Source of the DNA: Amphiscolops sp. MND2022
Taxonomy: Eukaryota
NCBI GenBank assembly: GCA_964187785.1
Contig: OZ076409.1
Location: 52,516,001-52,580,000, forward strand
Length of the DNA: 64,000 bases
Direction: 5' to 3'
Part shown: positions 1 to 64,000 of the stretch, piece after piece
Layout of the letters: each line of letters opens with the position of its first letter
Position numbering within the stretch: position 1 is the first letter of the stretch
Translations under genes and position numbers: made by a program
Notes under the pieces: model-generated
What the model was told of the DNA's origin: nothing
Seen by the model: only the letters and a program-made list of their open reading frames with translations
Databases searched by the model: none

Positions 1-379
1 AACTTGTATTAGAGTAGTTTTCCGTTTGAACAAAACATTTTTCACACATTTTGACTATAATTATGTTCGTATTAAGTGTTTATTGATGGCTCAAAACAGG
101 AAGCTGTTGATTTCTTCATCAAAAATGCGTGACTACATATTGAAAAAGTGTGAACAAAGTTTGTATCTGAATCCTAAACTATCACCCTGAGAATAAATTT
201 AAAATTGAAGCTTTATGGTTTGTATTCAAGTCTGTTTGTTATAAGATTTTCACTAATTTTCCAAAAAAAAATTTTGTGGTGGGGGGAAAACAGAAAAGAG
301 CCTCTTCTGACACTTAAGAGTCTATCTGTAGATAGTAGTCAATGGCTTTTTTCTGTTTATCTCCGACCAACATAATTTT

Positions 380-3300
380 CAAAAGGAAAACTTACAAGAC
401 GACCGCTGAGCAGCGAGGTATTTTCCGCCCCAAACTGTTCTACAAATACATAAATTTCAGGCTCAAAAATAGCCAGAGCACTATGAAAACGCAAAGAAGT
501 TCGAAGAAAAGAGCTTTGATTCATCTTTTAGTATTTCTGCGACAGCTGGCAACTTTTCGTTTATACAGCACTATGCGATATACCGAGAAAAGAGAAAATT
601 TTCAAAGAATTTTTTTGAAATAAATATTCGAAAACCATTATTTGCAATGCTTAGTTTCTGAGGTTTTCTGTAAAGGAAACAAGTTTCTCGAGTCTTGAAG
701 GTGGCTTTTTCGTTACTTTTCATCACAAGGAACTGACGAGGTTTTTCATAGATCGTGGAAATTACCTCATTTCAGGTTTTTCGGGTCTGTGCGTCTTTCC
801 GAAACTTTCATTCGGTCAAAGAGTACCCCCCATGCTTTCATAGCTGATTTCTTCTTCAGAAAAGTAGTTTTGCGAGCTGAAACTTGCTTCGCCATCATAG
901 AACTTCACCGGAATAAATGGGGTTTTTGTGATGCCTGTTGGGAAAAAGTAGTCTCAGGTGTATTCCTTGAGGTCATTTTTGGCACTCAGAAAATGGTAAA
1001 CGCTTGAGACTAGATGCTTTGCGAACTTAGGAATGTTGAGCAATCGCGGTTTATAATATTGCACATAGGTTCACCAGAAGTGTCAAAAATTAGAAATCGT
1101 TTTGACAAATTTGGGGTCAATTTGAGGAATTTTTCTAACATGAATCTACAGATGTCTCATCAAAAATAAGCCCACTGGACACCGAGTTTGGTAGTTGTTG
1201 AATGTTTACACCATTCAAACCCACGAAGTAGCTCGAAACATTTTCCTTTGGAATGTGTACTCCATATCTAATGATTTTGCTTGGTTTTTGAATATTAAAT
1301 ATTGGACAAATGAGGTCGAAATTCCTTTTTCACGAGTAAAGTTTCTGACGTTGTGCATAAAAACTTGCCAGATATCTTTTCAAAACACTACCGCTAGCTA
1401 CAAGTCTCAATCCTGAGCCTAAGGTATTTCTGATTGAGGTAAATTTCGCAAAGGGTCTAAAATTGGGACTATGTTGTCGAAAATGAAGACAGTTTGAGTT
1501 TTTGAGGCCAATTCCAACAAAAAATGCAGTTATACTTTCAAAATTGCCTACTGGAGATGCCCGCATTAGTCCTTGTTGAGTTTTTCAAACCATATTATGC
1601 AAGGAAGTAGCTCAAAAATTGTACAAATACGGCCTAAAACGGTTTAAAAAACATGAAAACTCTCAGATTTTCCATTATTTGGGCCATTCGGAGCAAACTT
1701 TCGACCATAATTTAGGCAAGTTCTTTGAAAACGTGCTTCGGACCTCGTTTTATTGTCTGGAGCTTTTCGAAGCTTTCATTTTACCTGAATTTTCCAATCT
1801 CAAAAAAGTTTCACTGAAAATGTCAGAAATCGTCAAAAATTTTGATCCTTTCAACTTTATGCGGTTAATTTTGTGCTATTTTCCAACCGAAGGCTGCAAT
1901 CGATCCTTCAAAATGCCACTAGATTATCAGTTCAGTCTTTGTTGAACGTTTGCCGATATTCTGACTCCAAAATGTTTCAAAAAGTACACAAGTTGCGCAT
2001 AAACGAAGTTATTTCAAAACTATCACTTTTCTAAGCATAATGGAGAACAGTTTCGTTCCTTGTTGACCATTTTCAACGTCCCAACTGACCACGTTTGTCG
2101 AAAATGAAACAAAATGCATAAAAAAACTGAAATTTGGAAAATTTTGGGATTTTTGTACCTTCGGTGTCAATTTGAGACAATTCCATCCAGAGCATTGCAA
2201 TTATCTCTTCAAAAGGAGTACTGGACAACCAACCTTTTCAGCGTTGACACATTAAAACATTCGAAGTTACGAAGTCTGTCGAACCTTTAACAAAAAATGC
2301 ATAAAAACTTTGAAAACTGGAAAAATATTTTCTTTTTTGATGTCATTTTAGGACATTTTCATCTCGAAAACTGCAGTAACTTCTTTGGAAAAGCCTACTG
2401 GACAACACATTCTTTCTTTTTTGACCCTTTTCAACGTTCAATTGACGAAGTTTGCAGAAAATTTGAAAAAAAATGCAAACAATTTTTGAAAATTGGAAAA
2501 TTTTGTAATTTTTGTCTTTGTCGGTGTCAATATGAGCCATTTTCATTCCGAACAATGCAAGAATTATCTCTTTAAAAAAGACAATATGACAACCAACCCT
2601 TTCTTTGTTGACCCTTCAAAACTTTCCAATCCACGAAGTCTGTTGAAACTTTAACAAAAAAGGCATACAAACATTGAAAATTGGAAAATTTGGGGTTTTT
2701 TGACATTTTCGGTGTCATTTTGAGACATTTTCACATAGAAAACTGCAATAAACTCTTCGGAAAAGCCTACTGGAAGACACATTTTCTCCTTGTTGACCCT
2801 TTTAACGTTCCGTTCCACATAGTCTGTCGGAAGTTTGGAAAAAAACCTTCTAATCTACTAAGTCTTCCATAAATTTGACGGAAATGTGTAAAATTCTGAA
2901 AAATGAACAACATATTCTTTCCTTGTTGACCCTTTTCAACGTTTGATTTCACAATGTTCGTCGAAAGTTTGGAAAAATTGCATAAAATCCTTGAAAATTG
3001 GAAAATTTTGGGATCTCTGTCATTTTCGGTGTCACTTTGAGACACTTTCACTTAGAAAATTGCAATGAACTCTTCTGAAAAGCCTACTGGAAAACATATT
3101 CTCTCCTTGTTGACCCTTTTCAACGTTCCGTTCCACATAGTCTGTCGGAAGTTTGGAAAAAAAACCTTCTAATCCACGAAGTCTTTCATAAATATGACGG
3201 AAATGTGTAAAATTCTGAAAAATGAACAACATATTCTTTCCTTGTTGACCCTTTTCAACGTTTGATTTCACATTGTCCGTCGAAAGTTTGGAAAAATTGC

Positions 3301-3950
3301 ATAAAAACCTTGGAAATTAGAAAATTTTGGGATTTTCATCATTTTCGGTGCCAATTTGTGATTTTTTTGTTCGGAAAACAGCTATTTTCTCTTCGGGAAA
3401 GGCTACTGGACAACGAGTTAGTGTTATGTTGAGCGTTTTCAACATTCTAATGCACGACGTCTTTCAAAAATTTGACAAAAAATTGCATAAAAAGGTTAAA
3501 AATTGGGAAATTTTAAAGTTTTTGTCAGTTTCAGTTTTTTTCTTTCCAAAAAAACTGCATATCTCTTTATAAAGGACTACTGGACAACGAATTTTTGTCT
3601 CGTTGAACCTTTTCTTTCTATTTCACGACATAAATCGAAAAGTGAAAAAAATTGCATTGAAACGAAAAAAAATAGAAATTTTTGGAAATTTTCTCATTTA
3701 TGGGGTCATTTTTGGGTCATTCTGGGCTCCTTGGGGCCAATTAAAAATGTCCAGAAATCACTACAAATACAAATCGCACGAAGCTAAATTTATGTTAGTT
3801 GAATTTTTTGGGTAACACCATTAAAGTTAAATATAAATTTGGTGCTTGGAAAACTCTGTAAAAAAACCGTTTGATTTAAATATTTTCCCTTCCCAAATGA
3901 AATATGGGTTGAAAATAAAAAAACTGACTTCAAAAAGAGGAAATCGTTTT
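380..3950 (+). repeat. Long dispersed repeat containing a degenerate tandem satellite (about 2000-3700)
   Basis: Recurring AAAAGCCTACTGG...TTGTTGACCCTTTTCAACGTT units; near-exact ~319-bp duplication (2750-3040 vs 3070-3350). An inverted homolog lies at about 47150-50400. Confidence 0.7.
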
Positions 3951-4164
3951 TTGTAACAGGAATTTGTTTCTATTGTTCACACCAAAGATTTTTTTGTTTG
4001 ATCATTACGACGCATGACCCTACTATTTTTGAAAAGAGCGGAATCGACTGCTAACCGCATGTAGGACCTACAGGACCTGAAATCCGCTGTTTCAAATTAC
4101 GGATTTAAAAGACATGCTTCATAACACGTGCAGCGGATTCCGCTTGCATTTTTATTCGAAAATT

Positions 4165-4620
4165 TTATTTAAGGAAAAATGCCCGACTGTAGCAGTGAAG
4201 TTTTTTTCTTCAGACTACAATCCTCACACTGATCGGTCGACTTTTTAGAAACAATCCTGGAACCACCTAAGGCCAAGTCTGACCAAGGTAAACTTAGGCC
4301 AAAGGGTCCCCCTTTCAATTTTTACTTTTATAAGGAAACCTACAAAACCGGACGTGCCTAAAGGGTCCCTTTGGATTTTTTCGACACTGTGCGATTTTTT
4401 TCGAAATTTTTTAAATGTCCCCAAGAGGTCCCCCTTTGAGTTTTTGATGTTTTGCAACAGAATGTATTTTAATAAAGCCAAATGGTCCTCCTTTTACATT
4501 TTTCGGCACTATGCGACATTTTTCGAAAAAAATTCAAAAATTTCAAGTTTTTTTCCAGAAAATGTTTTGCGCTTTTTGAGCCTTAGATATAGCGCCGACT
4601 TTAGACGTTCTCGTCATGTT
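4165..4620 (+). mobile_element. Helentron/HINE-like copy (5' end degenerate)
   Basis: Shared 3' end GAGCCTTAGATATAGCGCCGACTT plus hairpin, and AAGGGTCCCC repeats. Confidence 0.6.
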
Positions 4621-5795
4621 TTCTGGGTTCCGGGGACAAATCTCTTTACATTAAATTTTTAGTGGATACCAGAGGCAAATCTTATTATATTAGACAGCAG
4701 CGGATTCCGCTGTCGCTGTACCGATGCTCAAACTAACCGTTTGTTGTCACTCAAAAAATGAAGCTATTGATGTCCAAACAATGCGCGACTACGGAGAAAA
4801 CAGAAAAGAGCCGTCACAAAATATTTCGCTATCATTCACCTTTCGGTTAGGACCAAAATAACATCAATATAGTCGAAAACGTCATTAATTGTTCATTTTT
4901 AAAGCTTTTTATGTCATTTTTATGCGCTCCAAAAACAATTCAAAAAGTTCTAAGACGAAATTATCAGCTATCTAAGATGCTTTTTCGAAAAGAAATCTTA
5001 AAAAAATATGTCGAAAAAGTAGCTATCCCATACGCGGTTACGAAGATCAATTCGGTTTTTTTTAAATACAAAACTAGTGATGGGTATTAGTAGTCACAGC
5101 GGTCGAAGGCACAATAATTGCCTTGGATATAACGTCAAAAATTCAGACAGTATTGAGAAAAATTCGTGGATATATTTTGAGAAAACCTAATATCGAACGG
5201 AGAATGAGATTTTTGAACAGTCTCATAGTTCCGAAAAATGTAAAAGGGGGACTCTATGAGATTTTTTAACATCCAAATTGTTGGAAAGTTTAAAAAAATG
5301 GAAGGGGACTTTTTGTAGACATTGAATACAATGAAACAGTTAATTTGGTCTACTTAAAAATCAAAACTGTGAAGTAGTATTTATTCAATTTTAAATCATT
5401 AAATTGATAATGTAGGAATGATAACAGTAACAGTTTTAAAAAAATAGTCCTGAAAATGTTTCTGAAATGGGGGTATGAAAAGAACTAAAAGCCATACAGA
5501 AGTTATTGAATCTATACAATGCCGTACTAAATTAATTGTGATTATTATTGCTATTATTGCAATCATGACGGGATGATGATGAGATGGGACTAAGATTCTT
5601 ATTTCGAAACGTTTCTGATGTGGGTTCTGAATTCAGAAATGCCCCCTCGGCAGAAAGGATAATTTCCAATTTTCTTCTTGTAGGTTCATCTGTAGATTTA
5701 TTTTCATTGCATACATATGCAAAAGTATTGGAATACATATTGGATCATTCTTTTTGACGATGGAAATAATTGATCAGCGGAAGCTTATTTTCCAG

Positions 5796-7384
5796 GCACT
5801 GCCTCCTCTCTTGAATCTGAAACAAATCTGCCAATGTCCTCATTTGAAGTTGCAGATAACATTGATTTGGAGACAATTCTACAAGAGTTCGAATCTTATT
5901 ATTACGTGAAGTTTCAGAGAAACCCGAGAATAATTCGGAAAAAAGGAGGTGATTCGAACGAAGATAGCAAAAAAGTTACCAGGAAGCAGACACAAAAGCG
6001 CTCACTTGGAAATAATCAGACACCACTGCCAAAAATTGACAGGCCCCCATCTTCAGGATATTCTCCTCCAGGGGCCAATTCACAGAATGGGCATCATGGC
6101 AACAACAAGTCGGTTCCAGGGTCCGGATCAGTTAAACGGAGTCCTCAACCTAAGGAAGATTCCACAAATGTTAGTGTCAGCAACGGACATCCAGAGAATG
6201 GAGCCGTTGATTTGAGCGTGTCAGGAGTGAACACTGCAAAGCCTAACCAGACGTGCCGGCAAAAAGCCGGACAAATTATTGATTACAGACATTTGTTGAA
6301 AGATGCCATATATGGCGATGGACAATCTGAAAACCCGAATCCTGCAGTCAATAAAAACAGCTTTCTTTCGGATGTCATGACAAAAAAATCAACTACAGAT
6401 TATGATGACAAGTTTTTGAAACCGGTAGGTGCTCTTGCTGGATATAACTCAGAGATGCGAGAACTAGCAGTTTCAATAAGCAAAGATATATATCTGCATA
6501 GTCCAGACGTCAAATTTGATGACATCATCGGCTTAGATAATGCAAAACGACTCGTCAAGGAGTCAGTTGTTTACCCCATCAAGTATCCAGAACTTTTCCA
6601 GGGTATTCTTTCACCCTGGAAAGGACTTCTGCTCTACGGGCCTCCAGGCACGGGGAAAACATTGTTGGCCAAAGCGGTAGCAACAGAGTGCAATACAACT
6701 TTTTTCAACATTTCAGCGTCCAGTATTGTTAGTAAGTGGAGAGGAGATTCTGAAAAACTAGTGCGAGTGCTTTTTGACTTAGCTCGATTTCATGCTCCGA
6801 GCACTATTTTTGTCGATGAATTGGAAAGCCTCATAAGTCAACGCGGCGAAGGATTCGGAACTGAACATGAAGGAAGTCGACGTATGAAAACAGAACTTCT
6901 CGTCCAGATGGATGGTCTGGCAAAATCCGAAGACTTGGTTTTCCTTCTGGCTGCCTCAAACTTGCCCTGGATGTTAGATCACGCAATGTTGCGACGTCTG
7001 GAAAAGCGAATATTGGTGGACTTGCCAAATATGGGTGCTAGACAGTCAATGTACCAAAAGTTTTTACCTCCCGTTTTGAATGAAAATACAAGTGACAGTC
7101 TCAAAATGAAGACAGAACTGGATTATGATAAATTGGCCAGTCAGTCTGAGGGTTACTCAGGAGCCGATATCCGACTTGTGTGCAAAGAAGCGGCTATGAA
7201 TAAAGTCAGAGATGTTTTTGACATTTTGGAAAAATGTGAATCAGCCAAAGACTTGCCTAAAAGTTTGAACTTGGGTCAAATTACAACAGATGATGTGCTG
7301 ATTGCGCTGGAGAAAACTAAGCCATCGGCAAAGGGCTTGAAAAACAAATACGACGCCTGGCAAACGCAATATGAGTCTATTTGA
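5796..7384 (+). CDS. KATNAL2: Katanin p60 ATPase-containing subunit A-like 2 (microtubule-severing AAA ATPase), large terminal exon; upstream exon(s) not located
   Basis: ORF 5834-7384 has Walker A GPPGTGKT, pore loop SKWRGDSEK, Walker B IFVDE, and SRH ASNLPW...RRLEKR. The N-terminal FEVADNIDLETILQEFESYYYVKF segment is characteristic of KATNAL2. The frame stays open upstream to a ttttccAG acceptor at 5794-5795 (TASSLESETNLP), so the ATG at 5834 is probably internal. Confidence 0.9.
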
Positions 7385-7891
7385 AGTTTATTTTTCTGAT
7401 TATCATTAACTGTTTCCGCTTGTGGAATTTAATTCATCCGTTTTGCTTTATAAAAAACATTGACGAATTTCCTCGTTTTAAGATGATACTCCTGAAATTC
7501 ACAGCTATTACAAGAATTTCAAAATTTTTCAGTATCGAACTTAGCTAGAAATTGAGAGTTTGTAAATATCTGTAACTTCTGACTCTTTGTGACATTAGGA
7601 GTTTGTCGGAGTGTGAAAACATTTTATACAGTTCTCACGTCCTTTAAAACAAGAAAGCTTTTCATGATCCCAAAAAGTTTCTGGCAATTGATAAATTCTT
7701 TTGCATTATTTTGCTCTAGAGCTGTTTCTGTAACTTTTGCTCTGACTTTGTTTGTCTTAAACGAAAACAGTGAATGCAATTAGCATGGTATGATTCGATT
7801 TGAAAGAAGAAACACATCGAGATTGGCATTAATTAGATTTGGAATCCCAACTCCTGTATGATTAGAGGAAAAAATGAGAAAATATTATTTT

Positions 7892-8329
7892 TAGTCGGCG
7901 CTTTTCGTAGAAAAACGCAGACTATAGTAGTGACTTTTCTTTTTTCAAGACCAATCAAGTGACAGATTTTATATGCTTTATAAGCTGGCTTCCACTAACT
8001 ACAACACTAACGTAGCTTCTTCTGCTTCTGATGTTGAGGATTTTTTGAGGTCTGCCAAGCAGAAGGACGTGGGTTAGAGTCTTGCCTTTGGCCAAAAATT
8101 TCATTGTGCAGGTTATTTCGGCTTTGTGAGACTTTTTTTCGCAAATTTTTTAAATGTCTTCAAAGGGTCCCCCTTCAATTTTTTTCTTATTTTGCAAAAG
8201 AGTGATTAGGATTTTTCCCAATTTTTTCCTCATGCGGGTACTGTAGAAGAGAAAACTTGATACTTTGAAGTCCTTTTGCTATTTTTGAGCCTTAGATATG
8301 GCGCCGACTCGGGCCGTTCCCGGCTTGTT
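7892..8329 (+). mobile_element. Helentron/HINE-like non-autonomous element copy
   Basis: 5' TAGTCGGCGC, subterminal inverted GCGCCGACT, 3' hairpin GCCG-ttcc-CGGC, then TTGTT. Internal AAGGGTCCCC repeats. Confidence 0.65.
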
Positions 8330-9624
8330 ACGTTATATCCAGAGTATTATGTCATTAGAACTACCGTCTAATTTATCTTTCATTCGGCCAAAACTTCACT
8401 GATTGATTTTGGAACATGAGGTGCGATATTTTTCGTATTCTGTTTTAAGAGGTCTTTGGGAAAAATTCAATACTTATGAAACTCAATTTCATGAAAACGA
8501 AAATACAACGGAACAGTCCTAACAAATGCGTCTGATGGTCTGAAAACCAGCTCACGCATATCGTTTTATTCTTTACAAGACAAAACCTAATTCGAAGAAG
8601 TTATCACCTCGTACAAACCGCATCCTTGTCGTTTTCGTGCAAAAACCGCATCCTTCCTGCAAAAACGTTTTCCTCAATAGAAAACCCAAAAAACCCAAAA
8701 AAGTAGTTTTTTGGGAAAAATTCAATTCGAAAGCATTTCCATAGATGAGATTTTCTCTTGTAAGTCACGCACCTTTCACAGTGCCAAAAAATCAAGATGG
8801 GCCTTTTGCTGCGGCAGTTGCCTCGCTAGAATTGAAGCCGGTAGTTGGCTTAAAAAAACTTCAATATCAAGTCGCACAATGAAAAATTTTTGTCTAGAGG
8901 GGGATTCGAACCCACGTACATACAAAACAACTCACTCACCACCTACAGAAACTCACAAAAAGCAGGGTCAATTGGCAACTGGGAAGTAAATTCCAGTTAT
9001 CCACCTGCGGTTTTAGTAGCCATTGGCAAAGGCTTGGAGAAAAAATTATTTGAGAACATTCATGTGCTAAGTTCTTTGAACCTTGAGCGGGACACTGACT
9101 TGGACCGTTACCGGCTTGTTTCTCTTCATTATGTTCAAATCTCATCAATTAGACTTTTAGATCCACAGACAAGAAAAACCACGACAATTAGTTCCGGATC
9201 ATCTTCTGAGAAATTGAAATACACAGGATGAGGAATTTCTCCTCAAAGCAAAATCCAATTTCTCTTTTTGAATCACTGATAACAACACTCAACCATTACC
9301 ACCAAAACCAAATGACCGCTATATAACTATTCACTATATAACTGTTAAAAGAGGATACAACTTCAATCCAAATGCCTGACTGTTCGAATGGCATCTTGAA
9401 AGCACATAATAGGCGAAATCAGCATCCTACGACTGTTTTCTACCATACCAAAACCAGCATCTACAACAAAACCATGTCTGCGGCTCTTTTGTCTTCGGTA
9501 TAGAGCGTTAACGCTTAAAATTACGTCTACGTTCCAATGACGTTCGTTTTTGTCTTTACTCAAAAAATTTTAATCAGCCATATTGGCATCCAGCATGGCC
9601 GATGTTTTCGTTAGCATGAGTTTT

Positions 9625-10110
9625 TAGTCGGCGCTTTTCTAGTGAAAAGTGTCCGACTCTTACAGTGGCTAGTTTTTTTTCGTCAGACTACAATCTCACT
9701 CTGATTGGGCCACTTTTCTCACAATCGAAACTACTAAAACTGCTACCATAAGGCCAAGTCCGGTCAGCGGAAATTAGTGCAAAAGGGTCCCCCCTTTCAT
9801 TTTTTTTACTTTTTTAACGTAGCCTACAAAACCGGACGAGACTAAAGGGTCCCCCCTTTTGATTTTTTTTCGGCATTGTGCGACTTTTTTCGAAAATTTT
9901 TTAATGTCTCAAAAGAGTCCCCCTTTCGAGTTTTTCGATATATTGCAACAGAATATATGTTAATAAAGCCCAAAGGGTCCCCCCTTTTACATTTTTTGGC
10001 GCTATGGGACATTTTCTGAAAGTCTTTTTTCTGAAAGTCTTCAAAAAAAGTCTTTTGCGCTTTTTGATCCTTAGATATAGCGCCGACTTTAGACATTCCC
10101 GTCTTTTTGT
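9625..10110 (+). mobile_element. Helentron/HINE-like copy
   Basis: TAGTCGGCGC...GCGCCGACTT termini and internal tandem AAGGGTCCCCC units. Confidence 0.65.
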
Positions 10111-10949
10111 AATTAAATTGAGAGCGAACGTTCCCAATTTCTGTTGATTTTTCGTTTTTATTCACGTTCTAGATATTTTACGACGATTGCTCAATGACCT
10201 TCGTTACCATGGTCATATACGCTTCAAATGTGCGAGAACACGATAGAATCGTTTATTTATTCCAAAAGTTACACTATAAACTATACGTTTTAGTTATTTT
10301 TCAGGAAAGAACAAAAAGAATTTTTCAGCTCGTCGAGCTTTTGCCCATGAGAACTAATTTGCTGTGATCATTAACCGTCGTTTTTTATTTCTTAATACCT
10401 TTACAGGTTTTGTGGATTAGAAAAAGAGTTCAAATAGTTCCTTGTATTCGATTACGTAGACTTCATTCATGTTTTTAACAATTTTTTTGACGTGCTCCGA
10501 AGTAAACTTCCTCAGTTCCGTAGGAATTCAATTGAGTAAACTTAGCCAGTTGTGACGTTTTCCTGGGTACATTTGCTAAACTTCGATGTTTCAGAACCAG
10601 TCTGTTATATGTAGAAGGTAGCACACCTTTTTGTTTTTTTTTCTAGTGTTATAGCCATGACCAGCTAAGCTTGTATCAAGGTATACCCTGGGTGACTCGA
10701 GTCGAATATGTTTGAAAACATTTTTCACCATTTCGACGATGAATATTCCGTAGACATTGAAAAAATTATGTTTCGTGTAATCGTCTTGTAAAGTGTCCCA
10801 TTGTCACCGGTAAAAAACTGCCCAGAAATTTATTCGCTGAGCTTTATCAATAGGTCGTTTTGTAGGTAGATCCATAGTTGATGAGACCTTACGTGATTAC
10901 TGATTGAGAATCAGCGTAATAAAAAAATAAAACCTTTTTGCGGGAAATA

Positions 10950-11420
10950 GTCATGGGTTCTATATACTAGTCGACAAAAATTTATTAAGTTTTTTGTTAC
11001 GTGCTCTATGTGTTTTTCAAAAGTGAGTTTAGCGTCCAGATAAACACCTAAGTATTTGCAATGAGTGTGTCAACGAATTTCTGCACCAAACGCCTCGAAT
11101 GGGAAAAGTTCACCAGTTCCAAAGCTTAATGATACACATTTGGCGGTCTTAATTGTCAATTTATTGTCTTTGAACTAGCTTCTCGCTGTCTTAACATCGT
11201 TGCAAGTTTCGTCCTTTACTTCAGGTCCGAAGTTGTACAGGGACGTATCGTCAGCAAACGGTGCAATTCGACGTTCTGGGATAAAGTCGTTAAATCATTG
11301 ATGTACAGTAAGAAAAGAAAAGGGCCTAGAATAAACCCCTGCGGCGCTCTGGTTGTTACTGCTGTTACTGTTACAATCCAGTCGAAAACTTTTACATGCA
11401 TTGAAATGCCCAACTTTCAG
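10950..11420 (-). pseudogene. Non-LTR retrotransposon (CR1/L2-like) reverse transcriptase fragment
   Basis: APQGFILGPFLFLLYINDL is the LINE RT PQG...LGP.LF..YINDL motif; a KYLGVY remnant lies near 11050. Confidence 0.75.
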
Positions 11421-12173
11421 CAGCACTTCCGGGTCGATTTGCATGTTCTAACAATACATGATCCCATGTAATCGAAATCCATTTAGCACCAGAGGTCTCT
11501 GATTGTGCAAAATTCGCTCTCTCTCGTTTACGTTGTCTATTCCGACTAGACTGCTTTTCTCAGCCATTGATGTTGTGTTTCTAATGAGGGCGACTTACCC
11601 TACTACTGGTGGTTTTTTCCTTGTCAGCGGAGAGACGAAGTCGATCGCTCCGAGTCAAAAGTATCTTAGAAATAATTATGCCAACTTTCAGCACACGATC
11701 AAAAGCTTTTTTAGGAAAAAGGGAGTCAGCCTTGTTCTTGCACGATCTGTTCTGTGGCGATAATGGGAAGTCAACTATAAAATGAGATTTTGTAAAGGAT
11801 CTTCTTTCTTAAAGGTTGCCCTTCAAGATATACGTATTCAGGTTGACCCTTTTTCTAGCAACTGCAGTTGTGTCAGCGTACCTATTATGCCGCAGCTGTT
11901 CGCGCAACCAACCAAGTTATCACGTTCTGAAATCCAATACTTTGTGTTGTTGTCATATACCCAATGCTTCAAAGATTGATGGCGTAGCTGGTAATGCGAA
12001 CAATAGCACAGTCCTTGTAAACAAAATTGTTGTTTTACAAAATATTCTTTCTCTTGACACTTACGATAGGACTCTTACCAAGATTCCTATCAACAATGTC
12101 TGAAGGTTTGTGTGAATCAAAATAAACAAGATCTTATTGAAGCTTTCAACAGTAAATGGTAAAATGTAAGAAT

Positions 12174-12873
12174 CCCAGTTTTATGTTTTCGATCTTTGTG
12201 AATCTGTGCAGATCTGCAAAATTTTTTCTGCAGTGTTCTGCAAAGATCGTTGCACTGAATCTTGAAGATCCATACAGATCTTCAAGATCTTTACAGAAGT
12301 GTGCAGATTTTCTTTTAAGATTTTTGCAGAAATATGTTTTTCTGCAGCTTCTAAGGAAGAATATACTGCATTTATGGACTTCTTCAACTACTTTATCGAG
12401 TATTTTAGCTGACCTAGGGTCAGTCAGTTGAAACCCTCCATCACTCAAAATTCTCGAGAAGGAGAATTTTTCCCCATCACGGTAATTTTGATGACTGGAG
12501 AAAGTTCGGTATTGGTTATACACCGTAATTTATCCATTTCACTTGAACTTTCCTGAACAGGTTGTTGACCTTTTGGAGGCTCGTTTGTCATATTGACCGT
12601 CAATATGACCGTCAATTGACCGTCAAGTGACTTCGTTTTGGCAGATAAGATTTGACATGTGCCAACCTTCTGAGTTGGTCGATGTGTTGATAAAGTTTTG
12701 TTGTTATAATGTTTCCGCAACATAGTTTGTTGGAGTAATTTTAGTATTTGCCAGGCTGTTAACTTGGAATACGTTATAGTAATTCATTGGTCATTGTTTA
12801 GCTCTGTGAAGATCTGTAATCTCCGGAAAAATTCTGCAGATCTACACAGATTAGCAAAGATCGAGAACCTGGG
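12174..12873. mobile_element. MITE / non-autonomous DNA transposon
   Basis: ~50-bp imperfect TIRs (CCCAG...TCGATCTTTG...AATCTGTG.AGATCTGCA), AT dinucleotide on both flanks, many AGATCT/AAGAT subrepeats. Confidence 0.65.
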
Positions 12874-13715
12874 ATATGCAAAATATGGCAAGGATGTCAA
12901 CCCCTATTTTGCACTGTGTCGACACTGATTTCCGTGAGTGGGAACAACGTCTAAGGAATAACATCTGAATGCAAAGCACTTGAACGTTATTCCTGAGACA
13001 CCATTCCAATGATTAGGCTTACAGATATTATTCCAGTGATTTTCCAATTGTTTCCAGATCTTATTCCAAAGTTTTTTAAATGCTCTACAGGTTTTAATTT
13101 TTTTTTCAGAAAAATGCCAGATTTTTTTGACTTCCCTGGTTAAAACTGCTTGAACTTTTTACAAGTTTTTGTAGGTTACCCAGCTAATTTTCCATGATTT
13201 TATAAAATTCTCAAGGAAACGCACATGCATTAAAACTTCACTGTTTCCATTTAATTTTATCAAGCTGCCAATAAAGTGCATCCTAAATTTGGCGGCAATT
13301 CTGAGCCGCAAAGTATCGCGGGTTTTATTAAGACACCGTTCTAATTTTATAAGCAACTGACACCATAATCAATTTTACTGCGCTTTCAATGCAAATAAAC
13401 CTCAGTCACATTATAAGTTTCAAAGTAGCGTCGAATTCAGCGTGATATTTGACTTACGGTGATTACATAAGATACTTACTTGAGAAATCAAAGTGATCGC
13501 GGCAGTGAAGAAGTGGAATTCTCTTCAGTTTTATTTTAAATAGTGGAAGCTGCATTGTAATGCTAAAAATGCATATCTCCATGTGTGCTTTCAGTATTTT
13601 CTATGTTAATCAAAAATTCAGAATGCATGCATGGATGCAACTTCAAAAACTTTCCGGCAAGTTCAACTAGGCTTTCAAAAACGTCCTTCAGAAAAAAAAT
13701 CAAATCACAAATAAC

Positions 13716-14170
13716 AACAAGACGGGAACGTCTCAAGTCGGCGCTATATCTAAGGCTCAAAAAGCGCAAAACATTTTTTTGAAATTTTCGGAAAATGTCG
13801 CACAGTGCCGAAAAATGTAAAAGGGGGACCCTTTTTGATTTATAAACACGCATTCTGTAGCAAAATAACAAAAAACTCAAAGGGGGGACCCTTTGGGGAC
13901 ATTAAAAAATTTCGAAAAAAAGTCGCACACTGCCGAAAAAAAATCGAAACGGGGGACCCTTCAGTCCCGTCCGGGCTTGTAGGTAACGTTTAAAAAGTAA
14001 AAAACCAAAGGAGGGATCCTTTGGAATAATTTACATGCGTTTCCCTGGTATTTAGTTTCCTTTAGTTGAACGTTACCGTTCGTCGCTTCGAGTCTGTCCT
14101 AAATAAAAAAAAAGAAAAAAAACGAGTGACTGTGATAGTCGGGCTCTTTTCTTAAGGAAAGCGCCGACTA
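13716..14170 (-). mobile_element. Helentron/HINE-like copy
   Basis: Reverse-orientation copy with AGACG-ttcc-CGTCT hairpin and both sub-TIRs. Confidence 0.65.
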
Positions 14171-15312
14171 AAAACTCTTGGTATGTACGTTATTCCTGTT
14201 TTATCTTTGGACGTTCCTCCCAAACGCTGTTCTCTGGAGGCGCGAAATCAAAATTTTTGCTCCCCAATCTTCACTAATGCAATCGCAAATGTCTAACAGA
14301 TGAATAACATAAATAGATTAGATATGCTTTGAGAATTTATTTTAGCGCCGTTAGATTTTATTGCAGTGGTCCTAGTACTTTTCAGATCCTAGTCCAGTAA
14401 ATTTCACTGGTTTCAAGATCTTATTTTAGTGATTTGGGTGTTCTAGGGGCTTTTGCTGTTAATTCAGTTTTAGTTTTCATTACATTGGTTTTAGACTTTA
14501 TATAAATGTTGTAGATGATGATTCAGACGAAGAAGAGAGGTGCAAACAAAACGAGTCTTCTGGATATCTGGCTTTTGTCCTGTTCTGTAGAGAAAGATCA
14601 AATGTTCGCGAAACAGTTATGTCTCAGTATCTCCGACCGTGATGGGTTTCTGGCCTCGTCATTCTTGCAGTTAGAATGCTTCTGAAGTGGACGCAGTCCT
14701 AGTTGATGTTTCAGGCGGTTGAGAGGTTCAGATCTCAAGCTACGAACGGAAAAATAGTTTGGCCAGAAAAACTTTGAATGAATTAACAAAAATTTGGAGG
14801 TTCTTGAATTTCTTTGTGGTGTTTCTATGTTCGACTTGGTTTTCCCTTAATTGTTTTTTTTGCGTTGGAATAATTTTTGATAAATTACTGATAAAACAGT
14901 AGTTTTTGATATGAAGAGGAAGCGTTTGGTGAAATTTTCCACGTTCTTTGGAGGTTTAAGGTCGCTCGGTAGCCTCATTTTCCTGCATTCTTTTTTTATA
15001 AGAAATTATGTAAAGTGCTTGGAAGTTTTTACACAGCGCGTGGGTATGCTTCGAGCATTTTACAAACTTCTTGGAATTTTACAAAATTTTTCTCTGTAGG
15101 GTCCCTGAATTTTCCATGCTTTATGAAAAAATTTACCCTGCATACATGAATGCAGCATAAAAACTGACAGTTCTTAATTCATTTGTTTTATCTATTATTC
15201 TAGCGCTATGGGACATTATTCTAGTGGTTTATAGATCGTCTTCCATTGCTTTCTGGATCTTTCAGTGGTATTAGTCCTTGATTCGGTGGTTGTAGAAAGA
15301 ATTCTTGTTTTT

Positions 15313-15790
15313 TAGTCGGCGCTTCAAGAAGTGAAACGCGACTATACTAGTTGCTTTTTTTCAATCCGCACGAACTGACCAAAATAATTCCTAGTTTCTA
15401 CCAACTTCTATGATAAGTTCTACCAAATTTGATGGTGCCACAGTGTCAAATTGAACCGTTTGGCCTAGCGAACCGAACCAAAAAGGTTGTTCCTTTTTTG
15501 CGTGTTATACAATACAGGGCGAAACTAAAGGAGCCGCCCCTTCTAGTTTCTCTCTGCATTGTGGGATTTTTTTGGAAAAATTTTTTTCCACCAAAGGGTC
15601 ACCCGTTCATTTTTTTGATGTTTTGCGACAGAAATGTTGAAAAATCCCAAAGGGTTCGCCCTATTGCGCGCCAATTCGGTTCAACGTTTTAGTTTTTCGG
15701 GTACTTTAAAAGAGAATACTTGACACTTTGAAGTCCTTTTGCTTTTTTGAGCCTTAGATATGGCGCCGACTGATGCTTTTCCCGGCTTAT
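15313..15790 (+). mobile_element. Helentron/HINE-like copy
   Basis: Same termini as the other copies, different interior. Confidence 0.6.
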
Positions 15791-17287
15791 ACACGTTAAG
15801 TGATTTTTAAATGTTAATCCGGTGGTGTCAGATCCTATTCTATGATATTTTAAATTTAATGCAGATGGTTTTCAATTTTTTTCTAGTGTTTGTTTCGAGT
15901 GAATTTTAGATTATTTTTTAATTAACGTTTATCTGATGCTGCTTTTTCTCGATTTGCAGCAGATCGTAGCAAGTTTTTTGCCATCTTGGTCTTCCTAATA
16001 AAATTGGTTCACCATACGCTTCTTAATACGTTTTGTCTTGGAGACATGTCTGTTATGATAAGATCTTACGATGGCAAGATTTTAGCAAGATTTTGCCAAG
16101 ATCTTACTAAGATTTTCATGGAGCATGGAGGGTCTACCAGGGTAAAAAACCAAGGTATAAATTCAGAAAAATCTCCACAGGTTTAAGATAACTTGTTTTC
16201 TACTATGGACATCATTTAAAATAGTCAACATTTCTCCATCAGTGTAGGACCTAATTTTCTTCAGGTCTCAAGTGCTGATTAATAAATGATGTTTGGAAGT
16301 ATTTCATGCAATGTATCTAATGTCGAGCCAGTTGTATATCGCTTGAACTGAGAGGATGAAATCGATCACTGCTATTAAATGAAATTGAAAGCTTTGATTG
16401 GCGATGATTATAAATAATATTAGGGAGAAAACTAACCCAGGTTGGTAGATGATAACCAGCAACCAGAAGTAAAAGCGAGAAAATTTTTCCTCTCAGAGTT
16501 AGATTAATTTGTTTTTGTAAATGGATGGAATTTATAACATATCGACTTAGTCAGCAGGGTTACTTTTCGTAAAGCAAATGTTTGTTGTAGTCACTGGCAG
16601 TTTAAAGACGAATGGCACACAAAACTAAAAGTCGGTATCTAATCGTTAGAAGATCTCTCAAACGAAAAAACGGGTCCGGTATAGAACTTCAACGGTTACA
16701 TTTAGCTGGTTCCAATGCGGTCGGAGACAACTTTCTGAAGACAATCGAGACGAAGTTACTATAAGTGAAGTTCGAGAAGCTTAACTGCTTTCATATGCAG
16801 TAGCGTTGGAGTGCAAAATTATAAATCAATGACGATTACTTTCAAGCAACTTCAGTGAATTAAATCAACTTCAACTATCGGGAGATATGATTGTAGAAAT
16901 TTCTAGTGACATCACGTGTTTGAACTGAATCTCGAAAATGAACCGACTCTCAAACTTAACTCCATGAAATTCCAGCCACATTGAATAGCTAGTCATGTAT
17001 ACAATTGTTAATGTACTTGTTGTTGAGTGATTTCATGTTTAAAAGTTGATTTACGCTTTCTTTTCACCACCTGATCAGCCTGTTCAAAGAACCGCTTAGA
17101 GACTATGCTTGCTACTAGAAAACGTTTTAAAATCGTTTTTCTAGTAAAGAGCGCAAAACTTTTACATTGGCAAGTTTTTTTTATTCAGTCACCCTGAAAC
17201 GTCTAGTTTTCATATTTTTTATTAATTTCATCTAACAACGCTGGTTCGAAAGAAGCGATAGTTCAGCGTTTACCGAGATTGAATGTA

Positions 17288-18978
17288 AACTCCGGCAATC
17301 TTGTATGTGAAAAACAAGTTTCCGAGTATTATCTTTTCAAATACGCATTTTGAAGAAAAAAGTAAGAGGAATAAAATAAAGAACAGATCATCAACTGTAG
17401 TTTCTCATTAAATCATATTTCAGGTACCATCGGCCATCAAGGTTCACTCCTTCGAACTTCCGGTCTGAAAAAAAACATTGGCAATCTTGTATGTGAAAAA
17501 AATAGAAAAATTCTCAAATTTGCAATATTTACTATCAAAAAAGGAAATTCATCAAATGGCTAATCTAATACGATGTCAAAACAGCTCCTTGTGAGGCAAT
17601 AACTTCAACCAGGCGCTTTGGGAAAGATAAAACAAGTTTCTGAATTTCTTCACTTCTGATGTTGTCCCAAACCGCGAGAATAGCTTTTTCAAGTTCTTAA
17701 ACTGTCTGGTAACACTTCCCACCTTCATAAACTCGTCGAACTATAATACCCCAGAGGTTTTCAATTGGGTTGCAGTCAGGTGAGCAAGTAGGCCACTCCA
17801 AAATTCTGATACCATATCGTTCCAAAAAAGTTTCGTTGATGCTGAGACATGTGCAGTTGCGTTTTCTTGCATCAAAATGTAATCAGACTGGTGGTAAGGG
17901 AAGTAGCAGTCTGATAATATTTTCTGGTAGTATTCAGAGTCCACTGACTGCTCACAGATGAATAAAAACGTAGAGCCATTATATCCAATTCCAGCCCAAA
18001 TCATGACACCTTTTGTAAAAACTTTCTTTCCATAAATTTTTCGCTCTGTTGTATCTTTGGCCCAATAATACCTCGTGCAATCCGGTCCATCCAATAAAAC
18101 ACGTTTTTCATCCGGGAAAGTTATTTTTTGATATCTAACTCACCTCCTGTTATATCATTTAGAGTACGTTTGGCCCAATCAAGGCGTTTGCTTTTATTAC
18201 TCGCTGTAAGAGCTGGGGCTTTCAAGCAGTTTATATATTTATAGCCATCATTTTGGATAAATTTTCTCAGTTTCTTTGGAGACCTCGAGTTTCAACTCAG
18301 AAATGAGTTTCGTCAGAGAGGGTGGACCCCTCACTGTTAGTGATCTAATAATCCGCCGTTTAGCTCTTTCGTTTAACTTCTCTGGATAGCCACCACCGTG
18401 TTTATAAGGTCCCTCTCGTTTGATGTAGTTTGCAACACAATTGTAGCTTCGACCAAGGGCTTCAGCAATCTCAGAAACACTTTTTCCACACTGTTGTAAA
18501 CCAGCAATTTTACCCATTTCAAAAGGTGTCAATAATTTTCCTCTTTTCGGCATATTAAATGAGTATTAATAATAAAATCTTTCAAGTGTATTATTAAAAA
18601 GTAATTAATCGAACAAATCCAGTCGTTATTAGTTTTAAAAATGAAGTCGAAAAACGAAGTGTAATCGTCAAAAAATGGGACCAATTTTTTCCCGAATACA
18701 AGATTGCCAATATTTAGTTCAAAACGGAAACAGAAATGAACAAAACCGGAAGTGTGAACACTTTCTGAACCTGATTTTTTCATACTCTCAAGAACTTGAA
18801 GTAAGCTTTGTTTTTTTCCTTACAAACTAAGTGTGAACACTTTTTGAACCTGATTTTTTCACACTCTCAAGAACTTGAATTAAGGTTGGTTTTTTTCCTT
18901 ACAAACTTAATTGAAAGTTGAAAACTGGAAAAGATATAGTATAAAAACATGTTTTTCACATACGATAATGGCGGAGTT
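17288..18978 (-). mobile_element. Decayed Tc1/mariner (Tc3-like) DNA transposon
   Basis: Imperfect TIRs AACTCCGGCAATCTTGTATGTGAAAAACA flanked by TA at both ends, with inner repeats of the same motif near 17480 and 18700. Transposase pseudogene inside. Confidence 0.88.
17565..18553 (-). pseudogene. Tc1/Tc3-type transposase pseudogene
   Basis: HTH MPKRGKLL...SVSEIAEALGRS; DEKR...[29 protein letters not shown]. Broken by frameshifts and stops. Confidence 0.9.
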
Positions 18979-19239
18979 TAGGTAGCGGGATTGTTACTAA
19001 CCAATATTGAATGGATGTAAATGATGCCAAAGGGTCACCGCGCTGAGCGATTTCTTTCGAAGCTTTTAAAGCTCATCAAAAGGTATTATCCCGTTAGTTT
19101 TTAGAAGGTTTCGGTTTGAAAACTGTTTAGCGAGTCTCCTTCTGGGTTCTTTGGCACCATGCGAAAGAGGAAACATGTTGAAAAAAGTTTTTTGGAAAAT
19201 TTGGGTTTTTCTGATGTTTCCAGTTCAAAAATTATGGTT

Positions 19240-19970
19240 TTTGCGAATACTTTTTACGAATCTTACGCAAAGTCTGTAATTACTTATGTATTACTCGTTT
19301 ACGGGAGTGACTGCAAATCCAATCTTGAAGAAATTGGAATGGCTCAACGAGGAATATTCAAAGCAATTTTCTGCCGAAAAAGTATGACATGAGGCTTACA
19401 CGACAATTTTTAAAAGAAACTAATTTAACCGTGTTTGTATTGTAATTCAAAGAAATCTTTCGCGAAGTTTTCTCACAATAACTCTCGGAGTAACCAGTGC
19501 TTTTCTCAAAAGATTTCTGGGTAATTATGATCCAGAAAGTGCTCGTAAAGGACATTTATAGTCAAGTTACTGCACAACAGTTACAAAATCAAAATCTATC
19601 CAGATTGTCTTGACTAAAGATCATAATCGACTGAAAACCCTTGACCTTATTACCGAAAGTCTAACAAAAAGAACCAGTATGCAAGCTGCAAGTAATCTGA
19701 AGGTTTCAAAAGATTTGTTCATAGCTGATGATAGTAATATAGTTTCTATTTTCATCTGAATGGTATATGAACAATTGTTTGACTAAGAAATCGAATAGCT
19801 TTCGCATTTTTGATTGGCATTGCTATAGGTTACAGTTGGTTCTATAGAGCAAAAGCTTGAAGAGTTTAGTCGGCTCACCTTGTGTCCTATTTGTGTATAG
19901 ATGGATTTGTTGTTGTTCGTCACTGATGATTTTTTCTACACACAAATGAATAAACTTTCTTTCTTTCTCT
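19240..19970 (+). pseudogene. 3' end of a CR1-like LINE
   Basis: FYESYAKSVITYVLLVYG...NLEEIGMAQRGIFKAIF resembles a LINE ORF2 C-terminal region. Ends with AATAAA and a (CTTT)n tail. Confidence 0.55.
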
Positions 19971-20106
19971 AGTAATTTACCGAGTTTGTGAACAACGTAG
20001 CCTGAGATCTTATTGTCTCCAACAGTGCCATAGAGCTCTCTCTTTAATTGCTTTAAATCTTTTGTTAAGCTACTGAAAATTTTCTCTAGTTGAAAATTCG
20101 AGTTAT

Positions 20107-20649
20107 TAGTCGGCGCTGTTCGTAGAAAAACGCCGACTATAGTAGTGACTTTTCCTTTTTAAGACCAACGAACTGACAGATTTTATAAGCGGTATAAGCT
20201 GACTTGCACTAATACTAAACTGTGCCACTCTACTTCTACGGAAACTTGCCATAGAGGTTACGGCTTTTTTGAGGTCTGCCAAGCAGAAGAACGTGGGTTC
20301 GAGTCCCGCCCTTGACCAAAAAACTTTTTGTGCTGGATTTTTCGGCTTTGTGAGACATTTCTTCGCAAAATTTTTCAATTTCTTCAGAAGGTCCCCCTTT
20401 ATTTTTTTCTATTTTGCAAAATAAAGAATTTTCAAAAAACTCCCAAAGGGCCCTCCTTTACATTTTTCGGCACTATGCGACCTACCGGAGATTTTAAAAG
20501 TTCGAAAAAAAACTTATTAGAAAATCGGATTTTCTTTTTCAATTTTTTCCTCACGCGGGTACTGTAAGGAGAATACTTGACACTTTGATGTTCTTTTGCT
20601 CTTTTTGTGCCTTAGATATGGCGCCGACTTGTGCCGTTCCCGGCTTGTT
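20107..20649 (+). mobile_element. Helentron/HINE-like copy with internal tRNA-like segment
   Basis: Same termini; colinear with 7892-8329. Confidence 0.65.
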
Positions 20650-21048
20650 AGAAAAAGCACTTCAAGCTGTCATTAAGCACATCAACAGACTTGATAACAC
20701 GCACACTCAGTGGACTCATTCAAAATCATCCACTAACACTCAAACAGCAGCACTACTAGGTGAATCAAAAAAACAAAAGGTACAAAAATTTTTGACCTCT
20801 CAAAGTTTCAGTTATTTATGAACAAAGTTTCACAACATATTCGAACGATGCTGTCAATCATTCAAGTTGGCAACTTTACTTCGAAGCGAAAAACTTTTCA
20901 CGCAATAAAAGTGAGAACGAAACAACTGGTCAAATGTCTAGACTTTTTATGATGGTTCTAACCATGCTTAGTTTGGATATGCGATTATGTAAGAGGAGGT
21001 TCAGTCTAATTGACTGACAGAAAAATTGAAGGATTCTCAGTCTGTTGT

Positions 21049-22231
21049 TGTCATGCAGTACGCATGAGTAAAAGAGTAACAGACGACAATTGATGCTGTT
21101 ACCTACACAGCGCTACCAAACGGAAACTATGAATGGAGACAACGAAACACACGAAAATGACGTTGCGAAGCTGCTACACACAACGTCACAAGGCCGGAAA
21201 GTAGACTGAAGAAATCTGAACATAAAACGATATAGTTGACTACACATCATTGCGAAAAGAACTCAAACATTTTACATGTACATTTAGTGAATTATAAACC
21301 AGTTAATCAACGTGGCTGTATTACATGCATCCATCATACTTTCACACGGAATGATCACTTTCCCTTTCCATCAAACCAAACCCATGTTCGAATTTCAACA
21401 TAACCACATCGAATGCATTAACCATTTGCCAGAAAGTGCTGATAGTTTCATTTACAGTGTCATAGTATGCATAATTACTCACCTTTCATAGTTCATCCTT
21501 CATGTAACGTAGGTAATACAACATTATCATACCCCTGTACATGTTTAGTGCAATTATTTCTTTTGTAGTAGCCGTATGTATTTTTCAATGATTCATGTAA
21601 CGATGACCACGCACCATCACTGCACTCATACCATTAGACGCAAACTGCGCTACCGAACACAAGGTGCTTATCAACACCAGAAACACGATGCAATATGATT
21701 GGCCAACGCTGCCACGTGACCACCATTGGTGTACTCAATAGCAGGTGCCACCGCGCAACCATTAACTTCGGCTCACTTGTAACGTACAGCTGCTATCTAC
21801 ATTAGTAGACTTCAGTAACCTTCATTTACCAATATCTCTCCAATACCTTCAATTCAAGCTTAAATCTAAACCTTTTGACTGTATGGTTTTGACTAGATGA
21901 CAAACCTCTAAAAGTTAACCAACTGAAACTATAGAAATGTATTACAATAATGACAACGACAGCCAATCTAGCTTCCCAAACTGCAACGCACGTGGTGCGT
22001 CTAACAGCATTGGTAGAGCGGATTTGATAGATCTCAAGAAAGACCACGAAAGGATCAGAAACGATCAAAGGTTCATAGCGAACAAACAAATCAAGGAATT
22101 GACTTCAATCGTGAAGGTTTTAGCAGATCAGATTACTTCCACTAATCCAACCAGCTAAAGTAATACCCCTCAGAGTAGGGAAGAGAACACGCAAAATGCT
22201 GTCAACCTAGACACATTGTGTAGTTCTGACA
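21049..22231 (+). mobile_element. Solo LTR of a related Gypsy family, with gag N-terminal remnant
   Basis: Ends are TGTCATGC...TCTGACA. Flanks GTTGT/CTTGT give a 4/5 TSD match. A coiled-coil-like ORF from 21937 runs, with one stop, to the LTR end. Confidence 0.7.
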
Positions 22232-23059
22232 CTTGTTTACAAATATTACGATTTTGAAGACCCAAATTGTTGAACATTGCTTTGTATCTGTGAGTCACTA
22301 CAGGCCGCTGCGTTTGATGTTGAACGAAATTTGTCTCTTCTGATTGATTGGTTTCAGTCTAATTCTCTCATGATTCATCTTGTTTCTCTCCGAAATCTAA
22401 CTCATCCTCGCCCAGCCTCACACTACGCTCTTTGATTATGTTGGTAACTCCATCTTTCTCTGAACTGCAAAGCACGTTTCATTGCTCGCAGTGAAACCTA
22501 AGAAAATGCCAAATTGACATTTGGAATCAAACTAGGAGCAGGATTGCTATTTGGAGAATGATCAGGCGTGTATTTGATGTAGAACGCGTAAGTCACAGGA
22601 TATGTTCAAAATTCGTTACTGATGCTCGCTCCTGACTGCACATATGTAATTACTCAGCAAATAGTGCCCAACTTCTTCGCGTTATGATTTTCGGACTGTG
22701 TGTGTCGCCATATTCATTTCTGAAGGGACTTTTTTGAACGTTTTCTCTAAGGTCAAAGGCAGACCTAGAATCTTCTTTGTTGAGTTCGTATTTGATCCAT
22801 TTGGCTTGTTACCGAGACCGTGATTGCAAGTGGACATATCTGTCCCAGAGGCCTTTTGGCCCAAAGGCAAGGCTTCCATTTATTTTTGTATTTCAGGAAT
22901 GGCCGTCAGTAATAGCGGAACGTATGGCCCTCTTAATCTGAGTGTGCATCATATCAAGTTCTTTAATAAGACCATTTCTTGCGAAAGTCTGAAATTCAAT
23001 TCTTTACAATATCTCCATGGATTTTAACATCCTGTCTTGTCTAGAAGCCTCATTTCTGG

Positions 23060-25363
23060 TGTTACGACTATTTACTGGAGTAGTTTCAGACGTAGTTGTG
23101 TTTGTTTTCACAAGGGTTGGCGTTCGAGCAACGGAGATGTTTTCGGTTCCAGAGTCAGAGTCTGGAGCATTTTGATGAGCAGATGATTTTTTACTTATTC
23201 GTGCTACCAATTTCATCATTTCCTTTTGGTTTTCGGCCAGTATTATTGCCAGATCAGACACTTTTTTACATTTACTTTCTCAAAAATGTTTTTATTTCCT
23301 CCGAGTTTTCAGGCTGTACTCTAGGAGATTTACTAGTACCTGCAACTAGATTCTCTGGTTGAATATTTTCTGCTGTCGAAGTTTCAAATTCTCCGGAAAC
23401 TAGTTCATCTACTGCCTTTCTGCTCTGGCTTCTAGCTGTCAATTTATGTTAGTTAAAAGCAGAAATCATCGGCAAAGAGTGAATTCTTAGAAGAAAAGGT
23501 TTTCGTTAAGTTCACGGAACAATTTTGTATAAAAGTGGTCAACAACTTTAACTGAATTTACATACTAGCTCAACCTGTATATACTTTCTTAGCATGAATT
23601 GCTCACCTAAAAATTCCTAGGTATCCTAGAAATCGGGTTTGTTCACAAAAAAACCTCAATGATTCAAAGTAACTCTGTCCCGAATCATAAAATCGGGTAT
23701 CGAAATTCCTAGTCGCGTCGCGGTTCCGTAACACTTGTTGAAATCATTTTTGTTCAAGCAAATCCATTTCCTGTCTGAGCTTCAAAATTGCGGCAAACTA
23801 AAAGTCTAGTTAACGTTCTCATCAACGAAGGCACGCAGGCGTGATCAATTAGTCAATTCCCAACTTGGAAGTTGAGATTCGAAGCAAAAGTATGACACGC
23901 AAAAATATTGACATAGTTAGAACTTAATAAGGAAATTTGAAAGTGAATGCTTTCAAGTACTGGTAAAGGGAACAAATGATGCTGAAACAACGTATACTGG
24001 TTACTGATGAATGTGAATGCATTACATAATCCGGATAAATCAAATGTACAGTACATGATTATTATGAACATAACACAAGTTCCAAATTAACGGAAGCCTT
24101 TCAGCCAAGAAAAAGTGTTACATATCAATCAGGAAGCGAAATTTTACATTTAAACAATGCACTCCATCAATACAGAGATTAGTAAGAAAACACCTTGAGG
24201 AACACTCTTTCAACACAAGAATTAGCAGAGATAGGTTAGTAAGGAAACTTCTTGGAACACACTTTTTCAGCGCAAGAATTGTCAGAATTGTCAGGGATAA
24301 CTTAATACAAAAATACATTCTACGTTACTCCTACGTTGCATTTTGTCTTTTCAATTGTAATTGTTACAAGAAATCTCGAGGTCACTCTTTGAAAAAATAT
24401 TATTTGCAACGTAATGTAGACGTATCTGTTTGGTTTGTGTTGTAGAACAAAATTCCAACAAGATTTTACTTTTATACTTCTTTAACTTTCTCTTCTGGTA
24501 CAGTTTTTATTACGTAGAATTACACCCATTGTTTTCCTTTAGGATTGTTTTCAGAATTGGCATTGAAGCTCCTTTCATACTCGCACTTTTACAATTTGCT
24601 AGGTAAAGCTTTACAGTCTTACATTTCACTCCGTGAGCGCTGCGTACGCATTAAGATTAGGTATAGCAAGGCTGACGGAGATATAACGGAGGGCGTAGGC
24701 TTTCATTCTCTTCCTCTCAGCTGAGCGGTGCCGCAAGGGCGACATTCTTATTGGATTCAGCTCAAATAACTCGGCCAAGAGACGAAGCTAGCTATTGGTC
24801 CGTAAAACTAGAATTGTCAGATACCGGCTTATTTGAGTGACGCTTCCACAACGTTGTAATTGTTTGCCTAAATTACTTGACTGTGATTTAACTGAATTCA
24901 AACGACTATTATTGGCATTAGAAAACACTCCACTATACTATTTTGTATGTCCTTTTCATTTTGATTGTATGGTTTCTGCAGGGATTACGGATTAGATATC
25001 ATTTCCAATTTTTTTCAGGTTGTCGAAGAGGAAACGATTTCCCCTTAAAACTTTGTTAAATGATTTGCTATTTAAATCACTATGAAATTTCAGAAGACGT
25101 AACCGGAAGTCGCAAAGTCAAGCACAGAGTCTCCAAATCGAAATTTGGAACTAGATTGAATTATTTCCTAAAAATATTCCATAACGCGTACATCCAACTT
25201 ATTGTTCGGCAAAATTGTCCGTCAAACATTCAACTGTAAGTAAAGTTATTTAATTTCAAGTAGTTTAGTTTAATAGTACCTGCAGTGTCCATGTCCGAGT
25301 GGCCTGGGCAGTCCAGCAATACCGCAGCAACAAGCAAAACAGCGACAGGAGCAGGTCACGACA
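23060..25363 (-). mobile_element. Solo LTR (2304 bp) with gag N-terminal remnant
   Basis: Minus strand reads TGTCGTGAC...GTCGTAACA. Perfect 5-bp TSD TCTGG at 23055-23059 and 25364-25368. Gag-like ORF remnant (about 23440-23060; MSDLAIILAENQKEMMKLV) ends at the LTR boundary. Confidence 0.85.
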
Positions 25364-25992
25364 TCTGGTATCCATATTGCTAATTCATTTCCTTGAGACA
25401 TTTTCTCTGGCATGTTGTAAAGCCTCAGTGTCATCATGGCCTTCCGGTCCGTTTATGACATATTCTAAATTTGACATCAAAGGCCTCACGTTCCGCTTGA
25501 CCGTCTTCGGTTTAACAGGAACGTGACGATGTGATGAATTTGATGAAACATGATATACATAAAACAACCGCAACACTCTATGTAATAGATTGCAACATTT
25601 CATATACGATTTCTCAAAACTACAAGTACGTATTGTCACGTATTGTATTGCCCCTACATGGCCAAATTATATGCAAATCACTAAGCACAATTGGGTTCAG
25701 AAGAAGTTTAGCATTTAGGATTGAGTGGGAAAGGAAATTAATTATCATAATCATGCCTTAAAATTACTGATTTCATCATTTAATTTCAAGCAATACCATA
25801 TCCAACATTTGCGAAATTCTATAAAACAATAGAAAGGCATAAAATAGTTTGTTTGATATTTCCCCCAGCCTTTAGTTCCGCGGGATTGTTCCCGGTAGGG
25901 CCCTTTGTAGTTATACTGTATGGAATACAAGTTGCCATCGCAGGCGGCAGCCTGGGGCAATTTCTCATTCTTTTCATTTTGTATAACATTTG

Positions 25993-28237
25993 TGTCGAAC
26001 CCTACTCTGTGGGTCGGCTTTGAAGAACTTTGCGATGTCGAAGGTAAGTTATTTTCGTCATTTTTACTAATAACTGCCATTAATAAGTTCTTCAGTTGAC
26101 TAAATTCGCTTTGTAACTCATTTATCTTCTTCTCATAGTTCTCTCTTATTTCAGACAACTGGGACGAGATATCTGAAGTTTCGTTGTTGTCAGAGTCATT
26201 GGCGGATGACTGAGCCATGTCTGGATCTATTGGCGAAGATGTTCCTGACGAGGAATGTATGAATCTACCGCTTCTAAGTTCGGTACCTTGGTCTGGATTC
26301 ATGTATTCGAGAGAAAAGAATTATGAGTGAAGACTGAATTATCTGAGATGTTGTTTCAATGTATTTCGCTGATTTAACTGAATATTCAATCTCAAATTCA
26401 CTAATCTGAAACTGAGATGTTTTAGAAAGAAGTCGTACAAATAAGTAAGCAGTTAGATAAGGAGAAGGGAACTAGCAAGTTATTCAGGAGAAGTTCATCC
26501 AATTTTCATCACAGTAGTAGATGTACCAAGGAAATTACTCAGTTCAAATTCTTCAATTTCTGACGATGAAATAGAGATGTATTTTTTGACTTTCGCGTGT
26601 TAAAATATCCAACTGGTCGGTAGCTTGTCGCAATTCGGGCTGAGTAATCTTTTATGGCGGTCCAAATTACAGCAGTTCACGTGTCTTTTCGGTTGGTAAG
26701 ACGCTAAATCTCTTACCAACCTACTCTCATTGGCTGTTACCAGCTGGTGCTAAAATGGTAAGTCACGTGACCAGTGTTGTGAACTGCCGCAAAGTGGCTA
26801 CGCACCATGGTACATCTACATGTGTTAATGGTGTTTAGTCATCAATTTACAATGTCGCAATTGCCTGCACATAACATCATGGTTTCTATAGCAACTAAAA
26901 TGGACTCAAATCATTCAATAACGCACTAATTTCAATCAAATTTAAGGTAAAGCACACTTTGGGATGGGAAAACGATGTTTTCCGCTGATTCTAGCGCCAA
27001 AATCAATGATTTAAAACTTGAAGATGGAAATGCGATGAACTTGTAAGAATATTTGCTGATTTCCAAGTCTAGTTTTGCTCTGGATGAAAATGCGATGAAT
27101 GGTAGTCTTTCTCGTTCGGAAATCAACACAATTCAAACTGACGATGATAAAAGGATGAACTTCATGCATAATTTGCCAATTTCCAGCACAGATTCAAATG
27201 ACGATGAATTCGGGATGAATTCAGTCGATAAACGCTAATTCTAGTACATGAGAATTTTAGCGATGAGTTTAGGATGAACTTGTCAGTTAAAACAGCAAAT
27301 ACCAAAGCAATACAAATTGGCGATGAGTTTAGGATGAACTCACCAGTTAAAACACCGAATACTAAAGCAATTGGATTTAGCGATGAGTTTAGGATGAACT
27401 CACCCACTAAAATGGTTAATTTTCAGCACAAACGATATCAAGATTAATTAAGGATGGGTTTACTAAACAAATCAGATAACCAGCACTTTCACTCTTTTTA
27501 GGATGAATTAAGGATGTACTTTCTCATTTCCCTTCTGTACTAGTGAACGCGATGAATAAAGGATGAACTACCGTTCTTTAGAAATGAGAAGCACATTCAG
27601 GAATTACTAAATGAAATAATCACGATGAATTAAAGATGAGTTTTACTAGAATAAGTCCCATAAAATCCGCTGATGGATTTATGTTGAAAGTCAGTTTAAA
27701 GTCCCATGTTTTGTTCACTCGCAAATTTTAAGGATGGGATTGCGATGAACTTTGGTTAAAAGCACCGTTGAATCCGCTGATGGATCCAATTGAAATTCCT
27801 GATCAGGTCAAGATCGTCATCAAATACGACGATGAATTCGTGATGAATTTAATGGAATTTGTCACAACTACATACTCTGAGGCGGGGAGTTAGTAGAAGT
27901 TATACTTTCCATTACTTCCAATATTCCTCGGCCCAGTCTGACCGGAAAACTTCTCTCCCTTATCGTGACAAACCAATATTTACGAAATATAGCACTTTCA
28001 AGGCCAGATTCTGGCAAGATCATTTATGCGGACACCGGAACTAGAGCGCTCAGTATTAAGTAAATATATATATCTCACACTCAAAGGGGGAAGGGATTAA
28101 AGTACAAGTAACGTAGGGTTGCTCACAACCATGGCCCTTATTATATGACATCATATTGCCCATATCTAAGTACATAAGACATATTATTTACATTACAGAT
28201 ATTTAGTAGATTACATTTCCATCATGCTGGCATGACA
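25993..28237 (-). repeat. 3' LTR (2245 bp)
   Basis: Preceded on the minus strand by PPT GGGGAG. Differs from the 5' LTR by one extra 60-bp unit (about 27341-27400), two 1-bp indels and roughly 17 substitutions counted by eye. Confidence 0.95.
26963..27845 (+). repeat. Diverged ~60-bp tandem array in which only GATG-N7-GATG is conserved (copy in 5' LTR at about 44013-44835)
   Basis: Dyads start at 26963, 27023, 27083, 27143, 27203, 27262, 27322, 27382, 27502, 27551, 27624, 27733 and 27831. Confidence 0.9.
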
Positions 28238-28243
28238 CTCCCC
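28238..28243 (-). promoter_or_regulatory. Polypurine tract (short)
   Basis: GGGGAG immediately before the TGTCATG start of the 3' LTR on the minus strand. Confidence 0.7.
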
Positions 28244-29369
28244 GTGGTGGGATTTGGATTGAGAGTGCAGGGGCCAAATGTGCAGAGGATGGTTGTCTCG
28301 GCGTTGGCTTCGACTGCTTCCTTCGTTTGGTTGGGGCGAAAATGGCCTTCGTTAGTTCTGAATTTGCATGTCCTTCGTTTGTTCCGTCCTATGCAAATCT
28401 TCTCTGAGAAGAGGACTTTCGGCAATCGTCATGTCTAGTTTTATTCTGGGTGATTTCGGTTAAATATTATCGACGCGGCAACTCTGGTTCTTGGTCCATC
28501 GAATGTCCGCTGATCTGCATTTTATTGGTTGTCATGCTTTTGATGGGAGTTTCGGCTGGTTATTTTCGGTAGAAGCTGATTTCTCGGAGAAAAGTTTCCC
28601 TCCAAAACGCCTACACTGAATAAACAATTCGACTAACTTTATTGACAAATTGGCAGCGAGTCGGGGATGAATGAACGATGAATTGTTTACACAGCGAGGC
28701 ATTGATGTTGATTTAGCAGACGACTGGCGCCGTTGCTTTGCTATCAGCTTCCGTGATGAGAAAGAGATGAGTCGTTGCCATAGTAACCATTGAAGCTACT
28801 TCCGCTGTCTGAAATCTCAGCGATGAGAAAGAGATGGCCTGTTGCCATAGCAATCACTGCTAATTCTGATTGGTTGAAAACTGAATTTTCCGAGCTGAAA
28901 GAAATCCAACCGGTTGTCAACAAGTATTCTCATCCTTGAATCATCTTCCGTCAAGTCGGTTTGAAAATCGCCACGATTTCCTCTGCGCGTTTCCGCTCAA
29001 CTTCATCGGTATTGATCTGAGACTGGCAGCTGTCATCAAAATCAAATACTTGAAGCTGTCAAATTCTGGGGGGTGATTCATTTTCAGAGAAAATTGTCAA
29101 GTTGGTTGAACTAGGAAGGAAAGTGTAGGCAGTCATTGAAATCGGAGAGTTTTTCATCGATTTTCCATCTTCTGAATTTCAAGTATTTGGTTTGTCTTGG
29201 CACTCAAGCTGCATCCGCGCTCTTTGAGATTTTCCGCGAATTTGTATCCCGCAATCATGGTTGATCAGGCCATTTAATTACTGATCAAATTCTTGTCACC
29301 AGATTCTTCGATTTCGTTCCTTCCTCACTCTCTTCCGTTCCTTTTCAGATTGCTTTGCAAATTACAGTG

Positions 29370-32300
29370 ATGTCTGACATCCATTTCGTTCATTCTCTTC
29401 CAGAGACCGAAGCTACAGAAAGTAAGTGCACCATTTTCTTTTCTTTCACAAACGGGTCGGGGAACAATTAGGTGTTGAAAACGCGTCTTGGCTTTTTAGC
29501 GGACTCAGTTCAATCTGTCGGTGTCGTCTCTGAGCTGACCACTTTGCAAAACGTGCCGCCCCAAGAGGCTCCCGAAGCTCAAGCAGCAGCTCCTGAGCTT
29601 CAGTTTCAACCTGACCAACCGTTTGGTCAGGCTTCCAATGTCCCGTATCTTCCGCAGTGTAAGTTCTGTCCCTCCAGATCTTCAATTCAGTCCACAATCT
29701 CTTCATTTCTCATCTTTGGTCCCTTCAGACGTTGACTCTTTCCGTTTGATGTTTAGATCACTATCCTTGGCATGCCTCCCTCGGTAGCATCACCTTCGAG
29801 TGGTATGATCGCCACATGCGGGACATGCTACGAGATAGCATCCAGCAGTACAGTGAGTTGACTCCTTTTCACATTTCCGTCTGTACTAAGGTATCGTCCG
29901 GACACTCCGATGTAATTCCGATGTAAACATCTCATCTGCATGTAGTGCCCTTCACGGTCGATTACCTATAAGATTCATTTTTAAAGATGAATTTGGGATG
30001 CGTCATGGACATTCACCGTCCTTTCGTGGCTAATCCGTTTCCGAATTCCATTTTGAGGGTGAAATTTTTGGTGACTTCGTTTCCTGTTTTCTTTCTTCGC
30101 GCGGCGTACGCGCACTCTCTTCATCATCTGTCGTCGTCTGATTTCTGTTTTCTTCTTTCAGGCCCGACTCCTATCCACGCCCCAAGGCCTCGCCCTATTA
30201 CGTATTCCGTGGGTATAGGAACGAGCGACTTTGGTGCAACACAGGTTGACGCTGCTACCCAAGGAGGGCCTTCTTCCCTGGAGATGTCCTCGTTCTTCCA
30301 GGACTTGTCTCTGGGCGCGATCAGCTCCCCTGTGGCACGTGCCCCAGTGTCGGTGCTCTCGCCAAGCTTTCAGCGATTTCTGGATCGTGAATCAACACCT
30401 CAAAGTCCTCCTCCTCCTGTTCGTATCACCGTAGAGACAGGAGTCAGTGCCGTCGTCACTCCTGTGGATGTGGCGGTCGATGCCTGCGTGGCTGTTGCTG
30501 ATCAGTCTGTTCAGGCCGTTGTGGAAACTGGCGAGACATCCACAGAATATGATCCTCCCGTGGACACCCTTCCGGCTGCTCCTTCTTCGCCAGCTGTTAG
30601 CGTCTCTGGAACTTTGGAGGCTGACGTTGAGCGGTCTGACGTGCCATCAACCGACAGCACTGATACCCTACTAGAGGCAGTCGAGAATGTCCCTGTTGGT
30701 GATCCTCTGTCTGCAGAGCCTGCTCCAGAAGGTGCTGTTCCTGGCCTGGTTCCTGTGTCTGCTGAGACGTCTCCCATGGGACCCAGTCTCGTGGACTCCG
30801 ACGACGAGCCCATTGCGTCTCGCTTGCCAGGTTACCTAAACATCTTTAACTCTGTGAAGTATTTGATCGGTAACTTTTATTCATTTCCTTTCATTTCCAC
30901 TTTCACCAGTGTTTTTCTCGTCTTTCTTCTTTTCCATCTATTTTCCATCGTTTTTCTGTTTTTCATATGATTTTCTGCAGTTTTTTCATTTCCCATCACT
31001 TTCTCATCCTTAAAAGTCTTGAGTATAGCGTTTTCTTCTCTGATCATTTTTTAGAACTTTCCACCTCTCTTACATCCTTAAATTTTTCTTGCTCGGTTTA
31101 GCCATTTTTGTCGTTTTCTTTTCAGTTTACATCTCTTTTTCATCGTTAAGTCATTTTCGTTCTAAAATATCTCAATTTTGGTTCAACGTTGTTCTATACA
31201 TCTCTTTTTCATCGTTCTAGGCTTTCGTCTTTTAAAGTTTCAATTTTCTGTCCTGGTGGCTTGTAAACACATCTCTTTTTCATCTTTTCGTTTTTTCTTC
31301 GTTTTTCGCTTATATTTCCAATGAAAATATTATTTTACATCATGTTTTCATCACTCCGGGTGAGTTTTTTGTTTTTTTTGAAATGTTCGGTTGGTTTTCT
31401 ATTTTTCGGTATTCTAGGATGTGTAGAGGATGGGGTTAACATTTTTCGTTGTTCTTTTGATATCAGGAAGGAAAATTCTCAAGTCAGCGTGGTTTAACCA
31501 TGCTTATTGTGGATTGGCGCTCGGCTTCCCGAAGGATCACCTTACGCGCGATTCGTACGCGAGATGTCTACTCTGCAGGCAAGATGTCAAGATCGGTAGC
31601 CGCGGGATAACAACCTTCTTTGAACACTGCCGGGGAGGAGTCAGACACCACCGGCTGGACTGTCTGACGCGATTGCGACGGGGCCTACCGCTGCGCAGAC
31701 GAGATGGGACACTGATGTCCCAAGCCGAGGCAGACATGTGTGGTGCCGCACTAAGTGGTGAGTCAGTACCGTTGATTGAGACGTGTCCAGATGTGACTGT
31801 TCTGGAGGCACTGCAGATCGAGGCGAGTGATGGTTCAGTGTGGGGCACAAGGCGAGTCGCAGAGGATGACGACCACACTGACAGTTTTCGATTGTTCGTG
31901 TGTCTAGTGATTGATGCGATCTATCGGGACTGTAATTTTGCAAGTGTGCGACATCTTTGGGACCTGATGGTTGCCTCCAATTCGCAGCATGCTGTCATGT
32001 TTGGCGCGACTTGTCGAGAATCCGACGTTCTGGTTATTATGAATCTTTTCCGGATGCATGAAATAATTACATGTTGCATGTATTGTTATTTGTATGTTAC
32101 ATGTGAAACTTCCGATAATTTTGGGGTATTTGTATGAAAATTTTTATTTTTTGTTAAAAACTACAAGGTTGGGGTGTGTGTTAATTGAGTGGTCAGTAGG
32201 TAACTATATGAGAATTTAAAATGATGATTGTAGGATGAATGTATGGTCTTGTTTTAGAGCGTTGTTCTACTTGGACTCTGGCCGTTTGTGATGAGACGAG

Positions 32301-34147
32301 TAATTTGTGCGTGGTCCGAAACAGAATTCAGCAGTTTCGGTGTGACATTAGTGGCGGACAGAGTGGTGGGCACGCTGAATGTATGTACCTCGGAAGGGCC
32401 TGCGAACTATGTGGTCTTTTCATTTGCTTATGGACAAGAGTGGGAGCAGCGAGTGGTCTCGTGGGCTGTCAATGTGTTGTGTTGCGCTGTGGGGCAATTG
32501 GCACCTGTTGGCCTCAATTGTCGATTGTTGTCTGGGCTGGAAAGAGTGTTGGTCAGTCGCTCTGGACCAAGGACAGTCTCACTTGTGTCGTTAAAACTTA
32601 CCGAGCTAAACAAGCGTCTGGTGGATGCGAGCATTCGTGTGATGGGCGGGACAGATGTACATACGATATTGAACCATTTGCAATCAAGGCTAAAAGAATT
32701 CGTCCAGGACCCAATCATTTTAGCTTGTCCAAAGCTCTTGCAGGTAACTATTTGTTATTTTTCGATTATTTTTCACTCATGTTGATGTGTCGATTTTTTG
32801 GGGGTGATGCTTTTCGTGGTTGTATCATGTGTAATTTAGGAATTTTTTATTTTTATAAGTTCTTGTTTGTTATAGTGCGTGTTAGATGGAGAGGTAACCC
32901 TCTGGGACGTACCGGACGTGTTGGCTGAGTTATCCGAGAATTGGGCAGAGGTCTCGGATCTGTTGAGAGTGCCTAGTGGATCCGGCGTCATTGAGTCTTT
33001 GGACTTTGAGCTGTGTGGGGATCGTGCTATCCCTTTCCGTTTGCAGGCCTTAGCTAGTGTCTTTCGTGCACGTATGTATGTTTTTTGTTTTCTTGGTGCA
33101 TATCGTTTCGTTATTTACAGTGTCTTAATTTAATAAAAGATATTTGGTTGGGGAATCGAGTAGAGAGCGTGTGACTTGACTATGCTTTTTTTGCAATAAT
33201 TTTTGTTGTTTTCAGTCGTCGATTCATATCGCTGGAGCTTCAGCAGTTGTCCATTGAGGAGTTTCCATTGGGCGTACGAGAGTGCGTGTTTTGTGCACGC
33301 AATCTTAGTCAAGCTGATAGACGACGATGACCTGCCTAGTGTGACCGAGGTGCGGGCTTGCTTGGAAGTGGACGTGGACAATTTGACTGTGTCATATGCC
33401 AAGTTGCGAATCATGAGGGAGGAATTTGGTCCCTACTTAGGGCAAGTTGCAGAAGCTGCCGTAATTGATGAGCACTTGGCGATGGTGCAAAGCTTCATGT
33501 TTGTAGTGGTTGAAGACATTCTAGCTGCTCCCGGAATGAAAGAAGAAGTGACATATCATTTGAGTGTGGGTTGCCCTGCTCTTTTGTTGCGTGGTGAAAT
33601 TGACGTGTTACGAAATGAAGCTGAACAATTTACTGGATTGCTCCTGGATCTGGGGAGGATAGGACTCGCTGAGAAGAGACGGATGGATGGGAGCTTCGTC
33701 TCATTCGTGACCAACTTCAGGCAGAATGCAGTTGATATGTCCGTAGACAGTGCAAGTTCAGCAGTGGACATTTTGCGGGCATGTGAGAGTTCATCGTGTC
33801 AACGCTTCTTCCGTTTCTTGATGTGTCTGGGTGAGACACCTGTATTCCCAGCAGGTATCAGTTGCGTAAGCGTGGGAGGGTTGAGCAGTGATGTCACGAC
33901 AAGTGTTTGCTCAAGTATTCTAAGTTATTTGAGGACGCATTCCATCAGACAGTTCGAAACTGTGAGTGGGCCGTTACTGGAGGAGGTTACGGAGTCAATT
34001 GGTCATTTCACAGCTTTAGCCGATTTGAAAGAAGAGATGCTGTGGGATGATGTAGGAGTAGTCGCGGATGAAGAATACCGTCAGTCGTTGTACGATGCGA
34101 TCGGATTTACAGCTGCTGGAGAGCGCGCAGCTAGCCCTGAGGTTTAG
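29370..34147 (+). CDS. Predicted 8-exon antisense accessory gene of the retrotransposon, ~1051 aa, with acidic/Pro-rich N-terminus, BED/hAT-type zinc finger and a possibly hAT-transposase-derived C-terminal body
   Basis: Exons 29370-29421, 29500-29658, 29757-29852, 30162-30830, 31467-32032, 32258-32743, 32876-33071, 33216-34147. All seven introns are GT-AG and phase-compatible; total 3156 nt with no internal stop. Zinc finger: CLLCRQDVKIGSRGITTFFEHCRGGVRH. Confidence 0.8.
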
Positions 34148-34409
34148 AAATGACTTGCTGTTTATTATTATTTTTTTGAAGCTGTTTGTATCTTTCATGT
34201 TATTTTATATTACTGTATGTTATAGTATTGTATCTAGCAAATGGGTGACCAATTGAACGAATTTACAGGGGGGGAGAACAACAGATGCTACGTCGGAAAG
34301 GTCGGTAGCGTAGATATATACATATTTAGTGTTTGGCACCCGAAATTTGTTTTTCTCTTGAGACATTTTTAGGTGAGGATAGGGATAGGTTAGATTTGCG
34401 GATAGTTTT

Positions 34410-34788
34410 CATCGCTTTCTCATCACATTTTATTTTCGCGCGTTTTAGATAACTTTTATTACGGTGTTCATCGTTATTACATCTCGTGTAGGTGTGGGTA
34501 ATTCATCAGTGTTTCATTGTGATGTCTCATCTCATTTTCATCTTGTTTTCCTCAGTCGACCGAGCGACGTCGCGAAAACTGTTTTCTCATCTTTTTTACA
34601 TCTTTCGTTGTGTGGAAATCATTGGATGTTGTTTCACGTGTTTTTCTGCAAAGTTCATCGTTTTTTCATCTTGCGTTTTCATTTGATCATTTTGGCGAGT
34701 TATTTGCTGTAGTTCATCGTTTTTGCATCGCAAGTTTTGACTTGTCGAATTTTGCTCATTTTGCTGCATAGTTCATCTTCTTTTCATC
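34410..34788 (-). repeat. CATC-N7-CATC array (~60-bp period)
   Basis: Dyads at 34410, 34469, 34528, 34588, 34656, 34715 and 34774. Confidence 0.88.
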
Positions 34789-36180
34789 GTAATTTTGGAA
34801 AATATTTATCTTGCGTGTTTTTCGTGTTTATTTTACTATAACGTGATCGAGAGTTGCATTTTTCATGGTAGATGAGGGTATTTTATCAATTTTGCGGTAT
34901 TTTGGGAGTGTTTTCTTCATGTATTTTAGTGTCATATGGTGTTGATCGTTTGTTAGGTTGTTGAAATTGCATGAAATTTAGTGTACATGTGTTATACTCA
35001 TTTTCGTTGCGTTTCGGATTTGTCATAGTTTGAACATTATTGCATGAATCATTTTTCAGACTCTTGTGACTGCCGCTTGCGTGGCAGTCGAAGAGATGTT
35101 CACTCAGCAATGGTATTGGAACCCCGTAGGCGTGCAAGGTACTTGAGGTACCAATCCAAAGCTGGGTGAGTGGAGCTGCTCCGCTCCATTCAGATGAATG
35201 AAATCTCTCAGTTTTGAGCTATATATAGTCTTCATGTTATTTTTACGGTCGGTTGTTTGTCATCAGACGTCGAAATGGGTTTGTCCATTTGACATTTAAT
35301 CTGATCAATCAAGGTGATTGACATCTACGGCTTTGCATGTTTCGAATTATTAAGTTTTGTGATATTGTGTGGTTTCATGTTTGCGTGTTTTCATAATGTA
35401 TTCCTTTAAATGGGTTGCCCCATTATCGACATGTTGTTATATGTCCGGTGTTAGTTTCATGTATTTTAATTTGGTGTTTTATTTTCGTTCATTTGGACAG
35501 GGCTTTGTCGTCACAAAGCCCCTACAAAACTAACTGAGAATCCACTAGCCGCTGGATAACCAACGCAGCAAGCTTCATCCGAATATGGTTGTGAGCTCCC
35601 CGCATCAACTAACCAGCACTCTTTTCAGAGAAATGCCAGCCAGCACGAAGGAATGTTTTTGGCTTTTCGATAGGGGTATTTTGTTTGTTATGAACTGATG
35701 TTTACTGGGGGGTGCTCACTCCTTTATTCGTTTTGTGGGTGTTTCGTCAGTTCTTATATTTTGCATGTAAGTTAGTAGGCTTCATGTATTTTCGATTGTT
35801 CGTTTCATTTTTATTCGTCTAGGTTTGGATGGCTTTGGTGTGAATTGCATATATTATCTCGTTCATTTTTAAACGGTACATGTATATTTCCGTGTGTTGC
35901 TCATTTGAATTGCATGTAGTTTGGAGTTGTCAATTTCTTTCGTGACGTCATTGATTTGGCAGGTCTTTGAACCGTACATGTATTGATCGTTTCATTTTTG
36001 TGTCGCATAATTCTATTTGCTTGATTCGAAATAAAGTCGGCTGTGTTTTATCGTTTCGTGGAGTTACATGTTGTTTGAGAATTAGCTGATTTATTGTGAT
36101 GTTATGTTGATGGTGTTTCCCATCACAAGGAGGTTTTGGTAAGTCATTTAATATTTTCGAATTTCCATTTAGACTAAATT

Positions 36181-36715
36181 CATCGTTTTGACATCCTCCA
36201 GCGAAGCTAGAGTATTGTGTCAGGCTAACGATAAATTCGGTCACGATTTGATGGTAGTGTCCATCACAAATTCATCTCGTTAATTGATTTCATGTAATTT
36301 CTGAATAATTGGATCGAGTTCATCGCTATTTCATCCTCTAGCCGAGCTAGAGTATTATGATAGCATGAACGTGAGTGCGTTCGCATTCTGATGGTATTTT
36401 CCATCTCAAATGCATCGCTAGTAAATATTGCATGTTGATTGGTCGAATTTTTGACTGAGTTCATCACTTTTTCATCTCTCGTGTGTCTGGGATAAATTTT
36501 CATGTGATTTCATCCTTTTTTCATCTCAAATTTTTGTGTGTTGTTTTTTCTGGGTTTTTGGTCGTTTTTCATCCGTTTTACATCGTGTTTTGTTTTTATG
36601 CGTTTTTCATGCGATTTTTAGTAACTTTTCATCCATTTTACATCTTCATGTTCATTTTAAATTGAAATTGCATGTAATTGACTCGTTTTTGTGAATTGTT
36701 CATCTTTAACACATC
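36181..36715 (-). repeat. CATC-N7-CATC array downstream of pol
   Basis: Dyads at 36181, 36262, 36321, 36402, 36463, 36511, 36570, 36630 and 36701. Confidence 0.88.
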
Positions 36716-36743
36716 GTGTGTTTTGAAATGTTGTTTTTCTTGG

Positions 36744-38072
36744 CTAACTCGTTACGTTTACTTTGTTGGTCTTTCTCAGAGAGTTTCTGGCTGATGTAAT
36801 CTCATGAATAAGGAAGTCAGGATATTTTTTCGGTGTAGGGTTCTCGCGTAACCTGTACCTACTCTGATTGTTTCTAGACGGTCTAGAACTCATCCTTTCC
36901 TCATCTTCAGTTTGCGTGTTTGTCTGTTGTGACTGATTTTCGTGTTGTTCGTCTCTCAGAGGTACTCTTATCCTACTTTCATCGCGGGGGGGCGGTAGAA
37001 TAATTTCTTCTTGCGTTCCAAATCTAACTGTAGGTGGTCTAAAGTTGTTGTGGTCAGTTTCTACTTGCTGATAATCTATTCTCGTGGTTATTTCTGGTGG
37101 AATAACTTGTGGACTGTGTTGTTCTTGTACTTGCGGAATTATTTCTTCTGAAGGCTCTTCTTCGACTAAGTCTTGATCTAGATTGTCATTCTCATTCTGA
37201 TCTACTTCGTCGGTCGTCGGAATGTTCGAGTCGAAAATGTCCGTGTCTTCAACCCTTTCAGTGTCTGGGTAGAGATGTTTGGACACGTTGATGTCATCAA
37301 TCGGGAATTCCGGTTTAAACAATCTCAGTCGCATGCGATGTACGCACTGAGTTTGGTGTGTGCCTACTTTGCGGATGATGTAGTTGCTATCGGATAGCAC
37401 TTTCATCACCTTGTACGGTCCTTTCCAATGGAAAGTTTTAAACTCTTCTTTGCTTCTCTGAGAGTCGTATTTAGGATCTAGTAGGAACACAAATTCATTC
37501 ACCTTCAGTGGCTGTGCTCGTGCTTTTCTATCATAGTACGTTTTGTACTTATGATAGGCGGAAATGATGTTATCTAGATTGTCTCTGAAGATGAAGTTCA
37601 TTTTGTCTAGAATTTCGTTCACGTCCTTGCACTTTGTTTCAGCCGGTTTGTTTGCGTTTCGGAATTGCAGATCTAGTGGGTTGTATGGTGTTCTTCCGTG
37701 GAAAATTTCAGTTGGTGAACATTTCAGTGAATCATGATACGTTGTGTTATGGGCCATGATTGCTATGTCGACATAGCGGTCACATTGTGGTCGGTCTGCG
37801 TTTACACTAATTTTAAGGATCTTTTTCAGTTTCGCGTGCGTTCTCTCTACCATGCCTATTGTCTGTGCGTGCTTTATCGTGGCATGGGAGATGTGAATAT
37901 CAGCCGCTTTCGCGATTTCAGACAGAAGTTCAGCCGTAAACGCCGTGCCCTTGTCCGTCAGAATGTGCTTGGGCACATACGCGTGTTTCGTGAAGATCGA
38001 CAGTAATCCTCTGACTACGGAATGTGTATCAGGTCTCTTCAGCGGAACGGCGAACAGGTAGCGTGAAAAAAC
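36744..38072 (-). CDS. pol: Remainder of integrase (core DDE and C-terminal tail), separated from pol by an 8-nt frameshifting insertion
   Basis: Frame continues VFSRYLFAVPL...ILTDKGTAF...VERTH...WKGPY. Removing GGCGCGGC (38073-38080) restores AVDVFSRY. Confidence 0.9.
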   Translation of the reverse strand, partial: VFSRYLFAVPLKRPDTHSVVRGLLSIFTKHAYVPKHILTDKGTAFTAELLSEIAKAADIHISHATIKHAQTIGMVERTHAKLKKILKISVNADRPQCDRYVDIAIMAHNTTYHDSLKCSPTEIFHGRTPYNPLDLQFRNANKPAETKCKDVNEILDKMNFIFRDNLDNIISAYHKYKTYYDRKARAQPLKVNEFVFLLDPKYDSQRSKEEFKTFHWKGPYKVMKVLSDSNYIIRKVGTHQTQCVHRMRLRLFKPEFPIDDINVSKHLYPDTERVEDTDIFDSNIPTTDEVDQNENDNLDQDLVEEEPSEEIIPQVQEQHSPQVIPPEITTRIDYQQVETDHNNFRPPTVRFGTQEEIILPPPRDESRIRVPLRDEQHENQSQQTNTQTEDEERMSSRPSRNNQSRYRLRENPTPKKYPDFLIHEITSARNSLRKTNKVNVTS

Positions 38073-41000
38073 GCCGCGCCGTCAACAGCCGTCAGAATGT
38101 GTGTGAAACCGTTCGACGCCGGGAGTGGACCAACGATGTCTATTTCCAACAGGTCTTCTGGTCCGTCGCACGGGTCGTAGATTTTTTGTAACGGTGGACG
38201 TAGTTGCGTTTCTTTTACACTTTTAGATTTCATGCAGTTTTCACATCCGTCAAGGACTTTTTGAACTTTACAGGCTAAGTTAGGAGAGTAATATCTTTTA
38301 CGAAGTTCGTACAACATTTTCTTTAAACCAGGGTGTCCTTGTACCGGGCTGTTATGTAGAGTCCTAATTATTTTCAAAATACAGTCTTCAGGAACAACTA
38401 ACTGCTTGTGAGACTCCAGTCCCGTGTGATCAAAAAACTGTCTGTACAAGACACCGTTTACAACTTGTAGGCGTTTTCGATTTTTGTGCAACTTTTGAAA
38501 AAACTGATCTTGCATATTAACTGGGTGTTGCAAAATTTCAGTACCTTCTAAAAATCTAATCATTTTTTGAATAACCCAGTTATTTTTCTGGACCTGAATT
38601 AGATCGATCCCCTCAGCGGGGCTAACCTGACTCATTACCGGGTGTGATAATGATACTTTACGGATGAATTGCGAGAGTTGAATCGGCTCGTCCACGTCTG
38701 TGAGGCGGTACGTCAGATGGTTGTCAGTCGCGAAGTCATCTGAGGCCGCTGTTCTCTCACAGTTGGTGAACTTCATCCCTTTCCCATCGTCATGAGCCAC
38801 GTCAGTGCCAGTTGCCAATTTCATCTCTTTGACATCCTTCTGGCGTTTGCATCTGAGTGGTTCGCTCGTGGGAAAGTAATCAGGCTCGTCTTCCTCCTGT
38901 TTTGGTGTACGGGAGGCGATGTCGATCTCGATTCTGTGAATTGGAATAGTATCAGTCAATTTTAAATGTACACGGTCTTCAGGTCTAATCTCAAGCCGAG
39001 ATAAGTAATCCGCTGCGGGATTTTCAACTCCTGGAACATGTGCTAATAAAAAATTGAACTGAAGGGTTTGATCGCAAAAATTCCAAAGTGAAGGCGGGAT
39101 ATGCTTCGCCTGAATAAATCTAGTCAAGGCCTTATTGTCAGTCATAACAATGATGGGTTTTTTCGCACCCCACAAAATGTGGCCAAATTCATCGAAGGCA
39201 AAGTGCATAGCTAAAAACTCTTTGGCATACATTGTTAGAGACATCTGGCCGCCCTGAAATTTGTTAGAGCCAAATGCAACAGGGGCGTATGTTTGTTTGA
39301 CTGACGGGTCAGCATAATCCTCAATTAACAAAACATAGCCGGCAGCGTGTTCGCTGGCGTCACACATGATTACCAATTGTTTATCAGGTAATGGCAATTT
39401 CAGGGACACTTTTGTTGCTTTTAACAAACTTTCATTGATTTCAAAAATAGCATCTTTATGTTGTTGATTCAGTTTGAAAGGGACGTCCTTCTTGATCAAC
39501 TCCTGTAAACAACAAGTTTTATCAGCTAGGCGGGGAATATAAGACCTGTAAAAGTTTACAAAACCAAGATAACGTTGCAACGCTTTCACTGAGTTGGGGG
39601 GTTTCAATTTGGTCAGATAGTCAGTTACTCGTTTCTCAATGGGAGCAATACCGGTGCTAGAAATTGTTTTTCCCAAGTACTCAATTTGCTTTTGTCCAAA
39701 TTCACAATTACTCATGCTAAGTTTAAGACCAGCTTTGTTCAACTGCTGAAAAACAAGTTCAAGGTTATTAATCAGTTCGTCAGGGGTGTGTGCTGCAATT
39801 CCGATGTCATCAACATATTGAGCACATCGGTCCGCTTTGACCAGGGGGTCCAAATACTCACGGACTACACTTGTGAATGCTGACAAAGAACGATTAAGGC
39901 CCTGTGCTAGGCGTAAAAAGGCAAAAGTTCTAGAACCAAAATTAAACGATAACAGTTGGACAGACTGCTCATCGGCCATTGGGATGCAATGGTAGGCCTG
40001 GGAACAATCAAGTATACAGAAGTACTTTTTCCCGGCCATATGTTGGGCAGCGTCAGCAATTGTTGTTACGGGATGGTTGTGTTCACCGTAATCGTTTTTG
40101 ATCAAGTGGTTTATTCTTCTCAAGTCAACTAAAATCCTCAATTTACTATTAGGTTTACGTTGAGCGAATATCGGAGATGAGTATTTGCTATGAGGCAAAG
40201 TAGTTATGATCCCGTACTCTTGCATTAAGGCTAACTCCACGAGCAAATCGTCCTTCAAATTTGTCGGAGTAGGGAGACTTTGTGAATAAACAGGTTCTTC
40301 ATGTTGGGGTGTTAGCTTAACTTTAAAATCAGTGTTCATGCCAATATCAAAACGATGTCTAGCAAAAATGGAGTTGTACTTTACCAGCAACTCCTCTACC
40401 TGTAACCGTTGAGACGTAACCGTAGTAAGAAGCGAGTCGTCCCAGTTGAAGTTCTTCAGGAAGTTCATCCGTTGTTCATCGGATTGGGACGGGTCAAGCT
40501 TCTCGAGCTCTCGCAGTGCCAGAATCTCATCATAGATTCGTCGCTCAATTGCGTTGAGTTTGTCTGGCTCACTGCACGTCTCGGGAGTTGGGTACCACTT
40601 AGTTGACTTCATTTCAGGGTTCACGAACAGTTGGTTGATCACTGCTTCCGCCTCATCTGGGTACTTGGTGATCAGGTTCAAGTGTTCGACTGGCATGGGT
40701 GTGATGTTTGCCGCCTGATGTGGTGTCGATATGCGAAAGTGTGCCAGAGTGGTGTTGGCATCGAGTGTGAACGTGTGGTTGTTCGGGTTGGTGACCTGGA
40801 TTGTCGTCTTGCCCTCGTCTAGGTCAACCAAAGCTGGGGAAACAAGCAAACACGTCTTTCGCATGAATCCAGGTGAGCCCTCAACTGTACCAGTTGTAAG
40901 TGGGATGTCCGCGTCACTGTGGACCTGTATCATCACTTGATGGAGAGGAGGGATCACTGTTCTAGTACTGGAACACAAATCAATTAAACCAGTTTTGAAT

Positions 41001-41851
41001 CTGTTGTTCTTTTGCTGTCTAACTTGCATGGACATCATGTGATTAGGGAAGTGAACAAGGTGGTTTTTTATGTCTAAGTTGACTGAGTACTTTTCAAAGA
41101 ATGACATTCCAATTAAATTTGTGCCCATTGTTGGAAGGATTAGGAACGTTTCTTCAAAGACTTTTCCAGCAACGTAAAATCTAAGTAAGACTTGCTTACG
41201 CACTGGGACTAAGTTCCCGTTTGCTATTTGAATTTTGAAATTCGGAGGGGGGAGTTCTTGAAGGATGGCTTCTGGATGAGCCGTTGTTATTTTTCGCAAT
41301 TCTGCTTCAGACATTGCGCTTTGAATTGCGCCTGTGTCTAACAGTGCATGATTTTCGTATTTATCAAACTGAAGAGGGACGTACAGCATTTTATCTTTCT
41401 TGTTTAAATGTAAAGTGGGACTAAGAACGTGAATTTCTGTTTTAGTTGCATGTTTGTTAGCTTTTGAAATGTTAGTACTACTATATTTTGCATGTTTTTT
41501 AATACTAAGCCGTTTGTCGATTATTGAGTATGAAGTCGAGTCGTCGTCTAGATGGTTGGTGTCCATCTCTTTGGCATCGTCCACCTGCCTCATGGTGTTT
41601 TGTTGCCAGTTCATCGTTTGTTCATCGTTGATTTCAGCGAGTGGAGAAAAGCGGCTGCCGTTGCGTTGACGTGCATTTCCCATCGCTTTTTCATCGTTGG
41701 AAAGTCTTCGCTGATAGACGTCGTCAGCTTTTGGTCGTTTGTCCAGTGAAGGCTGCCATTTCTTCATTGGACGGTTGTGTGTAGTCGGTTGAGTCGAAAG
41801 TCGTTTGTCGCGCGTTGTATTTCTAGCGGGCGGAAATCGTGGCTGAATCAA
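38039..41851 (-). CDS. pol: Pol: aspartic protease, reverse transcriptase, RNase H, N-terminal integrase (in -1 frame relative to gag)
   Basis: LLDTGA (PR); LDCSQAY and YVDD (RT); IMCDAS and NPAADYLSR (RH); HNSPVQGH...CENC (IN zinc finger); IDIVGPLP (first catalytic Asp). Confidence 0.95.
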   Translation of the reverse strand: MIQPRFPPARNTTRDKRLSTQPTTHNRPMKKWQPSLDKRPKADDVYQRRLSNDEKAMGNARQRNGSRFSPLAEINDEQTMNWQQNTMRQVDDAKEMDTNHLDDDSTSYSIIDKRLSIKKHAKYSSTNISKANKHATKTEIHVLSPTLHLNKKDKMLYVPLQFDKYENHALLDTGAIQSAMSEAELRKITTAHPEAILQELPPPNFKIQIANGNLVPVRKQVLLRFYVAGKVFEETFLILPTMGTNLIGMSFFEKYSVNLDIKNHLVHFPNHMMSMQVRQQKNNRFKTGLIDLCSSTRTVIPPLHQVMIQVHSDADIPLTTGTVEGSPGFMRKTCLLVSPALVDLDEGKTTIQVTNPNNHTFTLDANTTLAHFRISTPHQAANITPMPVEHLNLITKYPDEAEAVINQLFVNPEMKSTKWYPTPETCSEPDKLNAIERRIYDEILALRELEKLDPSQSDEQRMNFLKNFNWDDSLLTTVTSQRLQVEELLVKYNSIFARHRFDIGMNTDFKVKLTPQHEEPVYSQSLPTPTNLKDDLLVELALMQEYGIITTLPHSKYSSPIFAQRKPNSKLRILVDLRRINHLIKNDYGEHNHPVTTIADAAQHMAGKKYFCILDCSQAYHCIPMADEQSVQLLSFNFGSRTFAFLRLAQGLNRSLSAFTSVVREYLDPLVKADRCAQYVDDIGIAAHTPDELINNLELVFQQLNKAGLKLSMSNCEFGQKQIEYLGKTISSTGIAPIEKRVTDYLTKLKPPNSVKALQRYLGFVNFYRSYIPRLADKTCCLQELIKKDVPFKLNQQHKDAIFEINESLLKATKVSLKLPLPDKQLVIMCDASEHAAGYVLLIEDYADPSVKQTYAPVAFGSNKFQGGQMSLTMYAKEFLAMHFAFDEFGHILWGAKKPIIVMTDNKALTRFIQAKHIPPSLWNFCDQTLQFNFLLAHVPGVENPAADYLSRLEIRPEDRVHLKLTDTIPIHRIEIDIASRTPKQEEDEPDYFPTSEPLRCKRQKDVKEMKLATGTDVAHDDGKGMKFTNCERTAASDDFATDNHLTYRLTDVDEPIQLSQFIRKVSLSHPVMSQVSPAEGIDLIQVQKNNWVIQKMIRFLEGTEILQHPVNMQDQFFQKLHKNRKRLQVVNGVLYRQFFDHTGLESHKQLVVPEDCILKIIRTLHNSPVQGHPGLKKMLYELRKRYYSPNLACKVQKVLDGCENCMKSKSVKETQLRPPLQKIYDPCDGPEDLLEIDIVGPLPASNGFTHILTAVDGAAFFHATCSPFR

Positions 41852-43353
41852 AAACCCTGGTTAATGTCTTCATCAGAGTAGCTTAGTTGTTCGTCGTCCT
41901 CAGTAATTGCTTGCATTGGATTCAACGGCTTTTGCTGTCGTTTTAAATCTTGTCGTCTAGCCTTGTTGTCGTCCTGTGAATTCGTTGTGTATGGAATCTT
42001 TCCATATGCAGAGCTGCTTTCCTTGGGAATGCGTCGTCTGCAGTCTCTTGCAGAGTGGCCGGTGTATCCACAAATCTGGCAAACCAGCTTGGGATTGTAC
42101 TTCGGTTTGTCTGGGTCGGTTGCTTTCTTCATCGGAATTGCATCTTCTTTCTTAATGCCGTTTGCTTCGTCACGTTGTCGGGCGCGACATTCCGTTTTGC
42201 GGTGACCTGTCTTTCCGCAGTAGAAGCATTGTCCCTCAAATCGTTTTCGTTCTGTCGGTTGCGTTGTCGTTGTTGTTGCTGGTTTAATCGTTGTGTTGGT
42301 CGTTGGGACCGAGGAGGTGACCGCGTTAAATGGTTGAATTGCCGTTGGTGGCGCAACGTACTGTTGGTACTGGTACTTTCTCATCAAGTATGTCTTGATT
42401 TCTTCTGGTGAGCTCTCCTCCTTATTGGCCATCGTAAGTTCTTGTTGTATTTCGACTGGGAGTTTACCGAACAAGAACATTTTGATGATTTTATCCGCTT
42501 CTTCCCCAAATGCTTGTTTCGCAATCTTTTTCAAGTTTTTGAGGAAGTCGCTGAATGTTTCTGTGGTGGGATCGTAACGGGCTTGATCCCATTTGTATCG
42601 AGCTACTTCTTTAAGGTCCTCTTTCGCGAATTCTTTCCTGAAGAGGTCGAGTACATCTTTCAGCGTTGTTAGTGGCGTTATCTGGATGGATTGCCAGTAC
42701 TCTATTGCATCATCTCTCAAAAGGCTTTGAAAGAAGTGGAGTTTGTTCTCTTCGGTGATTTTGTTGGCGAGCGGGCTAAGGTGGTTAAGGAGAAGGTGCT
42801 CGAATTCCACGAATTTGTCTTTTTGGCCTCTGAAATTTGGGACGTGTGTCTGTAGTAGTTTCGTGTTGGTGGTGGTGCTTTTGATTCGTTGGGGGATCGT
42901 CTCGATTGCATTGAGTAGTCGTTCCTCATTGCTTCTAGGAGTTGATTCACCTTCTTCGTCCGAGTCGTCTTCCTGGAATCGCCTGAAGTTTGTGAAGCTG
43001 GATGTCGGGCGGGTGGAGCGGGTTTCTGTAACTCCTGTCACCATGTCGAACCCTACTCTGTGGGTCGGCTTTGAAGAACTTTGCGATGTCGAAGGTAAGT
43101 TATTTTCGTCATTTTTACTAATAACTGCCATTAATAAGTTCTTCAGTTGACTAAATTCGCTTTGTAACTCATTTATCTTCTTCTCATAGTTCACTCTTAT
43201 TTCAGACAACTGGGACGAGATATCTGAAGTTTCGTTGTTGTCAGAGTCATTGGCGGATGACTGAGCCATGTCTGGATCTATTGGCGAAGATGTTCCTGAC
43301 GAGGAATGTATGACTCTACCGCTTCTAAGTTCGGTACCTTGGTCTGGATTCAT
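41848..43353 (-). CDS. gag: Gag (coiled-coil N-terminus, capsid-like region, two CCHC zinc knuckles)
   Basis: 501-aa ORF with CFYCGKTGHRKTEC and CQICGYTGHSARDC. It starts inside the 5' LTR and reads through the PBS. Confidence 0.95.
   Translation of the reverse strand: MNPDQGTELRSGRVIHSSSGTSSPIDPDMAQSSANDSDNNETSDISSQLSEIRVNYEKKINELQSEFSQLKNLLMAVISKNDENNLPSTSQSSSKPTHRVGFDMVTGVTETRSTRPTSSFTNFRRFQEDDSDEEGESTPRSNEERLLNAIETIPQRIKSTTTNTKLLQTHVPNFRGQKDKFVEFEHLLLNHLSPLANKITEENKLHFFQSLLRDDAIEYWQSIQITPLTTLKDVLDLFRKEFAKEDLKEVARYKWDQARYDPTTETFSDFLKNLKKIAKQAFGEEADKIIKMFLFGKLPVEIQQELTMANKEESSPEEIKTYLMRKYQYQQYVAPPTAIQPFNAVTSSVPTTNTTIKPATTTTTQPTERKRFEGQCFYCGKTGHRKTECRARQRDEANGIKKEDAIPMKKATDPDKPKYNPKLVCQICGYTGHSARDCRRRIPKESSSAYGKIPYTTNSQDDNKARRQDLKRQQKPLNPMQAITEDDEQLSYSDEDINQGF
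41851..41857 (-). promoter_or_regulatory. -1 ribosomal frameshift slippery site G GGU UUU
   Basis: CAG GGT TTT TGA ends gag. The heptamer fits X XXY YYZ, and pol is open in the -1 frame (TTG ATT CAG...). Confidence 0.8.
43031..43043 (-). promoter_or_regulatory. Primer binding site, tRNA-Leu-like
   Basis: TGGTGACAGGAGT abuts the LTR end and matches 12/13 nt of the complement of a typical eukaryotic tRNA-Leu(CAG) 3' end (TGGTGTCAGGAGT). Confidence 0.75.
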
Positions 43354-45226
43354 GTATTCGAGAGAAAGAATTATGAGTGAAGACTGAATTATCTGAGATG
43401 TTGTTTCAATGTATTTTGCTGATTTAACTGAATATTCAATCTCAAATTCACTAATCTGAAACTGAGATGTTTTAGAAAGAAGTCGTACAAATAAGTAAGC
43501 AGTTAGATAAGGAGAAGGGAACTAGCAAGTTATTCAGGAGAAGTTCATCCAATTTTCATCACAGTAGTAGATGTACCAAGGAAATTACTCAGTTCAAATT
43601 CTTCAATTTCTGACGATGAAATAGAGATGTATTTTTTGACTTTCGCGTGTTAAAATATCCAACTGGTCGGTAGCTTGTCGCAATTCGGGCTGAGTAATCT
43701 TTTATGGCGGTCCAAATTACAGCAGTTCACGTGTCTTTTCGGTTGGTAAGACGCTAAATCTCTTACCAACCTACTCTCATTGGCTGTTACCAGCTGGTGC
43801 TAAAATGGTAAGTCACGTGACCAGTGTTGTGAACTGCCGCAAAGTGGCTACGCACCATGGTACATCTACATGTGTTAATGGTGTTTAGTCATCAATTTAC
43901 AATGTCGCAATTGCCTGCACATAACATCATGGTTTCTATAGCAACTAAAATGGACTCAAATCATTCAATAACGCACTAATTTCAATCAAATTTAAGGTAA
44001 AGCACACTTTGGGATGGGAAAACGATGTTTTCCGCTGATTCTAGCGCCAAAATCAATGATTTAAAACTTGAAGATGGAAATGCGATGAACTTGTAAGAAT
44101 ATTTGCTGATTTCCAAGTCTAGTTTTGCTCTGGATGAAAATGCGATGAATGGTAGTCTTTCTCGTTCGGAAATCAACACAATTCAAACTGACGATGATAA
44201 AAGGATGAACTCCATGCATAATTTGCCAATTTCCAGCACAGATTCAAATGACGATGAATTCGGGATGAATTCAGTCGATAAACGCTAATTCTAGTACATG
44301 AGAATTTTAGCGATGAGTTTAGGATGAACTTGTCAGTTAAAACAGCAAATACCAAAGCAATACAAATTGGCGATGAGTTTAGGATGAACTCACCCACTAA
44401 AATGGTTAATTTTCAGCACAAACGATATCAAGATGAATTAAGGATGGGTTTACTAAACAAATCAGATAACTAGCACTTTCACTCTTTTTAGGATGAATTA
44501 AGGATGTACTTTCTCATTTCCCTTCTGTACTAGTGAACGCGATGAATAAAGGATGAACTACCGTTCTTTAGAAATGAGAAGCACACTCAGGAAATACTAA
44601 AAGAAATAATCACGATGAATTAAAGATGAGTTTTACTAGAATAAGTCCCATAAAATCCGCTGATGGATTTATGATGAAAGTCAATTTAAAGTCCCATGTT
44701 TTGTTCACTCGCAAATTTTAAGGATGGGATTGCGATGAACTTTGGTTAAAAGCACCGTTGAATCCGCTGATGGATCCAATTGAAATTCCTGATCAGGTCA
44801 ACATCGTCATCAAATACGACGATGAATTCGTGATGAATTTAATGGAATTTGTCACAACTACATACTCTGAGGCGGGGAGTTAGTAGAAGTTATACTTTCC
44901 ATTACTTCCAATATTCCTCGGTCCAGTCTGACCGGAAAACTTCTCTCCTTATCGTGACAAACCAATATTTACGAAATATAGCTCTTTCAAGGCCAGATTC
45001 TGGCAAGATCATTTATGCGGACACCGGAACTAGAGCGCTCAGTATTAAGTAAATATATATATCTCACACTCAAAGGGGGATGGGATTAAAGTACAAGCAA
45101 CGTAGGGTTGCTCACAACCATGGCCCTTATTATATGACATCATATTGCCCATATCTAAGTACATAAGACATAATATTTACATTACAGATATTTAGTAGAT
45201 TACATTTCCATCATGCTGGCATGACA
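43044..45226 (-). repeat. 5' LTR (2183 bp), contains the first 103 codons of gag
   Basis: Minus strand reads TGTCATGCC...GGGTTCGACA, followed directly by the TGG PBS. Matches 25993-28237. Confidence 0.95.
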
Positions 45227-47149
45227 ATTTGGAAGTCGTCCCAAAGCAGTCTATTGCTCCTCCAATCGTTATCACTTGATTCCCTTCGACTTGGTTCACC
45301 TTCGACTTTTCAAAAAAGAAGCGTTAGCGAAGTGAGGGAAGCTGTGCTAACAACCTAAAGACAAACCCATGTTCATGCATTGAAATTAGTACCAAAAGGT
45401 CTTCAAAGTCCTCCCAGTTGATAAAACCCAACACAGTATTGTTTTTTTTTGTTTTCTCTCTGACAATTTCCTATATGAACTTCGAATGGAAAATTGTCAG
45501 AGAGAAATTGAACGTTGTACAACTTACGCTTTGAAACTTCAAACAATCTTGAATCACGTTTGTTCTCCAAGATGTACTTCGTCTCTTTTCCGTGCATTCT
45601 GGCAACTGATCACAAATATTCCGTCCATGCATTTAACGGGGATTATATCGCATAGTTATACTTTTCTCATCTTTCGTTCCCTGGCACTCACGTAGAAGAC
45701 GTTGCTCCGTCTACCGCGCAACTTCGATTCTGTCTGATTCTCAGAGACGCATTCAAAGTTGTCGCATCTAATTCCCAGTTCATTGTCTTTAGTTATGGGA
45801 TTGGCGCAACCACTGTCGAGCACAAAGTCGCAATTTTAACAACTTCAAGTTACTAGTGTTTTGACCGCCTCTCTGACATTCTAAGCGGTAATTCTAATCC
45901 GCTTTTCACTGCAATTCACACTGCTTCTTATGAACAGTCTCACTTCGTTTCGCTTCAGAAACGTCCGTTCATCCTTGGTTACTTTTTTAGTGGTGGTATC
46001 GAAGTCTACATGTATGAAATCTCTGTTTAACTTATCGAGATTCTTGTATTTCTTAGTAGACCTCAATGAGGCCCAAAATGAGTCAAGCATCGTTCAATCC
46101 CTTTCAGACAAAATTTGCTCGATAAAGGATTCGTCAACGTGTCTCAGGTTATACTGCGGGACTTCAGCACGTGTATTGTTGTGTTGTATACGTTTGTTTC
46201 AGTATGCTCATTTTCAATAGGCTGCAGTAGTGAACGAAGAGGTTTAAAACTCTCAAACATATCAGAAAGATGTTTCCATGCGGCTTTTTGGGTTCATTTT
46301 TATTTTGTTGAGAAAAACTGGATTAATCAAATATTTTGTTTTCGAAAGTGGTCAGACTAACAAATTGTTTCGTTGCTTGGCTTTGTACGCACTTCTTCCC
46401 AAAAATCATCTAAATTTTGTGAACCAATTGCAAACAAAATCCGCTTAAGGCCAAGAAGTGCGAAGTTTTCAATTTTTCATCAAGTGGTTTTCATGGAAAA
46501 TTAAAAACATAGGAGTTCCGAAAATACCCAAGAAGAAGAACCCTTCGTACTAGCAACCGTTTCTCTCTGACTGAAAAGAATGTGGGCTCTGTTCATATGG
46601 ACTTTCAGTTTCTGTTCGCTCTGTGGTTTGGATAAAAAACGAGAAAAAACATTCTGTATAATTTCCCCGACGAAAATTTTAGTTAAAAACGAAAATAAAG
46701 AAAAATGTTAACTTTCGCAATTTGGCGGGTAGACGTCGAATAGACACGTCCGCTTTTTAGTTGGATCATTTTTTGTGACATTGCAGTAGAAGATTTCAAC
46801 CATGTGGTCAACCTTGGAACGGCTTGAAGCAGTGGTTTTGAGGTGTCTCATCCATAGTCATAAACACGTGATTGCGCAACATTGCTCATTCCAAGATTTT
46901 CATGTGCCGATTGCGTTTTTTTCTCACTACCACTAAACTAGGTATCAAAAACATATTGAAGCTCAACTATGATGAGTTGAAAGAAAGTACAATCTCAATT
47001 TGCATCAACGTTGGTCTAAGGCAGTAGCCACCGTTGCCCCCAGAAATTCAAAAAAGTTGAATTACATTTCCATATCACGCGTTTATCAATGAAAAACTCT
47101 TCCTCGTTTCAAAGAAAACTTGTTGTCTCGCCCAAGTAGATCGATGCGT

Positions 47150-50100
47150 TTTTTTGCATCTCTTTGGATTTCCGTACCAACTGAAACATCCAAAGACAGG
47201 GCCAAACCTACAAATAAAATCGAATGTTCGATAAACACATTTTTTCCAAAATGAATAAATGTTCCAAAAAATAAATATTCCAAATTTATATTCAAATTTA
47301 AGGCTGTTCCTTAAGATTTCAACTCGCATCAATTTAGCTGCGTGCGATTAGTATTTGTAGAGACTTTTGAATTTTTGGGAATGACGATGACACCATAATG
47401 ACCCCGAAAATAACTAAAAATCCAAACTTCCCCGATTGTTAACGTCTTTATGCATTTTAAATCGAAGTTTCGAAAGACTCCGTGGTTTAGAATGTTGAAA
47501 ACGTTTAACAAACCAAAACTTCGTTCTCCAGTAAGCTTTTTCCGAAAAAATAATTGCAGTTTTCTAAAGGAAAAATTTTTCGATTGGACACCGAAATTGA
47601 CAAAAAATTCAAAATTTTCCAGATTTCAAAGTTATCTTGCAATTATGACATCGCGAATTGAAATAATGGAAAGGGCAAACAAAGAAAGCGTATGTAAACC
47701 AGTAGGTAGGCTTAAATTGAAGAGATAAATGATGTTTTTCAAATGAATAGTGTCTTGAATCGACACTGAAAAAAAAGCAAAAATTCCTAAGTTTTCCGAT
47801 TGTCACCATTTGATTCATTTTTTGTCAACTTTTCGTTGGAAATCGTGAATTAGAATGTTGAAACTGTTGACGAAGGGAAGAACTCGTTGTTTCACTACGC
47901 TTTTGTCAAGAGATATATACAGTTTGTGATAAAAAAATGCCTCAAATTGACACAGAAAAGGTTGAAGAATTTCAGGTTCAATAGAGTTTCTGGACAATGT
48001 CCGAGAGATTTATTAGATTAGAAGTCCCAAAGTGTTCAAAAACAAAAACACGAGCTTAAAGTACCCTTTCTGAAACGAACGTTGCAGAGTTTTGCTTCAA
48101 ACAATTCAGAACGACTCCAAGTGTTTCTAAAAATTGAAAACTTTAACCTCTTCAAGTTGTTATGCATCCTATATGTACTTTTTGAACTGTTTCGGGGAGT
48201 ATTGAATGTTAGAGAACGCTCAACAGCGATTTAATTCATTATTCAGTAGTCTTTATAAGGACATATTTGCAGACTTTGGTTGGAAATGACACAAAACTGA
48301 CCACAAAAAGTCAAAAAGGTCAAAAATTATGTCAATTTCTGATAATTAAAGGGGCTTTTCTATATAACAGTAGAAAGTTTTGGTAAGATGAAAGCTTCGA
48401 GAAGCTTCAGATGTTATTACTAGGTTTGACAACGAGTTTGAAAGGGTAAATTGCACTTTTAGTAGAAGACTTTTCTTCAGAATGTCCCAAAATCACCGAA
48501 AAACTCAGAATTTTAAAGTTTTCAACTTTTTATGCAGTTTTTTTATTGCAATTTCAGCAACTGCCTTGCATATAAATGTTTGGAAAATTCAGCAATTACT
48601 AAATCCAGTATCCGATAGGCGTTTTTGAAAATATAACTGTATTTTTCTGATGAAATTTGCCTTAAAAACACAGAGTTCCAATAAACGACACAACAGCACG
48701 TTTTTTGACAAATTATCCCAGTATTTGCTCAAACCACTACACCTTCTAAAAGTAGGACTCCCATTGACCTGAACGATGAAATAACAGGGTTTTGAAAACG
48801 CATTTTGGTGTGAAATAAAATGGGATGAGTTTCATCGAATTTGACAACATTGGTGCCAAATTTCCCACATTTTCTCAATTTTAGAATTTATAGTCGCACT
48901 TTTCGACCATTTCCGGCAATTTACTTCAATCAGAAAACCCATAGGGCCAAGGTTGAAACGTTTAGCTTTAGTTAATGTTTGGAAAAGATATTGTCAAGTT
49001 TCCTTCCACAACGTTCGATAATCTATTTATGTGATAACCTAATCTATTTTAACCTTTCTGTCAAATATTTGATATTCATTGGCTCCAAGCAAATCACTGA
49101 GTAGGGAGTACGCCTTTCGAAGTAAAATGTTTTTTGCAGTTTCCCACATAGGAAGAAGTTCTGATATTGACCCAGTTTTTGACGTTTTTTACTAAAGCAT
49201 TTTTCCTTTACAAGAAACCTCAAAAAACTAAAAACTGCGAATGAAAATTTTCAAAACGTGTTTTCGAGAAAGATTTCAAAAAGTTTCCCGCTACTCTGTA
49301 AGTCGCATAGTGCAAAAAAAAACGAAAAGTGGCCAGCTATGCTTGCAAAACGCTGTTGTTTCCGCTGAAAAACAAGGGAGGTGGTAAATGTTTGGAAAAA
49401 AGTCTGAAATAAAATCGCAAGTCCCGAGATGGTTCTAAAGGGCGACACATTGTTCCCCCCTACTTTTCCACCTAAACGCTTTTATGGTCTTTTGGTACTG
49501 AAGCCCTTCTAAGGTTAAAAATCTGCGTTGAACAAAAAATCATGTGGCAGTGACAAGGTACTTGAAAAGTTGGGGAATTATTTTCGACAGATTAGGTGCA
49601 TCGAACAAAAATGACAAGCGATGACTATAGACAACCAATGTTTTGGTATGCTAGGTACTGGTCTCTATATTGCAACAACAAAACATAGGTATTTGGCGTG
49701 CTGCTAAAAAATTGACCTGCGGGGCACAGTGTTAATTCTGCTGTTAGGTTTTCATGTTCAAAAAGAGAAGGATAGGTTCAGTAAAATCTGGATAGCTATA
49801 CGCTCCTGTTAAATTATTATATAGCGCACTATTAAAAACTGTACCTGTTTACACGGCTTTTAACTCTTCTCGGACTAAAGAAAATTTTACGACTTATCGT
49901 AGACGTAGTTTCGCATATGCATTTGAGTGCAGGCGAAGTTCTCGGCGAACAAATAATTGACACTCATTCACTTCATACCGTGAACTCGGCGTACGAATCA
50001 TTAACACTCGTTCGCTTCATCTCACTGACTCGGCGTACGAATACATTGTTAACACTCGCTCATTTCATCGCACGAGAAATGAATTGTCGTCGGAACTGGC

Positions 50101-50400
50101 GAACCAGAGGTCTGAATTTTTCAGTAGGTACTCGGATCACGAACAGAAGTCGGCTGAATAGAAAAGTTTCAGTTTTCTATATTATTCGTGCTGTCACAGA
50201 AGTAAAGTAGGTGTTTTCTAAAATGAGCTAAGATGAACCAAAACTTTATTCTTCAAAGTTCTTCGCATTTTCATAGGCATTGGCTATTTTTGAGCCTCAA
50301 ATACATGTCGTTGTTGAACAGTTTGGGGCGAAATATATCTTGCTGCTCTATGGGCGTCTTGTAGTTCTGTAGGTGGTGATTTTCAAAAAAAGCTCAATAC
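47150..50400 (-). repeat. Diverged inverted copy of the 380-3950 repeat
   Basis: 47330-47365 is the reverse complement of 3760-3795; 50290-50370 matches 390-470; 49215-49315 matches 570-680. Confidence 0.65.
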
Positions 50401-51703
50401 TGGAAAAAATGAAATAGCAATTTTTGACAACTTCTGGTTCACTTCACGCATTTTATTTTCAAGAAACTGCAATTTCTTCTCCACGAACGTATGACACCCT
50501 AAATCACATTCAACACTTGTTCGAAAAGAAACGAAAACACCTGTCGGCTTTGCTCACACAAACTGTAGAAAAATCTCAAAGTTTTTGAAAAAAGTTTGCT
50601 CGCTTATGAAGTGTTTTGTTGTTGAACTCTGTGGATGTTTCTACTAATAAAGACAGCAAAAATTAAACGAAAAAGGAAAAACGGTAAAATTTTCACCTTT
50701 ATTTTCACTTTTTTGAATTTATTGCGCTATTGGTGGCATTTATGAAAAAAGGACGATTTCTATTACTACTGAAGTCCACAAACTTTTGTTCTTGTGTTAT
50801 TTTTGTTGTTGTTTTAGTTCACAAAAATTTATTGTTGTTTATTTGAATTTTTCACAAAATGTACAAAAGGGGCTGAAATGAAAGAAATTGAAAACAATTT
50901 TGTCTTTTGTGGACATTTTGCTGCATTTTTGAACAACGTGTTCTTCTGAAACGTGTTCGGGGTTTCTAGTTGATTGATGTTGAGTTTTGGTGCATGCTCC
51001 AACCTTTGGAAACAACCAAAATGGTCAAAAATAAGGAAATGCGCTAAAGTTTTGGCTATTTCATGGAACATTTGGGGATCATTTTTGGCCCTCTTTGCAG
51101 TCACCATTCCAAAAAAGGTCAAATATCTCGACATTACAATCCAACTAGGTAATTGTATAAGAGTTGTCTGCTGTGGAAGAACCTCAGGTATGATTTGGGT
51201 ATAAAAATGTGATATGGCAAAATAAATGTTAACAAGCCGGGAACGGCCCAAGTCGGTACCCGTTCAAGATTCAAACAGAGCAAAGTGTTTCGTATAAGTA
51301 AAGGGACACTACTTTGAAAACGTTTATCAATAATGGTGCCAGTAATTACCCGAAGGGATAAGAGTGATAGTAGTTAATTTCCCCTTTACCGCGGGGTGGA
51401 CGCCGAATAAGCAGTTCTGCTTTTCTACGTCGGCACACTTTCGGATACTATCTCCCCATAGCAGGCTATGGTACCATATTTGCAGCCAAGTGGTCAAGCA
51501 ATGATGGGCTTGAAGCTGTGGTTTTAAAGTGACTTGCTAAAGGTCACAAAGGTCTGACTGCTCGCTGTTGCTCTTTTTGGTTTGCTTTTCTCCGCCAAAT
51601 GCGTTATTTTTTGTCCTTGACCATACCACTAAGCTAGGGATGAAGGACTTGCTTAAGGACCAAAAACGGTGAGTTGAGAGTGATTCGAGCCTGATACCGC
51701 CCC

Positions 51704-53313
51704 TGTAAGGACTACCGTCCCTAGTGGCTCTAAGGTAACAAGCGGACCGTGAATCCTTTTTTGTAATTTAGATTTAAACCCATTGTTTCCTTCAGTATTT
51801 TCTTGAATATTTGGGGACGAGTTAGTCTCAGTGTCCCGATTTCCTGAAGATGACATTGAACTCACTATGTTCTGAATCCCCGGAATTACTCTTCCAGCTA
51901 TTGCCCTACTGATCGCTCTATTTATTTGATTATGCATCATGGACATCATGGAATCCATTTCCTGAGAACGTCTCATGTTATATTCACTAGTGAAAGTTTC
52001 CCTTGGTCTCTTGGAACCTATCTAGGGATTGCGTTTTCAATGACATACTGTCCAAGGCCACTTAGGCGCCAATCATCTTCTCTAGCATGCAAGTTGGACT
52101 CAATGTCGCAGTGACTTTCTGCATTGCCAATTACATTATAAAGTTCTTTCAATTGGGTTGACATTGTCACTACCTAATATGACCTCCATCTTTTCAAAGT
52201 CGGACAATATGTCCATTTCTCTAGACTTTCTAGCTTTCGCTTTCTGTTTTCTAGTGGAAGGCATAAGAAGTTACTGCAAGAGGAAAGAAGTTAAATGTCT
52301 TTAGCTTGCAAATCGTATTTTATCAACTGTAATCAACTGTAATGTAGTACAAGGAAAATTGTTGTCCCCGAGACTAAGAGTCCTGAGTTTATACAGTCAA
52401 GTTTCCATGATTTGCATAAACCACTTGGTCATCTAGCTATTTTCAGAACATAAGGTCTAAAAATAGTACCAGCATTAAACTACGTTACTATATATAGCAT
52501 CGCGACGTAATATCTAAATTTAGCATTCATGATGTATTGAACAGTAAGATGTTTACGTGACCTTGTGGGCCATGCCGACATGACATCAAACTATATATGG
52601 GGTTGTATGTTACATATATGTAACTTGCATGAGTATCTACTAATGAAGGGGGAAAATGGACACGATGTCCAATTTCGTACAATACATATTACTTCAAGCA
52701 ACGGTTTCATGTCTTCAGTATTACGAATTGCAACTTCCACCAAACCACAAGGGCCATGTTTGCGTGTTAATTTCAGCTTTATTGCACCATCAATTTTATG
52801 TAGGACTCGACGTCCCTCAGCCTTAGTTGGCCATTCTAATTAGGTGAACAGCCGAGTACGGTCTTTAAATCAAAGCACTCACTGTACAGCAAGTTAATAA
52901 AAGCACGTCTCTGATTGCTCTAAATTCATTTAGACTATCTGTCCAAGGCGACAGGCAAAGAAACATTTGAACACGTTTCCTTTGCTTGTACGCCTTGGTG
53001 TCCAATTTCAATGAAGCACTGTTATTTTACATGTATCAATATAGTAAAGCAACGTTGTATCAATCCAATTTCATCAATTTGAACTAAATGAGAAAAAATT
53101 TAACTCCAGGTCCGAATATTAATTTCAAACTAAGGAGAGGTATCAAACACAAAATATTAACATTCGATAAAAAATGACTTTATCAGTTTCAATACAATTC
53201 TTTTTGGACTGCATGTCCAATTTCCTCAGTCAAGCGCGACTGTCCCGGGAGAGTGTTGTAGTGGTTATAAGAGATCGAATACCAGTTCCCATTGCATGCC
53301 GCAGCCTGCGACA
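51704..53313 (-). repeat. 3' LTR of the second element, with gag N-terminal remnant (ATG 52264, MPSTRKQKAKARKSREMD...)
   Basis: Starts TGTCGCAGG right after the PPT and ends AGTCCTTACA. The partner LTR is not in the window, so the boundaries are inferred. Confidence 0.7.
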
Positions 53314-54066
53314 CTCCCCCTAGCGTAAGAAGGAACGTCCCTGCTGACATCCCGTACAAGAAAGCTCTCCTTCTCGCTTCCCGTTCTGCCAATGTTTCAC
53401 CAGGAACCACTGTTTTGTTTAAATACTCACTGAACGCTTCTAATTGGATTTGTCGGACAAACTTTCCGCAGACCACACATTCTGAATAGTTCACTACCCC
53501 GGGAGATTCTGACACTGCCATCCCGTTTGAGAAGGTTTGAGATTGACTCCACCGAGACGGTATCATCAGAGTAAAAGCAGCCCATGCGCACTCGACCCGT
53601 AGTCCGGCCTTCAACCTACAACAGGAGGAGACAGTGGGGTATCTACTCGAGGTTTTAAGTTGCAGCAAATGTTAACCGGATGGTTTTTTGTCACCCTATC
53701 ATCACAGGCTCATGGGCCATTTCCACGACCCAGATCAAAATACCTTTGGTCGAAAGTAGGGAATGGTGGTTGATTCGGCCTAGGTGTCCCGCACCCGTTT
53801 TGCGTCTTCGCAGTCCCAGCAGTTGGTATAGAGATGAGATCAACTAGTTGCCTCTCTATGTACTTTGCCATTAGCTCGACGTCTTTCGCTTCCTCGTCTG
53901 AAGAAGAGATTAGATCTTCTACTGAATCCGTGCTAACGCAATCCATATTGTCGTCCTCGTCATTTGACAAATAAAATATCGCTGGCTCTCCTCCAGACTG
54001 GGCTGCGCCCACTAAGTCCATGGGGAACGTTTCACTGATGTCCGAAATCGCTCTTTTTTCAAACAA
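53189..54066 (-). pseudogene. Sense-strand 3' accessory ORF of the second element (acidic region plus CxxC), running through the PPT into the LTR
   Basis: Adjacent ORFs 53710-54066 and 53189-53668 (CVVCGK...RRRAFLYGM...LGGVSQAAACNGNWY). The codons for GGVS overlap the PPT/LTR junction. Confidence 0.55.
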
Positions 54067-55412
54067 TTTTTTAGCAGTTTTTGAATGGTTGGCTATTAGA
54101 TCTCAAGCTTTGAATCTAAGGAAAGCTGCTGGTCGGGGAAATTGAAATCGAAAGAATGGCGATTTTCCTCTCCGACGGCTCGCGAAAATTCTACCCAACT
54201 CCGTTTTGTTTTTCCCGGGGTTTAAGTTCCACTTTCTAAGTGATTTCTCAATAACAAAACTTTTCTTGTACATCAGCTTTGAACCCGCCGCTGAGTCCTC
54301 TCTGATAATGACGACTGCAGCATTGTAGACATTCATCATTTTTATCAATACTTGCAATGCTGAAGCATCGTGATGTGATGAGTGTTTATTAACACTCATC
54401 AACTACTTGGAGGTTTCAGGTGGTGAAGATACGACTGAAAGCCTCGCTGTCTCGCTCTTCGTGAGGCAGCCAATGAAATCGCAAAACTTTCTTTTCCCAC
54501 AAAATGGCGTTCTAAAGCCAAAAGTCCCTATAATGAATTCAAAAAATGACCTTGAAAATAGGATAAAATGGAATAATAATGGTGAAATGATAAAATAATA
54601 ATAAAATATTAGACTAATTGCATAAAATAACAAAGTTTTCGAAATAAGTAACATAATGTAGATATTGCTGGCAGACTCTATCCACATATTGACATAAATC
54701 CCAAAGAACTGTGAAATTTGACACCAAATTATAAAGCCACGAACCCCAATCTTGACAACTTGTTAAATTGCCGATTCGCCATTTCAGTTCTTCACATTCA
54801 ATTTTTCATCGTAGTTTTCCGTTTTATTCAGTATTTAACTGTCATTAGTAGTCATTTTCATTGTATTTAGACTATAGGCAATTTCTGGTTTTGAATTATA
54901 TTTACTTTTATTTCTCTTTATCTCTTCATCTTGGAACATCCTGTCTAGTTATCCCTATCTTCTTGGATATCCCGGGATCCCCTGGATTGTAGACATCCAG
55001 TACACAAACAGCAAATTATTACTCCAAGTATTCCCTCTTTCTTCTGGTACAGAAAGGTCGAGTTCCGTCTGTATCCACTCATACCAGCTTCCCACTTACA
55101 GCAGCCTTCAACTGGACTCAACATTCACTGGACAGCAATCCTAGCGATACATACTCACCAAACCTTGTTCTGTCCGTCTGCGTCTCCTTCAGGTTAGACT
55201 CCTTTGAGGCTCATTCTCTGATTGAGGTGCATTTTCATTTTAGAACTAAAAGAAGTCTGATCAGGGCTTTCATTTGGTTCACGTACTTCCTGTCCACTAA
55301 CACAAGTCTTCACTTATGTTCAAATTCTCTAATAACGGAAGATTTTCAAACGCGGTAAATGGATTCATATTCAGGAAGGTTCCCGCTTGAGTCTATTCAT
55401 TTCTATTTAGAC

Positions 55413-58400
55413 ATGTCGTCCAACGAGCAGCCAGCAGAAAGTCAGCTCGCCGGACAGGAGGAATCAGATCGAAAGGCTAATGAAGAACTCACAAGGCAGC
55501 CCGAGACATCCACGGCCCCAGACTGATCTCCTTGCTCCGAGCTCGTCCACTGAAGAGGGCGTTACAGCCTATTTTGAAAGCAATTGATAAGCTTGAGAGA
55601 GGTGAAAGAGGAACTTGATGTCCCGCTACTGCCCACCAGGCGTCACGTACCGAGGACAAGCCCGGCGACCAAGAGGCAGAGGAAGAATCTGTCTCCAATG
55701 TTATGGATAGTGTAGTAGACACACTAATTCTCAGCGCCCACGAGTCAAAACCATATGCTGATGCGACGGAAGTAGCTAGTGAGGTCAGTTCCTCTGTGAG
55801 GAAGGTCGATTTCTTCCACACCGACACAAGTGACTTTGAGGAATTGCTTTATAGTTCAAGTGCAGAACCAGCTAGAGAACAGCCTGTCTTGATACCCGCG
55901 GATTTCGGGATAACTGTCAGCGAAGAGAGCAACCAATCATCTGTACCTGAACTCACTCACTGGAGGCGTCCTTATCATCACTACGCCTAGGCCCCAAGTC
56001 CTTCTCGGTCGCTTTCTGCATCAGAGCGAACTCTCATCAGAAAATATTTCACCGAAAACACTGCTCCTATTCTTCCAGCAGGCTATGCCACAGTCGCGTT
56101 CAATGAACAACAAGTACATTCTGTCCTCCGGGCAGTTCCTGGCGAGACAGTTATAACCTCCTTGCACCTGATGTAAAACATGCTTTAAGAGTCCATGTGG
56201 ATAGGTGCACGCTTCCGTGAAGGCACAACTGGTCTGAGTCGACAGCGGGCTCACTGTTTCCGGGGTAGGCCAGCAAACTCGGCAGGAGACGGAAGCCAGA
56301 GTGAAGACGGTACTGGGGGTAAATGAGCGGAGCTTTGAGTTCCGTCGACGACTTTGCCAGTTTCAACTTCCAGGAACAAAGACCAAGCTTCTCGACCGAA
56401 ACGCGCAAGCAAGATATTTGAGGATCGCACGAACCTTGCAGTGCTCTCACCAATGTCGTACCTAGTCCAGAATTCGTCCCCGCCAATTACGAGCCTCTTG
56501 CTACACTTTGCTCACAAGCGCCAGCCAGTCCTGTCTTCACAAGTCCTCCTCGAACAAGAGGCGCAAAACAGCAGTCAAAGTCAGAAAGATAATGAATGCA
56601 GCATACTTCAAAGGGATAAGTTGGACAAAGACCTTTGCCTCTAGCCCCCTAGATCCAGAGCAGAATGAACACAAATTCTACTGCCAGATTTGCAAAAAAA
56701 GTGTCGATCCAGTCGAGGGGCGCACGAGAGATCGTCAGGCATTTTCAGGCTCAATCTGAAGGACCAGCGGTGGCGGCTTGAACATCTTCGCCAAGTGGAA
56801 AGAGTGACCGGGTCAAGCATCAGGTCAGGGGAAAGAATGGTCAAATCTTGACACCCACCGAGTTGGAAGAGGAGAGAGCCCTTTTTGAGATTGCCCCCTC
56901 GTAGACATAAGAGAAAACTATCCTTTCTATGAAGATTTCAAGGAAGGACCACGGTCTTTTGTCAATCCTGAGGAGATCCGCCGCTCTGTCCAGATATCGT
57001 TAGTTGCTTCATTTAACCCCAGATGCAGAGACACCAGTCTGCTCAAAACGTTGTGGAATCAGGTCGGAGTCAATTCCAACCACCAAACTCTGTTTGCTCC
57101 TTTCAATTGGGGGCCACCACACAGACAGTAAGCATTTTTGATGTTCTCGAATCTTTTTCTATCCAAAATGTTCCAATATGTCGCAAGTCCTCTGATGTTT
57201 TGTTTAGGATAATTTTCCATCATATCCTACTGCTTCTTTTCAATCCGTTTCTGGAAAGAAGACAACCTCTTCCGCTACCTTCTGGCCTCTGAACTAACGG
57301 CAGGGTTGCTTATTGCATTTCCCGGTTCCTTTCAGTCTTGTCGGCACGACAACAAATTGTCACTGTGTCTGGATGTTCTGCTGAGGTTGTCGCTTTGCTA
57401 GAAAGGTCCTCTTATTTTGAAAAGGGAATTTAATACCGCTTCCGATTTGACGCTTTCTCACTACCCAGACTGATGCATCAACGATGGGACTGTGTGTTCA
57501 GTGGCATTAGCTCTTCCCAGCTTCGCTTTTTGATCACCTTCCTGGACGAGTGCCAAGATCAGGTCTGGTTCACATTGACACATGAACTATGCAAGGTTGG
57601 AATTTTTACATTGCTTCAGTCCTAGTTCCATGTGACCTGGTAGACTAATTTTTTGGTTCTCCAGGCAACAACGACCTGCAAACTGGCAATTTCCTCAGTT
57701 TCTGCCAATTGTTCTGAACTGCTAACCAATTGGAAGTCTGTCCACGAGTACCTCAAGCAGGTTGCGCCACCACAGGTCATGCAAGGTGTCAAAAGTAAGG
57801 TAGCATATTATTATCCTTCAGCAATTATCCTTCAATTCCAACTTACATGTCACCAAGCAAGTAATTGGTATTTACCGGACACACCATTGTTTTAGCCTCA
57901 GAGTCTCGAATGGGCAATCGTCTATGAGGATTTCATTGCAGCCAAGCTGGAATTCTTGGGGTGAATCGTCCGTGACTGTTAGTACAGCACATTCTCAATT
58001 TCCGCTTTTTGCATCTTTTCATTACAGTATGTTTCTATCATTAAGTCTCGGTATCCTAGATTTTGGTTCCTTCCTGGGCAAGCCAGTTTCAATATTACTA
58101 TCCGCTCACTCGTTTTGTTCATTTCGTAGATGTCAAGTGCTTCGAGGACAGCCTGTGTCAGCGGAAGGATGCAGGATTCTCAACGTACACGGAGCTGCAT
58201 CGCTTCATTCGCAAATTGTGTTCTCGGTCACTTTTATCAAAGTTTGTCCCTGATGAATTGGATTGGGTGACGTTGGGTTACCAGGACAAGATTTACGTCA
58301 ACTTTCCAGCCGCGACTTCCTCCACCGACTGAAACTGAAAGTGGACCTCGAGGCTTCCTGTCGGAGCCATGTCCAAAAGGAGCATAATGACAAAGAGAAG

Positions 58401-59165
58401 AAGCCCTCCCCAGCTGAGATGGTAGACCTTGTAGAAGCAGCGAAGGAGGAACTTGTAGTGAAGCCCCGCAATTACTTTCTTTTCCTATTGGAGACTTTCT
58501 TGGCCGATATCAGCCTCAAGGCCGACATAGTTCGAGGTCTGAAGAGCTTTGAACCCCTGGTCTTACTTGCTGTACCCATAAACCAGGCTACTCATTGCAT
58601 TGCCGCGCTATATCACTCGTTAAAATCCGGAGCTGGTTAGCAAACATGTCTGAGGATGAAGTCCGCAATGATTATTTGGATTTTCTCGACCACTTTCGTA
58701 AGACGTATTCTGATTTGAAGGACAGCCCTAAGTTGTTTACTGATATGATCAGTTTCTTGCTTCAAACACCGGAACTGCGAGCGCGCCGTCACCTCTTTTA
58801 CATCTTCCAATTAAGCTGCCTCTGCTTAACTATGTGTACGCCCGATTTGCCAGACGTCACCTTCCTCGGAGTGGACAGCAGATCCCTGAAGTCGCTTGTA
58901 CGAGGTTATAATGCCCGCCTAATCTGATTTGGCTAATGTGTCCAATTCTGTGGCCATTTGTATTACTGAAGCCTCATTGTCCACTTATCGACATCTTGAG
59001 GCTAAGTTTGAGAGTTAAAACGTTCCTGGTGATCGGTGGACCCATGTGGACAACTTCGGCAAGGCAAATGTCCACAAAGTTCTGATTTCAGTTTACAAAA
59101 CTTTGGGTATACTACCAGCGCCAGTTACCCGATCTGTTAGTTCGTCTTCATCTAGTGGGGGTTGA
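55413..59165 (+). pseudogene. Decayed antisense zinc-finger accessory gene, homologous to 29370-34147
   Basis: RKIMNAAYF...FYCQICKKSV(frameshift)QSRGAREIVRHF...RGKNGQILTPTE aligns with RKILKSAWF...ARCLLCRQDVKIGSRGITTFFEHC...RRRDGTLMSQAE. C-terminal FLDHFR...FYIFQLSCLCL aligns with FVTNFR...FFRFLMCL. Confidence 0.75.
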
Positions 59166-59340
59166 TATGTTTCTTTATATATATATATATATATTATTTT
59201 CTTTTTCAGCCGTACTAGGCGGTTCATTCAACGGAGACGCCGCGTTTTGGCTGGTGGCCGGTCTCGGCCCTATTTCGTTCTCGGTGACGTCACTTGCATT
59301 CCTCTCGCTGCTGCATTCATCTTCGTGTGCGCTACGGCGC

Positions 59341-62300
59341 TCATCTTCCGTGACGATATCTTCTACTCCACCACTCGCAGCGTCGTTCCACTTCCCATAA
59401 AATAGTATACAAGTCGTCTTGCGGTATTACTATCTCATCGTCAGGCTGTAATTTCTCACCGGAATGATTGTCCTGTACGGACGTATCAGGTACGAATTCT
59501 TTTAGTCTGATTCGGTGTGGTATTTGCGTTTTATTGATATTTACTCGACGCACAAAACAATTTTCGTTTGACAGGATTTTTTGAATGACAAAAGGGCCAA
59601 TCTACCGATACTCTCTGAATGGAATTTAGCTTGACTGTCAGCTTCAGGTTGTAGGATAAAACAGTAATCCTTTTCTTTAAGCGGAACAGCTTTGGCTTTT
59701 CGGTCATAATAGTCCTTGTACTTCAGGTGCGACAGCATAATGTTTTTCTTTGTTTGGTCAATGAGGGTTTTTGTCCTCTGTTGTACGTCCGCAAATTCAG
59801 TGGTTGGCAAAAAGTTTTTATAAGGGTTAACCCTTAATTTATGATCCAGGACATTGTGGGGAATACGTCCATGAAATATTTTGCTTGTCTCGCATCCAAT
59901 ACTTGAATGATATGTAGTATTATAATTGAGCACAGCTAGTGGCAGGTAATTATGACATTGGCGTCGATACTCCCGTGAGGCCATTTTCAAATTCGTTTTG
60001 TGAGAGGGATGCGTCATTTCCAGTTTGCCAATTGTTTGCGTGTTTAGTAGTAGCACAATTAAGTGTTATGCCCAGAGTTTGGGTAGTTTCCGCTAAAATC
60101 GTTGAAGTAAATGCGGACCCTTTGTGATGAGTGTTGTTGCCAAATTTGAAAGTTTTGTCATGATTTCATTTGACACCTTGTCTACATTTGTGGCTGTTGC
60201 CTCAGTTAGCGGGTAGGCAAACAAGTATCTTGAAAAAACGTCAATTGCTGTCATCACTGTCTGGTAACCGCCACTGGTAAGTAAATTTGGTAGTAAGTCA
60301 ATTTGTATGGCATCCTCTGGGCCAAGGTGCTTTTCAGGCACATTAGGCAATTCAGGCGTTATCGCGTTGTTTAGGACACGTTTGTCCTTGGCACAACCTT
60401 CACAGCCTTCAACACACCTCTTTACATGTTTTGCAATCCCTGGATAGTAATATTTTTGGGAAATTTCTTTTAGCATTTTAGATACGCCAAGGTGTTTGTG
60501 TGCCGTGCCATGTAGTGCAAGTAACAATTCGTTTAGCAAGTGTTTGGGCAGTAGTATTTGATGATATTTAACTTGACCAGTTTCGTTACTTTGTCTTTGA
60601 GGACTATTCGGTCTTCATTCTGGATTTTTGCTTTGAGCTGGAGTTAAATGGGACCTCCAGTTTGCTCCAATAGTATCTGATTTTCCTGATTTCGACGTCT
60701 TCTCGTATTTTTAGGATCAATTTTTTGTTGGGATCCATTTCCATACGAGACAGGTAGTCCGCTGCCGGGGTTTTTTGCCTGGGATGTGGGCTATGATAAA
60801 ATTGAATTGAATTACAGAATCGCAGGCGTTCCAGAGTGCCGGTGGTATATCTTTTGTCTGGAAGAACCTCGTGACCGATTTTTTATCTGTAAGGATAATT
60901 AATGGTTTGGGGGTTCCCCAGAAAAAATGTCCAAAGTCCTAGAAGGCGTAGTAGATAGCTAAGAATTCCATTGCATATATTGATTGACATTTTCAGCTGT
61001 GAAGGAGCAAAAGTTTTTGATCCATAGGCGATGGGTGCATTGAACTTTTTGACAGGAGTGAACTTTTGGTTTGGGTCGTCTACAGTCAGAATGGCACAAC
61101 CGGCTGCAATAAATCTGGCGTCTGACATCAGGATCAGTTGTTTGTTCGGCAGTGGTTGCTTTAAGGCCAGCTGGCTACACCTGTCAAGATCTTGACTCCG
61201 TGGTCACTAAGACTTTCTCGTCCCGTCCTTTTTAGGGAGTGAGAAGAAAGGCACCAGTTTTTCTGATTATCTTGGAATTAAATTCCTGTAGTAATTGAAG
61301 AAACCAAGATAACGTTGAAGAGCCTTCTTGGACTTCGAGAAATTTTTTTCGTTTCAAGAAATTGATGATTCTTTCCATTTGGGGCTTGAAACTTTCTGGG
61401 GTGACATTTCTTCTCAAGAAATTAATTTTAGTTGCTCCAAAATGGCACTTGTGCATGGTTCGTTTCAATCTCTGATGCATTCAATGGTCGCCCTCAAAGT
61501 TTTATCAAGTTGACCGGCATCGTTCGCTGCAATGCTGATATCGTCAACTCAGCCAGTCGTCTATAGGCGAAAGTCCTGCTTGCAAAATTAAATGCTAGCA
61601 TTTTTTGGACGTTCGGTCCGCCATTTGCAGCCAGTGGTAGGCCTGTGAACAGTCAAGTTTACAGAAAAGTTTCTTTCCGGCAATACGTTGCGCGGCTTCC
61701 GTCTGGGTACTGACTGGGTGGGTATTATTAATATTATCGTCTGATATAAGATTGTTAAAGTTCCTCAGGTCAACAGTTGTCTGAGTTTCCCATTGGGTTT
61801 TTTCTGCGCGAATATGGGGCTGGCGTATTTAGAAAATGGCATATTTATTAAGAGTTGTTATTATGCCATATTTATGAAGTGATGCTAGCTCAACCAGTAT
61901 GTCTTCTTTTAGATTAATCGTGGTGGGCAAACTTTGGCTATATGATGGTAAATCGTCCTTTGGGGTCAATTTGACAGTAAATTCTTCGTTTATCCCGATG
62001 TCAAATTTGTGACGTGCGAAGATGTCATGAAATTCTACCAAATGTGATTCAATTCTTTTGATCGCATGCTGTTGTAGCATTGAGTCTTTCCAGTCAAGGT
62101 TGCTGAAGAACTTGCGACGAAATTCTTCATTCGTAACTCCGGTTCAGTTTCTCCTCTTCTTGTAGGTTGCGTAATTCTCTGAGTATTCGTTTCTGTATAG
62201 GTGTATGAGCCTCTTCGTCTCCTGGCTTTCCAGGTGTCGGGAACCATTATTGCTCGTATTGGTCAATGTTTCGATTCGCTTTAAGAAGTCTGCTGATATA

Positions 62301-64000
62301 GTAGACGGTGTCCTCTTCGTTTTCGTTTAGTAAGTGCAAGGTGGACACTGGGTCTAATGGTCAGGCTTGTTTCATTTGTTCAGGAGTCATTACTGAATAG
62401 TTTGCGATGTGCAATCCCTTTTTAAGTTTGTAAGGTTGATCAGTGAAGTTATTGACGCGTATCCCCTTGGCCCCTTCATTTAAGGTGACTATTGCAGCGC
62501 AGAATGTTACGTCGCCTTCCTCATGTAAAAGGTCACTAGGTTGTAGTATCCCTGTACTCCATTTTAAGCATAGATCTGCGACTGCATTTTGACGACCGTG
62601 TCGTCGTTTGGCGGAATTGTCACGTCATCAGGAGTAAGTAGGGGCTCCATTACGTTCGAGTACTTGTGATCAGCCGTTTTCAGTTGAATTGAGAAATGGA
62701 GAAAATTGAGGATACCTTGGCGCATTTCCAGGACTGTATGGTTCCTTTGAAGGAACATTAGGCCAATTATGGGACTGGCCAGTTTCCCCATTACCATGAA
62801 GATTTCATGGAATTCAATGTCTCTCACTTCGAATTTTAATTTGACAGTGCTTTTGGGGGTTTTTCCATTTGCGACCATTACTTGAAATGATGGAGCAGGG
62901 CCTTCTTTGACTATGGATTGAGGAGCTAGTAGGCGTATTTTCATGAGGTCTGCTTCAGGTTTTGCACTGGAGTGGGCCCCAGTGTCTATCAAGCCGTCTA
63001 ATGTTAGGTCTCTAAAATCCATAGGGAAATATAGCATCCGCCGTTTAAATTTGAGGCCTTTAGCATTTGAATTGTAAATTTGCTTTGTCGTATAAATCGT
63101 TGTTCCAATACGGATCCTTTCCGTACTCGGGGTCAATGTATTGAGGGTTATAGTCTTCGATCAATTGCAAGGGGCGAAATTGAGTTTCAAAGTCTTTGGT
63201 ATAGTATTTTTCATAGTATGGGCCTGGGCGATCATTATGTACTATTTTATAAGTCTTGATGTGGGCTTTCTCTATCTGTTGCTGCCGGGCAACGAACGGG
63301 GTGCCATTGGTGTCTTTAATAAATTGGCGAAGTTTGATTGTTGGAGGATCTGATTTGACGTATTGTCGAACTGACATGTAGTCATTTATTTGGCGTTGTG
63401 GAAAAATTAATTTTTGGCTCATGCTTTTTGGAAGAGGATTCGTCTGAGGTGGACATTTCTGTGTTGTTAGACATATTTGATCTTTCTTCATCGTTTGAGT
63501 CGTCATTGGTTTTTTCATTCTTTCGAGTCCTTTTGGGACGTAGATGAGCTCCAGCGCCTTGTCAACATCTTTCTGTTGGGTGATTCTTTTTCCCACGAGT
63601 TTCACATGGTGGGTTTGTTTGGCGTTGTTTTTTTAACCCATTTCTGTCGTCCATTTCCTTTTTCTTCTTCAATTTTGGACGATTTTTATAGAAAAGGCCA
63701 GTTGCTTTACAGTAAGAGCATTGGGCTTTCTTGTTGGTGTCAATGCCATTGGAGAGCAAGTTGCGGCTATTTGTAGACGCTGAGGCCAATATTGCAAAGG
63801 GTAGGTCGTCTGATTCCTCCAATGCCTTGAGTTCAACCTCTCTCTCAAGATGAGCTACAATCTTTTCTCCAGACGGCCATATTGACAGACCGTTTCATCT
63901 TTGGAGGAAGTTTAGCATACAAAAAGCTGTCAATTTTTTTTGCGTTTTCACCAAAAGCTGTTTCGGTGCCTTGGTTTAATTCTTCTAAGAAGTCAAGCAA
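59341..64000 (-). pseudogene. pol: Decayed gag-pol of the second Gypsy element
   Basis: Many ORF fragments colinear with the intact pol (PR 62564-63136, RT 61232-62080, RH 60883-61128, IN 59541-60539), broken by stops and frameshifts. Confidence 0.92.

Follow-up and report, generated by a model that had tools for sequence, protein, structure and literature searches.

A complete Ty3/gypsy LTR retrotransposon in the window (the whole 64-kb stretch of DNA that was analyzed) carries an element-wide series of the dyad GATG-N7-GATG, and comparisons among related lineages indicate that these dyads are under purifying selection in the transposing lineage. Judging from sequence, the best explanation of the dyad is a site for protein binding in which two RNGATGAA half-sites are spaced 11 bp from each other. 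Its binder may, with about an even chance, be the element's own antisense-encoded finger protein.

The element occupies positions 25993..45226 on the minus strand (19,234 bp). It was delimited by an LTR pair detected by BLAST, TG…CA ends, and a 5-bp target-site duplication (ATTTG) read directly at 25988-25992 and 45227-45231. These features and the order of the gag-pol Pfam domains on the minus strand (zf-CCHC, gag-asp_proteas, RVT_1, RT_RNaseH, Integrase_H2C2, rve, and Integrase_p58_C) identify it as a Ty3/gypsy element. As placed by BLAST and motif search, the 3′ LTR in element sense (25993..28237, minus strand) is 2,245 bp long and the 5′ LTR (43044..45226, minus strand) 2,183 bp; BLAST found the pair to be 97-99.6% identical, with the 3′ LTR longer by one 60-bp unit. 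A primer-binding-site-like sequence that begins with TGG adjoins the 5′ LTR (43026..43043, minus strand), and a polypurine-tract-like stretch with the end …ACGGGGAG in element sense adjoins the 3′ LTR (28238..28250, minus strand); both were read directly. Within the LTR, a block at 26640..26940 (no strand assigned) is highly conserved among lineages W (that of the window element), D, and B. It contains CACGTG at 26678 and 26764 and may be the core promoter region.

All coding frames of gag-pol lie on the minus strand. The gag frame (41851..43521) encodes two CCHC knuckles, contains one dyad (42130), and remains open across the primer-binding site into the 5′ LTR. The pol frame (38042..41860) encodes protease, RT, RNase H, and the integrase H2C2 domain, and has dyads at 38774, 38822, 40466, 41264, 41564, 41612, and 41681. 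The remainder of the integrase follows in a different frame (36747..38081), with one dyad (36891). The frame break at about 38039-38081 belongs to the window copy, as other copies have a single open frame of 1,703 aa. From the end of the integrase (36747) to the LTR (28237) there are 8.5 kb, which hold antisense exons and dyad arrays.

On both strands of the 64-kb window, GATG-N7-GATG has 75 exact matches, of which 73 lie at 26496-44835, within the element. Dinucleotide-preserving shuffles of the window (n = 100) gave a mean of 1.73 dyads and a maximum of 6. The LTR at 25993-28237 holds 15 dyads and that at 43044-45226 holds 16, with the other 42 between them. When the spacing k was varied from 0 to 30 within the element, k = 7 formed a single peak with 73 dyads and each other spacing yielded 0-5. 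In the other 44.8 kb of the window, the k = 7 spacing occurred twice, on par with other spacings. The ratio of exact to one-mismatch dyads was 73:26 inside the element versus 2:24 outside. The earlier note had put the number of dyads at about 66; with 73 dyads, the excess is greater than claimed. Its tally of LTR dyads was exact and that of internal dyads (35) too low. The remainder of that description was borne out, namely a fixed half-site spacing of 11 nt, a variable spacer, both orientations, repetition about every 60 bp, and no enrichment outside the element.

The 11 bp between half-sites correspond to approximately one helical turn. Among 57 non-redundant sites, the spacer is variable yet A-rich, and the motif extends to R-N-GATG-A-A in both halves. 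The base preceding GATG is C, which gives CGATG, in 24 of the 57 first halves and 16 of the 57 second halves. Internal dyads are oriented 10 plus and 32 minus, while the left LTR has 14 plus and 1 minus and the right LTR 15 plus and 1 minus. Neighboring dyads are most frequently 59-61 bp apart, and the distances between dyads cluster at 47-51, 59-63, 67-74, and 79-84 bp; a period of about 10 bp fits them best. Tandem Repeats Finder (TRF) reported a 60-bp repeat at 27256-27404 as well as 11-bp repeats.

The placement of the dyads agrees with that given in the earlier note: they precede the accessory gene, occupy its introns, form two internal arrays, and occur in gag-pol. An LTR array with 59-60-bp phasing and GATG on the plus strand (26963..27845) lies upstream, in element sense, of the conserved LTR block, and has its twin in the other LTR (44013..44835). 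An array of nine dyads (36181..36715) separates the integrase end from the accessory-gene end; a further internal array holds seven (34410..34788). Six dyads (30935..31352) occupy the intron preceding the finger exon, and five (28666..29169) lie between the LTR and the first conserved coding segments of the accessory gene.

We also counted the motif in the whole genome. A double-dyad pattern occurred 17,239 times, compared with 120 for a reversed control, and single dyads occurred 100,399 times, compared with 26,360 for the reversed control, an excess of about 74,000. The k = 6 spacing, which served as a further control, gave 33,412 matches. The k = 8 count (67,338) was dropped as a control because it is swollen by (GAT)n microsatellites. 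Among the first 100 double-dyad places listed, 99 were assigned to copies of the element clade in an informal classification by position and sequence likeness. The remaining place was an unrelated CATCGATG repeat, and no host-gene sites were among those 100. These results support the specificity of the dyad motif to this element clade.

Half-sites are far better conserved than their surroundings. Between units of the arrays, flanks are 30-37% alike pairwise and half-sites 97-100% alike. In the alignment of W and D LTRs, identical columns made up 111 of 112 (99%) in half-sites, 74 of 98 in spacers, and 726 of 1,071 (68%) in the rest of the array zone; the corresponding figures for W and B were 85 of 112, 48 of 98, and 580 of 1,071. 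Lineage A, at 71% nucleotide identity, retains four of the nine coding dyads without any change. Comparison of the two LTRs within one insertion separates selection from low mutability. Within a single B insertion, half-sites mismatched at 8 of 208 positions versus about 5% elsewhere, and within a single E insertion at 11 of 72 versus about 16% elsewhere. Because half-sites mismatch like other sites between the LTRs of one insertion, they are not mutational cold spots. Conservation between lineages combined with neutral decay after insertion thus points to purifying selection in the transposing lineage. Seven LTR copies that are 98-99% identical to the window copy had 2 mismatches in 728 half-site positions and 107 in 6,279 others, a comparison that cannot separate selection from low mutability because these copies share ancestry.

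The accessory gene is spliced, lies antisense to gag-pol, and encodes one BED-like zinc finger. Its segments are all on the plus strand. One exon (30149..30830, 5′ end approximate) encodes an acidic, proline- and serine-rich low-complexity region. The finger exon (31466..32037, 3′ end approximate) encodes a single CxxC…H…H finger and a helical subdomain. It is followed by an exon of 162 aa without a Pfam match (32257..32743) and by a conserved segment, detected by tblastx against lineages D and A, that is probably also an exon (32870..33079). The last exon (33215..34147, splice acceptor read directly) encodes 310 aa that are helical and match no known fold in model and fold searches. This exon has 43 homologues, and our search for longer ones found none.

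The finger exon has 77 relatives, and 139 of 150 scored genomic copies are free of stop codons. Its structure is predicted confidently (pLDDT 87). The pattern Y-x-R-C-L-L-C-x16-H-C-x5-6-H-H is conserved among the relatives, and, judged by eye, it fits the BED signature Cx2C…Hx3-5H after aromatic residues. The sole PDB profile match of the finger was the ZBED2 BED finger (E = 0.28), and the same ZBED2 chain was the top Foldseek match (E = 2.6). In Pfam, 4 of 47 relatives touched zf-BED (PF02892; best E = 0.019), short of its gathering threshold, and the accessory exons of the window matched no family at E values up to 1. A wide structure search with the finger-exon model was filled by a helical hairpin, and querying the ESM Atlas with the finger exon and the last exon gave no usable lead. 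Conservation within the protein is highest in the finger, with 52 of 75 residues identical between W and D and 43 of 76 between W and A, compared with 55 of 118 and 46 of 112 for the rest of the exon. Collectively, these data support a conserved single zinc finger in the predicted accessory protein, whose only affinities, all sub-threshold, are to BED fingers.

Across lineages, the dyad appears to track the type of finger. Four lineages with the window finger type contain 73, 70, 50, and 43 dyads. In contrast, two lineages with the same architecture and a distant finger (F-type, 29-37% identity) contain one dyad each and are enriched for another motif, GATGTGGT. Three gypsy stretches without a match to the accessory gene, which comprise two copies of one family and one truncated fragment in the window, contain 0, 0, and 1 dyads. 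The co-variation is supported by these counts and represents one phylogenetic split, between W-type and F-type. The earlier note's statement that the element encodes a zinc finger protein is supported. The non-autonomous lineage B retains its LTR dyads with only a fragment of the accessory gene. Lineage E was considered as an independent gene-less lineage with dyads and rejected, as its protease is 84% identical to that of lineage A and its interior is deleted; as a decayed relative of A, it is uninformative about the accessory gene. Two distant relatives of the finger, P0063 and P0040, were absent from this genome at E values of 1e-20 and 1e-25.

The dyads recur roughly every 60 bp in the U3-like, upstream portion of each LTR and in the noncoding DNA in and around the antisense gene, and some are overprinted on gag-pol coding sequence. 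The candidate binder, the element's own protein, combines one BED-like finger with an acidic low-complexity region and helical domains. With a single finger, a dyad, and likewise an array, would have to be occupied by two or more molecules in head-to-tail order. Such a protein could recognize members of its own family and boost or shield their transcription; this downstream effect, whether transactivation or anti-silencing, is a guess. Extended to the clade, and held tentatively, at somewhat less than an even chance, the proposal is that a large group of gypsy elements (thousands of first-look candidates) has a private addressing system. An antisense, spliced BED-like finger protein would read a ~60-bp dyad code in LTRs, introns, intergenic arrays, and coding sequence, and the code would switch with finger type between sister clades, with GATG-N7-GATG in one and the F-type motif in the other.

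Several other readings of the dyads deserve weighing. The tandem arrays, their 59-60-bp period, the TRF 60-bp repeat, and the one-unit difference between the LTRs would suit functionless remnants of neutral 60-bp tandem duplication, possibly homogenized by conversion. This is extremely improbable. Near-random flanks surround invariant half-sites, the contrast holds between lineages, and half-sites decay neutrally only after insertion; chance would give an exact to one-mismatch ratio of 1:12 or worse, and single dyads occur, and are conserved, in coding sequence. The check proposed earlier for this reading, spacers as conserved as half-sites, thus came out against duplication. The A-rich spacers and the clustered inter-dyad distances with their ~10-bp period could instead reflect a structural DNA feature, in which phased A-rich tracts punctuated by GATG would bend the DNA or govern nucleosome placement or exclusion. 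However, variation is free in the A-rich parts but absent from the eight specific bases, structural signals have no need of exact tetramers, and the distance steps may come from slippage of 11-bp half-sites, in line with the 11-bp repeats; we consider such a feature highly improbable. It is also improbable that the motif is read in RNA (GAUG-N7-GAUG) as a packaging, export, or stability signal for Gag or a host RNA-binding protein. Although 32 of 42 internal dyads are in gag-pol transcript sense and Gag has two CCHC knuckles, the LTR arrays are oppositely oriented (14 of 15 dyads on the left, 15 of 16 on the right) and lineage A has seven inverted dyad pairs, 24 bp apart. Moreover, the 11-bp spacing and the inter-dyad steps of about 10-11 bp suggest reading of the double helix, and arrays that grew by duplication are expected to show an orientation bias.

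The dyads may also be sites for a host DNA-binding protein, recruited as an enhancer, insulator, or chromatin-opening array, with the accessory protein doing something else. We regard this as unlikely, although it is a real contender. The evidence for selection and specificity fits a host factor equally well, the dyad is unchanged while the finger diverges to 46-55% identity, dyads are kept in the non-autonomous lineage B, and the BED assignment of the accessory protein is weak. On the other hand, all but one of those 100 double-dyad places, the exception being the unrelated repeat, were informally judged to belong to the element clade. Sister lineages in the same genome with the other finger type are without the dyad, which a generally useful factor would not obviously predict, and instead of forming a single regulatory cluster the dyads spread across the element, into introns and coding sequence as well. 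Binding by the element's own finger protein meets objections as well. One finger faces a direct-repeat site, so that an asymmetric dimer or cooperative monomers would be needed. The co-variation is one split, and the same picture would arise if one clade had recruited a host factor. In addition, the finger falls to 46% identity in lineage A while the dyad is letter-perfect, which is tolerable but unexpected under tight co-evolution. The dyads that lineage B keeps beside its gene fragment would fit action in trans and a host binder equally.

The closest known systems are VANDAL/VANC and the plant Retand elements. In Arabidopsis VANDAL21, the transposon encodes an accessory protein, VANC, and its non-coding parts hold tandem repeats of a short motif; binding and hypomethylation are demonstrated there, and where the proteins of related elements have diverged, their targets are different as well (Hosaka et al. 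2017, PMC5735166). The window element similarly has a short motif amplified in its own non-coding regions beside an accessory protein gene, and its W-type dyad and the F-type motif would parallel the change of motif with a diverged protein, here in one split only. In contrast, VANDAL is a Mutator-type plant DNA transposon and ours an LTR retrotransposon. The window protein is BED-like, with exons without a Pfam family, and is set beside VANC by description only. In our system, described from sequence, the motif is strictly a dyad, with half-sites 11 bp apart. CpG observed/expected is about 0.9-1.2 throughout the 64-kb window, without depletion, and therefore the window bears no visible footprint of a methylation-centered, VANC-like mechanism. 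Retand elements (plant Ty3/gypsy) are described as having, between pol and the 3′ LTR, a long stretch with tandem-repeat arrays and an antisense ORF for a putative DNA-binding protein, which carries a TRP28 domain (PF04195) (PMC11963269). Our element resembles them in its long pol-3′ LTR region with an antisense gene and repeat arrays, although its gene is spliced as well as antisense and the earlier note took its host to be an animal. The parts of the Retand report drawn on here give no defined motif or selection footprint (PMC11963269), whereas both are present in our element. The accessory exons had no Pfam match to TRP28 at E values up to 1.

Other parallels are more distant. HTLV-1 Tax acts with 21-bp repeats in U3, and HBZ is an antisense spliced gene; foamy-virus Tas has sites in the LTR and an internal promoter. 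The window element shares with these viruses a candidate regulator, repeated U3 and internal sites, and an antisense spliced gene starting near the 3′ LTR, but we found no sequence relationship, and it has tens of sites along its entire length, including some in coding sequence. Drosophila gypsy carries one cluster of 12 sites for Su(Hw), a host zinc finger protein. Here too there are tandem candidate zinc finger sites in a gypsy-type element, but they are element-wide and the candidate binder is element-encoded. BEAF-32 and DREF are BED-finger proteins that read clustered CGATA-type words, and hAT transposases bind subterminal repeats; a single BED-type finger reads a short word, which is multiplied for stable binding. 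Many of our half-sites read CGATG and there is one candidate BED-type finger, although BED membership is sub-threshold here and no transposase domain is attached. Full-text literature searches listed no paper on a gypsy element that carries GATG dyads or an antisense gene for a BED-like protein.

To our knowledge, the means by which retrotransposons maintain transcription of their copies despite host silencing are poorly understood, and the sole clear transposon-encoded, sequence-specific anti-silencing factor that we know of is in a plant DNA transposon. The cis side of the present element is unusually legible: it consists of an eight-base dyad whose halves keep a constant distance of 11 bp, and selection on it has left a footprint that can be measured. 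A candidate trans factor is encoded nearby. If the binder is a host protein, the arrays would identify a factor on which a highly successful element family depends. If the element's own protein is the binder, it would provide a programmable match between finger and DNA word, as well as a handle on how the clade reached thousands of copies. A private addressing system, if true, would be a retrotransposon counterpart of the VANC arms race, or a transactivator of the complex-retrovirus type that arose outside retroviruses.

On its minus strand, the window carries a 19,234-bp Ty3/gypsy element (25993–45226, hereafter W). Its direct repeats (25993–28237 and 43044–45226) are 99.6% and 97.2% identical over two BLAST segments and differ by one 60-bp unit; sequence inspection revealed LTR ends of TG...CA and a 5-bp ATTTG duplication on both sides. 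A primer-binding-site-like TGG... adjoins the LTR at 43043, and the same strand encodes gag, in a frame that includes two CCHC knuckles, followed by a pol frame of 1,273 aa (protease, RT, RNase H and the H2C2 domain of integrase) and the remaining integrase in a different frame. In this copy, integrase falls into two overlapping frames, with the break at 38039–38081, which probably makes the copy non-autonomous despite its young LTRs; in many other copies in the genome, pol is a single open frame of 1,703 aa. The open gag frame extends across the primer-binding site and covers 478 bases of the 5′ LTR (43044–43521), with an ATG at ~43356, so gag translation may start inside the LTR.

Approximately 8.5 kb separate integrase from the 3′ LTR, and this interval contains a spliced gene on the opposite (plus) strand, referred to as the accessory gene. 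Its conserved coding segments lie at ~30149–30830, 31466–32037 (the finger exon), 32257–32743, 32870–33079 and 33215–34147. Readable splice signals comprise acceptors preceding 31466, 32257 and 33215 and donors following 30830 and 32743; the finger-exon donor (near 32037) and both ends of the 32870–33079 segment are approximate. Elsewhere in the window, a second gypsy fragment, unrelated to W, occupies ~59400–64000 on the minus strand (protease 62567–63160, integrase 59430–60614) and continues past the end of the window. One uninterrupted 536-aa frame with AAA ATPase and AAA-lid domains (5774–7384, plus strand) is presumably a host gene or retrogene.

Exact searches for the dyad GATG-N7-GATG returned 75 matches in the 64-kb window, 73 of them between 26496 and 44835; 100 dinucleotide-preserving shuffles averaged 1.73 matches and never exceeded 6. 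The LTR at 25993–28237 contains 15 dyads, the LTR at 43044–45226 contains 16 and the interior contains 42. An earlier note had counted 15, 16 and 35; its LTR counts were reproduced, and its internal count was too low. The single spacing it described was also recovered, as a scan of spacer length k from 0 to 30 inside the element gave 73 pairs at k = 7 and 0–5 at any other k. The remaining 44.8 kb contain two k = 7 matches, similar to neighboring spacings, in agreement with its observation that the enrichment is confined to the element. GATG/CATC words number 292 in the element versus ~121 expected at flank density (283 in 44.8 kb), so the excess resides almost wholly in dyads. The ratio of exact to one-mismatch dyads was 73:26 inside the element versus 2:24 outside, indicating that all eight dyad bases are near-invariant.

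Across 57 non-redundant dyads, drawn from the interior and a single LTR, both halves are part of a longer motif, R-N-GATG-A-A. The purine two bases 5′ of GATG is present in 54/57 first halves and 46/57 second halves, and an A directly follows GATG in 35/57 and 38/57, respectively. The spacer is rich in A and otherwise unconstrained. Dyad arrays occupy both LTRs (26963–27845 and 44013–44835), an intron of the antisense accessory gene (30935–31352) and the region between the two convergent genes (34410–34788 and 36181–36715); five further dyads lie at 28666–29169 and nine in gag-pol. Beside the LTR array is a block (26640–26940, with a twin in the other LTR) that is strongly conserved among W and two related lineages, D and B, and contains two CACGTG boxes (26678 and 26764) and an inverted repeat around GGTAAGACGC…CTTACC. 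Pooled over six related sequences, neighbor distances cluster at 47–51, 59–63, 67–74 and 79–84 bp, with none at 52–58. Their best period is ~10 bp (vector strength 0.66, n = 97; 0.47, n = 50, without the 59–61 class), although the arrays share ancestry and the pooled distances are therefore not independent. These steps may reflect helical phasing of adjacent sites, or, equally, slippage by one 11-bp half-site unit; TRF detects 11-bp repeats within the arrays. In a further related lineage, A (G000:C1:932983-949263; L039+L046+L040), a plus-strand dyad is followed 24 bp on by a minus-strand dyad seven times, forming a larger palindromic site.

A neutral duplication history was rejected as the cause of the dyads. 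When array units were placed in register (for the LTR array, by the 60-bp period only), half-sites were 0.97–1.00 pairwise alike, spacers 0.41–0.70 and flanks 0.30–0.40 (0.30–0.37 in the three longest arrays), the last being near random for composition. The LTR array has an exact dyad at 9 of 10 positions, and the tenth differs by one change at 27442 that is absent from the other LTR. Between the LTRs of W and D, 111/112 half-site columns are identical versus 74/98 spacer columns and 726/1071 other array-zone columns; between W and B, the values are 85/112, 48/98 and 580/1071. Spacers are thus less conserved than half-sites, the outcome that the earlier note had set against neutral tandem duplication. 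The two LTRs of one insertion, which are identical at insertion and later decay without selection, served as a neutral control. Half-site mismatches were 3/96 and 5/112 in the LTR pair of B versus ~5% elsewhere, and 11/56 and 0/16 in that of an old copy, E, versus 15–17% elsewhere. Half-sites are therefore not mutational cold spots. Since they are kept only along the transposing lineage, the dyads matter for propagation of the element, and these alignments indicate that they are maintained by selection for it.

Dyads are also found in coding sequence. All eight sense-strand dyads of gag-pol (36891, 38774, 38822, 40466, 41564, 41612, 41681 and 42130) are in the frame GAT|Gnn|nnn|nnG|ATG, encoding D-x-x-x-M; the other two frames would create TGA stops with the preferred GATGA half-sites. 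Four of the nine coding dyads are exact at aligned positions in lineage A, where nucleotide identity is 71% and chance retention of eight bases is ~7% per site. Three coding dyads grouped in a poorly conserved gag-protease stretch are retained in lineage A.

We then expanded the counts to the 1.07-Gb assembly containing the window. Two dyads 40–50 bp apart occur at 17,239 places versus 120 for a reversed version of the pattern; among the first 100 places listed, 99 lie in copies of the W clade, as judged informally by position and sequence likeness. Single dyads number 100,399 versus 26,360 for the reversed control. The genome-wide count is 33,412 at k = 6 and 67,338 at k = 8, the latter inflated by (GAT)n microsatellites, which need masking in genome-wide k-scans. 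One long (GAT)n microsatellite at G000:C1:80773-81109, with others like it, inflates counts of GATG pairs at multiple-of-three spacings.

Compared with the 73 dyads in 19.2 kb of W, lineage D (G000:C1:2698422-2717605; L043+L049+L044) has 70 in 19.2 kb, lineage A (pol 69–78% and finger exon 46% identical to W) has 50 in 16.3 kb, and L057 (finger exon 67% identical) has 43 in 10 kb. The non-autonomous B, with gag and an accessory-gene fragment, has 29 in 10.5 kb, and E, a decayed relative of A, has 14 in 7.3 kb. The flanks of all these copies contain 0–2. In an unrelated gypsy family (pol ~25% identical to W), two copies gave no dyads over 10 kb each, and the second gypsy fragment (57–64 kb of the window; pol 30–50% identical), our in-window control, has one and no enrichment. 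W and D share 89% nucleotide identity in gag-pol and 96% amino acid identity in pol; their LTRs are only ~75–77% and their accessory proteins 48–57% identical. The module of LTR and accessory gene has either evolved much faster than pol or been exchanged by recombination.

No accessory-gene exon matched a Pfam family. Among 1.84 billion representatives, a search with the finger exon recovered 77 relatives, of which 40 reached E ≤ 1e-10. Ten that were looked up all came from ENA assemblies (one also in Logan and JGI/IMG), and at least one relative is identical to a locus in the genome of the window. That genome yielded 2,122 first-look candidates, and of 150 copies scored (71–100% identity), 139 lack a stop codon. 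The conserved core is Y-x-R-C-L-L-C-x16-H-C-x5-6-H-H. An AlphaFold model built from 47 sequences had a mean pLDDT of 87. The sole PDB profile match was the ZBED2 BED finger (2djr, E = 0.28), the same chain gave the top Foldseek row (E = 2.6, not significant), and 4 of 47 relatives touched Pfam zf-BED (best E = 0.019). This evidence is weak but consistent, and we describe the finger as BED-like without assigning it to the BED family. Conservation within the protein peaks at the finger (W–D 52/75 and W–A 43/76, compared with 55/118 and 46/112 for the rest of that exon); other accessory exons are only 24–27% identical between W and A. An acidic low-complexity region rich in Pro and Ser is encoded by the exon before that of the finger. 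The last exon is helical, and model and fold searches found no recognizable fold in it.

Sister lineages in the same genome have the same layout, with an antisense gene between integrase and LTR, and a distant finger type (F-type). Lineage F (L054+L055, G000:C11:49673001-49693000), with pol 60% and finger exon 29% identical to W, has one dyad in 20 kb; L056, whose finger is 37% identical over 82 aa, has one in 10 kb. Both are instead enriched for a different word, GATGTGGT, found post hoc in F (10 observed versus 0.84 expected, maximum 6 in 300 Markov simulations) and met again in L056 (4 versus 0.38). It has the GATG core in common with the dyad, and most of its copies are scattered and do not form arrays. 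Overall, dyads abound in four lineages that have the W-type finger; the two F-type lineages and three gypsy stretches without an accessory-gene match (two copies of one family and a truncated fragment) are dyad-poor. This distribution is as a pairing of finger and word would predict, yet represents one phylogenetic split only, and a host factor recruited by the clade would yield the same pattern. Binding of the dyads by a host protein is the main rival explanation, which we consider rather unlikely. Readings in which the motif acts in RNA, is purely structural or is neutral are less likely still.

Collectively, our results indicate that selection maintains a pair of RNGATGAA words 11 bp apart in one gypsy clade, in its LTRs, its non-coding interior and parts of its coding sequence. 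Judged from these sequences, the chances are about even that the element's own single-finger protein binds the dyad. As the half-sites are direct repeats, this would require an asymmetric dimer or monomers that bind cooperatively along the arrays. CpG observed/expected is 0.88–1.19 in both the element and its flanks, with 0.80 for the second gypsy fragment, so strong methylation of CpG in the element in the germline is not indicated; a methylation-centered mechanism has left no footprint in the window. No paper listed in full-text literature searches describes the arrangement seen in W. Comparable systems include retroviral Tax, HBZ and Tas, the Su(Hw) cluster of gypsy, and BED proteins reading CGATA clusters. 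Among the systems compared, VANC, whose targets are tandemly amplified in the VANDAL transposons of Arabidopsis (PMC5735166), comes closest in function. In architecture, W most resembles plant gypsy elements of the Retand lineage, in which the region from pol to the 3′ LTR carries an antisense TRP28 ORF as well as tandem repeats of unknown function (PMC11963269). In W, the LTR arrays lie upstream of the conserved block with the two CACGTG boxes and, in the opposite direction, those of the 3′ LTR lie upstream of the antisense gene. Our guess is that dyad binding would raise or protect transcription of family members.

Follow-up and report, generated by a model that had tools for sequence, protein, structure and literature searches.

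In the window (the whole 64-kb stretch of DNA that was analyzed), a complete Ty3/Gypsy element was found to carry, on the strand opposite gag-pol, an eight-exon gene in which purifying selection acts on both the coding frame and the splice sites. LTR retrotransposons are usually viewed as gag-pol(-env) elements with no space for ordinary spliced genes. The comparisons presented here pointed to an ancient accessory gene belonging to a clade of Gypsy elements.

Anatomy of the host element

The element extended from 45226 to 25993 on the minus strand, with a total length of 19.2 kb and an internal part of 14.8 kb. It showed the set of features by which Ty3/Gypsy elements are recognized, namely two TG..CA LTRs, a target duplication in the 4-6 bp range, gag followed by PR-RT-RH-INT, a primer-binding site and a polypurine tract:

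25993..28237, minus strand: 3' LTR, 2245 bp, TG..CA ends
near 28065, in the 3' LTR (minus strand): TATA-like TATATATA, about 170 bp from the LTR's internal edge
28238..28250, minus strand: short polypurine tract adjoining the 3' LTR, read from the sequence
36744..41860, minus strand: pol, in the order protease, weak dUTPase-like stretch, RT, RNase H, integrase
41848..43521, minus strand: gag frame with two CCHC knuckles
43020..43043, minus strand: primer-binding site, beginning TGG, read from the sequence
43044..45226, minus strand: 5' LTR, TG..CA ends

Copies of the 5-bp target duplication ATTTG flanked the element at 25988-25992 and 45227-45231. The LTR pair differed by 17 mismatches in 2183 aligned columns and by gaps totalling 62 columns, mostly one 60-bp unit. 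The gag frame started inside the 5' LTR and read through the primer-binding site. In pol, the dUTPase-like stretch was a weak match (E 0.027), and the frame of the window copy was broken within the integrase region. A preliminary description of this DNA had called the element giant. The label did not hold, because the available text of PMC6431247 sets the threshold at an internal region of >20 kb.

Exon-intron structure of the antisense gene

The gene was located between integrase and the 3' LTR. Its eight plus-strand exons comprised 1051 codons and a stop, with no internal stop, and were separated by seven GT..AG introns with phases 1,1,1,1,0,0,1. The same structure had been proposed in the preliminary description (eight ORF blocks joined through phase-matched introns into an antisense protein of about 1051 aa) and was re-derived here from the sequence as a predicted product:

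29335..29369, plus strand: probable 5'-UTR acceptor region, TTTCAG 21 nt upstream of the ATG, in 20 of 20 aligned copies
29370..29421, plus strand: exon 1, carrying the ATG
29500..29658, plus strand: exon 2, Pro/Gln/Glu-rich
29757..29852, plus strand: exon 3, a 32-aa block, the best-conserved N-terminal part, also present in the tandem paralogue
30162..30830, plus strand: exon 4, acidic, Ser/Thr/Pro-rich, variable in length, probably disordered
30831..31466, plus strand: intron 4, 636 nt, CATC-rich, cassette-exchange switch point of the window copy
31467..32032, plus strand: exon 5, C2H2 finger with beta-hairpin and helix, then a helical domain
32258..32743, plus strand: exon 6, hydrophobic strands alternating with helices, resembling RNase H on visual inspection only, CxxH not conserved
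32876..33071, plus strand: exon 7, with E694 and W699 the same in all of 15 aligned rows and W686 in nearly all
33216..34147, plus strand: exon 8, all-helical model, stop codon at its end

The GC content was 42-58% in the exons and 28-32% in introns 4-7, which were T-rich. The four longest plus-strand frames (332, 315, 236 and 229 aa) were matched by none of 500 resampled sequences, in which the fourth-longest frame averaged 91 aa. The donors of introns 4 (GTTACC) and 5 (GTTATT) were weak yet conserved among copies. We infer splicing of the seven introns from sequence and conservation. The acceptor upstream of the ATG probably marks a 5'-UTR intron; no donor matching the acceptor at 29335..29369 was found.

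Selection and distribution among genomic copies

The genome searched comprised 1.07 Gb in 1929 contigs, and the first look returned 1841 candidate loci with exon 8 and 2125 with exon 5. For alignment of the gene region, 20 copies covering 60-92% exon-8 identity were picked from the gene side. The splice dinucleotides were kept at 271 of 280 sites in these copies, compared with 1393 of 3380 (41%) for the other intronic GT/AG used as a control. Three of the nine missing dinucleotides were due to a deletion and one was GC. The lengths of exons 6, 7 and 8 were almost constant. Four copies were stop-free through all eight exons, one of these without the terminal stop codon; 14 copies carried stops or frameshifts, and in 2 more a start or stop codon or a splice site was gone. 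Judged from the sequences, the lesions in the remaining copies are those expected of ageing insertions.

The dN/dS ratio was calculated by the Nei-Gojobori method for pairs with 0.3<dS<2. The medians were 0.22 for residues 1-325 (178 pairs), 0.13 for exon 5 (49 pairs), 0.16 for exons 6-7 (35 pairs) and 0.12 for exon 8 (50 pairs). Four exon-8 off-frames gave 1.1-2.4, and the remaining minus-strand frame gave 0.27. The preliminary description had named dN/dS across copies as a check on the gene, and the range obtained, 0.12-0.22, was far below 1.

In 18 of the 20 copies, the integrase on the opposite strand ended 1.9-2.7 kb past the stop codon of the gene. The other two contained a second, paralogous gene in tandem (exon 5 37-51% and exons 6-8 25-28% identical). 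Among these copies, sampled from the gene side, the gene thus had the arrangement of an antisense extra ORF (aORF-3R), that is, antisense to gag-pol and between pol and the 3' LTR. Starting from pol instead, 72 other loci whose pol was 98-99% identical were considered, and at least 15 of them had a listed opposite-strand gene match within 10 kb; this figure is a floor, obtained by setting the pol loci against the gene-match lists by eye. No inverted repeats bracketed the gene, and the longest inverted match, 18 bp, lay far from its ends. The one-off nested insertion considered in the preliminary description was contradicted by the presence of the gene in sibling elements without TIRs.

Age of the gene and cassette exchange

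Two further Gypsy lineages, with pol identities of only 26-67%, also carried homologues of the gene in antisense; one of these lies within the window. The other, P0055, was detected by protein search, is identical to a locus of the genome and has 2246 candidates. At L042, the one locus of this family that was read, the gene had the same four core exons, with phases 1,0,0,1, and was again antisense to pol, whose identity to that of the window element was 48% in integrase and 55-67% in RT-RH. The homologue in the window was a remnant:

55400..59000 (approximate), plus strand: decayed gene homologue; the pol to which it is antisense (minus strand, about 59.4-63.2 kb) belongs to a second, distant Gypsy

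The pol pieces of this decayed element were 26-63% identical to the first element. The remnant retained, in order, an acidic N-terminus, a finger, and exon-7-like and exon-8-like pieces. Compared with shuffled sequences, the finger and exon-7 pieces exceeded all, and the exon-8 pieces did so only marginally. One piece drew 4835 candidates genome-wide.

Within the first family, synonymous divergence from the window copy was 0.04-0.33 for integrase and 0.14-0.82 for exon 8, and the tree lengths were 0.44 for integrase, 2.81 for exons 1-4 and 2.29 for exons 5-8. The window copy itself was a mosaic that switched in intron 4: its exons 1-4, spacer and integrase were nearest to L029, and its exons 5-8 were nearest to L027. 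These patterns indicated that the gene moves between elements as a cassette and is older by far than the pol of its carriers. The likely cause of the exchange would be template switching during reverse transcription. The preliminary description was right that the gene is element-borne; its term "captured" understated the age of the gene, which is common to three distant Gypsy lineages.

GATGAA motif arrays

The most enriched 6-mer in the LTR was GATGAA/TTCATC (17 copies versus 1.3 expected), and TTCATC was also the most enriched 6-mer in the spacer, where CATGTA was a further enriched word:

27034..27850, plus strand: GATGAA array in the 3' LTR, mirrored at about 44084-44840 in the 5' LTR
34148..36743, plus strand: non-coding spacer from gene to integrase, 21 TTCATC versus 2.9 expected (GATGAA on the minus strand)

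In the LTR array, the motif often took the form of GATGA pairs spaced 11 bp apart, partly within a 60-bp tandem unit. Intron 4 held four copies of GATGAA/TTCATC; the motif was rare in exons and at background level in the flanks. Among sibling elements, it was found in the spacers of 18 of 18 copies and of both paralogue-bearing copies, at roughly 6-12 times expectation. In 15 copies with spacers 69-85% identical to that of the window copy, GATGAA was kept at 218 of 296 sites and CATGTA at 118 of 178, compared with 34% for other 6-mers and 34% for 6-mers 8 nt away. These results showed that the arrays are selectively kept.

A short motif that is dense in the non-coding regions of an element and sparse in exons and flanks is the pattern of VANC/TnpA-type systems, and in its available text PMC5735166 describes VANC targets in this way. 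The arrays also resemble the subterminal repeats of hAT elements, as presented in the accessible part of PMC4763223. The spacer of L042, the sole distant-lineage spacer examined, contained one GATGAA/TTCATC and no array; L042 is the one contrasting lineage, and its finger is different. The conserved arrays lend indirect support to the DNA-binding regulator proposed in the preliminary description.

Features of the predicted protein

Residues 1-325 were acidic, rich in Pro, Ser and Thr, and almost without basic residues. The finger of the window copy read C359-x2-C362-x16-H379-x6-H386. The C2H2 finger of the preliminary description was confirmed, but its x6 spacing proved particular to the window copy, whose exon 5 is 3 nt longer than in most copies: six of seven other readable stop-free copies had H-x5-H, and in most homologues the second His came five residues after the first. 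C359, C362, G372 and H379 were at least 90% conserved in 32 homologues, down to 20% identity. Predicted structures covered exon 5 and exon 8. The AlphaFold model of exon 5 (mean pLDDT 88) consisted of a beta-hairpin-plus-helix finger and a helical domain. The nearest known finger types, BED (sub-threshold) and matrin/U1, were equally close, and none was significant. The exon-8 model was mostly confident at residues 11-200 and of low confidence past about 200; such a poor tail would fit a segment without its partner domain.

By eye, exons 6-8 run in hAT order, with strands and helices in exon 6, a Trp and amphipathic helix in exon 7, a long helical block and a dimerisation-domain-like tail, an ordering that leans partly on features we take to be those of hAT transposases. 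The Trp and helix of exon 7 were also compared with the R-W motif of L043. A hAT donor was on hand, because the genome carries many hAT elements (2215 candidates for PF05699). On visual comparison, we lean towards regarding the finger-plus-body core as a catalytically dead hAT-transposase derivative. The statistical and fold tests of the hAT origin raised in the preliminary description gave no positive result. The BED matches remained below threshold, the profile comparison with two hAT transposase frames of the genome stayed within shuffle range and gave no register to a hAT, and the exon-8 model matched no transposase fold in the structure libraries. None of 57 exon-8 homologues matched the PF05699 dimerisation domain, for which the corresponding part of the model was of low confidence. 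No Pfam family was obtained at E<=0.1 for five exon frames, so Transposase_28 (PF04195) was unmatched. The CxxH motif, defined in the available text of PMC4763223 as following the second aspartate of hAT transposases, was absent from the exon 6 and exon 7 alignments, and no DDE triad was assignable in the protein; any activity of the protein would thus be that of a binder rather than a transposase.

Env-like ORF3 products are marked by sense orientation, a signal peptide and a C-terminal membrane anchor. The preliminary description had also reported no env-like features, and this was borne out by the antisense orientation, the acidic N-terminus, the single N-glycosylation sequon and the best 19-residue hydropathy windows (1.85), which were internal, at 513 and 197.

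Proposed mechanism and alternative explanations

Introns antisense to the genomic RNA are invisible to the spliceosome in that RNA and for this reason outlast reverse transcription. We assign a probability of about 0.5 to the reading that transcription of the gene begins at the 3' end of integrated copies, that the transcript is spliced, and that its nuclear protein reads the element's own arrays while the acidic tail activates or protects the element. Transcription would start in the 3' LTR or adjacent leader and yield a separate spliced mRNA, as for HTLV-1 hbz and maize Grande gene23; the TATA-like sequence near 28065 and the conserved acceptor just ahead of the ATG are compatible with initiation inside the 3' LTR, as for hbz in the available text of PMC10186651. 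The C2H2 finger would bind the short GATGAA motifs in LTR, intron 4 and spacer, motif density would confer family specificity, and the acidic disordered N-terminus would recruit transcription or chromatin factors. The likeliest effect would be activation of the element or countering of host silencing, as with VANC/TnpA in plant DNA transposons. A broader scenario, which we put forward only tentatively, is that a Gypsy radiation domesticated a hAT transposase once, long ago, as a multi-intron antisense anti-silencing or trans-activating factor reading its own LTR arrays, with finger and motif co-evolving by lineage and the gene swapped as a specificity cassette.

Selection on GATGAA says nothing of its binder; the same pattern would arise if a host factor bound the motif or if it had a role in RNA. 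An accessory factor working on RNA (Rev/Rex-like export, splicing control, packaging or translation) would use a matrin/U1-type finger, and the arrays would be RNA elements of the 5' leader and of the 3' internal region that might pair with each other; we consider this rather unlikely. A self-limiting, HBZ-like DNA-binding repressor, or an antisense transcript damping gag-pol, would limit copy number. Acidic N-termini such as that of this protein more often activate, and the family is young and has a great many members, with 73 loci scored at 98-100% pol identity. Such restraint is therefore unlikely, even though the anatomy is that of HBZ and APH-3/4, spliced antisense 3'-LTR products that restrain sense expression according to the available part of PMC10186651.

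Arrays in both LTRs would also suit an integration helper, a dead transposase that binds element cDNA through them and either assists its passage into the nucleus or anchors the pre-integration complex on chromatin. Such a role has been proposed for plant antisense ORFs (PMC7264820, available text), and hAT transposases bind their ends specifically through short subterminal repeats and a BED finger (PMC4763223, accessible part). However, the distance between the arrays and the LTR ends is 0.4-1.2 kb, further arrays occur within the element, and a protein made from a separate antisense mRNA would have no obvious route into the particle, so we give this reading little weight. A host-directed protein, such as a silencing-factor decoy or inhibitor or a drive or incompatibility factor, with the arrays serving a host transcription factor, would explain the deeply diverged alleles on nearly identical pol, the cassette swaps evident from the tree lengths, as in conflict systems, and the tandem paralogues. 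The dN/dS values indicated strong constraint rather than rapid adaptive change, and in the single contrasting lineage, whose finger is of another type, the motif is not the same; we regard this explanation as quite improbable. A passenger without function for the element, either a one-off nested DNA transposon or a recently captured host gene, would be in keeping with the many damaged copies. It is highly improbable given purifying selection, the fixed position and orientation in three lineages and the lack of any inverted repeat >18 bp bracketing the gene, and was ruled out by splice-site conservation in the 20 copies and the low dN/dS.

Relation to known systems

The comparisons below refer to the parts of the cited papers that were available. 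Both plants and fungi are known to have elements with an extra ORF in antisense between pol and the 3' LTR (PMC7264820, PMC11963269). The plant Retand/Grande/RIRE2 and fungal Boty elements share with the window element a Gypsy origin, an antisense gene between pol and the 3' LTR in most copies, and repeats in the same region, and a nuclear or DNA-binding regulatory role has been proposed for their genes as for ours (PMC7264820, PMC11963269). Those genes are described as ORFs, mostly TRP28/PF04195, the word "intron" being absent from the available text of PMC11963269, and PMC7264820 reports that such ORFs lack similarity to other transposons. The window gene, in contrast, is split by seven introns and comprises 1051 codons; its product has a C2H2 finger, and no Pfam family matched it. 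Spliced antisense genes of LTR retroelements are likewise present in HTLV-1 (hbz) and HTLV-2/3/4 (aph), where they are 3'-end-driven and encode nuclear regulators, as predicted for the window gene; they are small, bZIP-type, retroviral and overlap sense genes, whereas the window gene is large, multi-exon, non-overlapping and carried by an env-less retrotransposon (PMC10186651).

VANC (VANDAL) and TnpA (Spm) are element-encoded accessory proteins with conserved and variable parts, and their short motifs crowd the introns, spacers and termini of the element, some of them as tandem repeats (PMC5735166; bioRxiv 10.64898/2026.08.24.746577), and TnpA derives from a transposase (bioRxiv 10.64898/2026.08.24.746577). 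They belong to plant DNA transposons, and their binding and demethylation have been demonstrated, whereas the window gene is retrotransposon-borne and encodes a protein unrelated in sequence whose binding is predicted. The main text of bioRxiv 10.64898/2026.08.24.746577 does not contain "retrotransposon", "LTR" or "Gypsy". The hAT transposases (Hermes, Kat1) and ZBED proteins share with the product of the window gene an N-terminal C2H2 finger with BED-like spacing followed by about 600 residues; the window gene differs in its extra 325-residue acidic N-terminus and in having no conserved CxxH, assignable DDE, TIRs or Pfam/profile match. Planarian Burro (PMC6431247) and bdelloid ORF3 elements (PMC5408684) are Gypsy-like with added coding capacity, and the bdelloid elements have a dUTPase between PR and RT (PMC5408684), to which the weak stretch in the window element corresponds. 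Their extras are env-like, enzymatic or polyprotein domains, and no antisense spliced gene is described in the available text of either paper.

In the literature searched, no description of a multi-intron antisense zinc-finger gene in Gypsy elements was found; Repbase entries, subscription papers or supplements could hold one. Antisense extra genes as such are already known, and what is new here is a selected, widespread, multi-intron antisense accessory gene in Gypsy. A seven-intron gene is maintained by selection across distant Gypsy lineages of a 1-Gb genome, and annotation may have mistaken thousands of these loci for zinc-finger genes of the host. The candidate path from motif to function is directly testable with one domain, one 6-mer and one LTR reporter. 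If the hAT derivation is true, one transposon class would have domesticated another's enzyme and recruited it as a transcription factor. If the arrays are read by the gene's protein, the logic of VANC/TnpA would operate within a retrotransposon, and an anti-silencing role, if true, could help account for the high copy number of the clade.

Gag and pol of the main element and its neighbours in the window

In the main Ty3/Gypsy element, the gag frame was found to start inside the LTR (window 43044-43521; matching part of the 3' LTR, 25993-26471), with about 107 codons from the first ATG being LTR-encoded. The frame also reads through the primer-binding site, and the 3' LTR therefore holds a truncated gag copy. 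A dUTPase-like stretch was placed between the protease and RT of pol. This stretch and the other features of the window are as follows.

Window 2000-3700: array of degenerate ~180-bp repeats
Window 4300-20700, both orientations: dispersed repeat family (repeats D8, D11, D12 and I1-I9)
Window 5774-7384, plus strand: AAA ATPase gene in one frame, with the Pfam domains AAA and AAA_lid_3
Window 40740-40980 (approximate), minus strand: weak dUTPase-like stretch (Pfam E 0.027, below the cut-off)
Window 53000-64000, pol on the minus strand: second Gypsy element, decayed

The AAA ATPase gene is presumably katanin p60-like. An inverted relative of the ~180-bp array lies near 47817, and the dispersed repeats are possibly the ends of non-autonomous DNA transposons. 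The decayed Gypsy element, whose LTRs were not located, carries a remnant of the antisense gene (~55.4-59.0 kb), apparently intron-poor or intronless.

Conserved motifs of the antisense gene and spacer

Exon 3 of the antisense gene (window 29757-29852) encodes 32 aromatic/His-rich residues, is conserved well above the remainder of the N-terminus and is retained in the paralogue, making it a candidate partner-binding motif. The protein P0063, which falls outside the gene family, has three tandem fingers of similar spacing, with weak zf-BED and ZNF592-like matches.

The word CATGTA was enriched and conserved in the spacers of both lineages (window 34148-36743 and the spacer of L042, the distant Gypsy locus), whereas GATGAA did not share this pattern between the two. 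CATGTA might mark a host-factor or shared site.

Copies with tandem paralogues

Three gene copies elsewhere in the genome (L021, L022 and L041) each comprised two paralogous genes in tandem, with LTR-like fragments between and after them. Integrase was absent from the stretch read beyond the first gene's stop (~13 kb in L021 and L041, 4.5 kb in L022). One further frame was noted.

L041:2514-3812, plus strand: open frame of 433 codons, on the strand opposite to the paralogue

This frame had no Pfam match and was preceded by a GACGAC/TCGTCA-rich stretch. P0089 and P0126 have longest contigs of equal length, which may point to the same tandem arrangement at another place, and the three copies L021, L022 and L041 possibly constitute a non-autonomous subfamily.

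What the first reader, a model, noticed from the sequence alone, without database searches (positions are those of the whole stretch)
36891..41695. The GATG-N7-GATG dyad is also written into pol coding sequence, only in flexible linkers
Seen in sequence: dyads at 36891, 38774, 41564, 41612 and 41681 encode D-x-x-x-M peptides (DEERM, DGKGM, DAKEM, DEQTM, DEKAM). They sit in the pre-protease leader, the RH-IN linker and the IN tail, and I saw none in catalytic domains. Inference: selection for the DNA motif is shaping protein sequence where the protein tolerates it, which argues for function over repeat drift.
Basis: partly seen in the sequence, partly recalled or inferred. Interest (0 to 1): 0.7.

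Follow-up and report, generated by a model that had tools for sequence, protein, structure and literature searches.

The report
Retrotransposon DNA motif written into proteins
A large animal-type retrotransposon carries dozens of exact copies of a short DNA motif, eight of them encoded inside its gag and pol genes at the cost of codon and amino-acid choice, and it also carries a zinc-finger gene that may be the protein reading this motif, although binding has not been shown.

Summary
The five sites are real. They lie in a 19.2-kb Ty3/gypsy element (minus strand, 25993-45226) holding 73 of the window's 75 GATG-N7-GATG copies, a direct repeat, not an inverted dyad. Gag-pol has 8 sense copies, all encoding D-x-x-x-M; all 8 motif-compatible peptides use the exact codons (synonymous shuffles: mean 0.69, maximum 5 of 5000). 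One-mismatch copies are not enriched and flanks are at background identity, so the 8 core bases are selected, not left over from a repeat. A sister family (about 80% identical) keeps D and M at 5 of 6 linker sites, where other residues are 40% conserved, and gains new sites. 'Only in flexible linkers' is too strong: 7 of 8; one lies in a conserved pre-RT segment and an antisense copy lies in the protease. The element also carries a predicted 8-exon antisense gene (1051 aa) with a BED-like zinc finger and weak similarity to hAT transposase. Best reading: binding sites for this self-encoded protein, working like plant VANC/TnpA anti-silencing (about 0.45). Binding, function, and the DNA of other copies are untested.

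The parts
25993..45226 (-). Ty3/gypsy LTR retrotransposon, 19,234 bp, flanked by a 5-bp target-site duplication
   Evidence: LTR pair, TSD on both sides, Pfam domains
43044..45226 (-). 5' LTR (TG...CA), 16 motif copies (15 on +, 1 on -), mostly about 60 bp apart; the gag ORF starts inside it
25993..28236 (-). 3' LTR, 15 motif copies; differs from the 5' LTR by 17 substitutions, a 60-bp indel and three 1-bp indels
41848..43353 (-). gag ORF, 501 aa, two CCHC zinc knuckles
   Evidence: 90% cluster of 182 members
38039..41860 (-). pol ORF part 1: leader, protease, spacer, RT, RNase H, RH-IN linker, integrase zinc finger; in this copy the frame is interrupted in the integrase core near 38040-38080
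36744..38081 (-). pol ORF part 2: rest of the integrase core, C-terminal domain, acidic tail
36891..36905 (-). motif in integrase tail (DEERM); absent in the one sister-family copy that covers it
38774..38788 (-). motif in RH-IN linker (DGKGM; sister family DGKPM/DGKSM)
41264..41278 (+). opposite-strand motif copy inside the protease domain; may be chance
41564..41578 (-). motif in pre-protease leader (DAKEM; kept in sister family)
41612..41626 (-). motif in pre-protease leader (DEQTM; sister DEQTM/DDQTM)
41681..41695 (-). motif in pre-protease leader (DEKAM; sister DEQPM)
29370..34147 (+). predicted antisense accessory gene, 8 exons (29370-29421, 29500-29658, 29757-29852, 30162-30830, 31467-32032, 32258-32743, 32876-33071, 33216-34147), 1051 aa, all introns GT-AG and phase-continuous; no RNA evidence
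31467..32032 (+). exon 5: CxxC...HC..HH...C zinc-finger-like domain plus helical domain; holds one motif copy (31703, DGTLM, also conserved as protein)
33216..34147 (+). exon 8: helical domain with a weak, long structural alignment to the C-terminal part of Hermes (hAT) transposase
34410..34788 (-). non-coding motif array, 7 copies, 59-68 bp apart
36181..36715 (-). non-coding motif array directly behind pol, 9 copies, 49-81 bp apart
30935..31432 (.). motif array in intron 4 of the accessory gene (6 on -, 1 on +)
28666..29169 (.). motif copies upstream of the accessory gene (3 on +, 2 on -)

Best explanation
GATG-N7-GATG is a protein-binding site on double-stranded DNA: two 4-bp half-sites one helical turn apart, each usually followed by A-rich bases, laid out at least 48 bp apart in steps of about 10-11 bp. 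Selection favours such sites along the whole element, so they were also written into gag and pol wherever the protein tolerates D-[VADEG]-x-x-M. That much is shown statistically. Inferred further: by coating LTRs, introns and gene body it keeps its own family transcribed or free of silencing, as VANC and TnpA do for plant DNA transposons. My odds: selection on the nucleotide motif about 0.9; DNA rather than RNA level, given that, about 0.8; self-encoded reader, given both, about 0.6.
For: Exact-codon use at 8 of 8 compatible peptides, P 1.7e-9. 58 copies against 1.85 expected in the element without its 3' LTR; 2 copies in the 44.8 kb outside. Exact copies peak at spacer 7 (16, 9, 33 in LTR, coding, 3' region) while one-mismatch copies do not (4, 10, 8; other spacers 1-17) and flank identity is 0.30. 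Sister family keeps D in 23 and M in 23 of 25 linker-site reads against 390 of 964 other linker residues, with new sites DGKTM and DDKTM (reads are of related copies, 5 of 6 sites at site level). Both orientations occur and 5 tested stretches share no RNA fold, z -1.75 to +2.12. Same-strand spacings cluster at 48-49, 59-61, 67-73, 77-81 and the three coding spacings are 48, 48, 69. Accessory gene: 8 phase-continuous exons, 66 and 58 relatives of two exons, near-invariant Cys/His, zf-BED in 14 of 47 members, best E 0.002; Hermes transposase is the first Foldseek row for exon 5 (E 1.7) and the longest VIA alignment among the 50 rows for exon 8 (170 residues, Z 4.8, rmsd 6.4, Hermes 365-609), in the expected N-to-C order. 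Hermes BED reads a 4-bp site followed by AT-rich DNA (PMC10368747, passages).
Against: No binding or expression data. The hAT link is weak: no significant Foldseek or Pfam hit, Hermes is absent from the VIA lists for exon 5, and Z 4.8 lies within the background of helical matches. CpG observed/expected is 0.85-0.99 throughout, so a methylation-removing role like VANC's has no footprint here. Motif presence could not be linked to accessory-protein type across families, since no DNA of those families was at hand. The spacing periodicity weakens when each value is counted once (p about 0.09). Spacer bases of coding copies match the non-coding profile no better than synonymous chance (p 0.13). Cluster 9 has 14 compatible peptides (2 sites) without known DNA.
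Confidence: 0.45

Rival explanations
1. The motif is a selected DNA site, but the reader is a host protein (transcription factor, insulator or chromatin factor) that the element recruits; the accessory gene does something else.
For: All motif statistics fit any reader. The accessory protein's identity as a DNA binder rests on weak hits.
Against: The motif is nearly confined to two sister families: compatible peptides 3.25 and 3.59 per 1000 aa against 0-0.83 in eight other families; 0 copies in 18,455 bp of nine distant relatives and 2 in 44.8 kb of flanking DNA. A host factor would be open to all families.
Confidence: 0.22
2. The motif acts in RNA (packaging, export or stability signal read by Gag or an RNA-binding protein), so it is spread along the genomic transcript.
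For: 8 of 9 coding copies and 24 of 33 copies in the 3' region are in the sense of the gag-pol transcript.
Against: 15 of 16 LTR copies have the opposite orientation; an invariant spacer giving an 11-base period and inter-site steps of about 10-11 suit double-helical DNA; no shared fold in 5 of 5 stretches; no Rfam match.
Confidence: 0.13
3. Neutral origin: linkers were built from the non-coding array, or homogenised with it by template switching, and the motif is a relic.
For: Leader and RH-IN copies are spaced like array units (48, 48, 69); the LTR array shows recent 60-bp unit duplication.
Against: Flanks of the coding copies are no closer to any non-coding unit than shuffles (best identity 0.40-0.53 against a null of 0.41-0.48; 2-3 of 8 reach the 95th percentile); no excess of one-mismatch copies; DEQRM and the sister family's DGKTM arose by point changes in alignable, conserved protein.
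Confidence: 0.07
4. Selection acts on the peptide D-x-x-x-M (protease cleavage or docking site in linkers); the DNA motif is a by-product.
For: 7 of 8 sites lie in inter-domain linkers where polyproteins are cut; D and M are conserved in the sister family.
Against: Peptide selection cannot fix synonymous positions: GAT 8 of 8 (P 5e-4) and G-ending fourth codon 8 of 8 (P 3e-6); the same motif stands in about 48 non-coding places of the element without its 3' LTR.
Confidence: 0.03
5. The accessory protein reads the motif, but to handle cDNA or target integration (tethering the pre-integration complex, or guiding it to existing copies), not to control transcription.
For: hAT BED domains read subterminal repeats during transpososome assembly (PMC10368747, passages); the densest array is in the LTRs.
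Against: Sites in introns, between genes and in gene bodies are far from cDNA ends, the layout reported for VANC targets (PMC5735166, passages); the insertion site here has no motif nearby.
Confidence: 0.1

Closest known systems
VANC / VANDAL anti-silencing system of Arabidopsis MULE transposons (PMC5735166, passages)
   Same: Element-encoded accessory protein; short family-specific motif accumulated in arrays in introns, intergenic and terminal non-coding regions.
   Different: VANDALs are plant DNA transposons; VANC is reported as MAIN-related (PMC13547354, passages); the paper reports the motif absent from the coding-region probes. Here: an LTR retrotransposon, a split direct repeat, sites also inside gag-pol, no CpG depletion, no binding shown.
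TnpA of Spm/CACTA and transposase-derived regulators (bioRxiv 10.64898/2026.08.24.746577, abstract and passages)
   Same: A transposase-derived DNA-binding protein acting as sequence-specific regulator of its own family.
   Different: DNA transposons only (the word retrotransposon does not occur in its main text); HTH domains. Here a class I element would use a class II (hAT-like) protein.
Retand/Tat plant Ty3 elements (PMC11963269, passages and Discussion)
   Same: Long pol-to-3'LTR region with antisense ORFs and family-specific repeat arrays; DNA binding proposed, function unknown.
   Different: Their protein is TRP28 (PF04195), not hit here; their arrays are tandem repeats, whereas here only 8 bases per unit are kept; recoding of pol not seen in the parts I read.
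hAT transposase Hermes: BED domain and subterminal repeats (PMC10368747, passages)
   Same: N-terminal Cys/His zinc finger; 4-bp site followed by AT-rich DNA; many sites per element.
   Different: Sequence similarity is not significant; structural support is weak; catalytic residues not tested; sites are direct pairs spread through a retrotransposon.
Giant animal Ty3 elements with accessory ORFs (Burro; PMC6431247, passages)
   Same: Large animal Ty3 elements with extra coding capacity.
   Different: Extra domains are other families; the word antisense does not occur in that review's main text.

Membership tests
Ty3/gypsy LTR retrotransposon | Two LTRs with TG...CA ends and a short TSD | tested here: met
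   2244 and 2183 bp, 5-bp TSD
Ty3/gypsy LTR retrotransposon | Order gag, protease, RT, RNase H, integrase | tested here: met
Ty3/gypsy LTR retrotransposon | Primer-binding site and polypurine tract | tested here: inconclusive
   TGG follows the 5' LTR at 43043 and a short purine run precedes the 3' LTR; the match to a host tRNA was not tested
Ty3/gypsy LTR retrotransposon | Placement by RT phylogeny | not tested
   no tree built; RT matches foamy-virus and Ty3 chains best in PDB
hAT transposase derivative (accessory protein) | N-terminal BED zinc finger | tested here: inconclusive
   Cys/His kept in 42-46 of 43-46 rows; zf-BED in 14 of 47 members, best E 0.002, none for the window's own exon
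hAT transposase derivative (accessory protein) | Intertwined helical dimerisation domain after the finger | tested here: inconclusive
   helices predicted at 150-201; Foldseek first row Hermes at E 1.7; no VIA support
hAT transposase derivative (accessory protein) | RNase H-like DDE core | not tested
   exons 6-7 were not folded; Pfam gave no hit
hAT transposase derivative (accessory protein) | Insertion domain and C-terminal hAT domain | tested here: inconclusive
   VIA Z 4.8, 170 aligned, rmsd 6.4 to Hermes 365-609; no Pfam or Foldseek hit
hAT transposase derivative (accessory protein) | Own terminal inverted repeats and 8-bp TSD (nested insertion rather than cargo) | not tested
   no dedicated search; no inverted repeat of 60 nt or more in this region
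VANC/VANDAL anti-silencing system | Carried by a MULE DNA transposon | tested here: not met
   carrier is a Ty3 retrotransposon
VANC/VANDAL anti-silencing system | Short motif arrayed in introns, intergenic and terminal non-coding regions | tested here: met
   32 of 33 copies in the 3' region lie outside the predicted exons, which cover 3156 of 8507 bp; 16 in the LTR
VANC/VANDAL anti-silencing system | Motif differs between families | tested here: inconclusive
   signature present in 2 of 10 families, absent in 9 distant DNA loci; other families' motifs not seen
VANC/VANDAL anti-silencing system | Element-encoded protein binds the motif and removes silencing | not testable with these tools
   needs binding and reporter assays
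Retand/Tat elements | Antisense ORF between pol and 3' LTR | tested here: met
Retand/Tat elements | TRP28 (PF04195) domain | tested here: not met
   no hit in Pfam scans of the exons or of 47 and 49 alignment members

The most novel reading that the evidence does not exclude
An animal Ty3 retrotransposon lineage has taken up a hAT transposase as its own sequence-specific regulator and has co-evolved with it a split binding site that it writes along its whole length, even recoding gag and pol, so that motif gains and losses can be read from polyprotein sequence. This would be a VANC-like, family-specific anti-silencing system in an animal retrotransposon, built from a DNA-transposon part.
Probability: 0.35. 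Interest if true: 0.86.

Novelty: new variant of a known kind. Interest (0 to 1): 0.66.

Why it matters
Retrotransposons with antisense accessory genes and repeat arrays are known in plants, with function stated as unknown (PMC11963269, Discussion). Here protein and candidate target are both in hand, and the target is defined to the base (8 fixed bases, fixed spacer, minimum spacing 48 bp), so one binding assay decides the main question. If true, it extends self-encoded anti-silencing from plant DNA transposons to an animal retrotransposon, shows capture of a class II protein by a class I element, and gives a clean case of a DNA signal shaping polyprotein sequence. The family is abundant (1482 members in the 90% pol cluster), so the system may bear on how such genomes grow. 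Even without the mechanism, the recoding itself is well supported.

Tried and rejected
DNA of close copies: no genome held; viral contigs gave no relative; metagenome contigs none for the family-specific query and 9 short, distant loci for the alignment query; prokaryote genomes none. Sequencing runs: 2 listed, small shares, no RNA holder listed. Laid on 36850-42200 they gave 11 low-depth contigs each; one piece spanning 40341-40534 had 0 other letters, but 49 difference rows were hidden and single contigs are no test. A three-motif pattern matched 42 viral stretches; none encodes a relative of pol or of the two accessory exons, and they look like unrelated tandem or coding repeats. Spaced-word enrichment in the 9 distant loci came from homologous positions counted in several loci, not from a second motif. 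Retention within the own family is uninformative: D 39, M 40 of 41 against 92.6% background. No longer, full-length relative of exon 5 was found (weak evidence). Atlas search gave no usable hit for exon 5. PDB sequence searches with both accessory alignments and with the protease-RT spacer: none. Viral fold library: nothing significant. Homodimer prediction of the exon-5 helical part: no verdict. Profile comparisons with the second element's plus-strand fragments: E 0.05-0.12 only. RNA families: none. Earlier scan findings: none that bear on this. Host: not identified; acoel worms were a guess from GC and LTR load and remain untested. Literature searches for a description of this system (listings and abstract starts only) showed none; the library lacks most subscription papers and Repbase reports, and I read no supplements.
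Full report
**1. Observation.** The window has 75 copies of GATG-N7-GATG, 41 on + and 34 on -. No other spacer from 0 to 24 gives more than 5 per strand, and the inverted arrangement GATG-N7-CATC is absent. It is a direct repeat with an 11-bp period. 73 copies lie in one element, 25993-45226, a minus-strand Ty3/gypsy retrotransposon with 2.2-kb TG...CA LTRs, a 5-bp target duplication and gag, protease, RT, RNase H and integrase in Ty3 order. In this copy the pol frame is interrupted in the integrase core near 38040-38080; relatives at 95-98% identity are continuous there. Three more sense copies lie at 38822, 40466 and 42130, and one opposite-strand copy at 41264.

**2. More than chance.** Gag and pol contain 9 D-x-x-x-M peptides. 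One (DIAIM, integrase core) cannot carry the motif; the other 8 can, and all 8 do. Asp is GAT in only 57 of 146 codons and the fourth codon ends in G with probability 0.13-0.35; the joint probability is 1.7e-9 under independent codon usage. Synonymous shuffles give a mean of 0.69 (max 5 of 5000), codon-order shuffles 0.088 (max 2 of 5000). The motif is defined by the non-coding arrays, so this is not a search over many patterns. All 8 being in one frame is no surprise by itself, since that frame is the likeliest.

**3. Selection, not repeat descent.** A decaying repeat should leave near-matches and similar flanks. Exact copies peak sharply at spacer 7 (16, 9 and 33 in LTR, coding region and 3' region), while one-mismatch copies number 4, 10 and 8, within the range of other spacers (1-17). 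Mean flank identity is 0.30, and the flanks of coding copies are, as a group, no closer to non-coding units than shuffles. Beyond the 8 core bases, the coding copies fit the non-coding profile no better than synonymous chance (p 0.13).

**4. Across families (protein level only).** I read 15 members each of 10 clusters. The sister family (about 80% identical; leader and RH-IN linker 43-50%) keeps D in 23 and M in 23 of 25 linker-site reads, against 390 of 964 other linker residues. These reads are related copies; by site, 5 of 6 are kept and the integrase-tail site is not. The changes seen (E to D, V to A, A to P, E to T, G to P or S) stay compatible with the motif. The sister family lacks DEQRM and has two sites of its own, DDKTM in the RH-IN linker and DGKTM, which differs by two substitutions from EGKTT in a region 80-88% identical. 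Compatible peptides run at 3.25 and 3.59 per 1000 aa in these two families and 0-0.83 in the other eight; the highest of those, cluster 9, has two recurring sites whose DNA I could not see. Nine distant DNA loci (18,455 bp) have no copy.

**5. Placement.** Seven of 8 sense copies are in low-hydrophobicity linkers: leader (3), RH-IN linker (2), integrase tail (1), gag inter-knuckle (1). With linkers roughly 31% of codons by my hand estimate, P is about 0.002. DEQRM lies in a segment 58-71% identical across families, where only the last position is free, about 20 residues ahead of the part that aligns to solved RT chains. So the rule is 'where the protein tolerates it', not 'only linkers'.

**6. 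Layout of the sites.** Both orientations occur: 15 of 16 LTR copies on +, 24 of 33 in the 3' region on -. The 38 same-strand neighbours within 140 bp are never closer than 48 bp and cluster at 48-49, 59-61, 67-73 and 77-81. A 10-11-bp phase holds without the 59-61 class (p about 0.02) but weakens when each value is counted once (p about 0.09). The three coding spacings are 48, 48 and 69. Five stretches show no shared RNA fold, and Rfam has no match. This fits a protein on double-stranded DNA (inference).

**7. [quoted passage not shown] Only 1 of the 33 copies in this region is exonic, and that one encodes a peptide conserved as protein. Exon 5 has 66 relatives at 45-98% identity with near-invariant Cys and His and weak zf-BED hits in 14 of 47 members. 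Exon 8 has 58 relatives and folds with pLDDT 81. Hermes transposase is the first Foldseek row for exon 5 (E 1.7, low-confidence model) and gives the longest VIA alignment for exon 8 (170 residues, Z 4.8, rmsd 6.4; the other 49 rows align 93 or fewer). Neither is significant alone, other searches did not list it, and exons 6-7 were not folded. I put a hAT origin at about 0.7.

**8. Mechanism.** Shown: selection on the 8 core bases, including in coding sequence; restriction to two sister families among ten; an antisense gene conserved in protein sequence. The likeliest role is family-specific activation or anti-silencing, by analogy with VANC (PMC5735166, passages) and TnpA or transposases (bioRxiv 10.64898/2026.08.24.746577, abstract and passages). 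CpG is not depleted, so the silencing opposed is probably not DNA methylation (inference). Overall 0.45; rivals are a host reader (0.22), an RNA signal (0.13), a role in integration (0.10), a neutral relic (0.07) and peptide selection (0.03).

**9. Comparison and novelty.** It is a Ty3/gypsy element. It is not a VANDAL (wrong carrier) and not a Retand (no TRP28), though it is laid out like both (PMC11963269, passages and Discussion). Hermes BED reads a 4-bp site with an AT-rich 3' flank (PMC10368747, passages), similar in kind to GATG followed by A-rich bases. Seven literature searches (listings only) showed no report of such a cassette in an animal retrotransposon or of target motifs recoded into gag-pol; the library is incomplete and no supplements were read. 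The host is unidentified; the neighbouring katanin-like gene points to an animal.

**10. Verdict.** Observation partly confirmed; interpretation supported; new variant of a known kind; interest 0.66.

Noticed in passing
window 43044-43353: The gag ORF starts 310 bp inside the 5' LTR and reads through the LTR end and the PBS-like site; all 15 listed cluster members start with the same residues, apart from one conservative change.
   Followed up: partly
window about 52200-64000: A second, decayed Ty3 element (pol fragments on the minus strand) also has plus-strand fragments with a CxxC finger and stretches resembling the accessory gene; profile E-values only 0.05-0.12. Five palindrome-like GGAC-N5-GTCC words (up to one mismatch) lie at 52201-55408.
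   Followed up: partly
clusters: Three contig lengths (130154, 260540, 108522) occur among listed members of both the gag cluster and the exon-5 cluster, suggesting that other copies carry both genes.
   Followed up: partly
window 25993-28236 against 43044-45226: The LTRs differ by one 60-bp indel, the size of one array unit, besides 17 substitutions: the array changes length quickly.
   Followed up: partly
window 5774-7384: Uninterrupted 536-codon ORF for a katanin p60 A-like AAA ATPase, nearest clusters mostly animal.
   Followed up: partly
window 2033-3480 and 4174-20650: A 180-190-bp tandem repeat and several dispersed repeats in both orientations, possibly small non-autonomous DNA transposons.
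   Followed up: no
window 40571-41080: The protease-RT spacer is 49-52% identical across families and may be a degenerate dUTPase-like domain (PF00692 is listed for 2 of 120 relatives); no PDB match.
   Followed up: partly
whole window: CpG observed/expected is 0.85-0.99 in all compartments: no trace of methylation-driven CpG loss.
   Followed up: no
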